The notes beneath the pieces are model-generated. The model was not told the DNA's origin, did no database searches, and was given only the letters and a program-made list of their open reading frames with translations. 64,000 nucleotides of DNA. Source: a virus. The stretch lies in the IMG/VR virus record IMGVR_UViG_3300027779_001649, positions 1 to 64,000 of that record; one strand, written 5' to 3'. The translations under genes and the position numbers were made by a program. Positions 1 through 64,000 of this stretch are shown here, piece by piece (position 1 is the stretch's first letter; the number at the start of each line of letters is the position of its first letter).

Positions 1-295
1 TTGTTTTATTTTTTGAGTCATATACACTAATAGGAAACCAATTGTAAGTACCATCATCAAATGAACTGTAGTTTTCTTGATGTTCACCTAGTTCACCAGC
101 CAACACACGGTTCTGAGTTCCAGATAGAGAATGTTCTGTATCTGCCGTGACATCACATTTGTGTGAAATATAATCCTTTATACCTTCTATTACCTTAGAG
201 TTCTTTGTTAGTTCTTCATTGATAAGTTTAATATCAAAAACGTAAGGCTGTGGCATCTCTACGATATATGGTAAAATTTTTCTACCTTTTCTCAT
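1..295 (-). CDS. Hypothetical protein, 3'-truncated by window edge (possibly an AspH-like oxygenase N-terminus)
   Basis: Manual translation from ATG at 295: MRKGRKILPYIVEMPQPYVFDIKLINEEL..., open to position 1; overlaps the stop of the upstream gene. Confidence 0.6.
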   Translation of the reverse strand, partial: MRKGRKILPYIVEMPQPYVFDIKLINEELTKNSKVIEGIKDYISHKCDVTADTEHSLSGTQNRVLAGELGEHQENYSSFDDGTYNWFPISVYDSKNKT

Positions 296-1037
296 TTATC
301 CAACCCTCCATCAGTCCTGCTATATATTTATGTCCATTTGCGTTTGGGTGGTAATCCATCTTAGATATGATATGTTCATCCTTAAAGAAAGTAGAAAGAT
401 CATATCCACCCAGAGATTCTATAATGGGATATCCAATAAAATTCTTTAGTTTATTATAATAGGGAGATTCTAAAATCCATTCTGGTTTTGCAACTGGAGG
501 TAATGCTTGCATCTGTAAATAGGGAACATCAAGACTCTCACATACACTTTGATAACAAAACATCATTCTCATAGATTTCTGGAACGAAGCATCCTTCATT
601 CCAATACCCATTTTTCGCATAAGAGTAGATAATTGATCGTAAGGTAAGTCCTTCATGGCCTGAATGGCCCTATCGTGCCATTTTGAAACAGGCTTATTGT
701 TTCTAAACTGCCTGCGAGGTCTTACCCGAATCCATCCAGAAGTTGATTCTATGTCTATTCTTACATATTCACTCCACATTGCTAGAACCAACCCAACCTC
801 TCCTGGCTCAGTCTCCATAAGAGAGTCCATTATAGAACTAAGTATATACTCATTTCCAGAGGCGGGAACTGAAAGATTTATAAGCTCCATACCAAGTTTG
901 TCTGCCAACAGTTCTGGCCATATAGGAAATGGTTCAATGTCTATGTCTGGGTCATAACATACATTTGCAGGATTCTTTAGTTGCATCCTAACGTAGTCAC
1001 TAGAAAAACTGTCACCCGAAATTATTAGTTTCTTCAT
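282..1037 (-). CDS. SGNH/GDSL hydrolase-like protein
   Basis: N-terminal LIISGDSFS, internal SGN and C-terminal DYHPNANGH motifs; start reassigned to MKKLII at 1037. Confidence 0.75.
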   Translation of the reverse strand: MKKLIISGDSFSSDYVRMQLKNPANVCYDPDIDIEPFPIWPELLADKLGMELINLSVPASGNEYILSSIMDSLMETEPGEVGLVLAMWSEYVRIDIESTSGWIRVRPRRQFRNNKPVSKWHDRAIQAMKDLPYDQLSTLMRKMGIGMKDASFQKSMRMMFCYQSVCESLDVPYLQMQALPPVAKPEWILESPYYNKLKNFIGYPIIESLGGYDLSTFFKDEHIISKMDYHPNANGHKYIAGLMEGWINEKR

Positions 1038-1686
1038 AATTAAACTGTATCCTCCATAAAATTCTTTCTCCCTCAAATGCATCTCTTCTGTGCATCATTC
1101 TTAAATTATCATATAAGAATATACCATTCTCCTCCCAATACATAGGGAATGCAAACTGTTCACAGTGTTCTATAAGTTCCTGTATATCTACATATTTGTT
1201 TGTTTCAACAAGAGAACCTGGCGAGAAGTACAACATTTTATCTTTTGTAATAGGATGTTCTATAATAAAGGGCCTCTGTGTTTTATTCTTTCTAAGATAA
1301 CGCAATTGCATTTCAGTGAAACACTTGTTCTGTAGATGGTATGGTGGAAAATATGTCCCTACGATATCTTCATATTTTTCCTTATCTGGTAGATTATCAT
1401 ATGCAACCTTCATATCAACAAACCATGTTGGGGCTAAATGTCCACCAAAAAAATTATACAATGCAGTTCCATGAAATGCACCAACACCATAACTCCAATC
1501 GTTATGCCAAGGAACACTAGCTCTTTCAAACAAACCATCAGAACTTACTAACTGAACAAACCCTTCATCATCAAGAACATGTTTTTCGGTACTGAAGAAT
1601 GTCCCATAATCCATAACAATATCCTTAAAACTATCTGCGGTCAAATCAGCTGAGTTCAACTTCTCAATACCATCATTAATTAACAC
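1012..1686 (-). CDS. TauD/TfdA-family 2OG-Fe(II) dioxygenase
   Basis: WHND (HxD), TWFVDMKVAYDNLP, HPIT, YDNLRMMHRR and RILWR motifs. Confidence 0.85.
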   Translation of the reverse strand: MLINDGIEKLNSADLTADSFKDIVMDYGTFFSTEKHVLDDEGFVQLVSSDGLFERASVPWHNDWSYGVGAFHGTALYNFFGGHLAPTWFVDMKVAYDNLPDKEKYEDIVGTYFPPYHLQNKCFTEMQLRYLRKNKTQRPFIIEHPITKDKMLYFSPGSLVETNKYVDIQELIEHCEQFAFPMYWEENGIFLYDNLRMMHRRDAFEGERILWRIQFNYEETNNFG

Positions 1687-2281
1687 AATAAAATCTCTCC
1701 TTATATGCTTTTACTGAAAGAGATGGTGTTTGTAGTTTACCATCCTTTTTAAATTTATAATACAAAATGGATTGCCAGTTCTGTTTAAATCTCTTAGGCA
1801 TAGCAACTAAATGCATTTTAGGACTAAAAATCCATCCCTTCCTATCAGGAAAGTAGTTTTTAAATCTGTTTAGTGCAGTAGAATTAAGATTAACTAAATT
1901 GTTGTCTTTCAATTCTCTGCTTATAAACGCAACATCAAAACCCCCTTCTTTGGCATAGAGCATTTGCTGTTGTATCATCTCATAAGTATACTCTCGTATT
2001 CTTCTTTGATGTCCCCAGTTCATTCTTCTGTATTTTGGATTTTTAAAATGTCTATTTAATATACGAACAGAATTTCCGAATATTTCACGATGTAAAATAG
2101 TACTAAAAGCAACTAGAGTTTCATCTTCCTTAACTACTGTTACAGCCAATGAATCTACAAAGTCCAAATTGTCACCATAATTTTGTGATAATCTGTCATC
2201 TATATTTGTAGTTAAATCTACTATTTCCTCTAAGATTAGTGGATATGATTTTACGGGATATGTATCAATAACCAAATTCAT
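1676..2281 (-). CDS. Putative GNAT-fold acyltransferase
   Basis: VAFSTI...RILNRHFKNPKYR...QMLYAKEGGFDVAFISRE pattern resembles GNAT strands; weak. Confidence 0.45.
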   Translation of the reverse strand: MNLVIDTYPVKSYPLILEEIVDLTTNIDDRLSQNYGDNLDFVDSLAVTVVKEDETLVAFSTILHREIFGNSVRILNRHFKNPKYRRMNWGHQRRIREYTYEMIQQQMLYAKEGGFDVAFISRELKDNNLVNLNSTALNRFKNYFPDRKGWIFSPKMHLVAMPKRFKQNWQSILYYKFKKDGKLQTPSLSVKAYKERFYCVN

Positions 2282-3137
2282 TTTGTTTTAAGTGTTCAAA
2301 GAACGGGGCGACTTTCCAATTCTGTGTAACTCTTCCTCTATATTCATTATCAGAATCGGGGATGCCATCGTCATCTATTTCCCAATCTATCAATCTCACA
2401 AACATATCATCCAACTCATAGAAGTTAGCTAAAACAGCATGATTGGGGGATACGATATCATCTACCTTGGTTGCATCATGTACATAATACTTAAATGCTT
2501 CTTCTAGTTCTGGAAGGGTGTATGTGGCATCTTTCATATATCTACCTATATGACCAACACTCTTAAACCTTAGAATAGGTTTAATTCTTACTCTGTAGTT
2601 AGTTTCTTTCATAGTCTTACGTACTAAGTCTACTTGATCTCTTAGAGTGAACTCATTACTACCCTTTGCTATAATGGTTCCTGTATTGATAATCATTCTA
2701 GATTTCATAGAATTTACCAACGCCTTATGTTTCATATCGGCATATTCTCTACCGTTATCCAGAATTTCATATACTTCTGGATCAGCTGCCCCGTTCATAG
2801 AAATAAGAACCATCCGTAAACCAGACTTTTTAAGTTCCTGTACATACTTCTTAGAAGATAGTTTAAGACCATTTGTAGTTAAACTGACTTGATGGCCGCA
2901 CTTCTTCACATTCCGAATGATGTCAGGTAAATCTTTTCGGATTGTGGGTTCTGCACCAATCAATCTAACAATGATTCTATGGGGTAATTTTCGTAGGAAT
3001 TCGTACAGTTTTGTTACATCCATATCTGGGATATCCCGATTAGGTAAGTAACAATTTGCACATTCCATATTACATCTATGGGTCAAGTCAACCATAAGAA
3101 GATTAAAGGAGTTCTCCTCTGGGTTTAATTCTTTCAT
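2265..3137 (-). CDS. Radical SAM protein (MoaA-like fold, no C-terminal Cys cluster)
   Basis: THRCNMECANCY (CxxxCxxC), GAEPT, TTNG; start reassigned to MKELNP at 3137. Confidence 0.9.
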   Translation of the reverse strand: MKELNPEENSFNLLMVDLTHRCNMECANCYLPNRDIPDMDVTKLYEFLRKLPHRIIVRLIGAEPTIRKDLPDIIRNVKKCGHQVSLTTNGLKLSSKKYVQELKKSGLRMVLISMNGAADPEVYEILDNGREYADMKHKALVNSMKSRMIINTGTIIAKGSNEFTLRDQVDLVRKTMKETNYRVRIKPILRFKSVGHIGRYMKDATYTLPELEEAFKYYVHDATKVDDIVSPNHAVLANFYELDDMFVRLIDWEIDDDGIPDSDNEYRGRVTQNWKVAPFFEHLKQNEFGY

Positions 3138-3145
3138 ACTATTAC

Positions 3146-3487
3146 TTATGCTCTTTCTATTTCCTGTGTTACAGACCAACCTTTATTTGTATAATAGGAT
3201 GCGGTATTGTCATCATATTTTGTTGCTCTCTTATTTAGATACTCTTCACAATCATACCAATCAGGCCATGTCCTAACAGTTTTAAAAGTTTCTGCATCAA
3301 CAAGGGTTTTTGTTTCACTATATAAATCTTTATTGAGGGGAAGGGTGGCACTAGGCTTTGAAAATGAGCTCCGTTTGGCAAAATCGGCAATTGCTGCATC
3401 AACCGAAGTAAAATTAGCACCAGACTTTCTCATTATTAGTGTTTGTATTACTGCTATACCATCACTGCCTTCAAATGTTATGGCCAT
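3146..3487 (-). CDS. Small hypothetical protein (113 aa), probably late-expressed; possible distant member of the ~100-aa family
   Basis: Strong AAGGAG RBS and TATAAATA about 20 nt upstream. Confidence 0.7.
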   Translation of the reverse strand: MAITFEGSDGIAVIQTLIMRKSGANFTSVDAAIADFAKRSSFSKPSATLPLNKDLYSETKTLVDAETFKTVRTWPDWYDCEEYLNKRATKYDDNTASYYTNKGWSVTQEIERA

Positions 3488-4044
3488 TAGAGATTCTCCT
3501 TTAAACTATTTATACGATAATTAGAGAGAGCTTTCTTATAAGGGACATCAAATATACTAAATTTTAATAAAACTCTTTCCTCTGGAAAAGCTGGTACTGC
3601 ATGTCTTTTTTCTAAATTCAATAGAGCACAATTATAACTAACTGGGCCCAATTCTCCAAAGATCAAAGGGCCATAGTTATCACTCAATATTATATTGATA
3701 GCACACAAAGTACCTCTATCTGGGTGCATAGGCACTTCTGTATCTTTTTCTTGTTTATAATATCTAGGACGAATATCCTTACACTCTAATAACTCACAAA
3801 TTTGAGATTGTACTTTACTAACTTCTGGACACTCATTTATAACGTGGCCCTGTAACCATGTAGAGGGATTATAAAACCAACTTTTGCGATGAATTTTACT
3901 TTGGCGATCTACACCTTGTATGGGCAGGCCGGCATCATTAAAGGGCGTAAAATCTACATTGTTCATTTCATCTAACAGTTTTGTCTTATCGTAAGACAAG
4001 TCTATATCATAAAGAAAATCAGCCGGGGCTTTAATAGTAGTCAT
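3487..4044 (-). CDS. AspH-like 2OG-Fe(II) oxygenase
   Basis: PMHPD (HxD), CAINII, KRHAV (distal His), ERVLLKFS. Confidence 0.65.
   Translation of the reverse strand: MTTIKAPADFLYDIDLSYDKTKLLDEMNNVDFTPFNDAGLPIQGVDRQSKIHRKSWFYNPSTWLQGHVINECPEVSKVQSQICELLECKDIRPRYYKQEKDTEVPMHPDRGTLCAINIILSDNYGPLIFGELGPVSYNCALLNLEKRHAVPAFPEERVLLKFSIFDVPYKKALSNYRINSLKENL
3507..3514 (-). promoter_or_regulatory. T4-type late promoter TATAAATA
   Basis: Exact consensus just upstream of the RBS of 3146..3487. Confidence 0.7.
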
Positions 4045-4892
4045 ACCACCTTACACCTAAATGCAATTTTCTGAGACATTTCTGGCGCATCAGTTTTAGG
4101 AGATAATGTCATATGAGTTTTATCATGTGGAAAAACAATAACACGATTTGGTCTATTTCCTACAATATCACTGGGCCATCCTAAATTCCAACCATGTTTC
4201 CAATGAGTAGAACCTGTTTCTTGGTCATCATAATATACAAGTTCCCCTCCCCATTCTGGCAACCATTCTTGATTGGTTATGTATAAGACTGTATAATATT
4301 CTCCATTGTATGTACCATCTGTATCCCTATGGATTTGTCCACCTTTTTTTGATTGCCGTGTAGGAGGTCTTTCATGACATCTACCATTCAAGAAACAAGT
4401 CCACTGATTTTGGGTTTCTGGAACATCATATTTTTGATAGAAATTTTCTTTATCTACGTAAAATATTTGAGGGCCTTTTAGTCCACTTATGGTTTCTGGT
4501 ACACCATCAAGGGTTCCTTTACCATCAAAAAAATGTTTGTTTATTAATGTCCATAAATTCCAAATTAAAGGATTACGTTCCTGTACAGATTCATCACTCC
4601 ACCCAATTGGATGGCGATATAAACTGAACTTCATAACATCTTCCCAAGAAAAAGCTACTCCTGTAAGATGCATATTTTCAGACATTGCTCCTAATAGATG
4701 ACGAGCATTTATTTTTCCATGTATAGAAGGATTATATTCACTAATAGAAGGAACCATTTTTTGTTGTGGATAGTGTTTGGAATAATTCACCCCTATCCAA
4801 TGTTGATACCAAGAAACACTTTGCCCCCATTCATAAACTTCTTTATGTAGATCTGGGGATATTAATTCGTCAGCCACAATTATATCACTCAT
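4041..4892 (-). CDS. 2OG-Fe(II) oxygenase (prolyl-hydroxylase-like)
   Basis: IHRD, YTVLYITNQEWLPEWGGEL, PNRVIVFP...H; start MSDII with GAGGTG RBS. Confidence 0.85.
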   Translation of the reverse strand: MSDIIVADELISPDLHKEVYEWGQSVSWYQHWIGVNYSKHYPQQKMVPSISEYNPSIHGKINARHLLGAMSENMHLTGVAFSWEDVMKFSLYRHPIGWSDESVQERNPLIWNLWTLINKHFFDGKGTLDGVPETISGLKGPQIFYVDKENFYQKYDVPETQNQWTCFLNGRCHERPPTRQSKKGGQIHRDTDGTYNGEYYTVLYITNQEWLPEWGGELVYYDDQETGSTHWKHGWNLGWPSDIVGNRPNRVIVFPHDKTHMTLSPKTDAPEMSQKIAFRCKVV

Positions 4893-4907
4893 AGAACACC
4901 TCACATA

Positions 4908-4936
4908 ATAATATATAGTCATCCGAAAAAAGTCAA
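4908..4936 (-). promoter_or_regulatory. Sigma70-type promoter
   Basis: TTGACT-17 bp-TATTAT upstream of 4892. Confidence 0.6.
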
Positions 4937-4988
4937 TGATTTCAAGCCCTTACGTGATAGTAAGAACAAAACGTGAACAGTATGTTTT

Positions 4989-5014
4989 AAAAAAAAGGAC
5001 TCCAATCGGAGTCC
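4989..5014 (-). terminator. Rho-independent terminator after the CobS-like gene
   Basis: GGACTCC-GATT-GGAGTCC stem followed by a T run on the minus strand. Confidence 0.85.
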
Positions 5015-5035
5015 CCAAGTTTATGACTAAAGAGT

Positions 5036-6196
5036 CTAGAAAGCGTTTTCTTCTTCATCAGAAGTATCTTCTATCGGAGAATCTTCTTCAGTTGAAAGAT
5101 CTACACCGGCATCAATTTTGGTGTATAAATCCATGAAGGAAGCTTTTGTATCATCATCAAATCGTGCAACACACAATTCTATGGATTTCATTTTATCTCC
5201 AAAGATAGCAAATGCTTTTACGATGTGATCTAATCGGCGGGTAGAGATAACTTCATCAACTCCACCATCATAGAAAGTTTTACGAATAACATCAGCCCAA
5301 GTGACTAAGTTTGCTGCAAACTCATTATCTACAGCACCATACTTTTTCATGGCACCTTTAATAATTTTAGTTTCAGTTAGAACTGAAGCATAAGGCTGTT
5401 CAATCGTAATCGCAAATCGTTCTAGAAAAGCTTCATTGAGAATATTGGTTCCGATAAAACGTCCATCTTCAGAACCTTTACCTTTAGTATTGGCGGTTGC
5501 CATTACGTTAAAACCAGGCTTCGCAGAAATCCATTTGTTGATCTTTTTCAAGAAAACACCCTGACCTTCAAGAACAGGCTGTAATGCAAGCAACTTATTA
5601 GAACCTAAATCACACTCATCTAGAAGAAGAGTACATCCACGTTCCATGGCATCAATTACAGGGCCGGGAACAAACTTAGTTTCACCATTAACGAGTCGGA
5701 AACCACCAAGTAAATCATCCTCATCAGTTTCTATTGTGATGTTCACCCGTATGAGTTCTTTTTTCATTTTGGCGTGAACCTGTTCAATCATAAGAGTCTT
5801 ACCATTACCAGAAAGACCAGTAACAAAGATGGGATAGAACATCCCAGATTTTACAATCTTCTCTATGGTAGGGAAATTACCCCATGCAACAAATCCATCA
5901 AATGTAGCAGGAACTAAATTCTGTTTTTCCATATTAGTCGCAACTAAATTTACAGTAGAAACCTCAGAACTAGGTTCAGAAATAGTAGGAGCAACAGCGG
6001 CAACAGAACCACCTTCAGAGGGCAGTTTGTAAACACCATAACCTACTTTAAACTCTGGTTTCATAAACCAAGTAGGAAACGGAACCTTTGCTTTTTTGGC
6101 AGCTTCCCGTACATTTTCTTTAGAAATATCTGCACCATTACCAAACAACTCGGCAGCAGTATCTACAAATAATTTCTTTCGTGGAGACAAATACAT
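5036..6196 (-). CDS. CobS-like (MoxR-type) AAA+ ATPase of T4-like phages
   Basis: Walker A GLSGNGKT, Walker B LLLDE, ATANTKGKGS, NEAFLERF. Confidence 0.9.
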   Translation of the reverse strand: MYLSPRKKLFVDTAAELFGNGADISKENVREAAKKAKVPFPTWFMKPEFKVGYGVYKLPSEGGSVAAVAPTISEPSSEVSTVNLVATNMEKQNLVPATFDGFVAWGNFPTIEKIVKSGMFYPIFVTGLSGNGKTLMIEQVHAKMKKELIRVNITIETDEDDLLGGFRLVNGETKFVPGPVIDAMERGCTLLLDECDLGSNKLLALQPVLEGQGVFLKKINKWISAKPGFNVMATANTKGKGSEDGRFIGTNILNEAFLERFAITIEQPYASVLTETKIIKGAMKKYGAVDNEFAANLVTWADVIRKTFYDGGVDEVISTRRLDHIVKAFAIFGDKMKSIELCVARFDDDTKASFMDLYTKIDAGVDLSTEEDSPIEDTSDEEENAF

Positions 6197-6199
6197 AAT

Positions 6200-6244
6200 T
6201 TAACTTTCCTTTTTCAATTTTAAAACTTTTTGATTTCTCATCAT
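6200..6244 (-). other. Putative leaderless 14-codon uORF MMRNQKVLKLKKES
   Basis: ATG at the predicted +1 of the promoter; stop lies 3 nt before the CobS-like ATG. Confidence 0.35.
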
Positions 6245-6344
6245 ATATACAGAATAACATACTGGATAAGAATAGTCAATAGCCGATTGACCGGCTAATG
6301 ACGATTTATTGTTTTTAGGTATAAACTGTGACATTTTTATCACT
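6234..6344 (-). promoter_or_regulatory. Sigma70-type (probably early) promoter, copy 1 of a duplicated element
   Basis: TTGACT-17-TATTCT; upstream hairpin TAGCCG/CGGCTA, ACGATTTATT box and TGTGACA-N4-TATCACT dyad. Confidence 0.8.
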
Positions 6345-8667
6345 AAGCTACCATTGCAATAAATTTATTAAGTAACTGGCGGCTGTCAATCTTACTCTTC
6401 ATAGATTTTCCAAATGCAGACTTGAGTTTTGCTTTTGTGGCACCAATTAGTTCATCACCGAGCATAGCATTCTCAACTGAGAGAGCGTTTCCACCTGGCA
6501 ATATATATGCAACATCAAAACCAACAGACTCTATTGCAAGATACTTATTCTTGTTAATGAATTTAACTTTATCCATTATCTCAAGGATAGAATCATTTGG
6601 AAGCAAATAACCAAGAGTTCTTTTATCAACCCTACCAGATTTACCAGAACCAGCGATAAAGAAGTTTACTAAATTTCCAAAAGAACCAGTGCGTGATTTT
6701 AATATTTTTAAAAGAACAGCAGTTTGTCCAACACGACCACCACTGCATTTATAACTTTTTCCAGTAATAGGGTCTTTGAACAAAGTTATACTTCGGTCTG
6801 TCCAATGTCCACCGCAAGGGGTAGTGGTTTCCTGATGTGTACCTTTTTCTGGACCATCAAGTATCAATTTATAATCATACATTTGATTTAAACTATGTGA
6901 GGCACCATCAGTTAAGAATATAGTATTAACCTTTTGAACACCAGAATCTTTTTTGAACTGTGGGACATATTCCATCATGGCGATAATCGCATCATTTAAT
7001 GGGGTTCCACCCAGCTGATACTGAGAAGGCGGAGAGAGGGGATATCCATCTCTATTCCAATCCCGATATCCAGTATAACGATTTGCGTACATCAACATAG
7101 TATGCATCATTTTCATTTCATCAGAAGTATTCATGTTTGAAGTAAACAATTCTAAAAGAGCAAACTTATTAAGTCTAAGATCACCCATCTTAAATCCATT
7201 AGCAAATTCTTCATCTCCACGGCAACCACGTTGACCATAACTTCTATAAGCATCACTAAATGCAAGAACAGTAAAGGGGATTTTAACCTTACGGCAGAAC
7301 CAAATTAGATTGAATAACTGAGCAAGTGTACCTTTAAGATTATCAGCCATTGAACCAGACCAATCAAGAACCATAACCATACCGTGATTAGTTGCACCAG
7401 GCATAGTAGTTACTTTTCTGAATATATCATCATTATATTTGTAAGTGTGTAATTTAGACATATCTAAAGAACCTGTTTTAGAAGTGGCGGCACGAGCATA
7501 CTGATCTGCGGCTTTCTTCATTTCAAATTCTTTAACCATGTAACCAACAGTCTTTTTTGAATCTTCCTTCAAAGACTCTACTTCTTCTAGACACTTATCC
7601 CAATACAGAGAGCTGTCAAGACCTTTCTGTTTAACAAAACCACCGTAGAACTCTTCAATAACTGTTTTATTAGAAACAACAATTTTACTCATATCTAATT
7701 TAGGAATATTTACATAAGTCCTTTGAGAAGCATGTTTGTCTCGCAACTCATCCATAGCTTTTCCGAAAGCAGAATCAGTGGTTGCTTTTGGAACTCCACC
7801 ACCAGATTTTTTACCTTCTTTTCCAAGACCACCTTCGGTAGAATTATTCTTACCTTCTCCAGAATCTTCCCCAGAATCTTCCTTATCGTCTACTTCATCT
7901 TCATCGGAAGAGTCACTAGAACCATCTTCGGCATCATCATCATCAGACTTATCACCAGAAGTCCCATTATCAGAATCTCCATTTTCTTCTCCTTCACTTT
8001 TTTCTCCAGAGGAAGAACCTTCTCCCTCTTCAGAAGTTTCACCAGAAGAAGAACCTTCACCGTCAGAACCACTTTCTGACATTTCTGGGTGATCATCTGT
8101 TTCACCAGAGTCACCATCTTCTGGCATATTTTCTTCCATCCACTTATATAATTCTTCAGCAAGATCAAGAACTTCATCAGGCGTTTCAGTATTTGCAGTC
8201 CGATCAACCCAGACTTTTTCTTCATCAGTAAATACTATTTCAGAATTACCTTTGAAATACATATTGATTCTATCAATTAAATTCATCTTAGAGATATCTT
8301 TACCGGCAGTACCAAAGAAATCTTTAGAAATCAACTCAGAATATCCACGATTCATAACATTGACTAAGCCGGGATACTTACGTTTACCTTTTTTCTCAAT
8401 ACGGGCATCTTCTATGATGTTAACAAAAGAATGATTTATCTTACGTACAGCTGCATTCTCTAACATATCCAAAGGAGTCCACAGTGCGTGACCAATCTCA
8501 TGACCAACCATTAGGTCATAAATGGCAGGAGTCATATCATCATCTTTCCAAATAGGAAGACCCAACTCTCGTTTCTTAGAATCAAAGTAAGCAGTCTCCA
8601 TTTGTTTATGGACTACATTAACATCTTCTTCTGAAAGCAACTTTGCAAGGGTTGATTTGTTATTCAT
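6343..8667 (-). CDS. Metallopeptidase-motif + vWA domain protein (CobT-like partner of the AAA+ ATPase)
   Basis: HEIGH, EDARIE, acidic low-complexity linker, MIDAS DWSGS, GGTPL, LTDG; start 8667 (RBS) or 8694. Confidence 0.85.
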   Translation of the reverse strand: MNNKSTLAKLLSEEDVNVVHKQMETAYFDSKKRELGLPIWKDDDMTPAIYDLMVGHEIGHALWTPLDMLENAAVRKINHSFVNIIEDARIEKKGKRKYPGLVNVMNRGYSELISKDFFGTAGKDISKMNLIDRINMYFKGNSEIVFTDEEKVWVDRTANTETPDEVLDLAEELYKWMEENMPEDGDSGETDDHPEMSESGSDGEGSSSGETSEEGEGSSSGEKSEGEENGDSDNGTSGDKSDDDDAEDGSSDSSDEDEVDDKEDSGEDSGEGKNNSTEGGLGKEGKKSGGGVPKATTDSAFGKAMDELRDKHASQRTYVNIPKLDMSKIVVSNKTVIEEFYGGFVKQKGLDSSLYWDKCLEEVESLKEDSKKTVGYMVKEFEMKKAADQYARAATSKTGSLDMSKLHTYKYNDDIFRKVTTMPGATNHGMVMVLDWSGSMADNLKGTLAQLFNLIWFCRKVKIPFTVLAFSDAYRSYGQRGCRGDEEFANGFKMGDLRLNKFALLELFTSNMNTSDEMKMMHTMLMYANRYTGYRDWNRDGYPLSPPSQYQLGGTPLNDAIIAMMEYVPQFKKDSGVQKVNTIFLTDGASHSLNQMYDYKLILDGPEKGTHQETTTPCGGHWTDRSITLFKDPITGKSYKCSGGRVGQTAVLLKILKSRTGSFGNLVNFFIAGSGKSGRVDKRTLGYLLPNDSILEIMDKVKFINKNKYLAIESVGFDVAYILPGGNALSVENAMLGDELIGATKAKLKSAFGKSMKSKIDSRQLLNKFIAMVA

Positions 8668-8683
8668 TGGGATAACCTCTTTA

Positions 8684-8804
8684 TTTCTCATCATATATAC
8701 AGAATACACTATAGGATAAGAATTGTCAAGGGCCGAATGCACTTTGAGTGCATTTTGGATACGATTTATTGAATTTTAGTTAAAAGTGTGACATTTATGC
8801 AACA
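8684..8804 (-). promoter_or_regulatory. Sigma70-type (probably early) promoter, copy 2 of the duplicated element
   Basis: TTGACA-17-TATTCT; hairpin AATGCACT/AGTGCATT, ACGATTTATT box and TGTGACA-N4-TGCAACA dyad. Confidence 0.8.
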
Positions 8805-9334
8805 TTACTATCACGCCGAGCTCGTACCAGATCCTTAGATTTGATTTCTTGTTTCTTTCTTCGTTTAATTGCCATCTGTAGTCTTAGTTTACTGACAAGA
8901 TCCATGAAGTTTTTACCCTCCATATGATCATATTCGTGTTGGGCGATTCGTGATTCTAATCCACGAAATGGACGTTCTGTAACCTTACCATCCTCATCTT
9001 CATATTTGAGAACGATTGATTCTGGTCTTTTGATCTTCAACCACAGGCCTGGATTAGATAAACAACCTTCATCTTCAAAAACGTGTTCTACACTATATTC
9101 TAATATCTCTGGATTAAAACAAACCAATTTTTCTCTTTTTTGAAAATCTGAAAACATTATAAAGGCTCTTTCCATGATTCCCATTTGATTCGCAGATAAT
9201 CCCAGACCATGAAAATTTTCCATAGTTTCGTTTAAATCTTCTGCTAATTGTTTCCTGTCACACTTCTCTGATACTCCAGATAGTGGGACTTGCATTATTG
9301 GATTATCGTTTCCTATTATTTTAAATATGGCCAT
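8795..9334 (-). CDS. def: Peptide deformylase
   Basis: GLGLSANQMG, EGCLS, QHEYDH motifs. Confidence 0.95.
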   Translation of the reverse strand: MAIFKIIGNDNPIMQVPLSGVSEKCDRKQLAEDLNETMENFHGLGLSANQMGIMERAFIMFSDFQKREKLVCFNPEILEYSVEHVFEDEGCLSNPGLWLKIKRPESIVLKYEDEDGKVTERPFRGLESRIAQHEYDHMEGKNFMDLVSKLRLQMAIKRRKKQEIKSKDLVRARRDSNVA

Positions 9335-10868
9335 ATAAAATGTCCTCCTTGTATTTATCTAACAATTTTAATTTACGTTTTTTTACTTCGTTTCTAAATT
9401 CCGTACCTTTAAAAATGCCAATATTAACTTCTTCTCTTGAAAATCCAAGATTTAACATAGGGAACATGTGTGGTAGATAATCATGCGTCAATAGCCCATC
9501 AGCATTGTCTTTGATTCTCTTGAAGGCATCAGCTGCATAGGCGGAGGCTTCCTTATAATCCCAATGTTCATTCTTCCATTGATGTATCTTACTACCCCGT
9601 TCATACCCATATTTCTCTGCATTCCGATCAAACTCACTTAAAAATACTTTACTGTCTCTATATTTCCCTCTCATCCACTTCTTTGATAGAGATGAGAGAG
9701 TTAATGGATTAAAAGAGACACTATCTAATGAAATCTCTTTATTTATTAATATCTGTACCCATTCCTCTGCTGTTTCTGCTGTTTCGTGTGGTAGTCCTAT
9801 AATAAATGATCCATGTAAGTCTGTATCTCTTCCCCATGATTCCTTTACCTTTTCTAATACTCTACTTATTTTCTCTCTACCTAGTCCCTTACCTATTATC
9901 TTCGCCGATGGGTCATGTAGACTTTCAATTCCGAAAAAGGCTGACTTTTGTCCCATGTCCCTAAGAATAGATATTTGTTCTGGAAATGCATTTAAAAGTT
10001 CTATTCTGGTATAAGCCCAGAAGTTAATACTTATTCCTGTACGTTCTATAGCTCTCTGTACTGCCCTCAATTTTTCTGTTGTTTCGTTGAAGGTATCATC
10101 CATTATTTGGTAATTAGTTACACCCCAAGTATCATAATTATGTTTTAATTCGTTGTATATACTGTCTTCACTTCTAATCCATTTAGGAGATGGTTTTCTA
10201 CCTAATAATGGAAAGGAACAAAATTTACATTTAAATCTACACCCCCTACTAATTTCTATAGGTAAAGATTCATAAGAATATATTATATCCGATTTATCAA
10301 ATGTGGGCTTATGATTATGAAAATCATAACCACTTGAATCCGATTCTAAAATTTTTGGATGACCATCCCATTCCCAATTTTTAAGAAAAGTTAACAAGAT
10401 ATCTTCTGATAATCCTTTAAACCAATGATCAATTATTGAATCATACAGTCTTACAGTTGCTGCCGTTTGTTGTCCCTGGCCGCCCACTATAATTTTCATT
10501 GGTTGTTTAGTTTTCCACTCATTCAATTTTCTTAGATATTTATCAAAAAGTGGACGGACATCTTTACTACTAAACTTAACCCCAAGTTGACTCCTTATTT
10601 TGCGGTTCCTGTTAGTAACACTTAATGGCTGAAGAAAGGTTGTACTAAACCCAATCAGTTTAACTCCTTCAATATTTTCATCTGTCCAACGAAAGAACTC
10701 TTCAGTATAATTTTCAAGAATCCATATAAAGTTATCAATAACTTTAACTTTTAACCCAGTATCTCTTAGTACACTAGCAATTTGATATCCACCTAAAGAT
10801 TTTATAGGTGCAGGATAATTCCCAGAGTGAGATTCTGTAAAATCTGTAAAAATTATAACATCATACAT
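9321..10868 (-). CDS. Radical SAM protein with B12-binding-like N-terminal domain (class B-like)
   Basis: SRGCRFKCKFC, DDTFN, GIESL, FIIGLPHET; N-terminal IGFSTTF/IIVGG. Confidence 0.85.
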   Translation of the reverse strand: MYDVIIFTDFTESHSGNYPAPIKSLGGYQIASVLRDTGLKVKVIDNFIWILENYTEEFFRWTDENIEGVKLIGFSTTFLQPLSVTNRNRKIRSQLGVKFSSKDVRPLFDKYLRKLNEWKTKQPMKIIVGGQGQQTAATVRLYDSIIDHWFKGLSEDILLTFLKNWEWDGHPKILESDSSGYDFHNHKPTFDKSDIIYSYESLPIEISRGCRFKCKFCSFPLLGRKPSPKWIRSEDSIYNELKHNYDTWGVTNYQIMDDTFNETTEKLRAVQRAIERTGISINFWAYTRIELLNAFPEQISILRDMGQKSAFFGIESLHDPSAKIIGKGLGREKISRVLEKVKESWGRDTDLHGSFIIGLPHETAETAEEWVQILINKEISLDSVSFNPLTLSSLSKKWMRGKYRDSKVFLSEFDRNAEKYGYERGSKIHQWKNEHWDYKEASAYAADAFKRIKDNADGLLTHDYLPHMFPMLNLGFSREEVNIGIFKGTEFRNEVKKRKLKLLDKYKEDILYGHI

Positions 10869-11395
10869 TATACTCTTCCATAAAACTCTGTTGCGATTAG
10901 GGGTGTATATTCATCATTAAACAAGTACCAGGCACAGTTATCTTTCCCTGTCATATCACCAAACCACTTAATTCGGCCTATAGAAACTATTTTTCTACAG
11001 TTCTGCATATAAGGTTTACTCTGAATAGTGTGCATCCAATCTGCATCAAACAATAGCCATGTAGGACGTTTAACACGAAAATAATCTATCATGGGGTGTA
11101 GGATTTTTCTGTTCCAAGGAGGATTCGTTATTATATATTCAGATTCAATCATCTCTGGTTCACCAATTTCATTATAGTTGTTTGGATGTATACCTTCATG
11201 TTGTGGTTCTATATCACTAGCCCACATGCAAGTTCCTCCATAATGTTCTAGGTGTCCACATAATGCACCATCACCAGCACATGGTTCTGTAAATGTGAAT
11301 TTTCTAGGTAGATGTTCAATTAAAGGTGCAACGGCCTCAAAAGGCGTTGGGTAGAAATCCCTTGGTTTTCTCTCAAAGTCACTACGTTTGCCCAT
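10868..11395 (-). CDS. DNA amino-methyltransferase (probably N6-adenine)
   Basis: DFYPTP, EPCAGDG (motif I), TNPPW (motif IV). Confidence 0.85.
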   Translation of the reverse strand: MGKRSDFERKPRDFYPTPFEAVAPLIEHLPRKFTFTEPCAGDGALCGHLEHYGGTCMWASDIEPQHEGIHPNNYNEIGEPEMIESEYIITNPPWNRKILHPMIDYFRVKRPTWLLFDADWMHTIQSKPYMQNCRKIVSIGRIKWFGDMTGKDNCAWYLFNDEYTPLIATEFYGRV

Positions 11396-12359
11396 TATAA
11401 ATCTCTACTTCTTTTATTAATGACTGTATCATTTCAACAGATTCGTATGGATACTGACCAATAGCAGTTTCGGCTGCTAAGACTAATCCATCGGCTCCCA
11501 TTAACAGTGTACTAACCACATCATTCACCTCTGCCCTTGTGGGTGAAGATTTAACGGTCATAGATTCTAATAAGTTAGTGGCGACACTAACAGGAATATT
11601 TTTCTCATTTGCTTCTTTAATAATATTCCTTTGGTACATAGGAATTTTTTGTATAGGAACCTGTCTTGATAAATCCCCCCTATCTATAAGGATTTCATCT
11701 GTTTCACCTAATATATCATTTAGGTTTTTCACTCCCATTTTACTTTCAATTTTACATATGATATTTGATTTACCACATAGTTCTCTCATCTCTTGAACAT
11801 CTTCTTTTTTGTTGGCAAAAGATAATGCGAAATTTTCCACACCATGAACACGACCAATCTTGATAGCCTCTTTATCTTTATTGGTTATAGATTCAAACGG
11901 TAATTCACGATTAACATCTGACGCCTTATTACTACCAATTACGCCAGAACTTATCACTAATGCTAAACAATGGTCATCTTCTACATCAATAATTTTAAAT
12001 TTAACACCATCATCATCTACGTTAATTTCATCACCTATTTGAAAATGTTTTACTATTCCTGGCGGATTAAATGATATATTATCATAATCACCAATGATAT
12101 CATCAAAATGTACTTTGAATACATGTTCGGGGTAAAGAATCTTAATAAATGACATCTTACCATTACGCAATTGTGCGCCTTCACTGTCAATACAAATAGG
12201 AACATCTGTCCATTTTTGAATCTTCTTAATAGTGGGTTCAATGTCTGGGATATCGGTATGTGATAAGTTAATTCTAAATAAATCAACCTTATCAGACATA
12301 CGTGTTACCATTTCTTCGTTTAGTGAAGATGGTCCTAATGTTACAAATAATTTTGTCAT
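11382..12359 (-). CDS. pyk: Pyruvate kinase lacking the C-terminal regulatory domain
   Basis: TLGPSS, RINLSH, KIE, RGDL, ATNLLESM, PTRAEVND, ETAIGQYP; only 325 aa. Confidence 0.85.
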   Translation of the reverse strand: MTKLFVTLGPSSLNEEMVTRMSDKVDLFRINLSHTDIPDIEPTIKKIQKWTDVPICIDSEGAQLRNGKMSFIKILYPEHVFKVHFDDIIGDYDNISFNPPGIVKHFQIGDEINVDDDGVKFKIIDVEDDHCLALVISSGVIGSNKASDVNRELPFESITNKDKEAIKIGRVHGVENFALSFANKKEDVQEMRELCGKSNIICKIESKMGVKNLNDILGETDEILIDRGDLSRQVPIQKIPMYQRNIIKEANEKNIPVSVATNLLESMTVKSSPTRAEVNDVVSTLLMGADGLVLAAETAIGQYPYESVEMIQSLIKEVEIYNGQT

Positions 12360-14062
12360 GATTCTTTTATGTGACTAAAGTTTTTAATTTTCTCAAATCT
12401 AACTGTACTTCTAAATTTATCCACTAACATATCTTGTTTATGACTAATAACAAATACATTTTCTCCGTCAAGAGTATTTAATATTTTTAGAAACTCATCT
12501 GTTCCAGCACCATCTAGAGAACTGTCAAAGATTTCATCTAATATCAACAAGTTCGTATTCGTACTGTTCTTCATCTTTGCAATAGCTCTCCAAGTAAAAA
12601 GTAAGGCAAGGTCTATACGCATTTTCTCACCTTCACTAAAAGATGCATATATAAATTCATCACGATATCGTGACTTGATGGTCTCGTTAAAGTTCTCATC
12701 TAATGTAAAATTAACATAAAACTCCATTGCGTTTAGGTAAGTATTTATTAATTTATTCATGATCGGTAGATATTGTTTAATGATCTTAGTTTTGATACCA
12801 GTGTCCATTAACATATTACGAGAAGCTTCTGAATAGGTTTGATCTTCCTTTAACTTTATTCTCTGTTCCTTTAAACTTATTAAGTGTTTCTCCAGTTTGA
12901 CCAATTCCACCAAATCTGACTGTGCAACTTCCCCACCCTCTAGTTGTGTAATCTCTGCAAGTAGAGTTGTATTAAACTTTTCTAGTTGGAGTATAGAACT
13001 ATTCTCTGTTGCAATCCTAACCTCATTCTCTCTAATCTTTTCTGCAAAGTTTTGAATCTCAGAAATTCTTCGTTCAGATTTTTTTATCGCAATTTCTAGT
13101 TCCTCTAAGGCCTTAGTAAATTTATCCACCTCTTTCTGTTTGGTGGGTATCATTTTATCTGCGTTATCCAATTCTTGTTCACATGTGGGACAAAAATCAT
13201 TATCTTCAAAGAAACGTAACATCTTTGAATTGGAACTCTTCTTCTCTGTTAAAGTAGATTTAATATCTTTTAGTTTAGAATAATCATTATTTACTTTACT
13301 ATTATCAGTAATTTCATCCAATAGCATTGTATTACTAGACGTATGCATAGAAACTGTAGAGTTCTTCTTAAAGATTTCTTCCTCATTATTTGTCATAAGT
13401 ATGGACTTTTCTTTAAGAATATTATCCTTATTATTTTTAACATCCTCTATATACTTCTTCTTCAAATCAACCTTTTCTTCAGTTAATTCAGAATTATATT
13501 GAACATCTCTTTGATCTTCTTGTATGGATTTGAGTTTTTGTTTTAACAACATATTCATTAATGAGAATATCTGAATATCAAGAATATCCTCAACAACTTC
13601 TCTACGTTGTTTTGACTTTAATTGCATAAAGGGAATGAAGGTAGAACTACCCAGAATAACAACCTGAGTAAAACTACGATAGTTCAACTTTAGGATTTGT
13701 TGTTCAAGATATTTTTGGTAATCCCTTGCATTTGCATCTTGGTTATAGAGCTTTTTATTAATATAGATCTCAAATATATTCGGTTTAATACCACGAATAA
13801 CTTTGACATTCTTAGTACCAATCTTAAACTCTACTTCCACAAGAGAGCCTCCATTATTGATACTATTAATTAATTGACCTTTATTAACATTACGAAAGGG
13901 TTTACCAAACAAACCAAAGCACAATGCATCAAGAACAGTAGACTTCCCTGCTCCATTCTCACCTATAATAAGTGTTGTTGAATTTCTGGCTAATTGAATT
14001 TCGGTAAAGTTATTACCAGTTGAGAGAAAATTCTTCCACCTCACAGTCTCAAAATGTATCAC
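12356..14062 (-). CDS. gp46: Recombination endonuclease ATPase subunit (SbcC/Rad50-like)
   Basis: GENGAGKS, CPTC hook, FSEGEK, LDEIFD. Confidence 0.95.
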   Translation of the reverse strand: MIHFETVRWKNFLSTGNNFTEIQLARNSTTLIIGENGAGKSTVLDALCFGLFGKPFRNVNKGQLINSINNGGSLVEVEFKIGTKNVKVIRGIKPNIFEIYINKKLYNQDANARDYQKYLEQQILKLNYRSFTQVVILGSSTFIPFMQLKSKQRREVVEDILDIQIFSLMNMLLKQKLKSIQEDQRDVQYNSELTEEKVDLKKKYIEDVKNNKDNILKEKSILMTNNEEEIFKKNSTVSMHTSSNTMLLDEITDNSKVNNDYSKLKDIKSTLTEKKSSNSKMLRFFEDNDFCPTCEQELDNADKMIPTKQKEVDKFTKALEELEIAIKKSERRISEIQNFAEKIRENEVRIATENSSILQLEKFNTTLLAEITQLEGGEVAQSDLVELVKLEKHLISLKEQRIKLKEDQTYSEASRNMLMDTGIKTKIIKQYLPIMNKLINTYLNAMEFYVNFTLDENFNETIKSRYRDEFIYASFSEGEKMRIDLALLFTWRAIAKMKNSTNTNLLILDEIFDSSLDGAGTDEFLKILNTLDGENVFVISHKQDMLVDKFRSTVRFEKIKNFSHIKES

Positions 14063-14394
14063 TGACTATAAACCTTCCTTAACCTTGTTGCAGAAATACG
14101 TTCTATCTCAGGATCAAGTCTTTCTTCTTCTATCTTATAACCTACATCTCTACCATAGGTAATGTTCACGATATTTGGAACATCCATAACTTCAAAATCT
14201 GTACCGTGTACAAAACCAGCAACCAATAGTTTTTCAATCATATCATTTCTGTCGTGATGACCCTCATTAGTATCACGAACCATTATTATAACTTGTCCAG
14301 TTTTTGCATGAGCTCGTTTGAAAAGCTCTGTGTGTCCATCGTGCCAAGGCTGATATCTTCCAAGCATTTGTACAGTAGGTTTTCGTCTATCCAT
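14059..14394 (-). CDS. Cytidylyltransferase-like (HxGH) nucleotidyltransferase
   Basis: GRYQPWHDGH, YGRDVGY, ISATRLR. Confidence 0.8.
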   Translation of the reverse strand: MDRRKPTVQMLGRYQPWHDGHTELFKRAHAKTGQVIIMVRDTNEGHHDRNDMIEKLLVAGFVHGTDFEVMDVPNIVNITYGRDVGYKIEEERLDPEIERISATRLRKVYSQ

Positions 14395-14744
14395 TTTGTT
14401 ATCCTTAAATCATATTTTTCTGGGGGTTGAAATAGTTTATTTGTATCATCAAATCTCCCCTCTTCTATAGTATCCATCCAAATAATTTTGTCTGGAAAAA
14501 AGAAACTTCTAAATCCTGGCAATGGGCATATAAATGCAGAAATGCTTATAGGATCAAGTTCTGATAATTTACGCATACGTGCAGTTTGATGCTCTCTCCT
14601 TGGAACAGAAAAATCCCAATCATTATATATGGTTCTTACTACATCAGCATCCCAAAAAGGTATACTAAACTGTTTTCCTATTCTTTCACCCAACCAAGTC
14701 TTACCAGAACCAGGCAATCCCATGATTAAAATTTTATGACTCAT
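14286..14744 (-). CDS. cysC: Adenylylsulfate (APS) kinase-like protein
   Basis: GLPGSGKT P-loop, DADVVR, DWDFS, FICP, FQPP; start 14744 or coupled start 14792. Confidence 0.75.
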   Translation of the reverse strand: MSHKILIMGLPGSGKTWLGERIGKQFSIPFWDADVVRTIYNDWDFSVPRREHQTARMRKLSELDPISISAFICPLPGFRSFFFPDKIIWMDTIEEGRFDDTNKLFQPPEKYDLRITKWIDENLLYKCLEDISLGTMDTQSFSNELMQKLDKL

Positions 14745-14791
14745 TGTGCGAACTTCCTTCTCTTGTTTTTCATCACTCCAAGTGGATAACA

Positions 14792-15805
14792 TTATGCAAA
14801 CTTCTCTTGTAGTTCTGATGCGTCCCAAGTAGATAGACGTATTCTTCCTACTTGCGAACAGAATTTATTACAATCAGACAGGCAACTATCACGGCCCCAT
14901 GATGATTGTAATTTCTCGTAAAATTCGTCTTTCATTATATCGTCAAAAGTTTTAGTAACCAAAGAATTATTACTTCTTTCTATATTATACTTATGATACC
15001 AATTCTGTTCTTTACCATTTTTTGGTTTATTTGGGATATAACAACAAGGCCAGACCCTCTTTAGGAAATCAATATAGAATATATTTCTTTCCTGATATCT
15101 ACAAGATATCTCATAAGTATCTGGTTTCTTTATATGTTTTTTTGTTTCTGAGGGTTCTAGGATTCCATCTTTCCCTCTATATGACCACTGTTCTCCCATA
15201 TTATATTTTCTATTACTCTCCACCTCAATAAATTGCCAAAACCCCATGTGCATTGCAAGTTCTCTAGCTTCTGCTACTTGGTGTTCATTGTGTTTGAATT
15301 TAATCATTCTCCACATTGCTTTACCACCAGAATCAATGAAGGCCTTTGCGTTGTCTATAATCTTATTATAATCTGCACCCACCCTATAATTCTGTAATGA
15401 CTTATTACCTACGCCATCTAATGAGAAGAATATCATACTTCTCCTATCTCCCGAAAAGATCTTACCCAATTCACTCCAGTACTTTGGAGTTTTCATGGAA
15501 CCATTTGTATCTACATGTATTGAGGTGTCAGTGTCTTTTCTCAACCACTTACATATTTCAGAAAACTCTTTTGATGCAAGAGGTTCTGATACATTACCAC
15601 TAAACCGAATAAGTCTTACAGGATGTTTTATATTCCTATAGGCAACCTTAAAGGTCATTAGAGAAGTATCTATTGTATTGAGAGCTGGTATCTTATGTTG
15701 TAGTTTACCATTCTTAATCTCATTCCTAACGCACTGGGGGCACATAAGATTACAGATATTATTGAGTTCCCAATTAACATCTAAAGGTTTTGTAGTATCA
15801 AACAT
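14792..15805 (-). CDS. Radical SAM protein with fused C-terminal SPASM/twitch-like domain
   Basis: CNLMCPQC, TNGS, FSLDG, WPCCY...CNKFC. Confidence 0.9.
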   Translation of the reverse strand: MFDTTKPLDVNWELNNICNLMCPQCVRNEIKNGKLQHKIPALNTIDTSLMTFKVAYRNIKHPVRLIRFSGNVSEPLASKEFSEICKWLRKDTDTSIHVDTNGSMKTPKYWSELGKIFSGDRRSMIFFSLDGVGNKSLQNYRVGADYNKIIDNAKAFIDSGGKAMWRMIKFKHNEHQVAEARELAMHMGFWQFIEVESNRKYNMGEQWSYRGKDGILEPSETKKHIKKPDTYEISCRYQERNIFYIDFLKRVWPCCYIPNKPKNGKEQNWYHKYNIERSNNSLVTKTFDDIMKDEFYEKLQSSWGRDSCLSDCNKFCSQVGRIRLSTWDASELQEKFA

Positions 15806-16860
15806 TATAATTCTAAGTCTTGAGCCTCATTATATAAAGACTTCATTGTATTTTTTAGTCTATCCTTACTAAGTTTTATATCTAATTCATCAATATATTT
15901 CTCAAGAAGACTTAGAGTATCCTCTGTATTTTCTACAATATCATCTGATACATTGTCTGGATCAAATTCTGAGAAATCCTCTATTATTTTTACTTCATGA
16001 GTATCTGCACTCAAAAGCCGGTCTACAAATTGATCAAACCCATACAAGTCTTTTTTATTGACAACAATAAGTTTTACATAATGATTTTCATATTGAGATA
16101 CATCTTCCTTGATATAATCCTTTTCAGTGTCATCATAATATATCTTCTTAAATATAGAGAAAGGATTGATTATTCTTTCTATTTCCCTAGTTGCGGTATC
16201 AAATATGTGAAACCCTTTAGGGTCATCACAATCATTCCAATAAATCTCATATGGTGTGCCTAGATAAAATATCTGACCATCATCATTTTTGTGGTGGAAG
16301 TGTCCACTGTATACAGTTTCAAATCTCTTGAAGTGTTCCTTTTCCCAACCCTCCATAGAAACTATGTTTCCGGCGTTCATTGCGAAACCAGTAATCTCTA
16401 GGTGTCCCATGAGAGTAGTAGCTTCAGCTGTTTTAAGAGCATCCATTGATAAACCATAATTGTTAGCATTTATCCAAGGCATGAATAAAATAGGAAAATC
16501 ATCAAACTTGACAACTTCGGGTTTAATGTAGACTTTGAATCTGTTACCTACAAGTTCTTCCATAGAATTAACTTCACTCGTATTCTTATAATACGTATCA
16601 TGATTTCCTATTATAATATGAAAGTCTAATTTAAGTTCCTCAATCCTATCCAGAAATTTCTGTCTAAAATCAGTAGCAGTCTTATATGAAACATACTTAC
16701 GCCTATCCATTACATCACCCAAATGTATAACTGTGGTGATCTTCTCTTCTATTATTTTTGGAAAGAATACTTCATCATAGAATTTAAAAAAGTAATCACT
16801 AAAAAATTGATTATCATTTCTTGCACCAAAATGCGTATCTGTTACTAAGGCAATCTTCAA
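15805..16860 (-). CDS. gp47: Recombination endonuclease nuclease subunit (SbcD/Mre11-like)
   Basis: DTHFG, GDVMD, GNHD, SGHFH. Confidence 0.95.
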   Translation of the reverse strand: MKIALVTDTHFGARNDNQFFSDYFFKFYDEVFFPKIIEEKITTVIHLGDVMDRRKYVSYKTATDFRQKFLDRIEELKLDFHIIIGNHDTYYKNTSEVNSMEELVGNRFKVYIKPEVVKFDDFPILFMPWINANNYGLSMDALKTAEATTLMGHLEITGFAMNAGNIVSMEGWEKEHFKRFETVYSGHFHHKNDDGQIFYLGTPYEIYWNDCDDPKGFHIFDTATREIERIINPFSIFKKIYYDDTEKDYIKEDVSQYENHYVKLIVVNKKDLYGFDQFVDRLLSADTHEVKIIEDFSEFDPDNVSDDIVENTEDTLSLLEKYIDELDIKLSKDRLKNTMKSLYNEAQDLEL

Positions 16861-17411
16861 TCTACACCCCGATCTGCTACCTTATCAATATCAGCTTCCA
16901 TGAAAGTTTCTAGGCCTTTCTTTGGTTTAACATTTTCTTTCTTCTTCGGTTTGTAAACATCCTCATCAGGTAACATAATTAATGGATCAAATCCACCAAC
17001 CTGATATGTACGATGATCACCTTCCATCACAGTATAAGAAGAAAATTCATTCTTCTCTATCATTTTGTTTTTAACATGAGTTTGTTTCTTTTCCTTTGCT
17101 ATCCTTCTTAGGAATGCATAATAGATTATTTGAGTAAAGTATGCAAAAGGGTTACTAGATTTCTCAGGATTGAAATTGTTAACATATTGTAAACAGTTTT
17201 CAATACCATCAGATATCATTTCTTCACGGTATGTGTAATTAATGAAATTTGGGCGATAAGATAGATGATTTGCTATTTTAAGAAAACACTCACCAATATA
17301 ATTTGTGGTGGGCTGTTGTTCACCCTTTTCGTCATTTATTGCACGCCACTCTTCTAAAGCTTTAAGAAATGCTTTGTTGTCTACGTAGTGTACACTTTTC
17401 TTCCTTGCCAT
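16857..17411 (-). CDS. gp55: Late transcription sigma factor
   Basis: HYVDN, NFINYTYREEMISDGIENCL, NPFAYFTQI. Confidence 0.95.
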   Translation of the reverse strand: MARKKSVHYVDNKAFLKALEEWRAINDEKGEQQPTTNYIGECFLKIANHLSYRPNFINYTYREEMISDGIENCLQYVNNFNPEKSSNPFAYFTQIIYYAFLRRIAKEKKQTHVKNKMIEKNEFSSYTVMEGDHRTYQVGGFDPLIMLPDEDVYKPKKKENVKPKKGLETFMEADIDKVADRGVD

Positions 17412-17435
17412 GTATATCTCCTTATACTATTATCT

Positions 17436-17464
17436 AATATAGTACATATAGAACAAAAAGTCAA
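17436..17464 (-). promoter_or_regulatory. Sigma70-type promoter for gp55
   Basis: TTGACT-17-TATATT, with an imperfect hairpin at 17468-17490 just upstream. Confidence 0.7.
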
Positions 17465-17514
17465 GGGACTATACCCATCCGTGGGGTAGTTTTATTATTA
17501 ATAAGTAAAGGTAC

Positions 17515-17543
17515 TTGACAATCCCCCCAAAACTCTATACACT
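17515..17543 (+). promoter_or_regulatory. Divergent/antisense sigma70-type promoter
   Basis: TTGACA-17-TACACT on the + strand with no obvious downstream + strand gene. Confidence 0.55.
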
Positions 17544-17578
17544 CAACTATGTTGAGGGGTTAATGAGTTAGCTTTAAG

Positions 17579-17998
17579 TTAGTGAATAGTATCAGATATC
17601 TCTAGTTCATCTAATATATCATCGTATATTTCTTCATCAGTGGGTTCATCATGATGTTCTATACGGTGGCGAACCTCTTCATACTTTACCTCTTGGTCAT
17701 ATACGGGCTGACTGTCTACTTTTTTTAACACATATTTATAATATTTACTTAAACCAATTGATGCCGTTGCAATCGTAATGACTTGAGCTGTATCTATTTC
17801 AAATTCATTTTGTTCACTAAAAGGTTGCATCCATCTAGATAAGTTTAAGGACTCTGCTATTCCCCTAGGGGTCATGTGCGTCACCAAATCCATTTTTAAA
17901 GGAGAAGAAACTTTAATAGAAAAGTCATCTTCTTGAATAATTCCAATAACACTTTCCCCGTTACTGAGTTTAACTATTCTTATACTTGGATTTGTCAT
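17579..17998 (-). CDS. Conserved T4-like phage protein (Sm-like fold suspected)
   Basis: IVKLSNGESVIG start; usual position between uvsW and gp55. Confidence 0.7.
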   Translation of the reverse strand: MTNPSIRIVKLSNGESVIGIIQEDDFSIKVSSPLKMDLVTHMTPRGIAESLNLSRWMQPFSEQNEFEIDTAQVITIATASIGLSKYYKYVLKKVDSQPVYDQEVKYEEVRHRIEHHDEPTDEEIYDDILDELEISDTIH

Positions 17999-19443
17999 AA
18001 TTTTACCTTTGTTATTTCGTAATTAAATTCTTCCTGATTGTATATATTTATTCGTTCTGTAAAGTGGGTAAGTGTAAAATTCTGCATATTATTATAAGTC
18101 ATATCATCTGCTATATCATATATTAAAATGGAATCTTTAGTTGATGATGTACGTAAACCTCTGCCGATTGATTGGAGTACTCTGATTTTTGATTTACTTG
18201 GACTAGCGAGCACGATGTTGTTGATATTACGAATATTAATACCAGTGCTAAAAACCCCAAAGCTTGCAACAATGACCGAATTGCTTCCCATGTCAACGAG
18301 TTCTCTGATTCTTTCTCTTTCAGATGTAGCTGTTCCTCCATACACAAAGTAGTTATTTCGTTCTCTTCCGTCATTATTTATCCTTTCAAATAGTGGTTTA
18401 CCATGCTTCTCTACTAACTGAAACAAACATAGAGTATTGCCCCTAAGATGCCGTAGTAAATTACATACGAAATCAAGTCGTTTTTTATTACTGACAATGT
18501 AATCCAACTCTCTCGCATAATCCATTCTCCCTCTTATATTAGAATGTTTTAATATTATACATTTAATCTTTAATTGTGCTAAGGTGTTTTTATCAATTAA
18601 CTCCTTAGTACTTACTACTTTTTCAACTGCACCGAATAGACCTTCTAGTACCAATTTATGTGTATGTGTACCGTCTAGTGTCCCCGTGAGACCAAAGCGA
18701 TATTTAGTTTGATGCATCTTAGTCATAATACCAGTAAGTGATTTAGCTTTAAACATATGAGCTTCATCACCGATTACGCACCCAAACTGATCAAAATACT
18801 TTCTAGGCATCTTGTATATTGATTGCCATGTAGATATTACAACGTCCTTTGTAACCTTGCGATCATGACCCTGATAAACCTTTTGACAATATGTACCAGA
18901 ACTCCAACCATAATCTTCAAAGTCTGTGTACATCTGTTCTACTAATGATGTAGTGGGAACAAGAATTAATGTTGTTTCCCCCATCATTTGATAATAACGA
19001 ACTAATGAATATATTACTAACGACTTCCCAGAAGCAGTAGGACTAACAAGAAGAGCCCGATTTCTGGAAATAGCATGGTGTACGGCATTAATTTGGTAAT
19101 CCCTCGCCTTAATGCTTTTTCCTTTGGTTTTTGGTTTGAGTGATTTGATGAATCCTCTAACCACCTCACGAACAACATTCCGCTCATTTTCTACTCCTTC
19201 ATCCAAGGTATATTTGTAATCGTTTCTTTCACAAAATTTCTTGATATATGGTAATAGTCCTACATATATCTCACCAGTAGCTGGTGAAAACAATCGTATC
19301 TTACCATCCCATATACGATTTCTATAGGTTGGCATAAATTTGAAGCCAGGAACTTCAAAGGTAAAGAACTCTGATAGATCCTGTGAGACAGAGGGATCGG
19401 ATTCTATCTTTAAGTAAACTTCATTTTTCTTTGATATATGCAT
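17995..19443 (-). CDS. uvsW: RNA-DNA/DNA-DNA helicase
   Basis: WDGKIRLF, PTASGKS, DEAH, QSIGRGLR; start MHISKKNEV. Confidence 0.95.
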   Translation of the reverse strand: MHISKKNEVYLKIESDPSVSQDLSEFFTFEVPGFKFMPTYRNRIWDGKIRLFSPATGEIYVGLLPYIKKFCERNDYKYTLDEGVENERNVVREVVRGFIKSLKPKTKGKSIKARDYQINAVHHAISRNRALLVSPTASGKSLVIYSLVRYYQMMGETTLILVPTTSLVEQMYTDFEDYGWSSGTYCQKVYQGHDRKVTKDVVISTWQSIYKMPRKYFDQFGCVIGDEAHMFKAKSLTGIMTKMHQTKYRFGLTGTLDGTHTHKLVLEGLFGAVEKVVSTKELIDKNTLAQLKIKCIILKHSNIRGRMDYARELDYIVSNKKRLDFVCNLLRHLRGNTLCLFQLVEKHGKPLFERINNDGRERNNYFVYGGTATSERERIRELVDMGSNSVIVASFGVFSTGINIRNINNIVLASPSKSKIRVLQSIGRGLRTSSTKDSILIYDIADDMTYNNMQNFTLTHFTERINIYNQEEFNYEITKVKL

Positions 19444-20047
19444 TTTGTAATGTATGTGGTTCACCGTAATGACCATTCACCTGTATATTCCATGATACAC
19501 TCATTCTTTCTTTATCATTAGTTCTAACCCAATGTTGTAACCAAGAAGGAAATATAAACCCAACTTCAGTTACAGAATCAAATTGAATCATACTAGAATT
19601 ATATATATTGTTTGTCTTACGTCTAGGAACTAATATAGAGGATTGCACTCTAGGGTCAAAGAATTGAATAGGTGCAGTATCACCTTCTGCTTTTAAATAG
19701 TATACACCAGATAGAAAATTACTACTATGAGTATGTGGAGGATGATTAGCACCAGCCCGCATTATATTACCCCACATATTAGTGATACAAATCCCCTCAT
19801 AGTCATAACCAAGGTCATCCAATATACCTTTAGTGATTTTAAGTATACCATCTCTAAAAGGCTGAAAAAAGGACAGTACATGCAAATCATCAGATGTCTG
19901 ATAGAGGTCTTTATCCTCTTTATTTGTTTCTATATACATTTTCATTTGCAGTAGGTCATGATCATTTAACCCGTCAACTGAGAACTCATGAACTAGTGTT
20001 GGAAACATTTCATGTCTTTTTACATTATCCAAGATATTATACTCCAT
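19421..20047 (-). CDS. Putative 2OG-Fe(II) oxygenase (TIGR02466-like)
   Basis: HPPHTH, SGVYYL, FPSWLQH, RMSVSWN. Confidence 0.85.
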   Translation of the reverse strand: MEYNILDNVKRHEMFPTLVHEFSVDGLNDHDLLQMKMYIETNKEDKDLYQTSDDLHVLSFFQPFRDGILKITKGILDDLGYDYEGICITNMWGNIMRAGANHPPHTHSSNFLSGVYYLKAEGDTAPIQFFDPRVQSSILVPRRKTNNIYNSSMIQFDSVTEVGFIFPSWLQHWVRTNDKERMSVSWNIQVNGHYGEPHTLQNAYIKEK

Positions 20048-20565
20048 CTGATGCCCTTGGTAACTTTACTTGCTTCATGAGGAAACATAAAGTTAGAAGG
20101 GAACATAATTGCCGAACCCTTCTTGGGGGTAAATAATTTGTCTGCTACGTAGAATTCACCACCCTCATAATCATCATTCAAATATAGAAGGGCAGATACT
20201 TGAGGATATCCATATTGTTGGCCATGACTGTGATGAATGTTGTCTACGTGTTTAGACATAAATCCGCCTTCGGAGTATTTATTAAGACGGAAATCTGTCA
20301 TTCTTTGTGCAGAAAAGAGAGGAAAAGTTGAGGAGTATTGTTTGATACAATATTCAAAGGCTGCTTTTAAATGTTCATAGTGGAAGTGATGTTTAGACCG
20401 AATCCAAACTTCATCCATTTGGACACGTTTTTCAGAGGTATCAGTTCGTCCTTTATGACTTGAATATGAAGATGGTTCAAAAGTCCAAGGATGATTTATC
20501 ACATCATCACACAATACATGAGGTACTACATCTTCATAATACCCAATGTATTCACCAACATCCAT
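20020..20565 (-). CDS. 2OG-Fe(II) prolyl-4-hydroxylase-like oxygenase
   Basis: HVD, LYLNDDYEGGEF, FPSNFMFPHE, RWSI. Confidence 0.9.
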   Translation of the reverse strand: MDVGEYIGYYEDVVPHVLCDDVINHPWTFEPSSYSSHKGRTDTSEKRVQMDEVWIRSKHHFHYEHLKAAFEYCIKQYSSTFPLFSAQRMTDFRLNKYSEGGFMSKHVDNIHHSHGQQYGYPQVSALLYLNDDYEGGEFYVADKLFTPKKGSAIMFPSNFMFPHEASKVTKGIRWSIISWIM

Positions 20566-20871
20566 TTAAAACCAACCCATAATCATTTTACCTTCTTCTG
20601 ATACCATGTCCATAGAAAAAGGTGGATCAAATATTAGATTTCGTTCAACAGAAGTTACACCCTCTACACTTTCAATTGCATCAGTAATACTTTTACAGAT
20701 TTCTTCTGCAAATGGACACATCATACTTGTAAGTGAATGTTCACATAATACTGACCCATCTTCTTTAACTTCTAGTGTGTAGATTAATCCTAGATCGTAA
20801 ATGTTGACACTAGGCATCTCTGGGTCAAACACACATTTTAGTTCAGCTATAACTTGTTCTTCTAATGACAT
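20566..20871 (-). CDS. DUF59/SufT-like Fe-S cluster assembly protein
   Basis: DPEMPSVNIYDLGLIY, LTSMMCP, FDPPF. Confidence 0.9.
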   Translation of the reverse strand: MSLEEQVIAELKCVFDPEMPSVNIYDLGLIYTLEVKEDGSVLCEHSLTSMMCPFAEEICKSITDAIESVEGVTSVERNLIFDPPFSMDMVSEEGKMIMGWF

Positions 20872-21302
20872 TAAACCATTCCTGCTTCAAACTTCTTCCA
20901 CTCAGTTGCGTTACGAATATCCCATCCACGATTATCAATAGATTTAATAACACCCTCACAATATTTTATTAACATTTCATAATAACTAATCTTGGTTTGT
21001 AATTCTAGAATTTCATCATCAGATTGTATATACATCATTAGGTCATTTTTTAGGACTCTAATATCAAATGGTTTTGCAGCATACACCTTTGCATCTGCTT
21101 TACCACCATAGTATTCCCATTTCTCACGATACATCCTTTGATGTTCTGCTTTTCGCATCATGAGAAGTTGTTCATATTTTGTTCTATGGTCTAGCCATTT
21201 TGATTTTATTTTTTGATTTTTGAAAGATTCTTGATCAAGTCTCTCATGATTCGTGATAGTAAGGTCTGTTCTTGCTTCGTTTTGTAGTTCTTCTAATTTC
21301 AT
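20871..21302 (-). CDS. uvsY: Recombination mediator
   Basis: KWEYYGGKA, IDNRGWDIRNATEWKKFEAG; start MKLEELQ. Confidence 0.9.
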   Translation of the reverse strand: MKLEELQNEARTDLTITNHERLDQESFKNQKIKSKWLDHRTKYEQLLMMRKAEHQRMYREKWEYYGGKADAKVYAAKPFDIRVLKNDLMMYIQSDDEILELQTKISYYEMLIKYCEGVIKSIDNRGWDIRNATEWKKFEAGMV

Positions 21303-21320
21303 TATATACTCTTCAAAAGT

Positions 21321-21414
21321 GTGCAAAGGGAGGAGGTTTGCTCTCGTATCTTATATATTGTCTCTAAGACAAAAAATTGATAGACTTGTTAAAGCTTAAC
21401 CTACCTGTCTGCAC
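21321..21414 (-). ncRNA. Candidate structured RNA or leader between the late promoter and uvsY
   Basis: GUGCAGA/UUUGCAC and AGGUAGGUU/AACCUCCU long-range stems; internal UUGUCU/AGACAA hairpin. Confidence 0.4.
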
Positions 21415-21419
21415 TAATG

Positions 21420-21427
21420 TATTTATA
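21420..21427 (-). promoter_or_regulatory. T4-type late promoter TATAAATA
   Basis: Exact consensus at the end of gp3. Confidence 0.7.
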
Positions 21428-22004
21428 AATTCCTAAATTCATAAATTTGATATTGGAATGTTGCACTCGTACTAATATATGTAACATCAGTAGCATCTTG
21501 GGTATATCCTAGTCCACCCAATGAAACAGGATATGCATCATGAAAATCTAGTTCTAGGATAGGGTTATTTTTATTGGATAATATTGTTACATACATATCT
21601 GAGAATAACGCATTGGCAGGTGTTGGTGCTTTTACATCACCAATATCAGAACTAACACCCCTTGTGTTTGTTGGAGTATTTGACGTATTAGATCTAAAGT
21701 CACTAAACTGTTGTCTAGATTTAGGAAATCCTATTGCAGTCATCCATTCATGTAATGAACGATAATTCTCCAGATACTCATCTACTATGAATTCTATAGT
21801 AAGAGTATCATAAGTTATAGTATCACCCATAACTGGAATAGATTTGAATGGGGTAGGAAATATGGCATCTCCTAGATTAATTCCAGGCAAGTTTACAGCT
21901 GTAGTAAAAAACTCTACCTTCGGTAATTGGTGTACACCAAATTTGAATTGTGTTGGACTTGCATAGTCTAACTTAGTTGGTTGTCTGTCATGTGCGCCTG
22001 CCAT
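21423..22004 (-). CDS. gp3: Tail completion/sheath stabilizer
   Basis: SPTQFKF, LPGINLG, FIVDEYLENY, LSNKNNP; position after gp23. Confidence 0.85.
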   Translation of the reverse strand: MAGAHDRQPTKLDYASPTQFKFGVHQLPKVEFFTTAVNLPGINLGDAIFPTPFKSIPVMGDTITYDTLTIEFIVDEYLENYRSLHEWMTAIGFPKSRQQFSDFRSNTSNTPTNTRGVSSDIGDVKAPTPANALFSDMYVTILSNKNNPILELDFHDAYPVSLGGLGYTQDATDVTYISTSATFQYQIYEFRNL

Positions 22005-22023
22005 GTATATCTCCTAGCATTAC

Positions 22024-22031
22024 TATTTATA
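22024..22031 (-). promoter_or_regulatory. T4-type late promoter TATAAATA (gp3)
   Basis: Exact consensus upstream of an AGGAG RBS. Confidence 0.8.
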
Positions 22032-22033
22032 AC

Positions 22034-22063
22034 AAAAAAAAGGGAGAGCAAAAAGCTCTCCCT
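22034..22063 (-). terminator. Rho-independent terminator after gp23
   Basis: AGGGAGAGC/GCTCTCCCT 9-bp stem plus T run. Confidence 0.9.
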
Positions 22064-22085
22064 AAGTTCTCGTAATTCCCTTATT

Positions 22086-23426
22086 TTACATAAGGTTAGC
22101 GACCTTAACTCGGCGATACCAAGAGTTGGTATTTGCATCCAGTGAAGCATCGGTATTAACCGTGTCACCAGCTGCAACTGCACCAGCAGCTGCGAACGGA
22201 TTAGCAGCAAGACCATAACGGGTCTTAAATCCGATTTTTGGTTGAAAGGAACTTTCACCAACCGCACGTACCATTTGAAGAGGCACATATGGGCAATAAA
22301 AGAAACCTGCGTCATAAGGTGAAGTACCTTTATAACCACAAACATAATACTGACTAGCAGAAATGTTAGCGGCATATGGGTCAACATAAACCTTAAAGCG
22401 ACCGTTCATAACACCAGCAAATGTCGTTGAAGTATCATCAACATTCAAGTTGTTGTTAAGAGCAGGAGTGTAATCAAGTACACCAGCCATTTGTAGTGCA
22501 GACGCAACGTCGGCGGAACAAATGATCATGTTACCTTTACCCCTACGAGTCCGTTGACCAATAGCATTGGCATCACGTTCAATTGCGAACATAAGACCTT
22601 TGAATTTTTCAACTGACCAACGACCATTAGAGTCGGTGTCTAAATCAAAAATACCGGCAGTTGTCGTATTGATCTGAGCACCAGCTTCTGCGGTGATGTA
22701 CAGGGAACGAACAACTTCACGATTGATTTCTGCAAGAATTTCAGAACTAAGAATATTAGCAAGTTCTGTTTCTGCGTCAAGACCATGAATTGCTTTCAAG
22801 TCTTGAGCAAGTTCCATTGTGTACTCTGCTTTTAGAGCACGGGAAACCGCAGTAACCGTGGATTTCTCAATTGAGAATGCCATTTCTGAGAAGGCGTTAG
22901 CCGCAGAGTCACCCAATGCTTCTGCTTGTGCAGTAGTCATACCAGTTGCAGAAACATAAGTTCCAGCAGATGGACTGTCATTTAGGACAGCAGGGTTAGT
23001 CTCGGTTGCACCAACATCACCACCACCGATAGTACCGGCTTTATTTTGGTTAGAGATATCGGGCATTGACTCATCAACAAGTGCTTCTGCACCGTCTTGA
23101 GAGATGAATGAGGAACGCATAGCAAAGATAAGACCAGTTGGTCCTGTCATTGGTTGCACACCGCAAACGTCATATGCAATGAGATTAGGCATTGCACGGC
23201 GAACTAATGAAATTAGGATTGGATCCCAAGTGTCCATTTGTCCACCAGACATAGCGTTGACAGGAGCAGTTTCACTAAGATACTGATGATCCTCCCGCAT
23301 GGCTTTTTCTTGGTTTTCCAAGATAATAGTAGTAACAGCTCGCTTGTATGAATCCTCAATCTTTGGTAGATCGGGGTGTTCAAGGACTGGCTGCCACTTT
23401 TCCTGTAGATGTTCTGTCTGAAACAT
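22086..23426 (-). CDS. gp23: Major capsid protein
   Basis: GVQPMTGPTGLIFAMR, LKAEYTMELAQDLKAIHGLDAE, FQPKIGFKTRYG. Confidence 0.98.
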   Translation of the reverse strand: MFQTEHLQEKWQPVLEHPDLPKIEDSYKRAVTTIILENQEKAMREDHQYLSETAPVNAMSGGQMDTWDPILISLVRRAMPNLIAYDVCGVQPMTGPTGLIFAMRSSFISQDGAEALVDESMPDISNQNKAGTIGGGDVGATETNPAVLNDSPSAGTYVSATGMTTAQAEALGDSAANAFSEMAFSIEKSTVTAVSRALKAEYTMELAQDLKAIHGLDAETELANILSSEILAEINREVVRSLYITAEAGAQINTTTAGIFDLDTDSNGRWSVEKFKGLMFAIERDANAIGQRTRRGKGNMIICSADVASALQMAGVLDYTPALNNNLNVDDTSTTFAGVMNGRFKVYVDPYAANISASQYYVCGYKGTSPYDAGFFYCPYVPLQMVRAVGESSFQPKIGFKTRYGLAANPFAAAGAVAAGDTVNTDASLDANTNSWYRRVKVANLM

Positions 23427-23455
23427 TGTTGTTTCTCCTTTACTTTTATTACATC

Positions 23456-23463
23456 TATTTATA
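23456..23463 (-). promoter_or_regulatory. T4-type late promoter (gp23)
   Basis: TATAAATA upstream of AAGGAG. Confidence 0.85.
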
Positions 23464-23468
23464 AAATG

Positions 23469-24830
23469 TTAACTAGCACGAGCCTTTGACTGACTAATAG
23501 CATTCAAATAACTTGACATACTTTTAGAGGTGTCTACGTCCTGTGCGGAGCCGTCAGCATCATTATCTAGGTCATCACTTGCGGATGGTTGAGTTTTTGG
23601 GAAGTAACTTTCTTTAAGAGTGTTTAATTTCTCTTTGAAAGATTCTTCGTTAGAAAATTCTACATCTTGAGTTAGTGACTTAAATTTTTCAACTTCAGTA
23701 TCGGCTAAATCTTCGGAAACCTCGGAAATAACCTGTTCACGAACCAATGAATTATTGGATTCTTTGACTTCCATACTTTTGGAAATCTCAGTATTCAATT
23801 TTTCTTCTAGTTCGGAAATTTTCTCAGATTGAGCTTCCAGAACATCGTACTTTTCGTCTGGAACATCAATGTAGTGATCTTCAAATAATTGTTTTAGACC
23901 AGAAATGAAATCTTCTGCGATTTCACCTTTAAGACCACGTTCTATTGCTAGTTCGTTTTCTTTAGTCCACTCTTCAACAACATAGTTGAGATACGTGTCT
24001 ACTTTCTCAGTAAGTTCGTCTTTGAAAGTATCCATTTCTGTTAGTTTTTCAGAAGCAACTTCTTCTATAATTCGTTCTACTTCAGAACGAACTTTAGATT
24101 TAACTGCAGCTTCAAAGATCGTTGCGGCTTTTTCTTTGAATTCTTCGGAGAGAGAATCATCGGAACTCATCAAAGCATCAACGTCTTCTTTAACGTCAAT
24201 CTCTTTAATTCGTTTTTCAACTTCTTCTTTCTTCGCAGCTTCAATAGCCTCTTGATCCCGAATTTCTTCTTCGTCATCATCTTCATCTTCTTCTGAAACA
24301 TCAACAGCACTGTGAGAAGAATACATTTTCTTAATCTCAGTAGCAGTCATTTTTTCAAATACAGCGAGATGTTCCGCTTTAGTTCTTGGGGACTCAGAAA
24401 GGTCTTCACCGTCATGATCAACCTCATCACCAGCTGCGATATGATCGGCAGTGGTATTAGAGGCTTTCTTACGAGGATGAACATTTTTACCCTGAGCAGG
24501 AGCACCTTTAATATTGGTATCTCCTGTAGAGCGTTTTGAATTCATCTTCTCATCTTTTTCGGCATCTTTCTGTTGTGCGTCTCCAGAAACTTCCTTTGCT
24601 TTAGCAGCAACGGATTTAGCGGGAGCGGAAGACTGTTCACCATCTACCACAGCGGCACCAGTGTCTTGTCTCTCACCCTCTATTTTAGAACCTTTTTCAG
24701 AAGGTAAACTTCCCTTTTTGGGAGCATCTGCACCAGCTTCAGCTAGTTCGTCATTTGCTTCCTCAAGTTCAGCAATTACTTCTGCCTCAAGTTCCTCTAT
24801 AGTCTTGTCTAATTCATTTGCGTCAGACAT
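23469..24830 (-). CDS. gp22: Prohead core scaffold protein
   Basis: Acidic coiled coil; FKEKAATIFEAAV, YLNYVVEEW, LKESYF. Confidence 0.9.
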   Translation of the reverse strand: MSDANELDKTIEELEAEVIAELEEANDELAEAGADAPKKGSLPSEKGSKIEGERQDTGAAVVDGEQSSAPAKSVAAKAKEVSGDAQQKDAEKDEKMNSKRSTGDTNIKGAPAQGKNVHPRKKASNTTADHIAAGDEVDHDGEDLSESPRTKAEHLAVFEKMTATEIKKMYSSHSAVDVSEEDEDDDEEEIRDQEAIEAAKKEEVEKRIKEIDVKEDVDALMSSDDSLSEEFKEKAATIFEAAVKSKVRSEVERIIEEVASEKLTEMDTFKDELTEKVDTYLNYVVEEWTKENELAIERGLKGEIAEDFISGLKQLFEDHYIDVPDEKYDVLEAQSEKISELEEKLNTEISKSMEVKESNNSLVREQVISEVSEDLADTEVEKFKSLTQDVEFSNEESFKEKLNTLKESYFPKTQPSASDDLDNDADGSAQDVDTSKSMSSYLNAISQSKARAS

Positions 24831-24869
24831 AGGGGGATCTCCTTTTTTATTCTAACTTCCTTATTTGTT

Positions 24870-24877
24870 TATTTATA
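24870..24877 (-). promoter_or_regulatory. T4-type late promoter (gp22)
   Basis: TATAAATA upstream of gp22. Confidence 0.8.
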
Positions 24878-24879
24878 AA

Positions 24880-25536
24880 TTACAACATTTTGAGGAATTT
24901 GGCGAACTCCAAAGCTTCGTTATTCGCCTCTTTATGACGCTTTTTAACGTCAATTCGTTTTTTCATATCCGCAAGTTGAGCTTCTACGATATTTCCATGA
25001 TCCCAGACCCACTCTTTTCCCTCCATAATACCTTCTACAAAGGCATTAGGAGCAGATGGATCTGCAACTATGTCAGCTGCTGTTGCGAGATAGAAATCAT
25101 CTCTTACATAATTCGCACCGTTTTTTGATTCTAAACTACCCATTCCTCTTGAAGAAACACCTAGTTTTGCACCCTCGTCCATTAAACTTTTAACTATCTT
25201 ACCCATAGGTGTGTCCATTATCTTAGCTTCACCAACAAAATTCTTACCATTAGGGGTTAAACTTGTAATCATGTGGGAAACTCTCTCCAGATTGACCGTT
25301 GGGCCGTCTGGATGTCCAAGTTCACCAAATGCACGTTTCTCTTTAATAAAATTCTTATTATACTTATCAACCTCAGTTTCAAGTATTTCCATAGGATATA
25401 CACGACCATTACGGTTCTTAATGTCCGCTTGCATGAAAATACCTTTAATCTTATAACTTTTCTTTCCGTTTTCCTTTTCTTCTACTAAATATTCGCAGCT
25501 TTCTACGGATTCGGATATTAATTTTAGTGTTTGCAT
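24880..25536 (-). CDS. gp21: Prohead protease
   Basis: NRNGRVYP, GELGHP, GVSSRGMGS, ADPSAP. Confidence 0.95.
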   Translation of the reverse strand: MQTLKLISESVESCEYLVEEKENGKKSYKIKGIFMQADIKNRNGRVYPMEILETEVDKYNKNFIKEKRAFGELGHPDGPTVNLERVSHMITSLTPNGKNFVGEAKIMDTPMGKIVKSLMDEGAKLGVSSRGMGSLESKNGANYVRDDFYLATAADIVADPSAPNAFVEGIMEGKEWVWDHGNIVEAQLADMKKRIDVKKRHKEANNEALEFAKFLKML

Positions 25537-25540
25537 GACT

Positions 25541-26203
25541 TTAATCCCATATTTCGTACTTAATTGGTTGTTTCCTCTTAGAGTTAAAGATGAAATCCCT
25601 TAAATGGTGTTTTTTACGATTAACACCCTCTTGGTTGTACCCTATACCCATTAACAATAACGGTTTTTCCTCTAAGTTTGCAATTTGTTTAATTGCTTGT
25701 GCATCAAAACATTGACAACACCCTGTTCGGTATCCCAATAAAGAGGCAGTTAAGTTTAAATAACCAGTTGCAATACCTACTGCGACCTGTCTATCTCTCT
25801 CTAACTCTTTTAATTTCTTTTCATCCCACTTACCTGTCTTAATATAACTTAGTGTAGCGGCATTTCTGTGCAAATCATCTGTTAAATCATTAGTAAAATC
25901 ATAATTTTCAAAAATTACCAAGAGGTTTGCGAGTGTTTGAGGATTTGTTTCGTATCCTACAGGGTCACCTTTCTTTCTCTTAGTACTAAATCCTTCTGTG
26001 TGAGTATGAATTTCTTCAATAACATCACGGTCTTGTATAAAATGTACCTTATAAAACGCAATATTTTGTTTACTAGGACAGTTTGTTACCGAATGTAGTA
26101 GAGTTTTTACATCATCCTTCGGTATTTCTTTAGTCAAATCCCAATTTCGTTGGGTATGTTGACTTTTAATTACTGCCTTTTCTATTTCAGTGTGCGTATA
26201 CAT
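25541..26203 (-). CDS. Nitroreductase-family protein
   Basis: SQHTQRNW, CPSKQN, GIATGYLNLTASLLGYRTG, LLMGIGY. Confidence 0.75.
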   Translation of the reverse strand: MYTHTEIEKAVIKSQHTQRNWDLTKEIPKDDVKTLLHSVTNCPSKQNIAFYKVHFIQDRDVIEEIHTHTEGFSTKRKKGDPVGYETNPQTLANLLVIFENYDFTNDLTDDLHRNAATLSYIKTGKWDEKKLKELERDRQVAVGIATGYLNLTASLLGYRTGCCQCFDAQAIKQIANLEEKPLLLMGIGYNQEGVNRKKHHLRDFIFNSKRKQPIKYEIWD

Positions 26204-26213
26204 TATATTTAGT

Positions 26214-27281
26214 CTATCCTATACTTCTAATATCTTCTACTACATGGCGCATATCACCATCTATTGTTGCTTCATACTGTATTGGAGCAGACTGTTTTAA
26301 TCTCTTTGTATCTTCTTCTGAGATATCTACAATAGTACATCCATTAGCTACCGCATCGTCTTCATATTTCTTACAATCTTCCAGTGACCATTTTCGTTCT
26401 ATCTTTGCAACCTTCTTAGCTGCAATAGTAAATGCTTCTTGTTGTTCAGAAGTCAAACTGTCAAATAGTGGTTGTCCTATCAAGATGGTAGTAAGAAACA
26501 TACTATGATTAGATTTAAGTATATTCTTACCAGAGAATCTAAGATACGTTGTTTCTACTGCACCTCCATTAGAAGCTGATTCTTTAATTTCCTGAATTTT
26601 TTGATTCATTCGTGGTTTTGCTACAGCTCCAACATCACTAAATAATCTATCGGTATTAGGAGTTGTAACTAAATCTAATCCTTTAAGGTCATCCAAAGAT
26701 GTTATTGGATGGTCAGACCCGATAATACGGTATCCACCACTATAGGTAAATCCTAATCCCCTAACTCCACTGGTATCCCGACCATCTTTCTTATGGGTTG
26801 TAGAAGCCCATTCTCCCAGATGTAAGGTATCCAATAATTTCTGTCCTATAGAACCATCTAATGATTTTGTTACATGGTCATGGTCTTTAAATAAGAAGGG
26901 CAAATCTAAAAGAGAAAATCGTCTGTCAAGATGTCTACCAATAACAGTAACTTGAGTTTGACTCATATGAAATTTTTGTTCTCTAAGTCCTTGCCAAAAT
27001 GCCGACCATTTCTTTCTGACATCCTTCCATTCAGAAGGAATAAACAACTTCTTTCTACCTTGGGGCATTTCCCAAGTTTCAAGAGATGTCTCTGCTGGTT
27101 TTAATCCTAATTCGGGAATATCACCATATTTCTGGATATACTGTCCCATCATTAAAACCTCAACCTCAAACTGCCCAGGAAGTAACTTATCTAATTCCTT
27201 GGCAAATGCTTTTGCAGTTCGTACAAAGAGGTATGCCGGTTGGTGGGCAATTAACCATCTTAAAACAACAGGATTACTCAT
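26214..27281 (-). CDS. TRAP DctP-like solute-binding protein without a signal peptide
   Basis: LLDLPFLFKDHDH, GLGFTYSGGYRII, ITSLDDLKG, SLTSEQQEAF. Confidence 0.8.
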   Translation of the reverse strand: MSNPVVLRWLIAHQPAYLFVRTAKAFAKELDKLLPGQFEVEVLMMGQYIQKYGDIPELGLKPAETSLETWEMPQGRKKLFIPSEWKDVRKKWSAFWQGLREQKFHMSQTQVTVIGRHLDRRFSLLDLPFLFKDHDHVTKSLDGSIGQKLLDTLHLGEWASTTHKKDGRDTSGVRGLGFTYSGGYRIIGSDHPITSLDDLKGLDLVTTPNTDRLFSDVGAVAKPRMNQKIQEIKESASNGGAVETTYLRFSGKNILKSNHSMFLTTILIGQPLFDSLTSEQQEAFTIAAKKVAKIERKWSLEDCKKYEDDAVANGCTIVDISEEDTKRLKQSAPIQYEATIDGDMRHVVEDIRSIG

Positions 27282-27290
27282 TCTAACATC

Positions 27291-27671
27291 CTAAGTTATA
27301 TTATCCCATCCAGATACTTTTTTCATACGTAACCAGACTGTTCCTACAGATGCAGAACCATTTGTCAGTTGTACATCTCCTGTGACACCACTTCCTCCAT
27401 TATTGGGAATAGACGGCATACCATCTCCGAAACCTACTTTACCACTTCCATTTAAGGACAGTGCAGCAACATTTGTTGTTGCGTCCCATTCTATATCTGT
27501 TGTTGATGAAACTGACCATGCAATACCAGTAATAGTAGTACGTGGATCGGTTGCGGCACCAGCTGCATCCGAAGCATCAAAAACACTAGCAGAACTGTTA
27601 GTTCCACTAGTAGTAATTTTTAAAAAGTATTCAAAATCGCTATCCACGATCTCTTGTAATACTACGGCCAT
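27291..27671 (-). CDS. Hypothetical protein (possible virion component)
   Basis: 126-aa ORF with RBS inside the head operon; Gly/Ser/Thr-rich. Confidence 0.6.
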   Translation of the reverse strand: MAVVLQEIVDSDFEYFLKITTSGTNSSASVFDASDAAGAATDPRTTITGIAWSVSSTTDIEWDATTNVAALSLNGSGKVGFGDGMPSIPNNGGSGVTGDVQLTNGSASVGTVWLRMKKVSGWDNIT

Positions 27672-27681
27672 TGTTTAACTC

Positions 27682-27930
27682 CTATATTGATAACATCTCT
27701 TTCTCAAAATAACCCAGAAGTTTCTTCTCAGGAACCTTGTGTTTTTTAGATACTTCTTTTATTGTTTTTTCAAAACTATTTAGGAAATCTGTAGGTTTAG
27801 ATTCCATCTTTTTAAAGATATCATCAACGGCGTTCCGCATCTTAGGAGATAATCGCTTATACTCCTTAGATTTACGATGTTCGTCCTTCTCTACAACTGA
27901 ATTTTCATATAATTCTAAAAAATCAATCAT
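27682..27930 (-). CDS. Hypothetical head-operon protein
   Basis: 82 aa, ATGA-coupled to the upstream gene. Confidence 0.65.
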   Translation of the reverse strand: MIDFLELYENSVVEKDEHRKSKEYKRLSPKMRNAVDDIFKKMESKPTDFLNSFEKTIKEVSKKHKVPEKKLLGYFEKEMLSI

Positions 27931-28115
27931 TCCTGTTCTTTCTCTGTATCAGGAGCATCCCTCATATCCTGTGCTTGTTGAACAAAGGTTTTTGCGACAT
28001 CTCCTCTTTTAAGTTCTAAAGTAGCACCTACTTTTGTTACTATAGCTGTTGTAAATGCATCTTTAGCACCTATATTATCTCCATCAGAAACTTTATCTAC
28101 AAATTCTCTACTCAT
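27927..28115 (-). CDS. Small prohead core protein (gp67-like)
   Basis: MSREFVDKV...AKDAF...VAKTF, 62 aa, directly after the portal gene. Confidence 0.6.
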   Translation of the reverse strand: MSREFVDKVSDGDNIGAKDAFTTAIVTKVGATLELKRGDVAKTFVQQAQDMRDAPDTEKEQE

Positions 28116-29772
28116 TGTCATCTTCCTTTTCATCATTATTCTTTTTCTTTGCGAATGGATTTCCTCCACCATTTGCTGGAGCAGCTGGTTCGGGTTCTTC
28201 ATAATCCGGCATATCAGGTGGTTTGATAACTTTTCCATCACCATCCTGTGGATAACGAGTAACACCATCACCACCGTCTGGCATGTCAATTCCACCATCT
28301 TCAACATCCATATCAGCTTCTTTCTTGATTTGGTCTTGCATCTTAGAAACATCACCATCATTCATACGTAATACTTTCTCCCAAACAAATTGTTTACTGA
28401 AGAATGTACCCATATATGATTGTATAACGTCCATAGTTTCCAATCTTTCCTTTAGAAGTTCTGCTTCTTTTAACTCTGTAAAGTGACCATCCATTAAGAA
28501 ATCATACTGTAGATGTTCTTTAATACTAGTCCAATCCTCGTTTGCAATGATACCCTTCAACAATAACTGGGTCATAAGAATATCAGTGAATAGAGGTACG
28601 AATTTCTTACGTATTCTCTGCACAAACTTAGTGAATTTTAGTTCATCTCTGGTAATTTCAGTAGATCGTCCAAGGTTAAATCCCGATTCAGATTCTAATC
28701 TGGATATAGGTACATTCAAGGAACGGTATAGTTTCCTTTGAAAATACATAATATCATCTATTTCACCTAAATTCTGTCCACCAGGCAGAGTAGTTATCTC
28801 AGTTCCTCTACCACCTTCTCTTCGTGGTAACCAGAAATCTTCAAGCATTGACATATGATTTCTGTCATCTCGTATTTCACCAGTTGTTGCATCATACACC
28901 AACTTATTACGATATCGGTTCATAACATCTTTTAGATACTGTTCTGCTTTAGCTTTTGGTAGATTACCAACGTCAATGTAGAAGATACGTCTTTCTGGAG
29001 CTCGGGAGATACGATAGATAACTAACGCATCTTCAATCATACGTAACTGATTGACAGATTTTATAGCTTTATGTAAATATGAACGAACTGCGCCATTATT
29101 CCCATCAATCACACCAGATGGAACATAGGTAATAGAATCCTTTGCAATTTTAATACCCTCTGAGGTAGGTGAACCAGATTGTATTGAAAGTCCCTTTTCA
29201 TTGTAGATATAGTATTCAGTAATCTTTCGTACCATATCAACACCAGTTTTAGCATCAACTTTCTTATCTAACTCTCTAACTTTTCTAATTTTCATAGAAT
29301 CTATCCAACGTAATTCGGTAATACCCTTACGTGGATCATTAATGTCTATAACTTTGTGATAGTAGACCCTACCATCTACATACCATCTACGGAACACATC
29401 ATGGCCTCTAGTATCAAAATCTAAAAGTCTTAATACCTCACCAAATTCGTGTCTAATTTTTCTCTTAATTTTCTCAGGATACGGTAATCCATCTAAAACT
29501 ATGGATACAGCTTGATCGTTTTCATTTGCAACGATAGATTCATTTACTATATCTTCAATTGCAGCATCACACTCAGGTTGTCCTGCAATATCCCTGTACC
29601 GTTTAATAAGGTCAATATCAGACCGCTCACGCCCATCAGTGTCTAGGACTTGACCCCAGAAACCACCTCCGGCAACATCAATAGTGCCATCTTGAGGATC
29701 AGGAGCAGTAAACGTCTGCTCCTTCTCCTGTTCTTTTACCTTAGATAAACGGAACCCAAAAAGTTCTGCCAT
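28108..29772 (-). CDS. gp20: Portal protein
   Basis: RRWYVDGR, YRISRAPERRIFYIDVGNLP, EDFWLPRREGGRGTEI. Confidence 0.98.
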   Translation of the reverse strand: MAELFGFRLSKVKEQEKEQTFTAPDPQDGTIDVAGGGFWGQVLDTDGRERSDIDLIKRYRDIAGQPECDAAIEDIVNESIVANENDQAVSIVLDGLPYPEKIKRKIRHEFGEVLRLLDFDTRGHDVFRRWYVDGRVYYHKVIDINDPRKGITELRWIDSMKIRKVRELDKKVDAKTGVDMVRKITEYYIYNEKGLSIQSGSPTSEGIKIAKDSITYVPSGVIDGNNGAVRSYLHKAIKSVNQLRMIEDALVIYRISRAPERRIFYIDVGNLPKAKAEQYLKDVMNRYRNKLVYDATTGEIRDDRNHMSMLEDFWLPRREGGRGTEITTLPGGQNLGEIDDIMYFQRKLYRSLNVPISRLESESGFNLGRSTEITRDELKFTKFVQRIRKKFVPLFTDILMTQLLLKGIIANEDWTSIKEHLQYDFLMDGHFTELKEAELLKERLETMDVIQSYMGTFFSKQFVWEKVLRMNDGDVSKMQDQIKKEADMDVEDGGIDMPDGGDGVTRYPQDGDGKVIKPPDMPDYEEPEPAAPANGGGNPFAKKKNNDEKEDDNE

Positions 29773-29798
29773 TATATATTACTCCTACTGTCTATATC

Positions 29799-29806
29799 TA
29801 TTTAGT
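29799..29806 (-). promoter_or_regulatory. Late promoter variant ACTAAATA (gp20)
   Basis: Upstream of the AGGAG RBS of the portal gene. Confidence 0.6.
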
Positions 29807-29810
29807 AGGT

Positions 29811-30344
29811 CTAGAAGTTCACACCAGAAGCTTCAAAGTGTTGATATCTCCAACTTACATCAAATGTTTCTATCGTATCCGCTGTAGCGTTACTCAATTC
29901 AATAACAGTAATTGCCGTTGGCCAGGCACTCTTGAAAATATAACTTTTCAAAACAGTGTCATCCCTGTCCAATTGTTCTACTGTTAGATCTGATTGATAA
30001 TCAGCAGGAGATATTACACCAGTATTGTTAGCAAGATCATTAATACCGTTAGACCACCGTTCCATAGCGTTACGGATCATAAAGTCCGTATCGTTGTAGA
30101 AAGTAGTAGTCCAAGTTTCATCAAATGTCCTGTCTCCAGCAATATAGATATTCCGTCCACGAAACGGAATAGGAATCTCTGCTAAAGATTGTGCAGGAAG
30201 ATTAGATGTCGTACATAGAAAAGAAGTTCTACGGACATCTAGTCCTATTGCAATACCAGGCGGTGGTGTAACTGTTACTCTAAACTGATTAGCACGAGCA
30301 CCACCACCAATTAGATTTGCTTTAAAGTCATCTATATTAGCCAT
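29811..30344 (-). CDS. gp19: Tail tube protein
   Basis: GGGARANQF, PFRGR, AGDRTF, QLDRD. Confidence 0.95.
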   Translation of the reverse strand: MANIDDFKANLIGGGARANQFRVTVTPPPGIAIGLDVRRTSFLCTTSNLPAQSLAEIPIPFRGRNIYIAGDRTFDETWTTTFYNDTDFMIRNAMERWSNGINDLANNTGVISPADYQSDLTVEQLDRDDTVLKSYIFKSAWPTAITVIELSNATADTIETFDVSWRYQHFEASGVNF

Positions 30345-30346
30345 GG

Positions 30347-32362
30347 TTATCCTCCTACTTCACTAAATGCAACACCAGTTCGTGTGGCGATGAAATTTAG
30401 TGTGATAAAGTTAATTGCACGAGCTGGTTTGATGTAAATATCACCAATAAACTCGTTGCGGTCAATAACTTCACCTGTGTTGTTTGTTGCATCAGCGACT
30501 ACCTTAAAATCATAGATACCTCTGCGACCTTGAACGTCCCTCAAGAAAGGTTCTACCATGTTTCTAAACTGAGCTCTGGTGAATTCATCGTTGAATTCAA
30601 AGAGTTGATATTTAGAAGCAGTTGAGATTGCTTTCTCTAGTACCAAGAACAATCTACGCACGTTAATGCGATCAAATGCACTAGGTTTGGCTAGAGCAGT
30701 TTTATCTCCAAAGAGAACCACACCTTGGCCTGGGAAGTTAGTTACTGGATTAATCCTTGAACGATAAAGTTGGTCTCTTTCACTGTTCTTAGGATTATAT
30801 GCAAGTTTAATTGCACCTCTTATATTTCCACGATTAAATCCAGCTGGGGAATACCAAGGATCGGCAACCTTATCTGCATTTGCACAAAGACCGGCGATAT
30901 CACCGTTCAAAGGAACATAACGATAAACATCTGCATATTTGTCGTACATGTATTTGTATCCACTGTCATATACGATATATGAAGAGGATGGCAAAGTATC
31001 AAAACCGTTGATAACATTTGCGGTCTGTGAGATGGAACTAGAAACATTAACTACTGCGGCACGATATGGTGAAATAAATCCTACACAATCTTTGCGGTCT
31101 TCGCAAAGGTCAGTAACCATTGTTCCATGTGTGTCCATACCAGCTTGAGTATCAGCTACACCACCAGAGGGTCCAGATAATACCAAGTTAATATCTAAGG
31201 TTTCAGTATCTTTAAATAAATCATAACCAGCACGAAGTTCACCATTAGTAACAGAATAATCATCCGTACCACCAGTAAGAGTACCAGCGTCTACTAGTGT
31301 TACAGCAGTATAGTCAGCAGTAACATCAGTTCCCCAATTGGAACCAGCAGAAATATGATCTGTCCAGTAAATCCACTGAGATTGTCTAAAAATTATATCT
31401 GGGTAGTAATTAGAACCACCCTGAGCAGTTTTAGAAATTGGGTTTTTTGACGTATTATCATATGTTTCAATTACTGAACTAGTTCTCTGTCCAGCAACAT
31501 CATTCTGATAACCAGTGATATCACCTGTAGCGTCATAAACTGCAACATGCAGTTCATCGTTACTTCCACGACCATTATTAGTTGCCCACTGGGAAGTCCC
31601 AGGCGCACCGGCGAAGAGATCATAAAATCTCCAACGTCTGCGTATAAACGAATTATCGGGAATTGCAACTTTCAAACCTTGACCATTTGGATCGTCTTTA
31701 AGACGAATGGTTAAGGCATCGGTAGCAATCGCAGTAACTTCATATTCATTACCTTCATCACCAGAGATATGTGCAAAAGCAGTGATATCAGAAGATGAAT
31801 CGGCACTTGAGAATGAAATTAAATCACCAACATTAAACGCATAACCAACAGAATCAGCATCGTCCACAGTGACCGTAGTGTCACCAAGGGTTGCAGCTGC
31901 ATCATCAACGAGGTTACTTGTTCCCATGTGCTGTTCATATGAAGTAGCACTAGGACATAAGGAAACTCCAATAGAGTTACCCCAAGTACCAGCACTACGT
32001 GCAGCCCATTCACCATGAGAACCTTGTCCCCCAGAAAATGAACCATTATAGTGGTCATCATCACGAATGAGAATACCACTATTTGCACCAGCATTTAATA
32101 TTGCACACTCGGTACGAACAACTTTCAATTGATCGGAGTATGTTAAAAAGTTTGCAGCAGTAAACCACCACTCAAAGTTTGAACCTTGAGGTTTACCAAA
32201 TATCTGCACTAAGTCCTGTTCACTACCGATTGTCGTAACTGACGAAACTGGACCTCTTTCAAATGGTCCTGCTATTGCACCAACGGTGGTGGCAACAGCC
32301 GGGACTATGTTTGTGAGGTCAATTTCACGGACATGAACGCCAGGAGAAGATAGAAATGACAT
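30347..32362 (-). CDS. gp18: Tail sheath protein
   Basis: SPGVHVREIDLT, PWYSPAG, FDRINVRRLF, IKPARAINFI. Confidence 0.97.
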   Translation of the reverse strand: MSFLSSPGVHVREIDLTNIVPAVATTVGAIAGPFERGPVSSVTTIGSEQDLVQIFGKPQGSNFEWWFTAANFLTYSDQLKVVRTECAILNAGANSGILIRDDDHYNGSFSGGQGSHGEWAARSAGTWGNSIGVSLCPSATSYEQHMGTSNLVDDAAATLGDTTVTVDDADSVGYAFNVGDLISFSSADSSSDITAFAHISGDEGNEYEVTAIATDALTIRLKDDPNGQGLKVAIPDNSFIRRRWRFYDLFAGAPGTSQWATNNGRGSNDELHVAVYDATGDITGYQNDVAGQRTSSVIETYDNTSKNPISKTAQGGSNYYPDIIFRQSQWIYWTDHISAGSNWGTDVTADYTAVTLVDAGTLTGGTDDYSVTNGELRAGYDLFKDTETLDINLVLSGPSGGVADTQAGMDTHGTMVTDLCEDRKDCVGFISPYRAAVVNVSSSISQTANVINGFDTLPSSSYIVYDSGYKYMYDKYADVYRYVPLNGDIAGLCANADKVADPWYSPAGFNRGNIRGAIKLAYNPKNSERDQLYRSRINPVTNFPGQGVVLFGDKTALAKPSAFDRINVRRLFLVLEKAISTASKYQLFEFNDEFTRAQFRNMVEPFLRDVQGRRGIYDFKVVADATNNTGEVIDRNEFIGDIYIKPARAINFITLNFIATRTGVAFSEVGG

Positions 32363-32406
32363 GTTATTACTCCTTTAAATTGCGAGTCTTTTGTATTGTT
32401 CATTGA

Positions 32407-32414
32407 TATTTATA
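32407..32414 (-). promoter_or_regulatory. T4-type late promoter (gp18)
   Basis: TATAAATA upstream of gp18. Confidence 0.8.
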
Positions 32415-32456
32415 AAAATAAAGTTCTTAAAACCCACTTTTATAAGTGTTAAAACA

Positions 32457-32464
32457 TATAAATA
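32457..32464 (+). promoter_or_regulatory. T4-type late promoter driving the + strand cassette (HNH-like, TAXI-TRAP)
   Basis: TATAAATA 5 nt before the ATG at 32470. Confidence 0.7.
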
Positions 32465-32469
32465 AACGT

Positions 32470-32772
32470 ATGGTAAATGCTCATTATGAAAAATATAAAG
32501 ACACTATTAAGAAGTGTGCGAGAAGAAACTACCGCAAAAGGATAGTATTACTTAATGAGTTCTTAGCCGATAAACACTGTAAACATTGTGGAGAAATGGA
32601 GACTGTGTGTCTCAAATTTTACCCACATGACTCAGAAATCCGAAAAATTACAAAGAGAGTTGGAATTAGTGATGAAAGTCGTACTGAAATCACTAAATTA
32701 ATGAGCGATTCCATCATTCTTTGTTCAAATTGTTGGATTAAATTAGATAATGATCTAATTGAATTTATATAG
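32470..32772 (+). CDS. Degenerate HNH-like Zn-binding protein
   Basis: CKHCG...CLKFYPHD...LCSNCW. Confidence 0.55.
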   Translation: MVNAHYEKYKDTIKKCARRNYRKRIVLLNEFLADKHCKHCGEMETVCLKFYPHDSEIRKITKRVGISDESRTEITKLMSDSIILCSNCWIKLDNDLIEFI

Positions 32773-32789
32773 AAAGAGAGAGGAAAGAC

Positions 32790-33725
32790 ATGAATATATT
32801 AAAAGGGCTTATCTTCGTCCTAGCACTAATGATTCCCAATACATTGTATGCCTTAGAACTTGGTACTACAAAAGGTACTGCAAATTACCAAACGGGTATC
32901 GCATTGTCAAAAGTAATCACACAACATGGAGTAAAAATACACCCTGTACCACATAGAGGAACTAATATCTACACAGAACGAGTAAATGTTGGTAAATTAG
33001 ATTTTGCTATTGCGGGTGCATATCATCTATATTGGGCAAGGACAGGGACAGGCCCAGTTAAATATCCCCATAAAAATCTTCGTTTTGTAGCTAATCTACA
33101 AAACTTTAGAACCACATATGCAGTTAGAAATAATTCTAACATTAAGACTTATGAAGATTTAGAGGGTAAAAGAGTACCTTCGGGATTTGCAGGAGCACCA
33201 TCCTTTCATTGGATGATGGAAGCAAATCTAGCAAACGGTGGGTTAACTTGGGACGATGTAACTCCTGTGCCTGTTACTTCATTACCAAAATGTTGGGCTG
33301 GTCTTCAAATTGGTACTATTGATGTTTGCACCTTTGCAATAGGTTCTGGTTCTGCGAAGAAATTTAATATCCTAACTCCAGGCGGTCTGAGAGGTTTAAG
33401 TTCAAATATCGGTCAAAAAGAACAGGATATGTTCAGAAATTGGAAGGGAGTAAGTATTGTTACTCAAAATCCTTCTGATAACTTATCTCTAATAAGGGGT
33501 AAAACTAGAGTCACGCAGTTTTCATATCAGCTTTTCACAAATAAAGATGTGCCTGTTGATGTTGTAAAGGATGTTGTTCTTGCACTATACGAGGGAGGAG
33601 AAGACTTTCAAAAGTCCTCTGGTTTCACTAAGTCCTTTAAAAAGGAAAACATGAACAAGAATGTTACAATTCCTATGCACTCAGGTGCAAAGAAGGCTTA
33701 TAATGAACTTGGACTTTCTGAATAA
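32790..33725 (+). CDS. TAXI-family TRAP solute-binding protein
   Basis: Signal peptide; LGTTKGTANY, NLRFVANL, DLEGKRVP, IPMHSGAKKAYNELGL. Confidence 0.9.
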   Translation: MNILKGLIFVLALMIPNTLYALELGTTKGTANYQTGIALSKVITQHGVKIHPVPHRGTNIYTERVNVGKLDFAIAGAYHLYWARTGTGPVKYPHKNLRFVANLQNFRTTYAVRNNSNIKTYEDLEGKRVPSGFAGAPSFHWMMEANLANGGLTWDDVTPVPVTSLPKCWAGLQIGTIDVCTFAIGSGSAKKFNILTPGGLRGLSSNIGQKEQDMFRNWKGVSIVTQNPSDNLSLIRGKTRVTQFSYQLFTNKDVPVDVVKDVVLALYEGGEDFQKSSGFTKSFKKENMNKNVTIPMHSGAKKAYNELGLSE

Positions 33726-35040
33726 GCTACTAACTGTACTACTTCTTATTGGGGTATCTAACATAGATTTCTATGTTGGGTATCCCTTTATGGATGAACA
33801 GTTATACTTTTTATTACTTCTTGTTAGTTTAAGCTGTATATTTAATAATATACTACTAATTCTAGGAGGAATTATATTATTCTTTGCATATCCCTACTTA
33901 TCTGAATATGCTCTTTCAGAAGTAACGACCTTACGATTACTCGCAATACCTTTACTATCACTTATTTTCTGGAGTTTGTATAGAACCAGTGGTAGGGGGT
34001 TTGCAATTATTTTTGGTCTATTCTTATTATACCCATTTTTAGTATATAATCCAATAAAGGCACTTGACATTTTATCATTCATCGTAATTGATAATACTGC
34101 TATGTTAGGTATCGCAATGTATATAATATGTGGTATAGTGTTTATGTTTGTTATATTTGGACAATTAATGGTGCATATTGGTCTGATTGATAAGTTAATG
34201 TATTATATTACCAGACACATAAAATCCCCTGCTAGGGTTGCAATTATGTCCTCTGCCGTGTTTGGTAGTGTATCTGGTGCAGCAGTATCTAATGTTATGA
34301 GTACAGGACAACTTACAATCCCTCTCATGATAAAATGCGGTTATTCTAAAGTTAAAGCAGCTGCATATGAAGCAGTCGCATCTACTGGAGGACAACTCAT
34401 GCCTCCAATTATGGGTGCAGCTGCATTTCTTATGGCAGAAACTCTATCTATATCATATTGGGAGGTTGTTAGGGTTGCGATAATACCTTCACTCTTATTC
34501 TATTCTATATTACTTTTAACAGTACCCAAGGAAGAAAAAAAACACAGCCCGAGGATTATAAAAAAACGACTTCGGTATCCCCCCCTTGGTCAATTGGTGC
34601 TTGACACGGGTAATATAATGTCTGGACTAATAATTTTAGGCGCAGCTATAGGTTTAATCATAGGAATAATGGATCAAACTGGACTATCTTTCCATATTTC
34701 AACTTATATTATAGAATTATCGGGGGGAAACTCCTTTTTATTACTTTTACTCACTGCAGCTCTCTGTATAGTCCTTGGAATGGGTATGCCAACGGTATCA
34801 ACCTATCTTATTGTTAGTGTTGTCGCAGCCCCTGCATTAGTAGAATCAGGATTTACTGAAATATACGCACATCTTTTTGTATTATATTATGGGTGTTTAT
34901 CTTTAATAACTCCACCAGTTGCAATATGTTCTTTTGCAGCTGCAAAGTTAAGTGGTGCAAATCCTATGGCAGTCTCATTAGAATCTGTATATATTGGGTG
35001 GCCGTTATTTCTAGTTCCATTCCTCTTTATAATGATGTAA
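33703..35040 (+). CDS. TAXI-type TRAP fused permease (DctQM), shortened
   Basis: FGSVSGAAVSNV, EAVASTGGQLMPPIMGAAAFLMAE, LGMGMPT, ITPPVA. Confidence 0.9.
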   Translation: MNLDFLNKLLTVLLLIGVSNIDFYVGYPFMDEQLYFLLLLVSLSCIFNNILLILGGIILFFAYPYLSEYALSEVTTLRLLAIPLLSLIFWSLYRTSGRGFAIIFGLFLLYPFLVYNPIKALDILSFIVIDNTAMLGIAMYIICGIVFMFVIFGQLMVHIGLIDKLMYYITRHIKSPARVAIMSSAVFGSVSGAAVSNVMSTGQLTIPLMIKCGYSKVKAAAYEAVASTGGQLMPPIMGAAAFLMAETLSISYWEVVRVAIIPSLLFYSILLLTVPKEEKKHSPRIIKKRLRYPPLGQLVLDTGNIMSGLIILGAAIGLIIGIMDQTGLSFHISTYIIELSGGNSFLLLLLTAALCIVLGMGMPTVSTYLIVSVVAAPALVESGFTEIYAHLFVLYYGCLSLITPPVAICSFAAAKLSGANPMAVSLESVYIGWPLFLVPFLFIMM

Positions 35041-36204
35041 GAAACCTCTCCAATCGTATTGTTCTATATTGTCTTTGGTTAGTATAGAACCATCATCCAG
35101 TATACCCCAAATTCTGTATGAAGATTTATCTACAACTCTATTTACAAGGTGTTGTCCTCTCAGAAGACTTATCACTTTACCATGACCATATGCATATTCT
35201 TTATCCTTAGTGAATTTGTATATATGGTCACGTAAAGGCATTTTGTAAGTTAAATAATGTTCGTGTTTCATATCATTAACGCAAATGTAAGTATCTGGGT
35301 TGTTTTCATCCATATTCCCAAATATAGTTCCACATGCTTCACGCCATCCTTTTCTATGTTGATTGACCGCCCACTTCTCCATAGGGGGTTGGACATAAAT
35401 CGGCAAATGATTACTCATATCCATTTTATCTCCCTCCCATTCGTAAATATATCTCAGACTTCCTACACACCACTTCTGTTTTCTTTTCGCTTCCCAAGTT
35501 TCATAGATTTGTTGGGGCGAAGTTACATATATGTTTGCAGATTTTCCATTACCGTTAGAACCAAACACTTCATCTGCTGTACCACAGGGACATAGTATAT
35601 GTTTATCTGGTGATGCTTCTTTAAATACATCGTGTGTTGTGTTGATTGTATGGTCTAAATGTTTTACTACTTTATCGTAATAGTCCTGATATTCCGTACT
35701 ATGTCCAATAATAACATGAAGTTGTTCGGGACATACCTCATTTAACGCAATAAGAGCTGCCGTAGAATCTATACCACCAGACCAAAAGAAATCTATAGTC
35801 TTTCCTGTTGATGCAAGAATTTCAGCAGATGCTATCAAAACATCTGTTATATCTAAATTTTCTACTTCGGGGTAATGTTTGTATTCTAACCACGGCATGT
35901 TCAGAGATTTAACAGAACTATTAAATGTATATTGTTGTTCAGTATCTCTGTTTAGAAGTACACCACCATCAAATCCCATTTCATGTAAGGTAACTCGCTC
36001 TTTTCTCCAATCCTGCCATAAATGTTTTATTTCGGGATGTCCTTTGAAAAAAAGGTTATGGGATTTATTGAAGTTATAATAGGCATTAGGGCCTGTCCAA
36101 CTTTCTTTGATGTTGTCTTTAGATACTCCAAAATGAGAATAACTTTTTTCTCTCATATATTTAATAAATGGCCGTCCATAGAAAACCAACCGATACTTAT
36201 CCAT
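35011..36204 (-). CDS. PP-loop ATPase (asparagine synthase C-domain-like), paralog A
   Basis: FFWSGGIDST, GTADEVFG, YKMPLRDHI. Confidence 0.75.
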   Translation of the reverse strand: MDKYRLVFYGRPFIKYMREKSYSHFGVSKDNIKESWTGPNAYYNFNKSHNLFFKGHPEIKHLWQDWRKERVTLHEMGFDGGVLLNRDTEQQYTFNSSVKSLNMPWLEYKHYPEVENLDITDVLIASAEILASTGKTIDFFWSGGIDSTAALIALNEVCPEQLHVIIGHSTEYQDYYDKVVKHLDHTINTTHDVFKEASPDKHILCPCGTADEVFGSNGNGKSANIYVTSPQQIYETWEAKRKQKWCVGSLRYIYEWEGDKMDMSNHLPIYVQPPMEKWAVNQHRKGWREACGTIFGNMDENNPDTYICVNDMKHEHYLTYKMPLRDHIYKFTKDKEYAYGHGKVISLLRGQHLVNRVVDKSSYRIWGILDDGSILTKDNIEQYDWRGFLHHYKEEWN

Positions 36205-36515
36205 TACGATTCTGTTTCAGATCTCTCTAAGTCAATGTTATTTGATACGTTGTGCGTGTCTCTTGCATTTAACATAGACTGTACAGTTTCATCCTCAACC
36301 CAATCATTCTTTGCATCTTGGTTAAGAAATGAGTAGGTAACAGTTTTAACCAAACCATCATCTGATATGGATTCTCCAAGACCACCTATTTTATAGACTC
36401 TTTTACCAGTGTCTATAAAATTAGTTTTAAGATATGCTGTAACATCATCTGTCAGAGAATGCCAAGCTGTATCGGTGTTTGGTCTAGTGAGTTTTATTGT
36501 TCCATTTATTGCCAT
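36204..36515 (-). CDS. ~100-aa family protein, copy 1
   Basis: LTRPNTD.W, ISDDGLV, NARD shared with 46693..46995; AGGAG RBS; TAATG-coupled to the PP-loop gene. Confidence 0.8.
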   Translation of the reverse strand: MAINGTIKLTRPNTDTAWHSLTDDVTAYLKTNFIDTGKRVYKIGGLGESISDDGLVKTVTYSFLNQDAKNDWVEDETVQSMLNARDTHNVSNNIDLERSETES

Positions 36516-36525
36516 TTTAATTCTC

Positions 36526-38169
36526 CTACCAATCGTTTTTGTAGCTTCTAACTACTGGTGACCACTTAGTTCCATATTCGTCTACCATTAATCCTATATT
36601 TTCATCTTCTAAACCAGTAACAACGAAACCAAATGGTGCCATGTCCTGTTCCATTGCATATTGGTTTTCTGCAATCATTTTCATTCGGACATCTAAATTA
36701 GTTAATTCCTTAAAGTACGTTTGGTCTGTAGCCCATGCAAATAGAAAACCACATGAAACTAAATCATCAGTACAACCATCGTCAGCTTCCCACGATTGTC
36801 CTTTCACTATAAAGGTAGATAATTCATTAACAAAGTCGTAATCCTCTATAATTAATTTATCATCCTCTACCATTTGTTTTAGATTGGAACAACCAATCTT
36901 CTTTGTTGCCTTTGTAGTTCGTACACCTAATTGAGCTTTACCCCCACTGAAACCTCCACCAAGTACCTGTCCTGACCTTCCACGCATACTTGTCATGCAT
37001 AGGTTGTCATATTCCAAGTCAAACTGCATAGTGTTTGCAACACCTTCTCCTATATCATTTATCTCTATCAATACATATGCTTGATTATATGCCCGTGCGA
37101 GATCGTATATCTTCTGTGGATACACAAGGGGTTTAATCTCATTGTCTCTGTACTTTGCGACTACTGTGTATGGCATTTGTGAGATATCAAATATAATAAA
37201 TGCAGAGTAATCGTTAGATGTTCCTCTAGAAACATCACAAGTAATAAAATAAGTGTGGTCTTCTTCTGGGTTCTTATATACCTCTAATCCAGCATTTGAC
37301 ATTATCGGATCTATAAAGGACAGTGTTCTAAGTTTCCTTGCAGATATAAGAGTATCAATAGAACCTAAGAATTCACAACCAAACTCAGTATTAAACTGTT
37401 GTTCACTTGTATTCTTAATTGTTTCGGCTTTCCAGGCGTCATCTCTTCCAGGCACTTCACTCCAATGAACTTCTATGGGAATATATGAGTTTCTCTCATG
37501 TTCAGCATCAGTCCACATCTTGTAAAACATATTCATACCGTGTGGAGTAGAAACGATCATTACTTTACTTGTTTTACCAGAGGAAATAGTAGGATACACT
37601 GAACTAAAGAATTGTTCTGCTACATTAGCTGGTACATAAGCAAACTCGTCAAGGAAAATAATGTTATATGAACCACCACGAACCGCACTAGCACTAGTTG
37701 AACTCGCAAGTATTTTAGAACCATTTTCTAACTCCAGACTACCCTTGTTCCAAGACATAACGCCTTGTTGTAACCATTTGGGTAAATGTTCATATGCTAA
37801 CTGCAACCTTCCCAACAAATCTCTAGCAGTCGCAGCCTTATTCGCAAGAATGGCAACATTTACAGTCTCATTAAACAAAACATAATGCAGTAAGTAGGCG
37901 ATGATAGTAGTAGATTTTCCAGACTGTCTAGGAAGTTTACAAATGGTGAAACGATTGTTGTGAAATGTTCCTATCATCTCCTTCTGAAAATCATACAGTT
38001 TAAAAGGAACAAGACCCTCATCAATATTAACAATCTTAATATATTCTTGTATAAAATATATTGGATCTTTCATACATTTAGTATATTCCTCTAGCTCTTC
38101 CTTTGTCCAATTCTGTTGGACATTTGCTTTTTTGAGGTTAGGATTGCCGAGGTAGACTGAATCAGACAT
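36526..38169 (-). CDS. gp17: Terminase large subunit
   Basis: YLGNPNLK, PRQSGKST, LDEFA, STPHG, DDLV. Confidence 0.97.
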   Translation of the reverse strand: MSDSVYLGNPNLKKANVQQNWTKEELEEYTKCMKDPIYFIQEYIKIVNIDEGLVPFKLYDFQKEMIGTFHNNRFTICKLPRQSGKSTTIIAYLLHYVLFNETVNVAILANKAATARDLLGRLQLAYEHLPKWLQQGVMSWNKGSLELENGSKILASSTSASAVRGGSYNIIFLDEFAYVPANVAEQFFSSVYPTISSGKTSKVMIVSTPHGMNMFYKMWTDAEHERNSYIPIEVHWSEVPGRDDAWKAETIKNTSEQQFNTEFGCEFLGSIDTLISARKLRTLSFIDPIMSNAGLEVYKNPEEDHTYFITCDVSRGTSNDYSAFIIFDISQMPYTVVAKYRDNEIKPLVYPQKIYDLARAYNQAYVLIEINDIGEGVANTMQFDLEYDNLCMTSMRGRSGQVLGGGFSGGKAQLGVRTTKATKKIGCSNLKQMVEDDKLIIEDYDFVNELSTFIVKGQSWEADDGCTDDLVSCGFLFAWATDQTYFKELTNLDVRMKMIAENQYAMEQDMAPFGFVVTGLEDENIGLMVDEYGTKWSPVVRSYKNDW

Positions 38170-38171
38170 TA

Positions 38172-38477
38172 TTATACTCCAAAACTTTCACCACATCCAC
38201 AACTACTCGTAGATGTTGGATTTTTCACTGTTAGAAAACTACCACCGAGCTCGGTTATATAATCAATCTCACTACCCAAAACGTACATCTCAGCAAGTGG
38301 GTCAACCACAAGAACATCCTCTATAGGCTCAGACCATTCAACATCAGGCAGATTGCTCTTCAGATTCCAGACATACTGGAAACCAGAACATCCTCCACCG
38401 ACAACAGCCAGTGTTACAAAGTCTCCCTTAGATACAGACTTTAAGTAGTCTCTTGCAGATTGTGTTAATGTTACCAT
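38172..38477 (-). CDS. HesB/IscA-family Fe-S carrier protein
   Basis: GGGCSGFQY, CGCGESF. Confidence 0.93.
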   Translation of the reverse strand: MVTLTQSARDYLKSVSKGDFVTLAVVGGGCSGFQYVWNLKSNLPDVEWSEPIEDVLVVDPLAEMYVLGSEIDYITELGGSFLTVKNPTSTSSCGCGESFGV

Positions 38478-38482
38478 ATCGT

Positions 38483-38490
38483 TATTTATG
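38483..38490 (-). promoter_or_regulatory. Late promoter variant CATAAATA (iscA-like gene, leaderless spacing)
   Basis: 5 nt before the ATG; no SD. Confidence 0.45.
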
Positions 38491-38884
38491 TCTTTTCTTT
38501 CATTAATTTTTGTAACTCTGCTGTAGAACCAACAAATAAGGCGTTAGTTACATTCTTAGGTGCAGTATTAGGAACGTCCTGTAATCTTTTCATCTTCTCT
38601 TGTAAGTCACCTAGTTTTTCGGTAACTTCTGCGACCTGTTTGATAAGATTTCCAGCAACCTCATATCCTCTTGGATGTTCGCCTTCCTTTGCGAGTTCAA
38701 GTATTCCGTCAATCGCAACTGAACCCTTTTCAACAAGTTCATGAAATTTTTGCCTTTGATATTCATAGTCTGTTTCAATATCCTGTTCCTTATCTGCGAC
38801 AATTAGTTTTGTTACAGGAGTCTCTGTAACCTCTAATTCTTTTCCAATAACACCCAAGGCACTATCTATAGTTTTAGTATCCAT
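38486..38884 (-). CDS. gp16: Terminase small subunit
   Basis: DYEYQR, HPRGYEVAG, NALFVGSTAELQK. Confidence 0.92.
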   Translation of the reverse strand: MDTKTIDSALGVIGKELEVTETPVTKLIVADKEQDIETDYEYQRQKFHELVEKGSVAIDGILELAKEGEHPRGYEVAGNLIKQVAEVTEKLGDLQEKMKRLQDVPNTAPKNVTNALFVGSTAELQKLMKEKT

Positions 38885-39265
38885 TTAGTTCACCTCTACT
38901 ATCTCTTGGACTGATGTGGAATGAGAGTTATATGCTTCGCCAAATTCTTCTCTTAATTTGGTACTTATTGTAGTCGCACAATATTTTTTACATACCCTAG
39001 GAGCATTTTGTGGATCTTTTATTAAACCTTCATAAAATTCTGTCCATTCTTTAGAATTAATTATATCGTCAATAGTCTCTACATTACTTAGTTTTAAATG
39101 TTCTTTAAAGAATATTTCTTCAATACCTATATGGTATGTTGGTGTTTGTCCATCAACAGTTTGATAGGGGTCTGTCCAACAACAAGGAATTAAATATCCC
39201 CTTGCAGAATAACCATAACCTTTACCAGATAAACATCTGGGCTCTAATTTTCTTTTTACTGGCAT
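38885..39265 (-). CDS. Stand-alone SPASM/twitch-like Cys-rich protein, partner of 39256..40113
   Basis: PRC...GYLIPCCW...VCKKYC; GAGGAGG SD before MPVKRK. Confidence 0.7.
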   Translation of the reverse strand: MPVKRKLEPRCLSGKGYGYSARGYLIPCCWTDPYQTVDGQTPTYHIGIEEIFFKEHLKLSNVETIDDIINSKEWTEFYEGLIKDPQNAPRVCKKYCATTISTKLREEFGEAYNSHSTSVQEIVEVN

Positions 39266-40113
39266 AATGAACTCCTCCTCAACCACTGTTCTTCATTCCA
39301 AGGAAGTTTATCATCCACATCCTTTACTCTATTATTAACTTCAGTAGTAGTAAATGGTTTGCTACTAATAAAATTTTTTGTATTTTTTGGTTTAAATTCA
39401 TCATCATCTCCTCTCCATCTAGAAGAGTATAATTTTAAAAACCTAATACCAGCATCTGTTGCACGTTTCTGAACCTCATCTATGTGATCTTCATTATAAC
39501 TAAAAACTATGCATTGTTGTTCAACCTGTAACCCCATATATTTAGCTATCATCGCCATTTTCCAAAGTTTTTCACCGTCCTGATTAACTCTATACTTATG
39601 ACTTTCTTCTGGTAATCCATCTATACCAAATCTCCACACTGCTAGGGGATGTATTTCAAATGCCTTTTTATACCACTTCTCTGACCTATGTGAAGCTGCG
39701 GTTGCAATACATGTATAGACTTTTTCTTCATAACATCTACGTAAAATATCGTGGAACTTAGGATGGGCGGTTGGATCTGAAATTTGACCACAAAAAAGAA
39801 TATTAGTAAAATGCATAAGAATCTTATCAAAATCTTCAAGGGACATATCGTGACCAGGCGGTTTCATGCCAGAGGCGGCATAATCCTGTCTCCTACATCT
39901 TGGACAGGCTAGAGGACATCTTGGAGATAAATCTATATTAATTTTAGTACGATACTTCGCTTTATATATTAATTCATCATTAGATAATTTATCGTTTGAT
40001 CCCTTTGTCCAATGATCTCGTTGAGTGAGTATTGGTTTTTTTAAAGACCTTTTAGCTATCTGAGTTCTAAGATCTAGTTCTTTTAACTCACCTTTAGTGT
40101 ATTCTACAGGCAT
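39256..40113 (-). CDS. Radical SAM protein
   Basis: RCPLACPRC, GQISDP, FGIDG, YRVNQD. Confidence 0.9.
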   Translation of the reverse strand: MPVEYTKGELKELDLRTQIAKRSLKKPILTQRDHWTKGSNDKLSNDELIYKAKYRTKINIDLSPRCPLACPRCRRQDYAASGMKPPGHDMSLEDFDKILMHFTNILFCGQISDPTAHPKFHDILRRCYEEKVYTCIATAASHRSEKWYKKAFEIHPLAVWRFGIDGLPEESHKYRVNQDGEKLWKMAMIAKYMGLQVEQQCIVFSYNEDHIDEVQKRATDAGIRFLKLYSSRWRGDDDEFKPKNTKNFISSKPFTTTEVNNRVKDVDDKLPWNEEQWLRRSSLCQ

Positions 40114-40116
40114 AGT

Positions 40117-40917
40117 TTATTCATCGTCACCTGTTACTGGATTAAATGTTTTAGCATCTTCAAAGAAAGAGGTTGCTTCATTAAATCCAAAATTATCATC
40201 AGCTTCAGCTGTCATGGGAGACGGTGTAACCACCAACCTTTGTTCTCTCTTAGGTGATGCATCTGGCATATCTGTATATTGATCTGCTTGCACTGTTTTA
40301 ATAACTTTACTAGAGCTAACTGGACCGTAGAGATAAAATTTACAAGTGAAAGCTAGTGTATATACTATTGCTCGTCTCGCAGTAAAGTCACCTTCATAAC
40401 TATCTTCATATGAAACACTATTAAGAATTAAAGGAATGTCCCTTTTAATTCCCATATCTGCCATATCATTTATCGTCACCGTATAGTCTGGTTGAAAGTA
40501 TGGTAGAATTTGTTCTACGATCTGTAATGCGTCCTCAGATTGTTTAGCCATTATGTAAAGCTCAAATGAGAGATTATAAGGAACAGGCATATATTGTGTA
40601 TCTAGTTGAGTTGAATTTGCACCTTTAACTTTTTTGAATTTCTGTACACGATTAAGTTTACGAGCTGCATCGTATTCTAGATTCTTAATTTCAAATCCTA
40701 TACGTGGAAGTGTAACTGCAACCTGTTTTGTAAGGTCTGCATCTTCACGTAATCGGACTAGAAATTTTTCTTTCGGGCCGTATGCAAGAGGAACTTTCAT
40801 AGTTTGTACTACGGTTCCACTGCTATCTTTACGAACCAAGTGTATGTTGTTGAATATTGATCCAAACGCAACAACCACCTTTCTCATGGTTTCGTGGTAA
40901 AATTGTTGTCCTAACAT
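40117..40917 (-). CDS. gp15: Tail sheath stabilizer/completion protein
   Basis: FYHETMRK, VPLAYGPKEKFL, QIVEQILPYFQP. Confidence 0.95.
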   Translation of the reverse strand: MLGQQFYHETMRKVVVAFGSIFNNIHLVRKDSSGTVVQTMKVPLAYGPKEKFLVRLREDADLTKQVAVTLPRIGFEIKNLEYDAARKLNRVQKFKKVKGANSTQLDTQYMPVPYNLSFELYIMAKQSEDALQIVEQILPYFQPDYTVTINDMADMGIKRDIPLILNSVSYEDSYEGDFTARRAIVYTLAFTCKFYLYGPVSSSKVIKTVQADQYTDMPDASPKREQRLVVTPSPMTAEADDNFGFNEATSFFEDAKTFNPVTGDDE

Positions 40918-41927
40918 TATAATCCTCCAGCATCACCGAAAGGATTTCTTTCGGAGAAGTCTAATACGTCATCATCAAGGGAATCAAACAGTTCATTTTG
41001 TGTAGTCTTGTCTTGCGACATATCACCCACTACGTAATCTTCATTGAGTAAGTAAGAATCGTCACCACTGTCTGCTGGGTTCTCTAATATAATACTTTCA
41101 CCAACACCACTTGTATCATTCTCACCTATGAGATTATCTCCACTAGTCTCTTCTAATAGGAGTCCTTGATCTCCATTAGTACTTATACCGATTTCTAATC
41201 GTATATTCTCATTGACAAAGGCAGTTTGTTCTAAGGTCATCTGATAACCAAGAGCATCCATTGTATGTTCTGTTTCTATTGCATCTATAGCTGCAATGTC
41301 TGTGTCAATAACCTCAGAGCTGTAGTCAAATAATCTACATTGTAGTTTATATACTGGGTTATTATCCAGTTGATAAAAAGGTTCGTCATGGTCTACAAAA
41401 TTTATTTGGAATATTTTATCCAGAACTGGATGGTATATTAAATCACCTTCCAATGGTCTATCTGCATCTGTAGAGGTAGCTTCTGAAATTAAATAACCCC
41501 CATCATAAGAACTACTAATATCTACAACGGTACTATCTAAAGAGGCTGCTTCTAATTGAATAGAACCACTTAGAGTGGATGTACCACTTTCTATTGTCAT
41601 TTGTTTTGTTAAATCTTGAAACCTTGTTTTACTTACAGTAAATGTAACCTGACTTAGATTTTGTAAACCAAACTGAGTCATCAGTTCTCGTTCACCAGCA
41701 AAACCTCCATCGCCGTTATCAATATACATCTCTATTTTATTTTGGGTAGTAAATTTTGCGAGGTTGTCTTCACCAAAAAGAGTGTCTTCATTAGTTAAAG
41801 TGCGATCAAGATAGTAGACATCATGACCGAAAATTTGAATGGCTTCAGTAAGTAAATTTGAATACAGATTCTTCTCTGCGGTAATAGCATGAGAATTACT
41901 AGTATGAAAGAATGAATTGACTGACAT
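40917..41927 (-). CDS. gp14: Neck protein
   Basis: GHDVYYLDR, RPLEGDLIY, PFYQL, DFSERNPFG. Confidence 0.92.
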   Translation of the reverse strand: MSVNSFFHTSNSHAITAEKNLYSNLLTEAIQIFGHDVYYLDRTLTNEDTLFGEDNLAKFTTQNKIEMYIDNGDGGFAGERELMTQFGLQNLSQVTFTVSKTRFQDLTKQMTIESGTSTLSGSIQLEAASLDSTVVDISSSYDGGYLISEATSTDADRPLEGDLIYHPVLDKIFQINFVDHDEPFYQLDNNPVYKLQCRLFDYSSEVIDTDIAAIDAIETEHTMDALGYQMTLEQTAFVNENIRLEIGISTNGDQGLLLEETSGDNLIGENDTSGVGESIILENPADSGDDSYLLNEDYVVGDMSQDKTTQNELFDSLDDDVLDFSERNPFGDAGGL

Positions 41928-41930
41928 AGT

Positions 41931-42749
41931 TTATCCTACATGAAACATTATTGGGGGTTCATTACTTAATATCGTTGTTTCTATTTCTCTAATTTCTTCC
42001 TGAGCTTGTGTAAAGATAGCTGCACCATCCATACTAACACCCCCCAGCATCGTAACTCCATTGAACTTAGAAAGATTTGCACCCCATTGACGTTTAATTA
42101 AAGCTGTTGCATATCTTTTTAGATGGATGTCATCATAAATGTCTGTGTAAACTGAGGGATCTAATTTACGGAAACACTCTATAACAACATAGTCCTCTCC
42201 ACCCACAAAGTCTGTAGACCAATCGGCGTCAATATATAAACGATTTTGATGTTCCTTAAAACGAATAGGAGCTTCACCAACAAGAATATGTTCTAGTAAA
42301 TCTAAATTATTCATCATCATCTGGTAATGGATAACAGAAGTGGAAGTCAGATCAAACAAATCGTTTAGATGTAACTGATAACGAGCATCAAACATATTTG
42401 CACCAGTTCCAGTTCCAGTTAAAGGAAATACCTGTACTACAGAGATAACTGAACTAGGTAATGGTATATAATTATTACCCTCAGACCAATCTGCGGTAAT
42501 AGTATCATCTACTGTATCTGTTCCTGTAGTGGTTGTATTTGTTTTAGCTCTAGTAACTTCTGCTTCAGTAACCAAATGTTTGAGATACATTCTTTCAACA
42601 CCATCATAATGATACTGTGCAAAATACTGTAGTGCTTCGTCAATACGGTCATCTGTTTGGTCATCTGACACATTAATGTCAATCACTCCATAACCCAATG
42701 CTCGTAGACAATAAGTCTTAAATGTTGCTTTTGTTGTTGGTACTGCCAT
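41931..42749 (-). CDS. gp13: Neck protein
   Basis: YCLRALG, INVSDDQ, KRQWGANLSKF. Confidence 0.93.
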   Translation of the reverse strand: MAVPTTKATFKTYCLRALGYGVIDINVSDDQTDDRIDEALQYFAQYHYDGVERMYLKHLVTEAEVTRAKTNTTTTGTDTVDDTITADWSEGNNYIPLPSSVISVVQVFPLTGTGTGANMFDARYQLHLNDLFDLTSTSVIHYQMMMNNLDLLEHILVGEAPIRFKEHQNRLYIDADWSTDFVGGEDYVVIECFRKLDPSVYTDIYDDIHLKRYATALIKRQWGANLSKFNGVTMLGGVSMDGAAIFTQAQEEIREIETTILSNEPPIMFHVG

Positions 42750-42768
42750 AATTCCCTACCTTTTACTA

Positions 42769-42776
42769 TATTTATA
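42769..42776 (-). promoter_or_regulatory. T4-type late promoter (gp13)
   Basis: TATAAATA about 20 nt upstream of gp13. Confidence 0.8.
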
Positions 42777-43275
42777 AAAGAAGAGGTCTGGTTACTACGC
42801 AATTATCATCATCAAAGTAACTCTGTTTGACGAAATTTACCCCAGTATATGCGTATAAAGCACTCAATTTTGGATATGACCATATAATTTCACATCCTCT
42901 TTTTCTTCCATAATCCATAGTCTCATTTAATAACCAAGTTGATAGACCTAATCCTCTATGTTTAGGATGTACCCATAACCCCCTAGACCTATAAATTTTA
43001 AGTCCACATTGAGATCCTGAGTTAACACCCACTATTTCTTCATATGATTCTCCATAATGACTAACGTATTTTATTGCTATAAAGACAGAAGTTTTGAGAT
43101 ACCTTTTAATATCTAACTGTCTTATAACTTTATTTCCCTCCAAAGCCCATGTACTATGGGGATAAATGGTTTTCTTATTTTTCCATAAGTCCGACTTCCA
43201 TACCTTATATATCTCCTCAAACGACACGGGTTCTAGATAGTACAGCTTATTTTCCCCAGTAATAATCTGCGGCAT
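42772..43275 (-). CDS. GNAT acetyltransferase
   Basis: RSRGLWVHPKHRGLGLS motif A; start uncertain. Confidence 0.8.
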   Translation of the reverse strand: MPQIITGENKLYYLEPVSFEEIYKVWKSDLWKNKKTIYPHSTWALEGNKVIRQLDIKRYLKTSVFIAIKYVSHYGESYEEIVGVNSGSQCGLKIYRSRGLWVHPKHRGLGLSTWLLNETMDYGRKRGCEIIWSYPKLSALYAYTGVNFVKQSYFDDDNCVVTRPLLL

Positions 43276-44323
43276 AATTATAAGGAGTAAATGCTTTGTT
43301 CTTATAAGGAACTACTTTACTTGCCCATTTCTTTTGACTCGCAAGAACTTTCCGAAACCATTTGTTCTTTTTGGATTCTTCTTTAAACATAATATCTATG
43401 GTTTTCAATTCTGCAACAAGAATATCAGGTGGTGTCTTCATGATACGCACCCCATGCTTTTCAACCATTCTTGATAACGCTCTTGCGTTTTCGGATTGTA
43501 TCCAAGTGAGCCACCACAGATAGGACTCATATGCAGCAGAACGCACTGAGGCACGTTGAGAGTCAGATAGACTCCTCCAGATACCACCATTAATAAGAAG
43601 GTCACCAGTATTACTATGTTCATGTAAACTATTTAGATAGTAATATTTCCAGATAGTTGGAAACCCTAGTCTTTCATCTTCTAATCCACCGACAAATTCT
43701 GCACAGTTGATTACACCTTTCTGTCCAGCAGCAAGAATCTCTCCACCAGGCATACCAATAGTCTGCATACCCATACGAGCATATAGTTCTACATTAATGC
43801 CTGTCTGTCTGCACTTAAAGTTTTTAAGGTCTGCAAGGTTTTCAATTGGACGATGGAACCACCCCAAAGGTTGATTCTGAGTAGGCATAACAGGGAAAGG
43901 GACTACATCCAGTTTCAACACTTCTTGATAAAATGTACGATACATCTCTAGTCCACCACCGTGAAACATCCATCCAAGAAAATCAATACCATCCATTCCA
44001 TATGGGCCTCCTAAAGGAGAGTTAAATAGTCCTAGAGTTTTATCCTTACCCACCCAATAATAACTCTGTGTCCATGCACCTCCCACAGCACCAGATGCTG
44101 TTGCATCAAGAACTTGAAAGGCTGGGACTAAAGCACCAGCAGGTTTAATCTCCATCAGAACTTTACCATCAGTTAGAACTTTAACTTTATCTGCAATGAA
44201 CTTTGCTTGTTCATTGAAAGTACTAACAGCAGGATAAGAACTTGCGATTAAGATTTTTGTGCCCGCAGATGCAGGGGAAAAGGTTAATAGGATGGCAGCC
44301 GCAGCCATATAAATATATTTCAT
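43247..44323 (-). CDS. dctP: TRAP solute-binding protein (TakP/FcbT1-like)
   Basis: Signal peptide ending ASA; PAGALVPAFQVLDA, YYWVGK, GWFHRPI, KCRQTG, CAEFVG. Confidence 0.92.
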   Translation of the reverse strand: MKYIYMAAAAILLTFSPASAGTKILIASSYPAVSTFNEQAKFIADKVKVLTDGKVLMEIKPAGALVPAFQVLDATASGAVGGAWTQSYYWVGKDKTLGLFNSPLGGPYGMDGIDFLGWMFHGGGLEMYRTFYQEVLKLDVVPFPVMPTQNQPLGWFHRPIENLADLKNFKCRQTGINVELYARMGMQTIGMPGGEILAAGQKGVINCAEFVGGLEDERLGFPTIWKYYYLNSLHEHSNTGDLLINGGIWRSLSDSQRASVRSAAYESYLWWLTWIQSENARALSRMVEKHGVRIMKTPPDILVAELKTIDIMFKEESKKNKWFRKVLASQKKWASKVVPYKNKAFTPYNYAADYYWGK

Positions 44324-44349
44324 GATTACTCCTTATTCAAATCACTTCT

Positions 44350-45594
44350 CTAGTTATTTAGGTACGTTGGTAACCACGTTGCTATACTAGGAATCATAAA
44401 AATAATTATCACAGCAAGTACCTGTATCCACATAAACGGCATCATACCTTTAAATATCATACCCAAATCCCATTCTGGAACGACCTGTTTTATATAATAT
44501 GATGTTAACGCAACGGGTGGTGTTAAGTAGGCAGTCTGTATAACTATCCCTAAACAAACTGCAAACCATAACATATCCACACCAGAACTAATAAGAACTG
44601 GTAAGAATATGGGAACAAATACCAACACTACCACAGGCCATTCAAACGGCCATCCCAATAGATGACATAGTACTAGTATACAACCGACTAATGCCCAAGG
44701 GGGTATTGGTAAAGAATTTAAGGTGTCCACTATCACGTTATCGCCGCCTAGTGCAGTAAAGACCGCACCAAATATTGTGGAGGAGATTGCGAGTAGCATA
44801 ACCACAGCAGAAGTGTCTGTAGTTTTTAATAGAGTTTCTTTCAGTTCTAACTTACCGTTTAACAATGCAAGAACTAATGCACCGAAAGCACCAAACGCAC
44901 CAGCTTCTGTAGACGTTGCAAGTCCAAATAACATAGAACCTAACACAGTAGATATAAGAACTGCTAGAGGGATAACATCTATTAAAACTCTACGATAGTC
45001 TGGTGTCTCTTGTTGTTTGGGTACAGAATGAAATAGACAGTATATCGCATACATTGATGCAATCATTAATCCTGGCACTAATGCTCCAGCATAAAGATCA
45101 ATAATACTAAGGTTCATAGTAGGAGCCATAACTATAAGAGGAACGGATGGTGGTATCATAATAAGAGAACCACCACCAGCAATAACTCCTGCCGTCAATT
45201 TCGGATTGTAACCTAGTTTCATCATATGAGGAGCTGCCATAATACCAAGTAATGTTACAGACGCACCAACTACTCCTGTCGCAAGACTTATCAATACTGC
45301 AATAACAATAACAACTAAGTTAAGATTACCAACTATAGTTTTCATACTATAGAATAGTTTCTCAACTAATCCTGCCTTTTCGCAAATATAACCCATGAAT
45401 ATAAACATAGGTATAGCCATGAATACTTCGTTTGATAATGCGCCGACTAAGTTATAGTACGCAAGATCAAATACATTCTCCCCCATAGAGAGAAATCCAA
45501 AACCTAATGCTAGAAATATAAGAGTGAAAGCTACAGGTAAACCCAAAAATATACCTATAATCATAGTCACTAACATCACAATCGCAAGCAACAC
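44350..45594 (-). CDS. dctM: TRAP large permease
   Basis: GLPVAFTL, AIPMFIFMG, MIPPS, TSTEAGAFG, QTAYLTPP. Confidence 0.93.
   Translation of the reverse strand: MLLAIVMLVTMIIGIFLGLPVAFTLIFLALGFGFLSMGENVFDLAYYNLVGALSNEVFMAIPMFIFMGYICEKAGLVEKLFYSMKTIVGNLNLVVIVIAVLISLATGVVGASVTLLGIMAAPHMMKLGYNPKLTAGVIAGGGSLIMIPPSVPLIVMAPTMNLSIIDLYAGALVPGLMIASMYAIYCLFHSVPKQQETPDYRRVLIDVIPLAVLISTVLGSMLFGLATSTEAGAFGAFGALVLALLNGKLELKETLLKTTDTSAVVMLLAISSTIFGAVFTALGGDNVIVDTLNSLPIPPWALVGCILVLCHLLGWPFEWPVVVLVFVPIFLPVLISSGVDMLWFAVCLGIVIQTAYLTPPVALTSYYIKQVVPEWDLGMIFKGMMPFMWIQVLAVIIIFMIPSIATWLPTYLNN
44355..44362 (-). promoter_or_regulatory. Possible late promoter variant CCTAAATA (dctP)
   Basis: About 30 nt upstream of the dctP start. 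Confidence 0.4.
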
Positions 45595-46019
45595 TTCCTC
45601 ACTTCCTGTACACCATATATCAATAACAAAATTAATCCTAAAGTAATAGAAAATTTATATGGCCATATTATTAATTGCGTCATTGTATTGGAACTCTTTT
45701 CCCATATAGAAATGCTTCTAAAACTATCCATTGCAGAATAGTACGTGAGAATACCAATAGAGGGAAAGAATAGACAGTAACCTAGAAGATCTATGATTGA
45801 TTTTGTTCTATCTGAAAAGTTCTTCCAGTAGATATCTGTTCGTATGTGAGTTCCTTTGGAAAGACTATAACTAGCACCTAATATAATTAATGCGCCATAT
45901 AATTGTGGTACGATATCAACAGCAAAGTCAAATCTTAAATCAAAAAAAAATCTACCTAGAACATTGGTAACAGTTAGTAAAACGATTCCCAAAACAAACC
46001 ATGAATATATTTTAATCAT
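45576..46019 (-). CDS. dctQ: TRAP small permease
   Basis: NVLGRFFF, LGASYSLSKGTHIRTD, four hydrophobic segments. Confidence 0.9.
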   Translation of the reverse strand: MIKIYSWFVLGIVLLTVTNVLGRFFFDLRFDFAVDIVPQLYGALIILGASYSLSKGTHIRTDIYWKNFSDRTKSIIDLLGYCLFFPSIGILTYYSAMDSFRSISIWEKSSNTMTQLIIWPYKFSITLGLILLLIYGVQEVRKCCLRL

Positions 46020-46700
46020 CTACTTCTTAATTTGCATATGAGCATTAAAACTCATACTCCTTCTTTCACCTTTAACATGAAATGGATAGACAAAGTGTTT
46101 TAAATAGGACGGAAAAACTAATAACTTTCCAACCTCTGGTTTAAATTTTACACCATCACTTCGCATATCACAAGCCTCTCCATACATAAATTCAATCAAA
46201 CCATTCGCAGGGTAATGGTCTTCACCATCCTCTTGATATTCTCCTTCCATCTCATCAGGTAATTTTAAATAGATGACGGCTGAAAAGTCACCACTATGTT
46301 TATGCCAAGGATTATACTCCCCAGCATATTGACTGACTATCCAGCTCTGTGTTAAATGGATGTTATCTAATTGGGGAACAGTACTATGTCCTGACATCTT
46401 GTACCAATTATATGCTCTATTCTTGTCTCTTATATAATTTAGGTAGTCCAGACATCCCCTCTTCATAGTATCAGAGAGATACTTCTTATCATCATCAGAG
46501 GAAATTGGTATCTGAATTTCCTTATGAACCTTGCCTACCAGATTATCAGACCAATCCCATTGAGCACTTTGTTGCTCACTACTTAGTATCTTGTCTCCAA
46601 CCTTATTTACAATTTTAACGAACGTCTCTGGTACAGAGGTTTCTAAAATCGTAGGACTGAATACTTCATGCCAAATCTTATCCCCTCTTATCTTAGTCAT
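46020..46700 (-). CDS. Putative 2OG-Fe(II) oxygenase (TIGR02466-like)
   Basis: YNPWHKH, SAVIYLKLP, FPSYLKHFVYPF, RRSMSFN. Confidence 0.85.
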   Translation of the reverse strand: MTKIRGDKIWHEVFSPTILETSVPETFVKIVNKVGDKILSSEQQSAQWDWSDNLVGKVHKEIQIPISSDDDKKYLSDTMKRGCLDYLNYIRDKNRAYNWYKMSGHSTVPQLDNIHLTQSWIVSQYAGEYNPWHKHSGDFSAVIYLKLPDEMEGEYQEDGEDHYPANGLIEFMYGEACDMRSDGVKFKPEVGKLLVFPSYLKHFVYPFHVKGERRSMSFNAHMQIKK

Positions 46701-46995
46701 CTATTTCTTCATTTGCGGCAGATGCGGTTATCTCATTTTCAATACAGTAAATATCTCTTGCATTAAAAAACTCTTGGGCATCTGCTTCTTCGTTAAAATT
46801 AAATCTACTTTCATAAGTATCAAATAATGCTATTGCCGTCATTACCAAACCATCGTCTGAAATTATCTTAGAGACAATTCGCCGTTTTCCTGACTTATCA
46901 TATTTCCAACTAAGTGTATGAAATTTTTCTGACATTGGATACCATTCAACATCTGTGTTCGGACGGGTTAAAGTATACGTTTGTTTAACACTCAT
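46693..46995 (-). CDS. ~100-aa family protein, copy 2
   Basis: LTRPNTDVEW, SGKR, ISDDGLV, NARD; AAGGAG RBS. Confidence 0.8.
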   Translation of the reverse strand: MSVKQTYTLTRPNTDVEWYPMSEKFHTLSWKYDKSGKRRIVSKIISDDGLVMTAIALFDTYESRFNFNEEADAQEFFNARDIYCIENEITASAANEEIDD

Positions 46996-47692
46996 TTAAA
47001 TTGTTCTCCTTTACTGGGCTTCGTCTATTATAAAATACTTTTCCTTCAGAACTTATTCCATAGACACACCCCTGTTCATATTTATATGTTCTAATCATAT
47101 GATTACTCATCTGGGGGCCTCTCTCTATGTATTTGTTGTTTGCCCAACCCTCAAATGATGGATGCAGATAAAATGGTTGAAAATTTTCTATAGGAAAAGA
47201 ATCCCCTTGAAAATTACTAAGAACATTCCAAGATTGTGTTAAAAGGAAATATCTAACTCTCTCTTTCCACCGTCTATCCACAAAGGTAAACAGAGTACTG
47301 TATTCATGGGGAGTAACAACTACCCGTGTCAGTATACGAGGATTATTTATATTAAATTTAAATAATTGATCTGAAGGACATACTTCTTTAAGATATTTTG
47401 AGACAACATCATCCTCATACACCTCTATCTCCTTGTCCATATCTCTTAACTTACAGGCCCTTTCGTAACATAATTGTGTAAATCCTTTATCATCTAGATC
47501 ATTATTATATTCATATGGTGGAGATTTGTAGTATGTACCATCCATTTCAAATGGGGTATCAATAAACTCACCCTCTTTGTCATTCACATAACTGTAGGAC
47601 GGTTGACCATACTTAATAATCAAGTCATGTTCTTTTATACTCTTCGCAGATTTGACATTGCGTAGCTCTGGTGTAACATAAACAAATTTCAT
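46985..47692 (-). CDS. Degenerate PP-loop paralog lacking SGGxDS (paralog C)
   Basis: RACKLRDMDKEIEVY, LKEVCP, RYFLLTQS, ENFQPFY align to 50697..51854. Confidence 0.7.
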   Translation of the reverse strand: MKFVYVTPELRNVKSAKSIKEHDLIIKYGQPSYSYVNDKEGEFIDTPFEMDGTYYKSPPYEYNNDLDDKGFTQLCYERACKLRDMDKEIEVYEDDVVSKYLKEVCPSDQLFKFNINNPRILTRVVVTPHEYSTLFTFVDRRWKERVRYFLLTQSWNVLSNFQGDSFPIENFQPFYLHPSFEGWANNKYIERGPQMSNHMIRTYKYEQGCVYGISSEGKVFYNRRSPVKENNLNEC

Positions 47693-47697
47693 ATCAA

Positions 47698-47705
47698 TAT
47701 ATATA
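47698..47705. promoter_or_regulatory. Palindromic late-promoter-like TATATATA, possibly bidirectional
   Basis: Exactly 5 nt from each of two divergent ATGs (47692 and 47711). Confidence 0.55.
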
Positions 47706-47710
47706 AGGGT

Positions 47711-48367
47711 ATGGAACCACCTTATAGATTAGGTCTTGTTGCCACCAGTAGAAGTGGAAGTACATATTTTCGTAGATATCTTTGCGATAAATATGGTCTA
47801 CACGATTCGGCCTCATGGTTAAAACACAATCCCTATGAAAAGATAAATGAAGCCCCCTTTGCAAAGAAACATCATATTCTAAAAATTCTAACACACTATG
47901 TTCCTGATGATGAAATAGATGAAGTTATATCAGAATCAGAAACAGTATGGTTATATAGAAAGAATACGTTTAAGCAGTTTCTCTCTCATGTCTACCGACT
48001 AATAACCAAGATAAATTTGGTATATAAGAAGGAAGAAATAGAGTTTTTAAAAAATAGTATTCCAAACAATAGTATTGTAGCCACAACAGAACAATACGAT
48101 ACTTTCATGAGAAGACTTGAAAAATTTTGGGATTTATTTTATAGTAGAAATAAAGGAACACTAGTAGAATATGAAAAATTTGTTTCTGATCCAAAAGAAG
48201 TTGGTTGGGAAATTATGGAAGACTATAATTTAGAATGGATAACGTGGGAATCTATGGAGCCGGAATCACATGGATGGCCTGATATTAAAATACCATTGAA
48301 AATGTCCATAGATTATGAAAATAAATTTAAAAATATAGAGGAAATTAGGAAATGGTTTAATGGGTAG
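47711..48367 (+). CDS. Sulfotransferase-like protein (Stf0-type)
   Basis: ATSRSGSTY PAPS-binding loop; LYRKNTFKQFLS; VEYEKF. Confidence 0.7.
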   Translation: MEPPYRLGLVATSRSGSTYFRRYLCDKYGLHDSASWLKHNPYEKINEAPFAKKHHILKILTHYVPDDEIDEVISESETVWLYRKNTFKQFLSHVYRLITKINLVYKKEEIEFLKNSIPNNSIVATTEQYDTFMRRLEKFWDLFYSRNKGTLVEYEKFVSDPKEVGWEIMEDYNLEWITWESMEPESHGWPDIKIPLKMSIDYENKFKNIEEIRKWFNG

Positions 48368-49097
48368 ATATTGTTTAATTTGCACTCCACGGTCTGGTTC
48401 ATTTTATGTTCAAAATTATATATCCAAAATTTTTGACTTAGAATTTGGTAGTGAATGGTTTGGTAGAGTTAAGCATGTTGGATATAAAGGTATGGAGACT
48501 TCTTCAGTAGATATAGACCACAGTGTTAATGAAGACTTATTAACTAATGAAGAAATAAGTAAGAGATTAGTATATTTAAAAAACTACGAAACCTCATTTA
48601 TTATTAAATGTATGCCGTTCCAATTATCAAATACAATAGAGAGAAAAGACTTACCCGATAAAGAAAAAATGGAAGTTGCAACAAAAATTATGAAGAATTT
48701 TGATTTGATTTATATGGAAACTAAAGATAAAGTATCCCAGTTTTGTTTTGATGTTATATCTAAGAATCAAGATATTGGTAAAAGAAATTTCACCCACTAC
48801 AATCCTGATATAAGACAAATACCCCTAGAAAACTCAATGACTGCAACTAGAGAAAACTACGAGAGTTTTTGTGAACGTCAAGACTTCGTTACTAGGTTTC
48901 AAGAAAAAAATTGGAAAGGTGAGCCCATAATAGTATGGGAAGATTTTATAAATAGTCCTAATATTGAAATGACAAAAATTAAAGATTGGTATAAAATTGA
49001 TGAAAAAAATATTACAGTGAATAGACCCATCATCTCACATGCAGCTTATAAATTGGTCTTTAGTAATTATGGAGAAATTGAAAAATGGTTTGGATAG
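48360..49097 (+). CDS. Sulfotransferase-like protein
   Basis: CTPRSGSFY, GSEWF, IIKCMP, VWEDF; paralog of the preceding gene. Confidence 0.65.
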   Translation: MGRYCLICTPRSGSFYVQNYISKIFDLEFGSEWFGRVKHVGYKGMETSSVDIDHSVNEDLLTNEEISKRLVYLKNYETSFIIKCMPFQLSNTIERKDLPDKEKMEVATKIMKNFDLIYMETKDKVSQFCFDVISKNQDIGKRNFTHYNPDIRQIPLENSMTATRENYESFCERQDFVTRFQEKNWKGEPIIVWEDFINSPNIEMTKIKDWYKIDEKNITVNRPIISHAAYKLVFSNYGEIEKWFG

Positions 49098-49657
49098 ACG
49101 GAAAAAATATGCCTAAATGGCACAGGAATGATGATTTTCTACATGACCTTGCTATATCATTGGTAGAAGTTCATACCAGAGAACCTCAGAACGAACCAGA
49201 AACAAATATGTTTAAGATAGCAGATGGTCTTGATACCTCTGATCCATTTGTTAAGGAAGCAGTAAGGCACTTCAATGTAATAAGAGAAGACTTAGCATGT
49301 AAGAGTGCAGTTCTACATGGTGATTTGTGGAACGAGAATATAATCATAAAAGAAAATGGTAGATTATCAGGACTGATTGATTGGGAACACACTCAAATAG
49401 GCGACCCTCATTGGGACTTCCGTATGATTAGAAGATTTATAGGCTGGGACGATTTACATTGGCTTATCACTTTGTATAATGCTAAGGCTCAATATAAAAT
49501 TAATTCTGCTACTATTTACATCTTAGATAAACTAGCACTTTGCCATCAGTATCAATATAGACTAAGAAAAAATGATAGCCCTCTTTGGAACGACACCGCA
49601 TTATTTAAAGAGTATATGGAAAGATGGCCAGTGTGCGTTAATGAAATATCCGACTAG
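49085..49657 (+). CDS. APH/choline-kinase-like phosphotransferase (C-lobe only)
   Basis: LHGDLWNENI, GLIDWE, GDPHWDF. Confidence 0.8.
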   Translation: MVWIDGKNMPKWHRNDDFLHDLAISLVEVHTREPQNEPETNMFKIADGLDTSDPFVKEAVRHFNVIREDLACKSAVLHGDLWNENIIIKENGRLSGLIDWEHTQIGDPHWDFRMIRRFIGWDDLHWLITLYNAKAQYKINSATIYILDKLALCHQYQYRLRKNDSPLWNDTALFKEYMERWPVCVNEISD

Positions 49658-50237
49658 AACATATAACTTTTATAATAAGCCTATTAATCTAGATATAGTT
49701 CCCAGATGCACCCTCCTTTGTTCCAAGTGTATGAGACAATCAGATTTTTATAAGTTTGTAGATAAAAGTAAATTAGAAGAGATAAGTATAAAAGACTACG
49801 AAAAGATTCTCAACTGTTTTTCATATGTTGAATGGTGTGGTCAAACTGGTGACCCCATATTTCATACTAAATTCTTTACTCTTCTTGAGATGAGCAGGGG
49901 TACTAAATTAGACATCCATACTGCCGCCTCACATAAACCTAAAGAATGGTATAAGAAAGCATTTAAAACTAATAAAGATGCAAAGTGGATATTTGGGGTA
50001 GATGGGTTACCAAAGGACAGCCATATCTATAGAATAAATCAAGATGGTGAATTCCTATTTGAAGTTATGAAAATGGGATCAGATATGGGTTTAGAGATTC
50101 AGTGGCAGATGATAAAGTTTAAGTATAATCAAAATAACATAGATGAAGTAATGCAGCTCTGTAGAGATAATTCTATCAGTTTTAAATTAATAAGATCCTC
50201 AAGGTTCGTATCAGATGACCCACTCAGACCAATTTAA
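49641..50237 (+). CDS. Radical SAM protein, paralog of 39256..40113
   Basis: RCTLLCSKC, GQTGDP, TAASHK..WYKKAF, FGVDGLP, YRINQDGE. Confidence 0.88.
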   Translation: MKYPTRTYNFYNKPINLDIVPRCTLLCSKCMRQSDFYKFVDKSKLEEISIKDYEKILNCFSYVEWCGQTGDPIFHTKFFTLLEMSRGTKLDIHTAASHKPKEWYKKAFKTNKDAKWIFGVDGLPKDSHIYRINQDGEFLFEVMKMGSDMGLEIQWQMIKFKYNQNNIDEVMQLCRDNSISFKLIRSSRFVSDDPLRPI

Positions 50238-50715
50238 ACCAAGATGTATATCAGGACAATGTTTAGGGCATTCTAATAAGGGGTACTTAGTTCCTTGTTG
50301 TTTTGTAGATGCATTTTATGATAATATTGAGAAAAAGAAACTCATACATCATGATAACGATAAACTTAATGCATTGTGGGATACATCCTTAAAAATTTCC
50401 AATAATAACCATATACATGATATAACAATGAGTGATATATGGATGGATTTTTATACCATGTTACAGGATAAAGATCAAGAGAAACCTTTAATGTGTATTA
50501 AGTGTTGTGACCCTGTATATACTAAGGAGTTAAAAGAAGGTGAAATAGCTCCAACACGATTTAGCCAGAAGACTAATCCAGTACATGCTGTCAGCAGAAG
50601 AAGTACAGAAGTAACTCATGTGATAAAGATTAATAGTATGTCAGTAAATGATGAACTTTTGGTGATGACCTCATCTGGCCGACCTAAGCCAAAAGATTAT
50701 AAACAAAGAGAATGA
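50215..50715 (+). CDS. Stand-alone SPASM/twitch-like Cys-rich protein
   Basis: PRCISG...GYLVPCCF...MCIKCC. Confidence 0.7.
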   Translation: MTHSDQFKPRCISGQCLGHSNKGYLVPCCFVDAFYDNIEKKKLIHHDNDKLNALWDTSLKISNNNHIHDITMSDIWMDFYTMLQDKDQEKPLMCIKCCDPVYTKELKEGEIAPTRFSQKTNPVHAVSRRSTEVTHVIKINSMSVNDELLVMTSSGRPKPKDYKQRE

Positions 50716-51854
50716 CGGTCAAGATAATCCATGATGTTATCCTTATGAACTATCGTTCCATCATTAACAATCGCCTTCACCCTAAAATCATTAGGTAATG
50801 GTGAGTAGAACTCTTTCTGAGCTCTTCCTTCCATCAATCTAGTTTTTCCTATACCATATGCAAATTCCCTATCATATAATGCAATGAAGTCTCTCAACAT
50901 CATCTTTGCTTTCTGGAATCTTTCTGGGTCACTCCTAGGACTGTGATTATACCAAAACATATTTCTATTATAATGTTGATTAATTGACCACTTGTGTATA
51001 TCTGGATCTCTAAAGAACGGCTGATAATTTTCTAGGTCAATCTCATCTGCTTTTATATTTTGTAAGAAACGGAATGACTGTGTGATGAATGTATACCGTG
51101 TTATTGTCCACCACATTTCATAATTCCATTCCTCATTTTCTGGGTCATCTAGATTTGGTTTCTTTCTTGGGTCTATTGCATACCCCAATGGTTTGTTGGG
51201 ATCACGAACTGCGTCATCTACTTGTGGGGGGTAACCGACACTACCAAACAATCTATCAGCTTCGCACCCACTAGTATAAACATTAATATCTGGATTCGCC
51301 ATACCATAAATGTTTCCTGTCATATCTAAACGATGCGGGCCTTTAATAACATAATCTTCCCATAACTTGGGATAATGTTTAATAACTGCGTCACCTCCAG
51401 CAATGATATGCAGCTGTTCTCTAGGACAAACTTCTTTCAGTGCGTATAACATAGCAGTACTATCTACACCACCAGAATAGAATACCTCAATATGTTTACC
51501 CATATCTCTTAATTCTTCTGCACGTTTAATCATAAGGTCATTAAAGTCTGCGTTCTCTACCTCTGGATAATATTTGTAATCCAAAACAGGATAATACTTT
51601 TCCATATTATCCATATTAAACACATATTCATCTACACCCAAAGAATCACTTATGTATGAACTCTTAGGACGATGGCAATATTGAGTCATAAATTCTTCAC
51701 GTTGTCTCGCTTCCTTATACTCTTCAAAGAACTCTTTCTCAAATTCAGGCCATCCGTACTGTCCCTTTCTAGGCGCACCTTTAACAACCTTATCCATAGC
51801 CCTTCTGAAGTCATCAGAAATATATACATACTTAATTGTGCTTTTCATAGTCAC
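50697..51854 (-). CDS. PP-loop ATPase (asparagine synthase C-domain-like), paralog B
   Basis: VFYSGGVDST, SGCEADRLFG, QPFF, KMMLRDFI. Confidence 0.75.
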   Translation of the reverse strand: MTMKSTIKYVYISDDFRRAMDKVVKGAPRKGQYGWPEFEKEFFEEYKEARQREEFMTQYCHRPKSSYISDSLGVDEYVFNMDNMEKYYPVLDYKYYPEVENADFNDLMIKRAEELRDMGKHIEVFYSGGVDSTAMLYALKEVCPREQLHIIAGGDAVIKHYPKLWEDYVIKGPHRLDMTGNIYGMANPDINVYTSGCEADRLFGSVGYPPQVDDAVRDPNKPLGYAIDPRKKPNLDDPENEEWNYEMWWTITRYTFITQSFRFLQNIKADEIDLENYQPFFRDPDIHKWSINQHYNRNMFWYNHSPRSDPERFQKAKMMLRDFIALYDREFAYGIGKTRLMEGRAQKEFYSPLPNDFRVKAIVNDGTIVHKDNIMDYLDRHSLCL

Positions 51855-52533
51855 TCCAATTATGTGGTTTGTTTGCAGAATGCGTAAAGTGAACTAGTTT
51901 TATGTCTGGATGAAATTCTTCTCCTAGATATATGTACTCGTTACCTGTTACTTCCCTGTACTTCCTAGTAATCTGAACTTGCCAAGTAGACATCTTCTTA
52001 CCGTAGTTAATACCAGAATCAACTACCCACCTAGTAAACCATTCATTGGGTAGGGTAATTAATTCTAATCTCTCTTTAACCGAATCCTCTACAAAATACT
52101 GTTCACCATTTACGGGGCCTTTGGTCACACCATTTTCAATGTAGTGTCTCTGCCATCCGTTTATGTCTTTCATAAACTTATCGTAGATATATTTGCAGTC
52201 CTTCGGATAGTACTTAAAGAATCCACCGTTGATAGAGTATCCTTCTTTCTTTGTGTCTCTCCACCACCCAGGCATTGCAAGGAACTGTCCACGCATAATA
52301 GGGTAGTCAAATATCCTTTCATAGTCTCCCATAAGAAGAACGTCTATATCCATGACACAAATAGGTGTATCCTGATCTAGCTGCATACCCCACATCTTAT
52401 TCCATTGCAACAGCACCTCTGGATGATATGGTTCATGTATCCAATGCAGATCATAATTTGATAATTTACTTTCAAGATAATCTTCATATTCTTGTCCATA
52501 CTTATCACCAATTCTTATTAATATAACTTTCAT
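51832..52533 (-). CDS. Glycosyltransferase-like protein (GT-A)
   Basis: IGDKYG, WNKM, MDID (DxD), INGGF, GEQYF, VHFT. Confidence 0.7.
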   Translation of the reverse strand: MKVILIRIGDKYGQEYEDYLESKLSNYDLHWIHEPYHPEVLLQWNKMWGMQLDQDTPICVMDIDVLLMGDYERIFDYPIMRGQFLAMPGWWRDTKKEGYSINGGFFKYYPKDCKYIYDKFMKDINGWQRHYIENGVTKGPVNGEQYFVEDSVKERLELITLPNEWFTRWVVDSGINYGKKMSTWQVQITRKYREVTGNEYIYLGEEFHPDIKLVHFTHSANKPHNWSDYEKHN

Positions 52534-53888
52534 TTTTTAGTTTTCATGCAACGGGATTTCAGAGGATTAGTTCCAATCCAATAATAGAAATTTGCTTCAT
52601 CTAACGCCTCAAAAAATTTATAATATGACTTCCATATAATATCTAAGGGGTACTTTAATAAGACTTTATGATAACTGAAAATATTACTTGTGTTAACAAA
52701 TACATTTTTTCCCTTGACTTTTTCAGCAAGTATGTTATAATCCATATTCAATAAGTCCCACTCATTATATGTAATAACAAACTTCTCTGTCATTTCTTTC
52801 TGTGCCTGTCTAACTTCTTCCCAAGTCCCGTACTCTACAAACCGTTCTTGTTGTCTAATTTCATGATTCCACACGAAATAAACATTGGAATAAACACGAC
52901 CTAACATTTCAATCTCATCTTTATCCATATTGAATTCTACAATTCTCCTTTTGACTCGTAGTATATCTTTATGTAGATCATAAAATGCAACTTCACCATC
53001 AAAATCTAATTTCTGTGCATACACTTCGGTGCTATAACCAGCACAAGGCGACAGTATGAGATCAAATTTAAAATCCAACCAGTTAGTTATAAGTTTACTA
53101 TTAATTTTTAGATGTTCATTGTTCTCTACATAAAAATTAGATCTATTAGTGGTGTTTTGTTGAAGTGTACGAAAATAAGAATCTCTATTTGGAGGCCCAT
53201 CATATAAGAACTTACCTCGTTCTATTGAATTCCAGATATCATTCTGTAATAGCCGTCTATTACTACCATATGAATAAGCCTTACTGCTTCTCTCTTCCTT
53301 ATTAAAATTCACTATCTTTATTAAGCCCTTTGGTTTAATCCAAGGCGGAGTATAGTCATCGTGATAGTTATCTGAAGACCGAATATATTTGGGCCATCTT
53401 TCAAATAGGTTTGGTGACCCTACCGATCTCCATATATCTAAATTTACTTCTAAGTGCTGTCGGTGTAAATACGCCTCTTTGTTTGGGTGGGATATTATGT
53501 GACCTCTACAATAAAGTTGAGTTTTAGTGAATTCTTCAAAGGAAGTAAGAGGAGTCGTTGCCTTCCCATCAATAACTTCTGTTACACGAAATATCATACC
53601 AACAGAACATATCATTGCATGGGTGTACCGGCGATTTTTCTTTAATGTCTTATCTAGTTCACTTTCCAAACATAATACAACATTGTGATTACTACCACCT
53701 CCAGTTGGTCCACCAGATATTTGCATATAAGTCATCTGTGTTTGTCTATAAACACCATGATCCCATTCTAATTTATCTGGATAAGTCACAACATATAAAT
53801 GTGGTTTGCCCTGTAATCTACGTGTCAAGTCTCCCTTCTGCACTTCTTTATGTAGAAGTTTTTTAAAATCATCTAAAGAATTAACCAC
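52530..53888 (-). CDS. Hypothetical protein (possible modification enzyme)
   Basis: 452-aa ORF in a coupled operon; C-terminal PCAG/FYD/SNIF segments hint at a Rossmann methyltransferase-like fold. Confidence 0.55.
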   Translation of the reverse strand: MVNSLDDFKKLLHKEVQKGDLTRRLQGKPHLYVVTYPDKLEWDHGVYRQTQMTYMQISGGPTGGGSNHNVVLCLESELDKTLKKNRRYTHAMICSVGMIFRVTEVIDGKATTPLTSFEEFTKTQLYCRGHIISHPNKEAYLHRQHLEVNLDIWRSVGSPNLFERWPKYIRSSDNYHDDYTPPWIKPKGLIKIVNFNKEERSSKAYSYGSNRRLLQNDIWNSIERGKFLYDGPPNRDSYFRTLQQNTTNRSNFYVENNEHLKINSKLITNWLDFKFDLILSPCAGYSTEVYAQKLDFDGEVAFYDLHKDILRVKRRIVEFNMDKDEIEMLGRVYSNVYFVWNHEIRQQERFVEYGTWEEVRQAQKEMTEKFVITYNEWDLLNMDYNILAEKVKGKNVFVNTSNIFSYHKVLLKYPLDIIWKSYYKFFEALDEANFYYWIGTNPLKSRCMKTKK

Positions 53889-54573
53889 GGGTAATTTCTT
53901 TCAGAGCATCTGGACCAAATTGTTTAACAATAGACTTTTTCATTAACAATTCTCTTTCCTTATTACCACCGCCATGAATTATAAAGTGAAATCTATTTTC
54001 ATTTGAACTGTTTAAGGCTTCATGATTAACACCATTATCAAACCAAAACCCTGTACAATTTTCAAAAGGAAGTTCTTCTTTTGTAGAAGCACGTCTTAGG
54101 TAACAATTGTCTGGTTGATAAAACGCAAGGTTAATAGCAGAAGAAATGTTACGTTTTCTACCTTCGGCTGTTCTTTTTTGATTGGAATCATTATGAGATT
54201 CTATACTACCGCCTGGTTTAAGTAACATAAACCTACAACGTCTGTATTGTTTGTGTGGGAAATCTTCTAACCATCTCTTAGTCTCAGGTGCTATTTCTTG
54301 TAATTCTGTCCAACCCCAATCAACAGCATCTTCTTCTAGATTATATGCAGAAGGGTTTTTGGTATGATGCCATCCCACAGAAATGTCCTTACCTTTCTCA
54401 ACAAAACCATGTAGTGCAGAAGAACACCAACCATCACCTGTTCCATAACGATGGTCTACAAAGAACCCTTCGTCATAAACCTGTTGAGCTTCTTTGATAC
54501 ATGCCTCTGGTATTTCCAAATCAATTTTAAGATACCATATGTCATTTGCTCTGCACCATTCTACTGCATTCAT
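53881..54573 (-). CDS. Aspartyl/asparaginyl beta-hydroxylase-like 2OG oxygenase
   Basis: RCRFMLLKPGGSIESHND, NHEALN, RFHFIIH. Confidence 0.85.
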   Translation of the reverse strand: MNAVEWCRANDIWYLKIDLEIPEACIKEAQQVYDEGFFVDHRYGTGDGWCSSALHGFVEKGKDISVGWHHTKNPSAYNLEEDAVDWGWTELQEIAPETKRWLEDFPHKQYRRCRFMLLKPGGSIESHNDSNQKRTAEGRKRNISSAINLAFYQPDNCYLRRASTKEELPFENCTGFWFDNGVNHEALNSSNENRFHFIIHGGGNKERELLMKKSIVKQFGPDALKEITRG

Positions 54574-55244
54574 TTTCCTATTACCATGAATCTTTCAAAA
54601 CCGTTAAGTAATTTTTTACTACCAGAGTACCAAACATCCATCATTCGTGCCTGTTCTATTAACTCATCTACACTCTCTACAGTATTGATATGGTCTGGAC
54701 AGTTTTCTTTTTGACTTGTTGATTGTAGAACAAAAAGTGAATTTTCTAATTGTGGATTTATTTCTCTAAACTTCCACATAGGAAACATGTGTTCACAAGA
54801 AGTATTCACCACCACATCATAGACTTGTGCATGTTTATCTTGCACATCTTCTAAATCTCTACAATATCTTAAAGACTTAAACATAACATCTCTTCGGAGA
54901 GAACGATACCTTTTTGGTTCATCCTTATACCTTCTGTTTAATTTGAAGCTGATAAAATGTGCATCGTGGTCTATTTCAAAATTTGTAACAAATTTAGCAC
55001 CTACGTTATCAACCAGTATTGCAGTTATATAGTGGGCATACCATCCTCCCAGAAGGGCAACATGTTCTGGAACAATATTCAAATTGATTAATTCATTTCC
55101 TAACCACAACTTACCTTCTACCTGTGAGGCGTTCATGGATTCTACAAGTCTTTCAAATGCCCAAGGTCTCTCTCTTTGAGTTTCCATATAGGCTCGTGTC
55201 CAATTGTTTGCAGTCAGAGGGTTGTAAGGAATATGGTCTACCAT
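54570..55244 (-). CDS. Class I SAM-dependent methyltransferase-like protein
   Basis: KLWL, LLGGWY, FEID, VNTSCEHM, RFMVIG. Confidence 0.7.
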   Translation of the reverse strand: MVDHIPYNPLTANNWTRAYMETQRERPWAFERLVESMNASQVEGKLWLGNELINLNIVPEHVALLGGWYAHYITAILVDNVGAKFVTNFEIDHDAHFISFKLNRRYKDEPKRYRSLRRDVMFKSLRYCRDLEDVQDKHAQVYDVVVNTSCEHMFPMWKFREINPQLENSLFVLQSTSQKENCPDHINTVESVDELIEQARMMDVWYSGSKKLLNGFERFMVIGK

Positions 55245-55996
55245 AATTTCTTTAACTCCTCAATTTCAAACATATCTTCATAAGTCTCTTTGGTACTATT
55301 ATTAAAAAGACAGATTTTTTGGTCTTCCCTTATCTTTCTTTCTTCCATATCCTCTGGAAATATGTTTCCTTTATACCAAGAATAAACGTCACCCTTTGGA
55401 TATACATTCACATAAGAAACTTTCTCATCCCATACATTATACCAATGATGATTAAGATAATTATCTATAGTAGAATATGTAAAGAATATAACCTCTGGAT
55501 TTTTTTCTATATGTGCATAGATACTTCCCATTTGAGATTTATTCCATCTCAGTACTGATGAATTTAATGGAGTTGATTTTATCTGTCCATAATTTTTCCG
55601 ACAGGTATCTATATCATTCCACCAACCTCTAACGATATAGGGCTTATTCATCCGTAATTCAAAGAAATATTTTAAGTCTTTTTGTATAAGACAGTCCAAA
55701 TCTAGATACAAAAACATATCTCCATTCATTGTTGGAAATAGGTTCTCGTTGAACATATACATTTTTCTATAAGCCCAAAACCTGTTAGTATCGGGATCAT
55801 AATGTTTATCCCAAGTTGTGGGTAATTTTAAGTCAAAACTATTTTGGGGATTATCTGTTAGACAATAAAAATTGAAAGGTATAGAACAATGCTTTTCACA
55901 TTGGTTCTTTAGGTTAAGAACATAGTCATTACTATATTTGTCACCCCACTTCACACATAATATTGTGTTCACAGACATTTGTGATTCAAGATGCAT
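55238..55996 (-). CDS. Glycosyltransferase-like protein (GT-A)
   Basis: CVKWGDKY, FYCLTD, YLDLD (DxD), LNSSV; start may be 55978. Confidence 0.75.
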   Translation of the reverse strand: MHLESQMSVNTILCVKWGDKYSNDYVLNLKNQCEKHCSIPFNFYCLTDNPQNSFDLKLPTTWDKHYDPDTNRFWAYRKMYMFNENLFPTMNGDMFLYLDLDCLIQKDLKYFFELRMNKPYIVRGWWNDIDTCRKNYGQIKSTPLNSSVLRWNKSQMGSIYAHIEKNPEVIFFTYSTIDNYLNHHWYNVWDEKVSYVNVYPKGDVYSWYKGNIFPEDMEERKIREDQKICLFNNSTKETYEDMFEIEELKKLW

Positions 55997-55999
55997 TTA

Positions 56000-56509
56000 T
56001 TACTTCATAAAAGAATGATATATTGATATAGCCTCTAATGGTGATGTAGATTTTCGTAGGTCTGCTTTTTTCTTTTTAGCTTTACTATTTTTTACTTCAT
56101 CACGATCAAAGAATTTCAATTTGAGTTTAAAAAGTTCTTCTTTATTTTGACTGTCTTCGTCATCAAAATTAAAGATTAAGTCTTCTATATTTAAGAGGAT
56201 AATTTCCTCTTTGTCTTTTTGGTCTGGTTCATTTCCCTCTTGGTCATATCCATATAGATTATTATCACGAGCATAATTTTCAAAAGAATTTCTGAATATT
56301 TGTTTCTCATTATCTATTTTGGCTGCTGTAGATTGGTCAAGACTCTCATAAGACCACTCTTCCAACAAAGAGTTGAACTGATCATCAGTTTCATCAACAA
56401 GCAGAAAATGTTCTCTTGCAATTTTACCATCGCTCCATAAAACACAAACAGTATCATGTTCGGGGTTTGAATAGTAAGCGTTAATTATTTTTTCAGAAAA
56501 GACCGCCAT
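56000..56509 (-). CDS. Hypothetical protein
   Basis: 169-aa ORF with AAGGAG RBS after a late promoter. Confidence 0.7.
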   Translation of the reverse strand: MAVFSEKIINAYYSNPEHDTVCVLWSDGKIAREHFLLVDETDDQFNSLLEEWSYESLDQSTAAKIDNEKQIFRNSFENYARDNNLYGYDQEGNEPDQKDKEEIILLNIEDLIFNFDDEDSQNKEELFKLKLKFFDRDEVKNSKAKKKKADLRKSTSPLEAISIYHSFMK

Positions 56510-56520
56510 TCTTTATCTCC

Positions 56521-57471
56521 TTATCCTTTATTTATACGCAAGGCATATGTGGTAATGGTGGAATTTGATCCGTTTGGAAATTCTTGGGCACGATAATCAT
56601 CCCCAACTTGTCTAGTCTGGTAGTTACCAGCACCACCAGTAAGTCTGGTGTTAACCATAGCTGTTCCTCTAGTATTACCACTACCTGAGGCTTCTATAGT
56701 GTAACTAATCTGATATCCATCTGACGATTCTGAGGCAGTTTCTCGTATCCATTCAGTTAGAAGTGCATCTAATGTACCTTCGGTAAAAGTTTGTAAATGA
56801 CGGGCACTATCCGTTATATAAACAGGATATCTGGCAGGCGCCGTATCGGTTCCTGATCGTTTGTGTAAGTAATAACTTGTAATTGTTGTTGGTTGGTCTA
56901 AAGTTTCTGGAATTCCTCCGGCGGTATATGCACTTACATCAGCTCTTGTATCTATGAAAACAGGGTCAGTTGAAACTACTGCATAATTAGTTGCAGGGGT
57001 TACAGAAGTAGTAATACTATATGTTCCAGCCGTAGTAGCACTCTCTGTTCCAGAAATAAGTAGGTCTACAGCAGGATGTAAGAAGGTATCTTTAATGTCT
57101 GCGATAGTCATTGCTTGTAAGTCATTATCCCCATTAATATATAGTGGCCAAGTTGTTCCTGTATCTGATGTAGGTGATACTGATGCTTTGGCTTGATCTA
57201 CACGGTCATAACTAACCGTAACCTCAGCAGGTTCTGCCGTAGTAGCTTCACTAGGAAATGCAGTTGCAGACTGAGATGTTGCACCCGCCTTCAATCTAGT
57301 ATCACTCATAGCAGTTAAGTCTCCAGCTACACTAGTAGATACAGTTAGAGTAACAGAAGGACTTGTTCCATAGAGATAACATATCTGATTAGTCCACTCA
57401 AGAACTTCAGCAGTTGTCATTTCTTGTATGTCATTAGAGCTAGTAATATATACTGGTTTTCTAACTGCCAT
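56521..57471 (-). CDS. Putative virion structural protein with three internal repeats
   Basis: PVYITSSNDIQEMT / PLYINGDNDLQAMT / PVYITDSARHLQTFT; DTR/NTR in each unit. Confidence 0.65.
   Translation of the reverse strand: MAVRKPVYITSSNDIQEMTTAEVLEWTNQICYLYGTSPSVTLTVSTSVAGDLTAMSDTRLKAGATSQSATAFPSEATTAEPAEVTVSYDRVDQAKASVSPTSDTGTTWPLYINGDNDLQAMTIADIKDTFLHPAVDLLISGTESATTAGTYSITTSVTPATNYAVVSTDPVFIDTRADVSAYTAGGIPETLDQPTTITSYYLHKRSGTDTAPARYPVYITDSARHLQTFTEGTLDALLTEWIRETASESSDGYQISYTIEASGSGNTRGTAMVNTRLTGGAGNYQTRQVGDDYRAQEFPNGSNSTITTYALRINKG
56529..56536 (-). promoter_or_regulatory. T4-type late promoter heading the 56509-50697 operon
   Basis: TATAAATA about 20 nt upstream of 56509. Confidence 0.75.
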
Positions 57472-60151
57472 TACTATCTCCAGCACAATATAAGGTTCTT
57501 AGGGTTGCACCAGTACTACTTATTAATCTCATTCTATTTGGAAAAATACTCTTCATTTCTTCTCCCATTTCTCCCATCATCCTTTTCATAACATGACGGT
57601 CAGTTTGAGTTGTAAGTGCTACTGCTTCTTCAAATATAATATTACTGTCTGCATTGGTAGAACTACCATCAGTACCATTTAAGGTAATATCGTCACCAGC
57701 ATTTGCACTACCGTTAGTACTATCTATAAGGAGATTATCACCACCTTGTTTATTCGGGAATGATAACTCACCAGTAGAACTTAGTTCCATAGCAGTGGAA
57801 GCAGCTTCTGAAATACCAGTTGAGAATTGTAGTTTAGTTGCATTGTTAGAAGCACTAAAGTCACCTTCAGATACAGCAGAAAGAGCAGCTGCAACCGTAA
57901 TTGCATCAGTACCAGCACCCTCATCTGGAGCAGAGAAAGTTAACTTACCAAGAATATTATCTACAGCAATGTCATCATCACCACTTGCAAATGCTAGTGT
58001 TGGATACTTGTCATCTCCACTAGCTGCATGTTTAAGAGTAAGTCCAGTATTAAGAACGTGACTAAGAGTAATCTCCTGTGCATCTCCAAATTGGATAGAT
58101 GCACTATCGGAATCTAATACAATGTCATCACCGACCCAGATATCTCCAGCAACACCCAATCCACCGGCAACAGTTACTGCCGCAGTTGTTGTTGCACTAG
58201 CAGCTGTAGTTGCAGAGAAACCCACAACACCAGCAGAACTGACAGAGATTGCATCCGTATCTGTAGTTGAACCAATAGTTCCATCATCGGCAATTACCAA
58301 TCCACCACCAGTTATAGTTCCTGTCGTTGTTATTGCATTACCTGTACTAATAGTACCAAATCCAGAGGCGATAGAACCACCAACTAAAGCACCAACAGAA
58401 GTTATGTTTGTTTGTGCGGCGGTTACTATTGTTCCAGTTACGTTTCCTGTTAAATTACCAGAGAAAACAGTTGAAGTCAATGTCCCACTACTAGGATTAT
58501 AGATAAGTCCTGTATCAGTTCTTATATTTTCATTACCAGTAGCAGCATCGGTAAAGTTCATAAAGTGTGATGCATCTGTAGTATTTGTTGCAACTAAGGT
58601 TACTGTTGTTGCATTACTTCCTACTGTACCAGAAAACGATAAATTACCAGCAGCATCAGAGACCAACGCATCACCAGTAGAAGAAGCATCGGATACAGGT
58701 AATTTGTAAATCTGATTTCCAGCAAGTGAGGTACTGGCGGCAAAACCAACATAGTTAACACCGTTATACCATCTTAATTCTTTCTCATCACCATTTAAAT
58801 ATAGATACTCAGAAAGTTCCATACCTTGACTGAAGGTAGTTACACCAGAAGATGCAATTGCAATCGCATCTGTATCAGTTGCAGAACCTATGTTACCACC
58901 GTCAGAAACTATAATACTTCCTGTAGATGTTAGGGTTCCCCCAGTAATAATCCCAGTTGTCGTGATAGTAGACGAACCAGTATCTATAGTTCCAAAGTTA
59001 GATGTGATTGAACCCCCGTCCAAAGCACCAACTGAAGTAACATTAGTTTGTGCAGCTGTCTGTATGGTTCCTGTAAGATTACCTTCTACATTAGCAACAA
59101 GAGTTCCAGTAGTTATAGTTAAGTTACCAGTATCAACACCTGTGTTAGTAGTTGTTCCCATCACAAATGTGTCAGCACTTTCATCCCAACCCATAAATGC
59201 ATTGTCACCAGTAGAACCACGTTCCATGACAAAACCCATGTCATTTGCGTTAGTAGTTGCACCAGTATTTAATTCTATGAGAGTATCTTCAATAACTGTA
59301 TTAGCTGCTGAGTTTGTTACCGTTGCACCATTAACAGTTAAGTTTCCTGTAATAACTAGATCTTGAGATATACCAACTACACCAGTAGCAGATATTGAAA
59401 TCGCATCCGTATCAGATGCAGAACCTATATTACCATCGTCGGCAATAACCAATCCTGTTAGAGTGCCAACAGAAGTAATTTGAGTTTGAGCGGCATCTAC
59501 ACTAAGTGTATTCGTTGAAAGAGTAAGTCCAGTTCCATCCACAAGGGCAGTCTTTGACATTGCGATAGCGGCACTTGTGTTAACATCATCGTTAACAATA
59601 ACACCACTACCAATCGCAGCTGTTCCTGTAACATTACCACTACCATCAAAGGATGCAGAAGTCCATGTCACATCTCCTGTGGATGCAATAGTTCTACCAG
59701 TTGCGAGTGCAGTAGCAGTAGTTGCATTACCAGACAATGCACCAGAGAATATAGTTGCGGCGACTGTTCCAGTACTTGGATTATAGTGTAAGTCTCCATC
59801 AGATTCTATGGAAACAGTACCAGTATAAGACGCATCGGCTGCAAAGAGAATTGCGTTATTCTCATTAGTTGATTCGTTGTCTGCTACTGAAATTGTAGAA
59901 GCTAATACAGATGTACCAGTAGTTAGTAAAGTGCCATCTTCGTTAGGAATCAAAACCGTTCTATCGGCAGTAGGGTTAACTACATTTAACGCAGTCTCAT
60001 ATGCATCAGCAGAAGAACCTTCAAAGTTAATTCCCACGCCAAATATATTATTATTCTTTACATCTACTACATCAGAAACTAAATTATTAAATTCCCTTCG
60101 GAATTCATCTAGAGTGTTTGCTGATGTAATCTGCGAGGCTGTAATGGCCAT
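57461..60151 (-). CDS. Tail fibre / receptor-binding-like protein
   Basis: Ser/Thr/Gly-rich; TLDEFRREFN N-terminus; repeated AAQT.ITSVG and IGS..DTDAI units. Confidence 0.75.
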   Translation of the reverse strand: MAITASQITSANTLDEFRREFNNLVSDVVDVKNNNIFGVGINFEGSSADAYETALNVVNPTADRTVLIPNEDGTLLTTGTSVLASTISVADNESTNENNAILFAADASYTGTVSIESDGDLHYNPSTGTVAATIFSGALSGNATTATALATGRTIASTGDVTWTSASFDGSGNVTGTAAIGSGVIVNDDVNTSAAIAMSKTALVDGTGLTLSTNTLSVDAAQTQITSVGTLTGLVIADDGNIGSASDTDAISISATGVVGISQDLVITGNLTVNGATVTNSAANTVIEDTLIELNTGATTNANDMGFVMERGSTGDNAFMGWDESADTFVMGTTTNTGVDTGNLTITTGTLVANVEGNLTGTIQTAAQTNVTSVGALDGGSITSNFGTIDTGSSTITTTGIITGGTLTSTGSIIVSDGGNIGSATDTDAIAIASSGVTTFSQGMELSEYLYLNGDEKELRWYNGVNYVGFAASTSLAGNQIYKLPVSDASSTGDALVSDAAGNLSFSGTVGSNATTVTLVATNTTDASHFMNFTDAATGNENIRTDTGLIYNPSSGTLTSTVFSGNLTGNVTGTIVTAAQTNITSVGALVGGSIASGFGTISTGNAITTTGTITGGGLVIADDGTIGSTTDTDAISVSSAGVVGFSATTAASATTTAAVTVAGGLGVAGDIWVGDDIVLDSDSASIQFGDAQEITLSHVLNTGLTLKHAASGDDKYPTLAFASGDDDIAVDNILGKLTFSAPDEGAGTDAITVAAALSAVSEGDFSASNNATKLQFSTGISEAASTAMELSSTGELSFPNKQGGDNLLIDSTNGSANAGDDITLNGTDGSSTNADSNIIFEEAVALTTQTDRHVMKRMMGEMGEEMKSIFPNRMRLISSTGATLRTLYCAGDSNGS

Positions 60152-60165
60152 TCTATTCTACTCCA

Positions 60166-60390
60166 CTAATTCACTAATTTCTGCAATAGACCTTTTATCT
60201 CATGCATCTCAGACTTAATGTTATTTATCTCTCTTGTTGCATTACGAATATCATCTCTCTGAGATTGAGCTTCTTGAGCCCTTTTTTTTGCCATATCATA
60301 AGCAGAGGTATTTCGGTTAATAATAGCATTAGAGCTAGTATCCCTAATTAAATCTGGTCTTTCTTCTACGTTTAAAAATCTTTCTGTCAT
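60166..60390 (-). CDS. Small conserved virion-region protein
   Basis: LIRDTSSNAIIN plus C-terminal coiled coil; usual position after the VrlC-like gene. Confidence 0.65.
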   Translation of the reverse strand: MTERFLNVEERPDLIRDTSSNAIINRNTSAYDMAKKRAQEAQSQRDDIRNATREINNIKSEMHEIKGLLQKLVN

Positions 60391-60391
60391 T

Positions 60392-63300
60392 TTATGTAGC
60401 TAGTGCTATGCACCTTAAATCCTTTATTCTTATTGGTTGAGAAGAATTAGTTCCCTTCATCACAATCTTAATTGAGAAGGATATAAATTCATCTAGTGAG
60501 GAATCTGTTCCATCATCTTTAACTCCAGCAGTAAATTTATATTGTTGTAAATCATCATATGTTAATGATGGGTTCGTAACAGTATCAGTAGCACCTGTAG
60601 AATTAAAATTAGTCCAACCTAAATCATCAAAGTCAGATGCATCATCAGTTCTTAATATCTTATACATGACTTGGATAGTAGCAGAGGTATGTCTGTAACC
60701 AGCAAAGAATACTCTCAATGCGGTAGCAGGATTTTCCAAAGTAACTTTCTTAGTCATATAAATTGCACTGTTATTATCACCTTCTGGGTCTGTAGATGCA
60801 ACGAAATCTGATGTTGGATAAACATCTGTTGAATCATCAATAGCATTAATTCTGTTGGCAACTGCAACAAAAGACATTCTCTGTGCATCTATTATCGGAG
60901 ACACATATGAATTGTTACTAGTAAGAGTAAGAGGCATTATAAGTGATTTAGAACCAGACAATTCGTTTGTTTCATTTATAAGAGAACAAACCATTTGTGT
61001 AGCATCTAACTCAAAATTTTCTTGCAGAGTCATCACTGAAGCGTTACTTAAAGTAGTTTTGGTAAAGGAAACTTCTGTTCCACTTGCACTTGTGCCAGTA
61101 GTTGGTTGAAGTTTAGCAGAAATAGCGGTTCCATCTACTGCAAGAGTTGAAATATTTGGTTGACAAGTATTATATATTGCGTTCTGTGATGCAGTAACCA
61201 TACTACCACCATTCTCAGCTGTGGTCACTCCACCACTAATACTTGGAGCAACAAGTAATGTTACAGTATACGAATCTATCGTTATATTAGAAAGGGCAGT
61301 ATGAGTTTTATTAATATTTGTAAAAGGAACTTTATGTATCATGTATAATTCTACTTCTGTCCCATCAGCGTGAGATGCAGCTGTTGTATTATCCATACCC
61401 CTAGTTACACCAGATACACCAGCAGTAGTTATTGTATTGTACTTTAAAATCTCATCGTCAATTTTAATATACCAATCACTACTAGCGTCATATGCAAATT
61501 TACCAGTGGTATCATCAAAATCTGAATTAGATGCCAACAAGAATGATGTTGATTCTGGGGATATAGCACCATTCAAAGTTGTAACTGCATTTGATTTTAC
61601 ACCACTAATTGTGACATTATTTGCGGTAGAATACATATGGTGATCTGGTTGTTTAACCCTTAGTGTTGTAGAACCATTTTCAAAGGTTAATGGATTATCT
61701 TGTAATGCTTTCACTTCAACGTCACTATTAATAAGGTCTACCACACCAGGCGTTCCAATATCAAATTTAGCTCTCCTCATAACATACTTAACATCCTCCA
61801 TTAATGATGGAGCCCAAGTTCTGTTGTTATGACTCTTGAACATTACACCACTATGAGGTTGTTTAGATACTTGTCTACTACCCCCAATTTCTGTTTCTCC
61901 CATTCGTGAAATCCATACCTTATGATTAGGAGAATGTGATTTCATAACAAAACAATATTCAGTATTATTCATTAAATATACTGGAGATGGAAATGTATAT
62001 GTCGTTGCAACTGTGGCTGTTTGGGATAAATTAATCTCAGATGGTTGCTTCGCAACCCTTCCAAAAGGAATTACCTTTGTACCTGGCGTACCGTTAACAA
62101 CATTTCTAATTTCTAATGATGTTTGAAGTAGGTCATCCTTTTCTGCAAAAAAGATATCTATACTTGTTATAAAAACACCTGGCGTTTGTTGTGTTCCTTC
62201 AGATGTAGTGTCAACTGCTACAGGCAATTCTTCTATGAAGAAAGTCTGGGCAAGAGGATCTGTACCTCCGTCTCCGTCCCAACCATCATCACCGTCAGTA
62301 GCAGCTGCTACATTAGGGGATACAGATAGAATCTGTGAAGTGGAAGAAGATCTAGATGTATTTTCTGATACTGATCTACGAACAACCTCGGCATTTCGTA
62401 CTGCAAGGATAGTTTCCTGTTCTGTTTCTAGTATACCTTTTGCATAATAGATAGTCTCACCAGCTGTTGCAGGATCTATACTAGTAGTATTTGTATCACT
62501 AGAAGTCAATCTAAATTGTAGCTCTCCAGATTGCCATACTGGGTTTCCAGCTGCCAGTGGGTTAGGGATTTGAAATGTTCCTTTAATCAGACCACTTGCA
62601 CTAATAACCATCGCTACACCTTGAACGATACTCTCATCATTTGTAGAGTACCCAACACCAGGCGTGCAATATTTTGAAACGGCTTTATTATCAAAGAAAG
62701 CATAAACTCTTGTATTTGGATAAAAACCATGACCTTCAAAGGCGATATTTCTTGATCTAATATATGGTATTACTGCACGAGCAATGACCTTAGAACCTTG
62801 AGATTCCATATCAATCTTTTGAACTACATCAGTTCTCATACCAGTTCTACGTAAATCGGTTCTCGTTGTTTGTATAGCACGGGTAACTGTATTAGCACCT
62901 TCTACACCACTACTCTGTCTTGAGGATGTAACACCAGACCATTGAGTCTGCCATGCATTCCATATCGTCCCTATAGCATTCCTATTATTATTAAATACTG
63001 TATCAAAGTTACCATCAACATTAACAACCAAAGCTGGAGCAATTTCAGTTTCAAACCATTCATCTGAGGTAGGAGTTATTGATAAATCTCCAACCCAGTT
63101 TGATAACAATACTGGAGTTAACCGTTCTATTCGTGTTGCATATGGTTGTTCATCTAAGAGAACCTCAGTATAAGGTAGACTAATAATGTCACCAGTTTTT
63201 GAATAACCAGAACCCGCTCGTTCCACATCCGTAGATACTGATTCTGTTAACGTAATACCTTTCATCTTATGCTGTGGTCTTAGTTCTTTAGCTTCCATAT

Positions 63301-64000
63301 CAATAGAGTTTTTATAATCGGGATGACCTACATCACCAACCCTATGACCAGTAAAATTATCTACCACAAACCCAGATTTAAATCTACTAAGACCATTTGA
63401 ATCTTGTATTTCAAAACTCTCTGCATCCCTTTCTAAAAGAGACAACGCAGTATAATATTCTACATTCTCTATACGATCTTCAAGTCTACCAATATCTCTC
63501 ATGGTATATCTTTGATTTTTCATCTTCACAGTTCTAACAACTTGAGGACGCATAGTATAGGCTGGTAAGAATATTTCTAAAAGTTTCATCATACCATCTG
63601 GTTCTTTTGGTTTTTTTGGAAGTTCTGCTGATTCACCTTCAGTGATAACCACTAAACCAGCATTAGTCATATGCACTAACGTCCATCTAGGTAGATAGTA
63701 TTCAAAATCACTTTGGACTAAAGCACCAGGCGGTGGAAAGTTAACCGTGGAAGAACCCGTACCATCAAACTGTCTATGATAGAAATCAAATGTATTACTT
63801 GTAACTTCATCGGTAACACCCACTGTGGAACTTGTACCAGAAGCATCTTCAACCCTAGGACGGAAATCAAAAACATCCTGTAGAGGATATTGACCAGTAG
63901 GTTGTGGATCATCTGGATCAACTTTAGATGCAGAGTATATTGGAATATCTTCATAATCCATTTGATTTGCGACATCAATATAAGAATCAGCCGTGAAAAC
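60392..64000 (-). CDS. Large VrlC-like (DUF4815-type) structural protein, 5'-truncated by window edge
   Basis: RYTMRDIGRLEDRIENVEYYTALSLLE, FKSGFVVDNF, DPLAQTF, IKDLRCIA. Confidence 0.85.
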   Translation of the reverse strand, partial: VFTADSYIDVANQMDYEDIPIYSASKVDPDDPQPTGQYPLQDVFDFRPRVEDASGTSSTVGVTDEVTSNTFDFYHRQFDGTGSSTVNFPPPGALVQSDFEYYLPRWTLVHMTNAGLVVITEGESAELPKKPKEPDGMMKLLEIFLPAYTMRPQVVRTVKMKNQRYTMRDIGRLEDRIENVEYYTALSLLERDAESFEIQDSNGLSRFKSGFVVDNFTGHRVGDVGHPDYKNSIDMEAKELRPQHKMKGITLTESVSTDVERAGSGYSKTGDIISLPYTEVLLDEQPYATRIERLTPVLLSNWVGDLSITPTSDEWFETEIAPALVVNVDGNFDTVFNNNRNAIGTIWNAWQTQWSGVTSSRQSSGVEGANTVTRAIQTTRTDLRRTGMRTDVVQKIDMESQGSKVIARAVIPYIRSRNIAFEGHGFYPNTRVYAFFDNKAVSKYCTPGVGYSTNDESIVQGVAMVISASGLIKGTFQIPNPLAAGNPVWQSGELQFRLTSSDTNTTSIDPATAGETIYYAKGILETEQETILAVRNAEVVRRSVSENTSRSSSTSQILSVSPNVAAATDGDDGWDGDGGTDPLAQTFFIEELPVAVDTTSEGTQQTPGVFITSIDIFFAEKDDLLQTSLEIRNVVNGTPGTKVIPFGRVAKQPSEINLSQTATVATTYTFPSPVYLMNNTEYCFVMKSHSPNHKVWISRMGETEIGGSRQVSKQPHSGVMFKSHNNRTWAPSLMEDVKYVMRRAKFDIGTPGVVDLINSDVEVKALQDNPLTFENGSTTLRVKQPDHHMYSTANNVTISGVKSNAVTTLNGAISPESTSFLLASNSDFDDTTGKFAYDASSDWYIKIDDEILKYNTITTAGVSGVTRGMDNTTAASHADGTEVELYMIHKVPFTNINKTHTALSNITIDSYTVTLLVAPSISGGVTTAENGGSMVTASQNAIYNTCQPNISTLAVDGTAISAKLQPTTGTSASGTEVSFTKTTLSNASVMTLQENFELDATQMVCSLINETNELSGSKSLIMPLTLTSNNSYVSPIIDAQRMSFVAVANRINAIDDSTDVYPTSDFVASTDPEGDNNSAIYMTKKVTLENPATALRVFFAGYRHTSATIQVMYKILRTDDASDFDDLGWTNFNSTGATDTVTNPSLTYDDLQQYKFTAGVKDDGTDSSLDEFISFSIKIVMKGTNSSQPIRIKDLRCIALAT

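Follow-up and report, generated by a model that had tools for sequence, protein, structure and literature searches.

The stretch of DNA analysed (the window, 64,000 nucleotides) covers the initial 64 kb of a contig of 88.8 kb from an uncultured marine T4-like myovirus, whose closest cultured relatives are the Pelagibacter phages Mosig and HTVC008M and the Methylophilales phage Melnitz. Pfam matches to gp23, gp20, gp18, gp19, gp17, gp16, gp15, gp14, gp46/47, gp55, UvsW and UvsY, in conserved order, place it among the T4-like phages (Kyanoviridae type). The features found were as follows.

282..3487, minus: operon behind TATAAATA at 3507, with a 113-aa ORF, a TrsS/MoaA-like radical SAM protein (2265-3179), a 201-aa unknown, a predicted TauD-type 2OG oxygenase (1012-1686) and an SGNH-like protein
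4041..4922, minus: 2OG-FeII_Oxy_3-like protein, marginal (26.4 bits against a cut-off of 27; 27.2 bits in a second scan)
5036..9334, minus: CobS-like AAA ATPase, 799-aa "peptidase" (PHROG 459) and peptide deformylase (PDF), accessory genes common to relatives
9321-10868, minus: B12-binding-type radical SAM protein (515 aa), slot between PDF and gp46
10868-11395, minus: methyltransferase-like protein (175 aa), same slot
11382-12359, minus: pyruvate kinase barrel without C-domain, same slot
12356..42749, minus: T4-type backbone interleaved with cargo slots (gp46, gp47, gp55, UvsW, UvsY, gp23, gp22, gp21, gp20, gp19, gp18, gp17, gp16, gp15, gp14, gp13), from Pfam matches and synteny
within 14286..15805, minus: P-loop small-molecule kinase, slot between gp46 and gp47
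14792-15805, minus: radical SAM protein, same slot
19421-20047 and 20020-20565, minus: two predicted 2OG oxygenases, slot between UvsW and UvsY
20566-20871, minus: DUF59/SufT-like Fe-S assembly protein, same slot
25541-26203, minus: nitroreductase, slot between gp21 and gp20
26214-27281, minus: orphan DctP without hydrophobic N-terminus, same slot
32446..35040, plus: divergent operon with Cys-rich u108 (ATG at 32470), TAXI binding protein (32790-33725) and TRAP fused-type permease (33661-35040)
35011..36515, minus: AsnB-like PP-loop protein A (35011-36204) and a 103-aa partner protein (36204-36515)
38172..38477, minus: A-type Fe-S carrier (IscA/ErpA-like), slot between gp17 and gp16
38885..40113, minus: radical SAM protein (39256-40113) and separate SPASM-like ORF (38885-39286), slot between gp16 and gp15
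42772-43275, minus: GNAT, at the start of the segment 42772..46019
43247-46019, minus: complete TRAP transporter in abutting genes after GNAT, DctP (43247-44323), DctM (44350-45594) and DctQ (45576-46019)
46020-46700, minus: predicted 2OG oxygenase beside a 100-aa partner protein
within 46020..47692, minus: the 100-aa partner protein (46693-46995) and a degenerate PP-loop homolog that has lost SGGxDS (46985-47692)
47711..50715, plus: opposite-strand operon with two sulfotransferase-like proteins (47711-48367, 48360-49097), an APH-type kinase (49085-49657) and, at its end, a radical SAM protein (49572-50237) and a SPASM-like protein (50215-50715)
50697..57486, minus: cluster arm with PP-loop protein B (50697-51854), u233, u452, Asp_Arg_Hydrox (AspH; 53881-54573, Pfam), u224, a GT-like protein (55238-55996, PHROG E 1e-4), u169 (TATAAATA at 56529) and u321

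The order of the core genes is identical in the window, Mosig, HTVC008M and Melnitz, and the cargo of the slots differs in each. The UvsY-UvsW slot is empty in 12 of 31 relatives, gp18-gp17 in 7 of 13 and gp47-gp46 in 6 of 11, and GC content is uniform along the sequence (0.33-0.39). Family matches and synteny confirm the proposal of the initial annotation that real enzyme genes are slotted between T4-type core genes. Most of its gene census was also recovered (radical SAM, PP-loop, sulfotransferase-like, TRAP, IscA and DUF59 proteins), the exceptions being a seventh oxygenase, a second GT, a second GNAT and an APS kinase.

All five radical SAM enzymes claimed were found as ORFs with a CxxxCxxC motif. 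PF04055 was above its cut-off in four of them, and the fifth (49572-50237) matched PHROG 21308 (E 4.3e-13) and is 43% identical to that at 39256-40113. In both paralogous radical SAM/SPASM pairs a separate ORF, overlapping the radical SAM gene, encodes the SPASM part, and no ORF of the contig carries an alternating Cys-X tail. The IscA protein is an A-type Fe-S carrier by its TIGR00049 score (68.5, cut-off 58.8), with one Cys in GGGCSG and a C-terminal CGC, cysteines which we take to be cluster ligands. The DUF59 protein belongs to PF01883 (49.6 bits, cut-off 23.5), with a TIGR02945 score (104.6) below the cut-off of 143.4. The proposed link between such helpers and radical SAM enzymes held at the level of whole records, in such a way that all three records with at least three radical SAM matches carry both IscA and DUF59, and DUF59 directly heads radical SAM genes or arrays in G001, G002 and G003. 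No local enrichment of homologs of the window's radical SAM proteins was detected beside DUF59 (0 of 36 loci) or IscA (4 of 58); a six-frame first look under-counts these genes, recovering three of the five in the window's own contig.

At least seven 2OG/Fe oxygenases had been counted, and family HMM matches reduce this number to the six listed, one of them marginal; no seventh was found when 10 unknown window ORFs were rescanned at E<=1, and two further ones lie past the window, at 80.2-81.5 kb of the contig. The methyltransferase, kinase (APH) and nitroreductase were found as proposed, together with one of the two GNAT-like and one of the two GT-like proteins, and the second member of each was not reproduced. 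Of the SGNH hydrolase there remain a GDS motif and a sub-threshold DUF6071 match in 282-1082.

The genes proposed to supply co-substrates were also studied. The pyruvate kinase ORF scored 211 bits with PF00224 and matched positions 7-339 of 477 in the equivalog model (259 bits, cut-off 432), with no PK_C match, so that the barrel stands and a full pyruvate kinase does not. Both sulfotransferase-like proteins were found: 49 of the 50 Foldseek matches listed belong to the sulfotransferase family (TM 0.37-0.54, E down to 2e-4), PF13469 reaches 20.7 bits, below 27, and occurs in 4 of 68 homolog clusters. The claims of an APS kinase and of PAPS supply by the phage were not borne out, as a search of the contig with PF01583 at E<=10 gave nothing and no sulfurylase appeared among the Pfam matches. 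The P-loop kinase was not confirmed as APS kinase (CysC): NCBIfam yields only weak shikimate-kinase matches for it, and APS kinase is absent among its 48 PDB matches (E<=1). Its language-model neighbours are viral clusters with PF01583 in 29-100% of members, a lead only.

The T4-type late-promoter consensus is TATAAATA. With 14 copies where 10.1 were expected, it is no more frequent than chance allows; its placement does exceed chance, with 10 of the 17 motifs of the contig located 19-44 nt upstream of a same-strand start, where 3.4% of positions qualify. The motif upstream of gp13 is kept in 34 of 36 relatives. By this placement they are predicted T4-type late promoters, and three operon-leading ORFs in the window lie behind such motifs. 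As to the promoters claimed for enzymes, those at 3507 and 56529 are among the ten placed motifs, and that at 32457 precedes the ATG of u108 by 5 nt. Enzyme genes were not found to carry late motifs of their own, either in the window or in its relatives (0/55 PP-loop, 0/26 ST1, 0/57 IscA, 0/34 DUF59 and 0/42 2OG homologs), and the operon with the sulfotransferase-like proteins, the kinase and the fifth radical SAM protein is on the opposite strand, which argues against the largely late expression proposed; all timing is what we infer.

The presence of TRAP transporter genes (DctPQM, a TAXI-TRAP pair and an orphan DctP) was supported by HMM scores. DctPQM are above family thresholds (PF03480 96.6 bits, PF06808 203.3, PF04290 69.0), and the TAXI-TRAP pair is above its cut-offs (TIGR02122 102.1 > 84.35; TIGR02123 325.2 > 320.65). 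The permease is 459 aa long, compared with 615 positions in the model, and an equally short form occurs in G002. Read from sequence alone, the N-terminus of DctP is hydrophobic and the protein contains a KCRQTG stretch, the Arg of which we assume to bind the carboxylate; it matches ketoacid-, TakP- and lactate-binding proteins. The DctQMP cassette is 67-95% identical in 21 IMG/VR loci and occupies five or more different sites (after gp13/GNAT, by a tail-tube-like ORF and UvsY, after gp23, between gp16 and gp17, and in jumbo contigs); four of five long records have gp23.

TRAP import had been proposed as the source of 2-oxoglutarate for the oxygenases, to be checked by correlation across relatives. 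In nine whole records, four of them found through DctM, two (G003 and G004) being one lineage and several incomplete (completeness 35-85%), no positive association was detected, with 6, 1, 6, 1 and 0 2OG places in TRAP-positive and 5, 10, 16 and 3 in TRAP-negative records. The counts peak without TRAP (16 in HTVC008M, 10 in Mosig) and are lowest among TRAP-rich jumbo contigs (1 in each of two), which argues against this supply role. Independent gain and loss across relatives, the outcome that the initial annotation had set against its own proposal, is seen already for TRAP versus oxygenases.

Of the three PP-loop proteins claimed, A and B are intact, with an SGGxDS motif, and the third is the degenerate homolog. 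The two ligase/small-protein pairs are paralogous to each other, and up to five tandem ligase paralogs occur in phages (L003). The ligase family has no sequence-level match in Pfam, NCBIfam or PDB. An AF2 model (pLDDT 88.3) aligned with VIA-align Z of 10.2-11.5 to beta-lactam synthetase, AsnB, CarA and TsnB9, and of <=6.7 to other PP-loop families; on this modelled fold and the SGGxDS motif, it is an AsnB-family C-terminal PP-loop synthetase domain. In most alignments the matched region begins near residue 82 of the model and within residues 143-192 in targets of ~500 aa. The ligases share motif and fold with AsnB, beta-lactam synthetase, carbapenam synthetase and TsnB9, and by analogy they probably activate a carboxylate by adenylation. 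Unlike these synthetases, no N-terminal Ntn glutaminase domain was found in them (385-397 aa, no Pfam GATase match), and one copy lost the motif. They belong to a gp13-side cluster, a conserved group of at least 13 families including also ~100-aa proteins, sulfotransferase-like proteins, kinases, AspH and a GT-like protein. Among 32 loci with gp13, 18 carry at least five of its families and 15 at least eight, and DctQMP is present in 3 of those 18.

Taken as one explanation, we consider it fairly probable that the sequence represents roughly half the genome of an uncultured marine T4-like myovirus, and that its auxiliary-gene load, unusually large and located at the usual slots and beside gp13, consists of several units with different evolutionary behaviour and not of one network. 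One unit would be the accessory genes common to relatives (CobS, "peptidase", peptide deformylase, the UvsW/UvsY oxygenase pair, AspH and IscA). Another would be mobile cassettes hopping between slots (DctQMP, TAXI-TRAP, radical SAM with SPASM, DUF59 and nitroreductase). The third would be a co-inherited cluster between the tail fibre genes and gp13, in the host-recognition region, with glutaminase-less AsnB-type ATP-dependent ligases, their ~100-aa partners, two PAPS-type sulfotransferase folds, APH and P-loop kinases, AspH, the GT-like protein, GNAT and several unknowns. This cluster may amidate, sulfate, phosphorylate and hydroxylate a carboxylate-bearing target, which would be a glycan of the host surface or else a protein of the phage, every substrate being one that we infer. 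IscA and DUF59 may assist the maturation of phage Fe-S enzymes, and the TakP-type and TAXI TRAP systems could be optional plug-ins importing small organic acids during infection, which would serve host carbon and energy metabolism and possibly the ligases, rather than supply 2-oxoglutarate to oxygenases.

The initial annotation had instead a single late-expressed tailoring network, for which the phage itself would supply 2-oxoglutarate (TRAP), Fe-S, PAPS (APS kinase) and pyruvate/ATP (pyruvate kinase). Its genes, slots and Fe-S link survive; TRAP-2OG and PAPS supply, late timing and the single network do not. That enzyme and helper genes are all present, that late-promoter motifs head three enzyme operons, that Fe-S helpers co-occur with records rich in radical SAM and that the P-loop kinase has PF01583-bearing neighbours are in its favour. 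However, the number of oxygenases shows either no relation or an inverse one to the presence of TRAP, DctP belongs to the ketoacid/TakP/lactate type, the P-loop kinase has only P-loop-level kinase matches in PDB and NCBIfam, the pyruvate kinase lacks its C-domain, the enzyme genes lack late motifs of their own, and cargo varies slot by slot among relatives with the TRAP cassette at different sites, so that we regard this network as improbable. A different pathway, in which carboxylates imported by TRAP would be the specific substrates of the AsnB-like ligases, amide-linked to the ~100-aa partners or a glycan, the product then being decorated by the rest of the cluster, is as a whole unlikely but deserves more credit. 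The ligase family is present in all five TRAP-positive and none of the four TRAP-negative records, and 13 of 21 DctM loci have a member of it no more than 10 kb away, compared with 3 of 174 control loci. Starting from full-length ligases instead, 12 of 47 loci have a TRAP component nearby, compared with 2 of 174 controls. A PP-loop gene adjoins the TAXI permease in the window, G002 and L258, the ligase/small-protein pairs are paralogous, and both partners are predicted, from sequence and model, to handle carboxylates. This co-occurrence points to a tighter coupling between TRAP and ligases than optional plug-ins imply, and so counts against the reading in several units; it may be a clade effect, since the TRAP-positive records were ascertained through DctM. 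Moreover, 15 of 18 ligase-bearing clusters lack DctQMP, and in 8 of 21 loci DctQMP has no ligase in the available flank.

Misassembly of host DNA onto phage DNA could in principle account for TRAP and other cellular-type genes, as deposited phages gave only three weak matches to TRAP permeases (24-27% identity) among 50,697 records. Nevertheless, T4-type genes also flank these cassettes in many independent contigs of IMG/VR, GC is uniform, and Logan contigs of two runs bridge the TAXI permease, PP-loop A and gp17, with run X1 also bridging gp13, GNAT and DctPMQ, and gp18 and TAXI. Phage DctP copies are 75-99% identical mutually and <=52% to the nearest cellular DctP found. This explanation is already contradicted, and we give it practically no weight.

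The locus resembles the host recognition cluster and hypervariable regions of pelagimyophages and cyanomyophages (Zaragoza-Solas et al. 2020, PMC7029224) in its T4-like backbone and in a large variable island between baseplate/fibre and neck genes. The portion of that paper compared here mentions glycosyltransferases, LPS genes, radical SAM cassettes and "substrate transport" genes, and gives AspH, PDF and CobS as shared genes. In contrast, the island of the window holds a conserved set of at least 13 families with AsnB-like ligases, sulfotransferase folds and kinases, and it is accompanied by complete DctPQM and TAXI-TRAP systems; the main text of PMC7029224 names no TRAP system. From the parts of the sources compared, the window is like phages with nutrient-uptake genes such as pstS (cyanophages and pelagimyophages, PMC12379486) and huge phages with complete ABC systems (bioRxiv 10.64898/2026.10.24.761521) in carrying host-type transport genes, presumably raising uptake during infection, and unlike them in encoding a whole secondary transporter (binding protein and both membrane parts) and two TRAP subtypes. 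The TRAP genes of the window lie inside the structural module, and its cultured relatives are of ~140-150 kb.

The whole viral contig, of which the window makes up bases 1-64000, is 88,823 bp long and 49% complete as estimated by CheckV, with an even GC content of 0.33-0.39 throughout (4-kb bins); no tRNAs were found in the window. Its minus strand carries a T4-type backbone recognized by Pfam (gp46, gp47, gp55, UvsW, UvsY, gp23, gp22, gp21, gp20, gp19, gp18, gp17, gp16, gp15 and gp14). The nearest deposited phages by DNA are Pelagibacter phage Mosig, Methylophilales phage Melnitz and Pelagibacter phage HTVC008M, with around 74-78% identity in the capsid gene only, and the core-gene order is the same in the annotated regions of the three. 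T4-like phages that infect abundant marine heterotrophs are difficult to culture, and their accessory genes affect carbon processing in infected cells. A plus-strand ORF at 27737-28012 (within 27682-28361) gives tblastn matches of 57-77% identity in many relatives, running there against the direction of the structural genes; since two minus-strand ORFs between gp21 and gp20 overlap with it, the true gene call is ambiguous.

The dispersed tailoring enzymes described in the initial annotation are largely real. What stands of the self-supplying network proposed there is the Fe-S helpers and a tailoring cluster beside the virion genes, but not the provisioning of 2-oxoglutarate and PAPS, nor a single dispersed network; all functions and timing are those that we infer. 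The general phenomenon is already known, and what is new is the complete TRAP systems, the AsnB-like ligases with their small partners, and how strongly the cluster at the side of gp13 is conserved.

Five ORFs carry the CxxxCxxC motif, as expected from the five radical SAM enzymes reported, and four pass PF04055. The one termed rSAM5 (49572-50237, plus strand) matches PHROG 21308 and is 43% identical to 39256-40113; by NCBIfam, 9321-10868 falls in the B12-binding radical SAM class and 2265-3179 is nearest to TrsS/MoaA, both far under equivalog cut-offs. At 38885-40113 and 49572-50715 the radical SAM and SPASM-like parts are encoded by two ORFs each time, with overlaps of 31 and 23 nt, a split also seen in the relatives L002, L019, L152 and L212, so these pairs are either a genuine two-protein enzyme or a conserved frameshift. 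A search of the contig for an ORF with an alternating Cys-Asn fibre tail found none. Of the 2OG oxygenases, put at seven or more, the window has six ORFs with oxygenase-family matches, one of them marginal, and a Pfam rescan gave no seventh; two more lie on the contig beyond the window. Two of the three PP-loop proteins have SGGxDS, namely PP-loop A (35011-36204, minus strand) and PP-loop B (50697-51854, minus strand), whereas the third (46985-47692) is a homolog without the motif; a fourth copy lies outside the window, at 86255-87589. Both sulfotransferase-like genes were recovered, ST1 (47711-48367, plus strand) by its predicted fold (model pLDDT 88.8; 49 of the 50 Foldseek matches listed are sulfotransferase-family proteins) and its neighbour at 48360-49097 by a family profile (E 8.9e-17); ST1 had no meaningful match in the PDB by phmmer or profile searches.

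An APH-type kinase, a nitroreductase, a methyltransferase-like fragment, an IscA-like protein passing TIGR00049 and a DUF59 protein passing PF01883 were also found as described. One of the two GNAT-like proteins was located, but the other was absent from a Pfam rescan of ten unknown ORFs, which at E<=1 returned only noise, with no seventh oxygenase, second GT or second GNAT; against PHROG, ten unknown ORFs gave no match or only weak ones. The SGNH hydrolase assignment is weak, and pyruvate kinase is present as a barrel only. Pfam, NCBIfam and PDB searches, and one made directly with PF01583, did not bear out the APS kinase; language-model neighbours of the P-loop kinase often carry PF01583, a lead to APS kinase.

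In each cultured relative, a different cargo fills the slots between core genes: those of Mosig contain oxygenases and the gp17-gp16 slot contains a tryptophan halogenase and a PhyH-type oxygenase in HTVC008M and an F5/8 type C domain protein in Melnitz. Empty slots were found among the fetched loci for UvsY-UvsW (12/31), gp18-gp17 (7/13) and gp47-gp46 (6/11), and in most slots the window's load equals or approaches the highest seen. The TRAP cassette DctQMP, which 21 IMG/VR loci carry in copies 67-95% identical, appears at several places: behind gp13/GNAT or gp23, in the gp16-gp17 interval, next to a tail-tube-like ORF and UvsY, and in large contigs. This variation of cargo and sites, together with the frequent empty slots, argues against a single network. 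The gene counts of nine whole records were also compared.

Gene counts in the nine whole records (CheckV completeness in brackets; 2OG, distinct oxygenase places).
G000 (contig record of the window): rSAM 3 (5 by motif), DctM 2, IscA 1, DUF59 1, 2OG 6
G001 (228 kb, 65%): rSAM 9, DctM 1, IscA 1, DUF59 1, 2OG 1
G002 (154 kb, 85%): rSAM 1, DctM 2, IscA 1, DUF59 1, 2OG 6
G003 (244 kb, 74%): rSAM 8, DctM 1, IscA 1, DUF59 1, 2OG 1
G004 (116 kb, 35%): rSAM 0, DctM 1, IscA 0, DUF59 0, 2OG 0
G005 (177 kb, 100%): rSAM 2, DctM 0, IscA 1, DUF59 0, 2OG 5
Mosig: rSAM 2, DctM 0, IscA 0, DUF59 0, 2OG 10
HTVC008M: rSAM 1, DctM 0, IscA 0, DUF59 0, 2OG 16
Melnitz: rSAM 0, DctM 0, IscA 0, DUF59 0, 2OG 3

The 2OG counts come from our coordinate de-duplication of two families. 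DctM was the route by which G001-G004 were reached, G003 and G004 belong to a single lineage, and the first-look search counts too few genes. From these counts, therefore, oxygenase load is unrelated or inverse to TRAP, an outcome that the initial annotation itself had named as refuting this link between oxygenases and transporters. A high oxygenase count implies no co-substrate supply line, which is a useful negative result.

The proposed Fe-S supply fared better, since the helper genes track the rSAM-rich records among these nine (G001-G004 having been found through DctM). DUF59 lies directly ahead of radical SAM arrays in G001 and G003 and of one radical SAM gene in G002. Both arrays are on large T4-like contigs, with six genes in G001:C1:203376-211466 and five in G003:C1:158803-166470. 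Homologs of the window's radical SAM genes were not enriched beside DUF59 or IscA in local loci, a survey that counted homologs of the window's proteins only and not unrelated ones such as the CxxxCxxC ORFs of L113. The UvsY-2OG-2OG-UvsW slot holds DUF59 in around 16 related contigs, where its alleles fall into two classes, about 95% and about 50% identical, which fits either old residence or repeated replacement; between UvsY and the 2OG pair, alleles about 95% identical to the window's copy occur in L105-L112 and those about 50% identical in L129 and L134-L137. As for IscA, most of its 58 loci have the gene in a different conserved neighbourhood, one with homology to the 85.5-88.8 kb region of the contig. 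There (85574-88796, outside the window) the fourth PP-loop gene, 86255-87589, stands where most relatives have IscA, which in this contig is found in the gp17-gp16 slot instead. A search of 50,697 deposited phage records gave no convincing match to IscA, DUF59, TRAP or the PP-loop family.

The TRAP transporters were confirmed as a complete DctP/DctM/DctQ set, a TAXI pair (binding protein and fused-type permease) and an additional, orphan DctP; hydrophobic leaders start DctP and the TAXI protein, and the orphan has none. Three of the four long records reached through DctM (large contigs with DctQMP) contain gp23. Because the PDB matches of DctP are a 'ketoacid-binding protein' (7ug8, E 7.6e-41), 2hzk/2hzl (E 1.4e-38), which we take to be TakP, and a Thermus lactate-binding protein, the comparison points to monocarboxylic 2-oxoacids or lactate as the probable ligand, and not to 2-oxoglutarate. 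The TAXI protein is distant from solved TAXI proteins (best E 1e-13). Phage DctP copies are 75-99% identical to one another, whereas the nearest cellular ones found by a pattern-seeded scan that sees only fairly close relatives (freshwater Burkholderiales-type MAGs) are 46-52% identical, which suggests a long residence in phages; Pelagibacteraceae DctP is around 30% identical to the phage protein. A literature search on phage TRAP transporters found no paper naming one. The recurrence of complete importers in these phages would extend phage-driven uptake from single binding proteins (PstS) to whole organic-acid secondary transporters.

Misassembly of TRAP genes into phage DNA was considered and is unlikely, because Logan contigs bridge the cassette junctions: those of sequencing run X1 span gp13-GNAT-DctPMQ and gp18-TAXI, and those of both X1 and a further run, X2, span TAXI permease-PP-loop A-gp17. 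X2 contigs also contain a joint, 32772-36596, that skips 3,823 bases comprising the TAXI binding protein, the permease, PP-loop A and the 103-aa ORF; its depth is above the local level and its shorter side has only 21 letters, hence it is weak, and it possibly reflects a co-occurring variant without this cassette.

The PP-loop family is unannotated: none of its 45 homolog clusters has a Pfam domain, the few names given are 'hypothetical protein', and NCBIfam, Pfam at E<=1, PDB phmmer and PDB profile searches gave no identity. With its AF2 model (pLDDT 88.3), structural alignment gives Z 10.2-11.5 for the synthetase domains of beta-lactam synthetase, asparagine synthetase, carbapenam synthetase and TsnB9 and Z <=6.7 for other PP-loop families, and the proteins have no glutaminase domain. 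Paralogous proteins of about 100 aa (35% identity, E 8e-16) each abut one of two PP-loop copies.

We searched IMG/VR with the family profile and annotated 47 full-length loci, which revealed a conserved arrangement by the neck genes, the part of this gene load that does stay together. It runs through a tail fibre, u321, u169, a GT-like gene, u224, AspH, sometimes a radical SAM gene, u452 and u233 (u, unknown ORFs named by aa length), then one or more PP-loop ligases, sometimes a P-loop kinase or B12-type radical SAM, and the ~100-aa protein; on the opposite strand are the APH kinase and two sulfotransferase-like genes, followed by GNAT, gp13 and gp14. At least five of the cluster families are present in 18 of 32 gp13-containing loci, and at least eight in 15. 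The same region corresponds to the pelagimyophage host recognition cluster, for which PMC7029224 describes glycosyltransferases, LPS genes and radical SAM cassettes. Being centred on an unannotated ligase family, the cluster is a clonable target for asking whether fibres, the small protein or the host envelope is modified. For 52530-54573, ESM Atlas gave a lead (score 0.83) to a 688-aa viral cluster carrying Asp_Arg_Hydrox, which suggests that u452 and the upstream AspH are fused in some viruses. In L003, a tandem row of five PP-loop paralogs with SGGxDS occupies about 3.7-9.5 kb of the locus; gp16 flanks it on one side, and on the other come DctQMP, gp17 and a TAXI pair.

The main alternative is a dedicated import-and-ligate pathway in which TRAP intake is tied to the AsnB-like ligases. 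The ligase family is indeed present in all five TRAP-positive and none of the four TRAP-negative whole records, it appears in the fetched flank of DctM in 13/21 loci compared with 3/174 control loci, and PP-loop genes adjoin the TAXI permease in the window, G002 and L258. Reciprocally, ligase flanks contain a TRAP component in 12/47 loci and 2/174 controls, a count that left out L259-L291 (33 loci matching the PP-loop motif region only). However, most ligase clusters have no DctQMP (just 3 of the 18 loci with at least five cluster families do), the cassette stands alone in 8/21 loci, and clade membership and ascertainment can account for part of the signal; for these reasons we treat the transporter as an optional plug-in to the cluster. 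With the transporter as such an interchangeable intake, the gp13-side cluster might be an undescribed phage pathway in which glutaminase-less AsnB-type ligases join an imported or host organic acid by an amide bond to the ~100-aa protein or a surface glycan, the product being sulfated, phosphorylated and hydroxylated, a scheme that we regard as improbable in this full form.

The window has 14 copies of the late-promoter motif TATAAATA, where 10.1 are expected, and as 13/100 shuffles reach 14, the count by itself means nothing. Placement, in contrast, is informative: 10 of 17 motifs on the contig lie 19-44 nt upstream of a same-strand called start, where 3.4% of positions qualify. Among the three promoters ascribed to enzyme operons, those at 3507 and 56529 are well placed, but the one at 32457 precedes its ATG (32470) by only 5 nt, so this transcript may be leaderless. 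The ORF concerned (window 32446-32772) encodes a Cys-rich protein (CxxC...CxxC) of ~100 aa, conserved in many relatives, where it lies on the opposite strand in the gp18-gp17 interval. The motif is kept in relatives upstream of gp13 (34/36) and of this small ORF (11/17); it stands upstream of none of the homologs of PP-loop B (0/55), ST1 (0/26), IscA (0/57), DUF59 (0/34), 2OGb (0/42) and DctP (0/32), and upstream of 2/24 for DctQ. As the enzyme genes have no TATAAATA of their own, we infer their late expression from operon position. The sulfotransferase/kinase/rSAM5 operon is on the opposite (plus) strand. Sigma-70-type motifs at 42-58 kb (62 versus 71.2 expected) are uninformative, and the 10-of-12 match 32 nt before ST1 is a mere consensus match.

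The summed contig depth over 30000-49999 peaks at the core genes (gp17 ~64, gp15 ~110) and is flat over the cassettes (~13 in X1, 4-10 in X2), which fits the presence of several related phages in the samples, with core genes in common and cargo not.

Follow-up and report, generated by a model that had tools for sequence, protein, structure and literature searches.

The window analysed here, a stretch of 64,000 nucleotides (positions 1 to 64,000 of IMG/VR record IMGVR_UViG_3300027779_001649), comes from an uncultured, marine, pelagimyophage-like phage of the T4 type. The 88.8-kb record containing it is about 49% complete, and its terminase large subunit (TerL) is 68.7% identical to that of phage Melnitz. 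Two gene groups, each with a TRAP-type importer, a member of a putative ligase family and a small protein, lie in cargo slots walled by virion genes (Table 1). That they are two instances of one loose phage accessory toolkit, carried within the virion-gene module, has in our view about an even chance of being correct.

Table 1. Genes of the two groups, their slot walls and further paralogues; positions are those of the window and its continuation in the same genome fragment.
Feature	Coordinates	Strand	Evidence or remark
Third DctP-like gene, leaderless	26214..27281		no ligase neighbour
Tail sheath (gp18)	30347..32362	-	phrog_23 9.5e-130; opposite wall of the TerL slot
TAXI-type TRAP solute-binding protein, 311 aa	32790..33725	+	PF16868 4.3e-22
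TAXI-type fused TRAP permease, short form, 459 aa	33661..35040	+	PF06808 4e-53
Putative PP-loop ligase P0001, 397 aa	35011..36204	-	SGGIDS motif
Small protein P0002, 103 aa	36204..36515	-	predicted DABB/ABM-like fold
Terminase large subunit (gp17)	36526..38169	-	PF03237/PF17289; wall of cargo slot
gp13-like neck protein	41931..42749	-	phrog_211 4.4e-39; wall of second cargo region
GNAT acetyltransferase	42772..43275	-	PF00583 5.2e-8
TRAP DctP binding protein, TakP/keto-acid-binder-like	43247..44323	-	PF03480 2.2e-27
TRAP DctM large membrane subunit	44350..45594	-	PF06808 7.6e-60
TRAP DctQ small membrane subunit	45576..46019	-	PF04290 4.9e-19
2OG-Fe(II) oxygenase	46020..46700	-	PF13759 1.7e-17
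P0003, second small DABB-family protein, 100 aa	46693..46995	-	family profile E 8.5e-39
P0004, PP-loop-less ligase paralogue, 235 aa	46985..47692	-	partial family-profile match
Third ligase-family paralogue, 385 aa	50697..51854	-	family profile E 6.6e-78, positions 4-356
Further ligase paralogue	about 86258..87595		same genome fragment

The first group (copy 1) was recovered with the gene boundaries reported in the initial annotation. Its binding protein matches TAXI receptors in the PDB (best 9oz4 at 1e-13) and begins with a hydrophobic, signal-like N-terminus (MNILKGLIFVLALMIP..., hydropathy 2.55), and the fused permease has about 13 hydrophobic segments and homologues of 46-61% identity in phage contigs. 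Converging on the permease gene with a 30-nt overlap is the gene for P0001, in which the annotated SGGIDS motif is present as FFWSGGIDS at residues 139-147. The P0002 and P0001 genes have one base in common (...TCGTAATGG...), which bears out the TAATG coupling described for them. Both the TAXI/ligase and the ligase/small-protein junctions are kept on single contigs in a relative about 90-97% alike, sampled in a different study.

All genes described for the second group (copy 2) are likewise present on the minus strand. Its DctP is closest to keto-acid-binding protein 7ug8 (7.6e-41) and to 2hzk (1.4e-38) and has a signal-like N-terminus (hydropathy 2.21). The two importers indeed belong to different TRAP subtypes, TAXI and DctPQM. 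As in known TRAP systems, the DctPQM set of three and the TAXI set of two are complete, each subunit being intact and matching its family above cut-off, and both binding proteins have signal-like N-termini. Unlike them, the systems of the window are phage-borne and long diverged: the DctM shares 67-90% identity with proteins in other phage contigs, but the best of 80 bacterial matches reaches no more than 48%, and the TAXI permease is short (459 aa). Neither the ligase nor the small-protein family occurs in the 80 nearest bacterial DctM loci. An oxygenase gene separates the small gene from DctQ in the window; it is missing from locus L080, where the two adjoin directly. The GNAT gene had been counted as part of this operon, but throughout the clade it is constantly found next to gp13, also in relatives that have no TRAP genes (e.g. 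L003, L009, L023, L029 and L100), and is therefore not a TRAP-specific operon member.

Paralogy between the two groups holds for both gene pairs. P0002 and P0003 are 35% identical (E 8e-16), and P0004 matches the profile of the ligase family (E 9e-15), its pairwise match to P0001 being weak (24% over 88 aa, E 2e-5). Since the profile match of P0004 is limited to positions 42-112 and 206-261, the PP-loop block is missing. The gene is not a recent wreck: P0004, L003_807 and L080_1837 form one clade, a conserved short subfamily in which a small-family gene follows each member. The two additional ligase paralogues of the genome fragment (50697..51854 and about 86258..87595) have no adjoining small-protein or TRAP gene.

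The PP-loop proteins of the window belong to an orphan family, apparently phage-only, which was found solely in viral and metagenome sequence and gave no Pfam, PHROG or usable PDB sequence match (0 PDB profile matches). Among 30 relatives of P0001 the WSGGxDS motif is invariant, while PF00733 touches one member (E 0.028) and TIGR01536 two (0.01). An AF2 model of P0001 (pLDDT 87.7) gave VIA Z values of 10.6 with asparagine synthetase (ASNS; rmsd 3.7, 206 aligned), 10.2 with beta-lactam synthetase, 9.8 with TsnB9 and 9.4 with CarA, other PP-loop folds reaching at most 6.1, and the best matches span most of the model. The predicted fold thus most resembles the C-terminal synthetase domain of asparagine synthetase B (AsnB) and two of its glutaminase-dead relatives, beta-lactam synthetase and TsnB9; these enzymes, and carbapenam synthetase as a further relative of that kind, have the PP-loop SGGxDS in common with P0001. 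By analogy with AsnB-type synthetases, carboxylate adenylation followed by amide formation may be expected of the phage ligase; in contrast to AsnB, it has no Ntn glutaminase domain and no usable sequence match to that enzyme. Neither the ligase nor the small proteins in the window have a signal-like N-terminus.

A synteny survey was positive at the level of ligase and binding protein, the neighbourhood recurring well outside the window. We considered 39 viral records (39 of 78 loci) chosen solely for encoding a distant relative of the ligase, with duplicates and the close clade (L001-L020, L022-L025 and L028-L030) omitted. TctC (PF03401) was present in 11 of the 39 and DctP (PF03480) in nine, giving 19 with either family, against none of 39 ligase-free T4-like control records, a set smaller in total DNA. 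Distances were taken from our own coordinate conversion, checked against ORFs and, for two examples, with Pfam: 7/9 records have DctP upstream of the ligase at a distance of 56-70 nt, and TctC lies within 120 nt of it in 6/11 and within 1 kb in two more. At least 13 records, from several unrelated lineages of phages, thus have a binding protein directly beside the ligase, and the link between ligase and acid-binding protein is broad. Membrane partners are nearly absent from these records (DctM 0/39, TctA 1/39), and the DctP type in these other lineages has no signal-like N-terminus; plain nutrient uptake is therefore not the role of these binding proteins. The reading we prefer, a loose toolkit for acid capture plus adenylation or amide formation, we would put at roughly even probability.

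Within the clade of the window, ligase, TAXI and small protein assort loosely and occupy general-purpose cargo slots flanked by structural genes. The ligase converges on TAXI in the window and in L001, L010, L013, L017, L018 and L110; in L121 porin, TAXI and a ligase of a different subclade are co-directional in a replication-module context. Its overlap with DctQ is seen in L014/15 and, in another slot, in L022, and the order short paralogue, small gene, DctQMP is found in the window and L080. Other loci hold only parts of these arrangements: TerL, ligase and an HNH-like ORF without TAXI (L002, L003, L006, L007, L008, L011, L012 and L016), TAXI abutting TerL with no ligase between (L099-L102, L104, L105, L107-L109, L111-L113, L115-L120 and L122; in L099 and L100 there is no ligase from gp13 through gp19), or DctQMP without a ligase in the available flanks (L079, L084-L086, L088, L094, L096 and L097). 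Close ligase orthologues have gained or lost an adjacent TAXI at least three times.

Such separability is what mere co-location would produce, that is, stand-alone TRAP genes boosting organic-acid uptake by an infected streamlined host, with the ligase and small genes unrelated to them and parked in shared slots. We regard this as possible, if rather unlikely. Varied cargo occupies the TerL/gp18, gp16/TerL and gp15/gp16 slots and the region upstream of gp13; among relatives, HTVC008M carries dioxygenases and a halogenase in the same slots, and Melnitz a protein with an F5/8 type C domain, all unrelated to the cargo described here. In 60 of the 73 covered loci of a sample chosen by TerL, the TerL-gp18 slot contains neither ligase nor TAXI. 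The raw association between TAXI and ligase among loci selected by TerL alone (Fisher p 7.8e-4) comes down, on the TerL tree, to three TAXI changes and two to three independent contrasts, and phylogenetic correction leaves it no power. The parts of PMC7029224 (Zaragoza-Solas et al. 2020) on the pelagimyophage host recognition cluster deal with the phage group of the window and with the corresponding region upstream of the neck genes. They describe the cluster as hypervariable and full of enzymes of unrelated kinds; like the region in the window, it has accessory enzymes that are not related to tail fibres. The main text of that paper contains no mention of TRAP, asparagine, PP-loop or amidotransferase, and refers to 'substrate transport' in passing. 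Co-location leaves unexplained, however, the 19/39 versus 0/39 distribution of DctP/TctC, the direct adjacency in unrelated lineages and the case of L121, where TAXI and ligase are paired away from the structural module.

The ligases would have a different target if they served to tailor a glycan, the surface of the virion or some other macromolecule belonging to the host-recognition cluster; they might, e.g., amidate sugar acids, and the binding proteins would deliver or hold a building block. The setting suits this: the genes lie in or beside the virion module, near oxygenases, radical SAM/SPASM genes and GNAT, with a sulfotransferase-like gene, a kinase-like gene and an Asp/Asn hydroxylase as further neighbours; L022 and L026 have tandem arrays of as many as five ligase paralogues; in cyanophage-like loci the ligase/binding-protein pair lies beside tail-fibre-like genes; and many genes of the cluster are reported in that part of PMC7029224 as related to lipopolysaccharide. 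Yet there is no glycosyltransferase or sugar-nucleotide gene within 32470-47692, and the solved structure of an N-acetyl sugar amidotransferase, 8wex, resembles the ligase model weakly (Z 3.6); we consider this explanation improbable.

A close phage precedent, in the passages of PMC12783734 considered here, is SpCmoY of Synechococcus phage S-B43, a related T4-like cyanophage; it is an ATP-dependent amide ligase joining glycine to 5-carboxymethylcytosine, for which many uncharacterised homologues in phages are described, their predicted amine substrates being different. Like the putative ligases of the window, it is an asparagine-synthetase-like amide ligase encoded by a marine T4-like phage, and one could imagine DNA hypermodification enzymes of this kind with importers supplying the amine or acid to attach. 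We hold this to be very unlikely: PF00733 finds CmoY at 4.4e-15 and scarcely touches the window's family, whose own profile has no match in S-B43 at E<=1. CmoY is accompanied by CmoA and CmoX, whereas the window ligases are accompanied by acid-binding proteins and transporters and by a DABB protein; neither PF00145 (CmoX-type) nor TIGR00740 (CmoA) has a match in the 88.8-kb record, itself about 49% complete, and transporters go unmentioned in those passages of PMC12783734.

The small protein is confidently modelled as a compact dimeric alpha+beta barrel of the DABB/ABM type (AF2 pLDDT 91.4); its top ten structural matches are all DABB/ABM proteins (VIA Z 9.1-8.0). It has the beta-alpha-beta-beta-alpha-beta fold of ABM monooxygenases, Dabb, EthD and DUF1330 over its whole length, but no family member reaches a Pfam cut-off (ABM touches 3/45, best E 0.011, and Dabb 1/45), and its nearest clusters are viral only. 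The family (1325 clusters at E<=1e-3) has its own TRPNTD motif near the N-terminus, with R11 invariant. Ten of 17 distinct small genes directly adjoin a ligase-family gene (gap <=37 nt), two lie 375-417 nt and four 1.8-2.5 kb from one, and of the last two one is 3.9 kb away, behind DctQMP, and the other sits at a contig end. The pair occurs in both gene orders and in at least five ligase subclades; most ligase genes have no DABB neighbour, and some instead adjoin a methyltransferase or another family of ~100 aa, unrelated by hhalign. PP-loop enzymes with protein partners are known, and the initial annotation had named substrate and carrier among the roles open to the translationally coupled small protein. 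It would then be the precursor of a ribosomal peptide, or a carrier resembling ubiquitin, adenylated by the PP-loop enzyme, but we give this hardly any credence, as the barrel is neither a beta-grasp nor a leader-core peptide, the C-termini are not conserved and have no Gly-Gly end, the copy 2 protein is paired with a paralogue without a PP-loop, and the protein is absent beside most ligase genes. Given its fold, a helper is more likely.

Returning to the loose toolkit for acid capture and amide formation, part of the import-activate-ligate system first proposed for this locus survives: adjacency of the ligase to binding proteins and to the small gene is recurrent, but the parts are separable in the clade. 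From gene content, folds, paralogy and recurrent adjacencies, we infer a chemistry, substrate and coupling of the following kind. An importer of the TRAP family, complete and with its binding protein exported (TAXI type or TakP-like DctPQM), would bring in an acid, probably a small keto- or hydroxy-acid or an amino-acid-type carboxylate, which may be the substrate of the ligase or its precursor. The cytoplasmic ligase, by analogy with the synthetase domain of asparagine synthetase, would adenylate a carboxylate for transfer to ammonia, to an amine or to an internal nucleophile, yielding an amide or lactam; in copy 2 the PP-loop-less paralogue would take its place. The DABB/ABM-fold protein would serve as a dedicated helper, or as a second, small enzyme, rather than a carrier, and the product of the ligase may be used in the late phase of infection.

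Both gene neighbourhoods described in the initial annotation were found in the window, with every named element in place. In copy 1, a TAATG overlap couples the small gene to the 397-aa gene that carries FFWSGGIDS (P0001, the ligase), which converges on the TAXI permease gene, itself preceded by the gene for its binding protein. Copy 2 follows the order 235-aa gene (P0004), small gene, 2OG oxygenase, DctQ, DctM, DctP and GNAT, and the small proteins of the two copies are paralogous as proposed (35% identity, E 8e-16). The 235-aa gene, taken at first for a degenerate PP-loop gene, is indeed a ligase paralogue according to a profile that matches on the flanks of the PP-loop block and not across it, but it belongs to a conserved short subfamily rather than being a fresh pseudogene. 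A GNAT gene does follow DctP in the copy-2 operon, but a GNAT also accompanies gp13 in TRAP-less relatives. Two more ligase paralogues lie in the same record, without small or TRAP neighbours.

Coordinates of features in the window, its source record and the viral loci fetched for comparison (L numbers)
Sequence	Feature	Position	Strand
Window	Nitroreductase	25541-26203	-
Window	Third DctP-family gene	26214-27281	-
Window	gp18	30347-32362	-
Window	HNH-like ORF	32446-32772	+
Window	TAXI binding protein	32790-33725	+
Window	TAXI permease	33661-35040	+
Window	Ligase, copy 1 (397 aa)	35011-36204	
Window	Small gene, copy 1	36204-36515	
Window	gp17 (TerL)	36526-38169	-
Window	HesB-like gene	38172-38477	-
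Window	gp16	38486-38884	-
Window	Radical SAM and SPASM-domain genes	38885-40113	-
Window	gp15	40117-40917	-
Window	gp13	41931-42749	-
Window	Small gene, copy 2	46693-46995	
Window	Short ligase paralogue, copy 2 (235 aa)	46985-47692	
Window	Sulfotransferase-like and kinase-like operon	47711-50715	+
Window	Third ligase paralogue	50697-51854	
Window	Asp/Asn beta-hydroxylase	53881-54573	-
Source record	Further ligase paralogue	~86258-87595	
L006	Methyltransferase-like gene	4481-5125	
L022	Tandem ligase paralogues	6143-12128	
L023/L024	Fused/duplicated small-family forms	3455-4363 and 12480-13388	-
L036	A6-type gene	6574-6888	
L039	A6-type gene	9477-9785	
L048	A6-type gene	8529-8831	
L121	Porin-like gene, TAXI genes and ligase	7629-11762	
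L191	TAXI permease remnant	2235-2459	

Among 1041 candidates from a large protein collection, 35 are related to P0001 at E<=1e-3, all of them unnamed or "hypothetical" marine metagenome proteins. The SGGxDS motif of PP-loop ATP pyrophosphatases is present (SGGIDS in P0001), and WSGGxDS together with 11 other positions is invariant in 30/30 aligned relatives. Sequence searches gave the family no useful Pfam, PHROG or PDB sequence-model match: P0001 hit 0 Pfam families at E<=0.01, and the cut-offs of PF00733 (1/30 members, E 0.028) and TIGR01536 (2/30 members, 0.01) were not reached. The AlphaFold model (pLDDT 87.7, pTM 0.89) aligns with human asparagine synthetase ASNS (VIA Z 10.6, rmsd 3.7, 206 residues), beta-lactam synthetase (Z 10.2), the hydroxyamidotransferase TsnB9 (9.8), carbapenam synthetase CarA (9.4) and AsnB (7.8), against Z 6.1 or lower for the other PP-loop enzymes GMP synthetase, NAD synthetase, LarE, TilS and QueC; Foldseek E values to asparagine-synthetase-type structures were 1.5e-3 to 1e-2. 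These structural alignments begin around residue 140 of the solved enzymes, which indicates that the glutaminase domain is missing from P0001; no glutaminase family was matched in this protein, which begins MDKY, without an N-terminal Ntn domain or a catalytic Cys after Met. By its model, P0001 is thus a predicted orphan AsnB-fold adenylating enzyme, recognised by fold and by none of the sequence-based family tests. It has the PP-loop motif and synthetase-domain fold of the asparagine synthetase B family, but neither the glutaminase domain nor a sequence match. Among cultured phages, no match was returned by megablast of the region or by tblastn of three ligase-family members, and a two-motif scan of the genomes of 185,579 species, its reach limited by the patterns used, gave no relative. 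Tandem arrays of as many as five divergent ligase paralogues occur in some of the comparison loci (L022, L026/L030), the L022 set lying between gp16 and DctQMP-TerL.

The small protein is modelled (pLDDT 91.4) with beta-alpha-beta-beta-alpha-beta secondary structure, and its leading structural matches are all dimeric alpha+beta-barrel proteins (ABM monooxygenases, Dabb, EthD). In the ESM Atlas, viral-only clusters come first, followed by ABM, Dabb and DUF1330. This DABB-type family comprises 1325 clusters at 50% identity with E<=1e-3 and 378 with E<=1e-10; it has no Pfam or PHROG name, and its members did not reach the cut-offs of the DABB-clan Pfam models ABM (3/45 members, best E 0.011) and Dabb (1/45, 0.086). 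Ubiquitin-like carriers of the ThiS, MoaD and TtuB type combine a beta-grasp fold with a C-terminal Gly-Gly. A sulfur/adenylate carrier of that type is made unlikely here by the DABB-barrel fold and by C-termini that are variable and without Gly-Gly. Complex prediction for ligase and small protein (alignments A1 and A2) scored 0.00 in both runs, a value that bears neither for nor against binding.

Over all loci we counted 17 distinct small-family genes, of which 10 directly adjoin a ligase-family gene (gap <=37 nt). Two others lie 375-417 nt and four 1.8-2.5 kb from a ligase, one lies 3.9 kb away with DctQMP between, and one is at a contig end. Mere proximity is biased, since the loci were mostly picked via the ligase, but direct adjacency far exceeds the expectation from position in a 20-kb locus. 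Most ligase genes have no DABB neighbour, some adjoining a methyltransferase gene and others a gene of a different ~100-aa family (alignment A6), and for the small protein "private partner" fits better than "universal subunit". The 214-aa SAM-methyltransferase-like gene (PF08242, 4.2e-7) replaces the small DABB gene between TerL and ligase in L006, L010, L013 and L110. Genes of the A6 type lie directly upstream of ligases in other phage lineages, often with a 4-nt overlap (L036, L039, L048, L045, L077, L051, L055, L059), and were treated as unrelated to the DABB family given an hhalign probability of 0.05 between the two. The small family also includes fused or duplicated forms (L023/L024, P0042, P0057), one being a 302-aa protein that carries the domain C-terminally and others ~200-aa proteins with two matched stretches. 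Two divergent members, P0100 and P0160, found no locus when used as queries for small-family loci.

The DctPQM subunits of the TRAP transporter are encoded by adjacent genes (PF03480 2.2e-27, PF04290 4.9e-19, PF06808 7.6e-60). The TAXI system is also complete, with a binding protein (PF16868 4.3e-22; 1e-13 to 1e-8 against TAXI receptors in the PDB) and a fused Q-M permease (PF06808 4e-53) that at 459 aa is shorter than usual for TAXI permeases. The closest solved structures to DctP are the keto-acid-binding protein 7ug8 (7.6e-41) and 2hzk (1.4e-38), which we take to be TakP. According to a simple hydropathy script, both binding proteins of these importers start with hydrophobic, signal-like segments (MKYIYMAAAAILLTFSPASAG in DctP, hydropathy 2.21), and the ligase and small proteins do not. 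Comparison of window positions 43247-45594 with L204-L283 showed 67-90% identity of the phage DctM among phage contigs, whereas even the best of 80 bacterial matches, none of them a Pelagibacter record, did not exceed 48%. This divergence and the lack of a Pelagibacter match suggest a long-resident phage lineage rather than recent capture from a host. Neither the ligase nor the small family was present in the 80 best bacterial DctM loci. A third DctP-family gene (PF03480 2.4e-24) lies between the portal and prohead-protease genes, beside a nitroreductase gene; it has no hydrophobic N-terminus and no adjoining ligase, matches a protein of L048 (E 1.2e-36) and resembles the leaderless DctP that adjoins ligases in cyanophage-like contigs.

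The source of the window is an 88.8-kb viral record, ~49% complete (CheckV). Its TerL shares 68.7% identity with the protein of OM43 phage Melnitz and 67.5% with its counterpart in Pelagibacter phage HTVC008M. The gene order is T4-type (gp13, gp14, gp15, gp16, gp17, gp18, gp19), all on the - strand, and the gaps between structural genes are taken up by accessory genes: copy 1 is placed between TerL and gp18, and copy 2 upstream of gp13. HTVC008M and Melnitz, in which neither the ligase nor the small family was found, carry other cargo in these same slots: dioxygenases, a halogenase or an F5/8 type C domain protein. Other accessory genes of the window include a radical SAM gene with a separate SPASM-domain gene between gp15 and gp16 (likewise in L001, L003, L080 and L130) and, in the gap from gp16 to TerL, a HesB-like gene for Fe-S assembly. 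Further tailoring-type enzymes stand beside the third ligase paralogue, namely a divergent operon, in which a gene with weak likeness to sulfotransferases accompanies one of APH-type kinase-like character, and, further on, an Asp/Asn beta-hydroxylase gene. The ~100-aa HNH-like ORF runs counter to TerL and gp18 and is kept in place in nearly all relatives; its sole PHROG match is a weak one to HNH endonuclease (E 0.0018), and its Melnitz counterpart is annotated as a hypothetical protein.

TATAAATA occurs 14 times against 10.1 expected, with suggestive placement only before gp18, TAXI and gp13; one occurrence, at 32457, falls within the annotated start of the HNH-like ORF. A sigma-70 promoter scan was at chance (70 vs 68.5), and terminator-like sites numbered 14 against 8.3 expected; these weak signals were given no weight as evidence. 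Contigs from RNA libraries cover the HNH-like ORF, the TAXI binding-protein gene and TerL and none covers the ligase or small gene, a pattern that shows neither expression nor silence since such libraries may contain DNA and rare sequence is lost from contigs. The junctions of TAXI with ligase and of ligase with small gene are spanned by contigs, ~90-97% alike, of another study's DNA run. In run X2, the joint 32772->36596, with a shorter side of just 21 letters, probably derives from empty-slot relatives.

For recurrence within the clade, 78 loci were fetched via the ligase alignment, 19 via DctM, 29 via the TAXI permease and 80 via TerL alone, and families were mapped on them with HMMs from our own alignments and phmmer. 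The TerL-gp18 slot may be empty except for the HNH-like ORF, or hold ligase only, ligase with TAXI, or TAXI only. Among TerL-chosen loci with both sides covered (n=60), TAXI and ligase occur together in 5, ligase alone in 7, TAXI alone in 1 and neither in 47. The resulting Fisher odds ratio is 33.6 (p 7.8e-4), but the test is without power because TAXI changes state just 3 times on the TerL tree, with only 2-3 independent contrasts. The single TAXI-only locus, L191, holds a 225-nt permease remnant between TerL and the HNH-like ORF, and the transporter appears to be decaying in this lineage.

In a FastTree phylogeny of 120 distinct ligase-family ORFs, with several long branches flagged, the presence of a following TAXI differs among close orthologues at least three times. 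Ligases overlapping DctQ in L014/15 (upstream of gp13) and L022 (between gp16 and TerL) share one subclade, and the L121 ligase, co-directional after TAXI, sits in another. The L121 set, on a 154-kb contig, consists of a porin-like gene (PF00267, 2.7e-5), a TAXI binding protein, a short TAXI permease and the ligase, all co-directional, in a replication/metabolism module beside HSP20, carbamoyltransferase and gp43 polymerase. L080 has the short paralogue, small gene and DctQMP with no oxygenase; L003 has the short paralogue, small gene and GNAT with no TRAP genes. Within the clade, then, the recurrent neighbourhood proposed initially consists of parts that often adjoin one another without being bound to do so, and slot sharing genuinely confounds their linkage. 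Both observations favour the main rival explanation, co-location in shared cargo slots without coupling, which we regard as possible, if doubtful.

The expectation of synteny did hold outside the clade in one respect, as binding proteins recur beside ligase relatives. We searched with Pfam models 39 whole viral records selected solely for a distant ligase relative, and as a control 39 T4-like records of the TerL sample that lack the ligase. TctC (PF03401) was found in 11 and DctP (PF03480) in nine of the ligase-bearing records, one or the other in 19/39, against 0/39 for each in the control, whose DNA is smaller (~0.57 Mb against ~1.66 Mb by summed listed lengths); this difference speaks against co-location without coupling. 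DctM (PF06808) was found in 0/39 ligase-bearing records, and TctA (PF01970) in 1/39, ~25 kb from the ligase. Distances from converted coordinates, checked against ORF lists, place DctP 56-70 nt upstream of the ligase in 7/9 records (L046, L048, L051, L055, L058, L059, L073) and TctC <=120 nt from it in 6/11 (L033, L036, L039, L045, L067, L077), <=1 kb in 2/11 (L057, L072) and 4-7 kb away in 3/11. The DctP-type proteins of these records start without a hydrophobic segment and the TctC-type proteins with one. On the ligase tree, these records spread over seven or more separate clades. The ligase is thus linked to an acid-binding protein rather than to transport as such. The fullest version, with two complete importers, is that of the window's phage.

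We see an even chance that these genes form a loose acid-capture plus adenylation toolkit, whose chemistry, substrate, coupling and purpose we infer from the observed gene content, folds and adjacencies. Exported binding proteins and permeases would import one small carboxylate or two, with the TakP-like system probably taking up a keto- or hydroxy-monocarboxylate; in the cytoplasm, the AsnB-fold enzyme would adenylate a carboxylate to yield an amide or lactam; the DABB protein would assist or perform a second step; and the PP-loop-less paralogue of copy 2 may serve as scaffold or regulator. That the ligases act instead in glycan or virion tailoring we consider unlikely. Still less probable is DNA modification of the kind involving CmoY, the characterised amide ligase of Synechococcus phage S-B43 (PMC12783734). 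CmoY is the nearest characterised phage enzyme, the toolkit components otherwise belonging to known superfamilies, but the ligase-family profile misses it, PF00733 detects it and not the window's family, and the ~49%-complete record has no match to TIGR00740 (CmoA, Cx-SAM synthase) or PF00145 (CmoX, C5 cytosine transferase). The initial suggestion of the small protein as carrier or precursor is opposed by its folded barrel and unconserved C-terminus, and its being the ligase substrate is highly improbable.

Phage auxiliary transport genes are usually read as plain nutrient boosters. No paper found in our literature search connects ligases of this kind with TRAP or binding-protein genes of phages, and the main text of the pelagimyophage paper PMC7029224 contains no mention of TRAP, asparagine or PP-loop. 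Going beyond the loose toolkit, we tentatively speculate that this is a widespread, undescribed class of marine and freshwater phage pathway, in which a transporter-type carboxylate-binding protein, exported with its own permease (window) or leaderless and cytoplasmic (cyanophage-like relatives), would capture a specific small acid and pass it on to a dedicated AsnB-fold ligase confined to phages, working with a small partner of its own to make an amide during late infection only. On this view the phage of the window would operate two of these pathways, each on a different acid, and in one of them a pseudo-enzyme lacking the PP-loop would be the scaffold or regulator. The analysis gives names and folds to two large "hypothetical" families, the ligase family and the DABB-type one, which numbers at least 1325 clusters (50% identity). 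The window is a practical entry point: the ligands of its two complete importers can be measured, and its intact ligase, small partner and naturally PP-loop-less paralogue lend themselves to expression. Acid-binding proteins are genetically tied to orphan enzymes of a predicted amide-forming type in many uncultured aquatic phages, and this tie would point to a novel virus-made metabolite or modification in the viruses that infect the ocean's most abundant bacteria.

What the first reader, a model, noticed from the sequence alone, without database searches (positions are those of the whole stretch)
43247..46019. Complete dctQMP TRAP transporter inside a lytic phage structural region
All three subunits are intact, translationally close-packed and flanked by phage genes (gp13 on one side, a phage-type oxygenase on the other). 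Their AT-rich composition looks like the rest of the window. DctP has a signal peptide, retains the Arg in KCRQTG and resembles the TakP/FcbT1 subfamily. Phage nutrient-uptake genes usually cited are pstS or single carriers, so a whole tripartite secondary transporter is unusual.
Basis: partly seen in the sequence, partly recalled or inferred. Interest (0 to 1): 0.75.

Follow-up and report, generated by a model that had tools for sequence, protein, structure and literature searches.

The report
Phage-carried complete TRAP organic-acid importer
An uncultured marine T4-like phage carries all three intact genes of a bacterial-type TRAP importer for small keto acids, from a transporter lineage so far seen only on phage contigs, so the virus probably gives infected cells its own nutrient uptake system.

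Summary
Confirmed. Window 43247-46019 (minus strand) holds intact dctQ, dctM and dctP (Pfam 4.9e-19, 7.6e-60, 2.2e-27). They sit among T4-type genes (gp13/14/15, TerL, portal, capsid) of an 88.8-kb IMG/VR virus record.

It is not a chimera. The cassette recurs on 21 other IMG/VR contigs, beside different phage genes. Logan contigs of other studies bridge the gp13-side junction.

DctP falls in a clade that holds every phage row and no named bacterium (SH-aLRT 97). Named bacterial relatives reach at most 55% identity. dN/dS is 0.05-0.17.

The nearest structures are 2-oxoacid binders, 7UG8 and TakP. All five TakP ligand side chains are invariant, but two pocket residues are polar in 43 of 43 clade rows. 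Clade DctM lacks one Gly in the Na1 loop in 67 of 67 rows against 0 of 52 bacterial rows.

The cassette is accessory: 1 of 16 closest relatives has it at this slot. The window also holds a TAXI-TRAP pair and a leaderless DctP. Expression, substrate and host are untested.

This scan had already noted the cassette in other phage genomes. I found no paper on it.

The parts
45576..46019 (-). dctQ, small TRAP membrane subunit (147 aa)
   Evidence: PF04290 4.9e-19, residues 12-141 on profile 1-127/132. Three hydrophobic segments score at least 1.6 and a fourth (37-53) is weaker by eye. 55-80% identical in 12 phage loci. dN/dS 0.10-0.17 in the 5 of 12 comparisons where dS was defined. No PDB sequence match.
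44350..45594 (-). dctM, large TRAP permease subunit (414 aa)
   Evidence: PF06808 7.6e-60. Aligns over residues 14-410 with PpSiaM 7qha_B residues 11-420 of 427. Twelve hydrophobic segments. Na2-site and acidic-residue equivalents are kept; one Gly is missing from the Na1 loop. It lacks the C-terminal tail of the bacterial homologues. dN/dS 0.07-0.15.
43247..44323 (-). dctP, periplasmic solute-binding subunit (358 aa) with signal peptide
   Evidence: PF03480 2.2e-27. PDB 7ug8 7.6e-41 and TakP 2hzk 1.4e-38. AF2 model pLDDT 87.4, TM 0.84/0.91 to 7UG8 and 0.84/0.89 to 2HZL. R172, Y89, Q151, E209 and E235 are invariant in 43 of 43 clade rows. dN/dS 0.05-0.13.
46020..46700 (-). 2OG-Fe(II) oxygenase directly upstream; its stop abuts the dctQ start (TAGATG)
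   Evidence: PF13759 1.7e-17 and phrog_81 2.8e-28; junction. The gene is absent at this place in L005, so it is not a fixed part of the cassette.
42772..43275 (-). GNAT acetyltransferase directly downstream; the called start overlaps the dctP end
   Evidence: PF00583 5.2e-8. Present after dctP in L003, L004 and L005. A TATAAATA overlaps its stop, 20 nt before the gp13 ATG.
46693..47692 (-). Upstream pair: degenerate PP-loop-family gene (46985-47692) and a ~100-aa protein (46693-46995). It holds the nearest same-strand TATAAATA motifs (47079-47086, 47344-47351).
   Evidence: Cluster 3 and cluster 10 membership; motifs. The same pair directly precedes dctQ in L005.
41931..42749 (-). gp13-type head-tail adaptor, the phage structural anchor of the locus
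   Evidence: phrog_211 4.4e-39. Followed by gp14 (PF11649 2.5e-28) and gp15 (PF16724 5.5e-84).

Best explanation
dctQ, dctM and dctP encode a complete and functional TakP-type TRAP transporter. It is carried as an accessory (moron-like) cassette by an uncultured marine T4-like myovirus of the pelagimyophage/Melnitz group. The proposed mechanism follows. During infection DctP is exported by its Sec signal peptide into the host periplasm. There it traps a small 2-oxo (or 2-hydroxy) carboxylic acid together with a cation, using R172, Y89, Q151, E209 and E235. It then docks on DctQM in the inner membrane, which moves the acid inward on the Na+ gradient. The infected oligotrophic cell thereby gains a high-affinity uptake route for an organic acid, which supplies carbon, energy or 2-oxoacid pools for phage production. 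Two polar pocket residues fixed in the clade (Q86, N238), where TakP and the bacterial relatives have V/I and P/V/S/T, suggest a ligand with a polar tail rather than TakP's aliphatic 2-oxoacids. Shown here: gene integrity, family and subfamily assignment, phage context in independent assemblies, a clade holding only phage and unnamed metagenome rows, purifying selection, and conserved ligand and Na2 residues. Inferred: expression, export, transport, substrate and benefit to the phage.
For: All three Pfam families match over full length. DctM is collinear with the solved PpSiaM. DctP's nearest solved structures are the 2-oxoacid binders 7UG8 and TakP, and all five TakP ligand side chains named in PMC1839085 section 7 are invariant in 43 of 43 clade rows. 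dN/dS against the window is 0.053-0.125 for P (14 of 17 comparisons with defined dS), 0.070-0.145 for M (14 of 17) and 0.103-0.166 for Q (5 of 12). The cassette occurs on 21 other IMG/VR contigs. Seven of these show T4-type structural genes within the fetched flanks, in different arrangements. Four of 5 long records tested hold a T4-like TerL. DctP stays 75-78% identical in records whose TerL is only 31-59% identical. GC3 matches the phage genes. In relatives, TATAAATA lies within 200 nt upstream of dctQ in 3 of 12 loci and of dctP in 3 of 14, against a background of 0.026 per 200 nt.
Against: There is no expression evidence. In this window no TATAAATA lies within 200 nt upstream of any of the three genes; the nearest are about 1.06 and 1.3 kb upstream inside another ORF. 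The sigma-70-like scan shows no excess (40 found, 40.4 expected). The cassette is dispensable: only 1 of 16 closest TerL relatives with at least 3 kb upstream of gp13 has it at that slot. The whole clade lacks one Gly of the Na1-site loop (67 of 67 rows, 0 of 52 bacterial rows), and the effect on ion coupling is unknown. NCBIfam subfamily cut-offs are not reached (NF037995 46.9 against 50; TIGR00786 217.6 against 268.45; no hit for DctQ). If the genes are transcribed late with the virion genes, little time would remain for an importer to pay off. The host is unknown.
Confidence: 0.6

Rival explanations
1. The transporter works, but its job is to supply a specific precursor to a phage-encoded tailoring pathway rather than general nutrition. 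That pathway would include PP-loop AsnB-like carboxylate-adenylating enzymes, a ~100-aa partner protein, 2OG oxygenases, a GNAT and radical SAM/SPASM pairs. For example, it could import 2-oxoglutarate for the many 2OG oxygenases, or an acid that the PP-loop enzymes ligate.
For: A PP-loop family (SGGxDS nearly invariant; Foldseek top hits carbapenam synthetase 6.4e-4 and AsnB 1.5e-3) occurs in 9 of 14 loci. It lies just upstream of dctQ in four of them: L006 (5 tandem copies), L011 (3), and L005 and the window (with the ~100-aa protein). In the window a second PP-loop plus small-protein pair abuts the TAXI-TRAP. A 2OG oxygenase stop abuts dctQ. The polar Q86/N238 pocket could suit a polar or dicarboxylic 2-oxoacid.
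Against: The linkage is not general. In L007, L009, L013, L014 and L023 the genes beside dctQ are other kinds: NMO, DnaB-like helicase, fatty-acid desaturase paralogues, DAHP-synthase family plus radical SAM. The 2OG gene is missing at this place in L005. The four loci with direct linkage all come from one phage subgroup (TerL at least 77%). No positive residue was found that could pair with a second carboxylate. The PP-loop assignment rests on weak scores (model pLDDT 62).
Confidence: 0.22
2. The proteins have a role other than import. The periplasmic binding protein could serve as a sensor, a sponge or a superinfection barrier, with DctQM only as its anchor.
For: These phages carry several DctP-family copies (1-4 per record in 5 records). 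They include leaderless forms that lack the carboxylate Arg, so these cannot work as classical receptors.
Against: This DctP keeps its signal peptide and every ligand side chain. DctM and DctQ are under the same purifying selection as DctP. DctM keeps the Na2-site and acidic-residue equivalents.
Confidence: 0.05
3. The cassette is a functionless passenger picked up from a host and on its way to decay.
For: It is absent from 15 of 16 closest relatives at this slot and from the cultured relative Melnitz in the region compared.
Against: All three genes are intact in every locus where they are complete. dN/dS is about 0.1. Composition has fully adjusted to the phage. The clade is deep, 72-99% identity within it and at most 55% to named bacteria, and has its own fixed signatures.
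Confidence: 0.04
4. Assembly chimera or cellular contamination: bacterial TRAP genes wrongly joined to phage DNA.
For: All four Logan runs break their contigs at 46043-46064, just inside the 2OG gene.
Against: That break lies outside the cassette, in a stretch with several alternative continuations (loose ends). X1 (possibly the source) has one 3675-nt contig across 42390-46064 with no differences. X2, from another study, has contigs across 42612-43373 and 45188-46064. X7, a vent metagenome, has a 3973-nt contig across 41900-44419. Seven other IMG/VR contigs show the cassette beside T4-type genes.
Confidence: 0.02

Closest known systems
TakPQM of Rhodobacter sphaeroides (TakP = SmoM; PDB 2HZK/2HZL)
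   Same: Three-part DctPQM-type TRAP. The binding proteins share a fold (TM 0.84/0.89, 29% identity; phmmer 1.4e-38 over residues 8-350). Arg, Tyr, Gln and two Glu that hold Na+-pyruvate in TakP (PMC1839085 section 7) are all kept. The C-terminal helical extension aligns.
   Different: TakP pocket residues V97, P243, F40 and V245 correspond to Q86, N238, Y30 and G240 in the phage protein, so the pocket is more polar and probably larger. TakP W215 corresponds to F210. The gene is carried by a phage. Whether the phage protein forms TakP's helix-swapped dimer was not tested.
Synechococcus CC9311 ketoacid-binding solute receptor (PDB 7UG8, alpha-ketovalerate plus Ca2+)
   Same: Best sequence match (7.6e-41) and best fold match (TM 0.84/0.91, rmsd 2.0, 30% identity). 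It is a marine, cation-mediated 2-oxoacid binder.
   Different: It is a cellular protein. Identity is only 30%. I found no paper on it, so I could not compare its ligand contacts.
Sialic-acid TRAP membrane units PpSiaQM/HiSiaQM (7QHA, 8B01, 7QE5, 8THI)
   Same: DctM is collinear over its full length with PpSiaM. Equivalents of the Na2-site residues (G314, A355, T358, V361), of P150 (P149) and of the pocket acid D521/E329 (E318) are present.
   Different: Identity is low. The phage clade lacks the Gly equivalent to PpSiaM G145 in the Na1 loop. The position of D304/D112 is Ser, as in the bacterial TakM-type relatives. DctQ has no detectable PDB sequence match.
Bacterial 'TRAP-type mannitol/chloroaromatic compound transport system' proteins of Burkholderiales and other MAGs
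   Same: Nearest named homologues: DctP 46-55%, DctM 47-51%, DctQ 34-38% identity, in the same Q-M-P gene order.
   Different: The bacterial DctM carries a roughly 70-aa C-terminal tail and a longer loop, has the Na1-loop Gly and has Ser where the phage clade has T358. The bacterial DctP has W at the F210 position and V/I at Q86.
Single-component phage uptake genes such as cyanophage pstS (recalled, not searched here) and Bug/TTT-type binding proteins of uncultured Caudovirales in BFVD
   Same: Phage-borne periplasmic binding proteins thought to boost host uptake.
   Different: Those are binding proteins that must use a host transporter. Here the phage brings the membrane unit as well. None of the three genes matches any PHROG family at E<=0.001. 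tblastn of 50,697 GenBank phage records found only 2 (DctP) and 3 (DctM) short unannotated records, at 24-27% identity.

Membership tests
TRAP transporter, DctPQM type | P subunit of the DctP family (PF03480) | tested here: met
   96.6 bits against a cut-off of 23.4.
TRAP transporter, DctPQM type | Full-length M subunit (PF06808, about 12 membrane segments) | tested here: met
   203.3 bits over profile 1-412/413. Collinear with 7qha_B residues 11-420 of 427. Twelve hydrophobic segments.
TRAP transporter, DctPQM type | Q subunit (PF04290, four membrane helices) | tested here: met
   69 bits against a cut-off of 28.3. Three strong hydrophobic segments plus one weaker segment by eye.
TRAP transporter, DctPQM type | Exported binding protein (signal peptide) | tested here: met
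   The N-terminus has the K, hydrophobic-core and A-S-A pattern, and all viral relatives printed show the same pattern. This was read by eye; no predictor was run.
TRAP transporter, DctPQM type | Conserved Arg that pairs with the substrate carboxylate | tested here: met
   R172 aligns with TakP R177 and is invariant in 43 of 43 viral and 37 of 37 bacterial rows.
TRAP transporter, DctPQM type | Two Na+ sites in the M subunit | tested here: inconclusive
   Na2 equivalents are present. At Na1, S103, T106, I147 and P149 are present, but the Gly145 equivalent is deleted in 67 of 67 clade rows. Most contacts are backbone carbonyls, so sequence alone cannot decide.
TRAP transporter, DctPQM type | NCBIfam subfamily models reach their curated cut-offs | tested here: not met
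   NF037995 46.9 against 50; TIGR00787 21.3 against 175.05; TIGR00786 217.6 against 268.45; no model hit DctQ. These are divergent members.
TRAP transporter, DctPQM type | Binding-protein-dependent, ion-driven uptake | not testable with these tools
   Needs proteoliposome or whole-cell transport assays.
TakP-like cation-mediated 2-oxo/2-hydroxy acid binders | Closest solved structures belong to this group | tested here: met
   7UG8, 2HZK/2HZL, 4YZZ/4YIC and the lactate binder 2ZZV top both the sequence and fold searches.
TakP-like cation-mediated 2-oxo/2-hydroxy acid binders | Cation ligands Gln, Glu, Glu plus the Tyr hydrogen bond | tested here: met
   Q151, E209, E235 and Y89 are invariant in 43 of 43 rows.
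TakP-like cation-mediated 2-oxo/2-hydroxy acid binders | Hydrophobic pocket for an aliphatic chain (TakP Y99, F40, V97, V245, A212, A213, P243, T153, I47) | tested here: not met
   The phage protein has Q86 at V97, N238 at P243, G240 at V245 and Y30 at F40. Q86 and N238 are fixed in 43 of 43 clade rows.
TakP-like cation-mediated 2-oxo/2-hydroxy acid binders | Helix-swapped dimer through the C-terminal helix | tested here: inconclusive
   The alignment to TakP runs to residue 350, and the model has C-terminal helices 321-344 and 350-356. The oligomeric state was not modelled.
Phage auxiliary metabolic gene | Encoded on a bona fide phage genome, not a cellular contaminant | tested here: met
   T4-type capsid, portal, sheath, tube, protease, gp13/14/15 and TerL are present. 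Independent contigs show the same linkage.
Phage auxiliary metabolic gene | Expressed during infection and alters host metabolism | not testable with these tools
   Needs metatranscriptomes of infected cells or a cultured phage-host pair.

The most novel reading that the evidence does not exclude
Marine T4-like phages have evolved their own lineage of TRAP transporters, marked by a tail-less DctM with a remodelled Na1 site and a polar TakP-type pocket. They deploy it together with TAXI-TRAP pairs and leaderless DctP paralogues. Together these would form a phage-built network that imports and handles a specific polar 2-oxoacid (for example 2-oxoglutarate or a related acid). The acid would feed phage-encoded PP-loop ligases, 2OG oxygenases and a GNAT that modify a small phage protein or virion component. 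On this reading it is a virus-run metabolic pathway from uptake to product, not a simple nutrient booster.
Probability: 0.15. Interest if true: 0.85.

Novelty: new variant of a known kind. Interest (0 to 1): 0.65.

Why it matters
Phage uptake genes discussed in the literature I know of are single binding proteins such as PstS. Here a virus carries a whole secondary transporter, both receptor and membrane unit. It belongs to a deep lineage, so far seen only on phage contigs, that has moved between T4-like phages whose terminases are only 31-59% identical. If it works, infected cells of oligotrophic marine bacteria take up an organic acid through a viral protein machine. That bears on how viral infection reshapes the flux of dissolved organic carbon. 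The clade's fixed changes give concrete, testable handles on TRAP ion coupling and substrate choice: loss of one Gly in the Na1 loop, a tail-less DctM, and Q86 and N238 in the pocket. Its patchy distribution marks it as niche-adaptive cargo rather than core equipment.

Tried and rejected
Host inference from TRAP phylogeny failed. The pattern scan of 185,579 species genomes gave at best 52% identity (a Lake Pavin proteobacterial MAG), Burkholderiales MAGs at 46-48% and Pelagibacteraceae at about 30%. The 5.8-billion-protein search showed a gap between the 62-100% group and named bacteria at 55% or less. P0030, the 62% outlier, could not be placed as viral or cellular: it is not itself in IMG/VR and stands alone in the tree.

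No RNA holder was listed, so expression could not be examined. Runs X3 and X7 gave no cover over about 45392-45973; I draw nothing from that.

TATAAATA is not enriched in the window as a whole (14 found, 10.1 expected). Sigma-70-like sites are at expectation and terminator-like sites are near it (7 found, 4.0 expected). I therefore make no promoter or terminator claim for the window itself.

DctQ has no PDB sequence match at E<=1. BLASTP of DctP against the orphan DctP gave no significant alignment. The PP-loop family gave only weak sequence evidence: Pfam Asn_synthase in 1 of 14 members at 0.0013 and LarE at 0.036. Its model has mean pLDDT 62, so I call it AsnB-like with reserve. The ~100-aa protein has no Pfam match.

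Six literature searches and term searches within four papers (passages only) found no description of a phage-encoded TRAP transporter. The library holds only CC-licensed PMC papers and bioRxiv, and supplementary tables were closed. Lists of auxiliary genes in supplements could name such hits. A search for 7UG8 found no paper.

Not used: complex prediction (P with QM is a textbook pair, so a pass would not move my odds), the search of protein representatives, the protein-atlas search, metagenome-contig scans and VIA-align.

For the tree I dropped identical rows and used every third of P0031-P0120 (30 of 90). For the neighbourhood clustering I used 13 of the 21 loci plus window 36-52 kb, leaving out near-duplicates.


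Full report
THE OBSERVATION

Three co-oriented ORFs on the minus strand match the stated coordinates exactly: dctQ 45576-46019 (147 aa), dctM 44350-45594 (414 aa) and dctP 43247-44323 (358 aa). Each matches its Pfam family far above the cut-off: PF04290 at 4.9e-19, PF06808 at 7.6e-60 over profile positions 1-412 of 413, and PF03480 at 2.2e-27. The stricter NCBIfam subfamily models stay below their curated cut-offs, and none hits DctQ, so these are divergent members.

The genes are tightly packed. The stop codon of the upstream 2OG oxygenase abuts the dctQ ATG, dctQ and dctM overlap, and AAGGAG lies 7 nt before the dctP ATG. GC3 is 0.26-0.29, inside the 0.22-0.31 range of the structural genes.

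The surroundings are those of a T4-type virion module:
- gp13 adaptor, gp14 neck, gp15 sheath stabiliser and TerL.
- Major head protein, portal, sheath, tube and prohead protease.

The window is bases 1-64000 of an 88,823-bp IMG/VR virus record, with completeness estimated at 49%. TerL is 68.7% identical to Methylophilales phage Melnitz and 67.5% to Pelagibacter phage HTVC008M. The gene order gp13-gp14-gp15...TerL-sheath-tube-portal...capsid is that of Melnitz, which has no TRAP genes in the region compared.

NOT A CHIMERA

A scan of IMG/VR with DctP returned 21 other loci from different metagenomes, 75-99% identical.

In 7 of the 21, the fetched flanks show the cassette beside T4-type structural genes, and the neighbours differ:
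- L003, L004 and L005 have dctP-GNAT-gp13, as in the window.
- L005 has no 2OG gene before dctQ.
- In L006 dctP is followed directly by TerL.
- In L007 the cassette follows the capsid gene.
- In L011 and L012 about 3 kb of other genes separate dctP from the GNAT and gp13.

Five long records behind the remaining loci were tested. Four have a T4-like TerL (59, 34, 33 and 31% identity) and 3 have gp15. In a slightly different set of five (L014, L020, L023, L017, L013), 3 have the capsid protein. The 228-kb record behind L014 matched none of these.

Logan contigs give the same picture:
- X1, possibly the source sample, has one 3675-nt contig across 42390-46064 with no differences.
- X2, from another study, has contigs across 42612-43373 and 45188-46064.
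- X7, a hydrothermal-vent metagenome, has a 3973-nt contig across 41900-44419 with 163 differences. That is a roughly 93% identical relative with the same gp13-GNAT-dctP-dctM order.

All runs break at 46043-46064, 24-45 nt inside the 2OG gene, where several alternative continuations were seen. This looks like a branch point in a conserved oxygenase motif, not a junction of the cassette.

A PHAGE LINEAGE OF THE TRANSPORTER

Among 5.8 billion proteins, DctP homologues form a group at 62-100% identity. After a gap come named bacterial proteins at 55% or less, from Burkholderiales, Rokubacteria and Betaproteobacteria, annotated 'TRAP-type mannitol/chloroaromatic compound transport system'. DctM shows the same gap: 56-95%, then 51% or less.

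In a tree of 82 rows, the window, all 15 other IMG/VR rows and 27 unnamed metagenome rows form one clade (SH-aLRT 97). It is apart from the 37 bacterial rows; P0030 stands alone. The unnamed rows could include cellular sequences.

DctP stays 75-78% identical in records whose TerL is only 31-59% identical and whose capsid protein is 35-36% or 68% identical. The cassette has therefore moved between distant T4-like phages, or is far more constrained than their core genes.

It is accessory. Of the 80 closest TerL relatives (79-90%), 16 have at least 3 kb upstream of gp13, and only 1 of these carries the cassette there. That one, L039, is the same contig as L005.

The cassette is absent from cultured phages as far as I could search. 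No PHROG family matched. In 50,697 GenBank phage records, tblastn found only 2 and 3 short unannotated records at 24-27% identity. BFVD holds no full-length relative. Its best matches are Bug/TTT-type binding proteins of uncultured Caudovirales and one 162-aa fragment labelled DctP/TeaA.

INTACT AND UNDER SELECTION

Nei-Gojobori dN/dS against the window:
- DctP: 0.053-0.125 (14 of 17 comparisons; dS saturated in 3).
- DctM: 0.070-0.145 (14 of 17).
- DctQ: 0.103-0.166 (5 of 12).

The least saturated pairs give 0.056 (L003, dS 0.085) and 0.071 (L004, dS 0.22). Many of the other dS values exceed 1, so those ratios are rough.

HOW IT PROBABLY WORKS

DctP's best solved relatives are a Synechococcus ketoacid-binding protein (7UG8, with alpha-ketovalerate and Ca2+) and TakP of Rhodobacter sphaeroides. 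This holds by sequence (7.6e-41 and 1.4e-38) and by fold (model pLDDT 87.4; TM 0.84/0.91 and 0.84/0.89).

In TakP, pyruvate is held by R177 and Y100, and by a Na+ ion bound to Q156, E214, E240 and the W215 carbonyl (PMC1839085, section 7). I mapped these by hand from the printed alignment. They correspond to R172, Y89, Q151, E209, E235 and F210. The five side-chain ligands are invariant in 43 of 43 clade rows and in 37 of 37 bacterial rows.

The pocket that fits TakP's aliphatic chain is changed. TakP V97 corresponds to Q86 and P243 to N238, in 43 of 43 clade rows. The bacterial relatives have V/I/W and V/S/T/I/A at those places. V245 corresponds to G240 and F40 to Y30. I infer a 2-oxo or 2-hydroxy acid with a polar tail. 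This is inference only.

DctM aligns over its full length with PpSiaM. I used the Na+-site residues given for HiSiaQM and PpSiaQM (PMC10942642, section 8).
- The Na2 equivalents (G314, A355, T358, V361) and the pocket acid (E318) are present.
- The Na1 equivalents S103, T106, I147 and P149 are present.
- The Gly corresponding to PpSiaM G145 is deleted in 67 of 67 informative clade rows and in 0 of 52 bacterial rows.

The window's DctM also lacks the roughly 70-aa C-terminal tail of the bacterial homologues and has a shorter loop. These are signatures of the clade, and their effect is unknown.

EXPRESSION

I have no RNA evidence. In the window the nearest same-strand TATAAATA motifs lie 1.06 and 1.3 kb upstream of dctQ, inside ORF 46985-47692, and another sits just before gp13. 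In relatives the motif lies within 200 nt upstream of dctQ in 3 of 12 loci and of dctP in 3 of 14 (at -74 to -81). The background is 0.026 per 200 nt. That hints at late transcription in some lineages.

CONTEXT

A family with a nearly invariant SGGxDS motif has Foldseek top hits to carbapenam synthetase and asparagine synthetase B. The scores are weak and the model's mean pLDDT is 62. This family occurs in 9 of 14 loci. It lies just upstream of dctQ in L006 (five tandem copies), in L011 (three), and in L005 and the window together with a ~100-aa protein.

Elsewhere the genes beside the cassette are different: nitronate monooxygenase-like, DnaB-like helicase, five fatty-acid desaturase paralogues, or a DAHP-synthase-family gene plus a radical SAM gene. 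The cassette is therefore a self-contained module. A dedicated link to the PP-loop enzymes is possible but not general.

THE SAME WINDOW HOLDS MORE TRAP PARTS

- A TAXI binding protein (32790-33725; TIGR02122 at 102 bits, over its cut-off) with a short fused permease (33661-35040; TIGR02123 at 325 bits, over its cut-off; 459 aa against a profile of 615). The pair is present in 9 of 38 close relatives that have enough sequence after TerL.
- A leaderless DctP paralogue (26214-27281; PF03480 2.4e-24). It has Val where the carboxylate Arg should be. In other phages this paralogue sits directly after dctP.

COMPARISON AND VERDICT

By its parts this is a DctPQM-type TRAP transporter of the TakP-like subfamily. 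It differs from every described member that I could find in four ways: it is carried by phages, its DctM has no tail, its Na1 loop is one residue shorter, and its pocket is polar. I rate it a new variant of a known kind.

Earlier notes of this scan report the same cassette in other phage genomes, and two follow-ups reached the same reading. I re-derived the main points independently here. Six literature searches found no paper on phage-encoded TRAP transporters. The library is partial and supplements were closed.

My odds:
- Working importer that serves general uptake: 0.6.
- Importer dedicated to a phage tailoring pathway: 0.22.
- All other readings together: about 0.1.

Noticed in passing
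window 32790-35040 (+): A second, TAXI-type TRAP. The binding protein has a signal peptide (TIGR02122, 102 bits, over cut-off). The overlapping fused permease is only 459 aa against a 615-position profile (TIGR02123, 325 bits, over cut-off). It lies inverted between TerL and the sheath gene. It is present in 9 of 38 close TerL relatives with at least 2.5 kb after TerL. No PHROG match.
   Followed up: partly
window 26214-27281 (-): An orphan DctP-family protein (PF03480 2.4e-24) with no hydrophobic N-terminus and Val at the carboxylate-Arg position. It lies between the head genes, next to a nitroreductase (25541-26203). It gives a weak hit to phrog_31178. Relatives sit directly downstream of dctP in L007, L011, L015, L018 and L021.
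   Followed up: partly
window 35011-36204, 46985-47692, 50697-51854 (-); L006:2280-8265; L011:1732-5245: A family of PP-loop proteins (SGGxDS) without a glutaminase domain. It has no Pfam hit at 0.01 and its fold is nearest to carbapenam synthetase and AsnB. It forms tandem arrays of 3-5 copies directly upstream of dctQ in two relatives.
   Followed up: partly
window 36204-36515 and 46693-46995 (-): Two paralogous ~100-aa proteins (33% identical, shared T-R-x-x-T and N-x-R motifs). Each lies next to a PP-loop gene, and each pair lies next to a TRAP system. No Pfam match.
   Followed up: partly
window 38885-40113 (-) and 49572-50715 (+): Two radical SAM plus SPASM-like gene pairs. The first pair is supported by Pfam. 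The second is assigned only by clustering with the first. An IscA-like Fe-S assembly protein lies at 38172-38477 (PF01521).
   Followed up: no
window 46035-46072: All four Logan runs end or branch their contigs here, inside the 3' end of the 2OG oxygenase gene, with several different continuations. It is probably a motif shared by many oxygenase paralogues and strains.
   Followed up: no
L014:3252-7392: Five tandem fatty-acid-desaturase-like paralogues (PF00487 2.2e-13 for the first) lie directly upstream of dctQMP. The locus is in a 228-kb viral record that has no T4-like TerL, gp15 or capsid match.
   Followed up: no
L023:5773-8183: A DAHP-synthase-family gene (PF00793 4.9e-53) and a 494-aa radical SAM gene lie directly upstream of dctQ in a 154-kb T4-like record.
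   Followed up: no
BFVD hits: Uncultured Caudovirales in UniProt carry Bug/TTT-type binding proteins, the receptor family of the tripartite tricarboxylate transporters. Phages therefore hold receptors of more than one binding-protein-dependent secondary transporter class.
   Followed up: no
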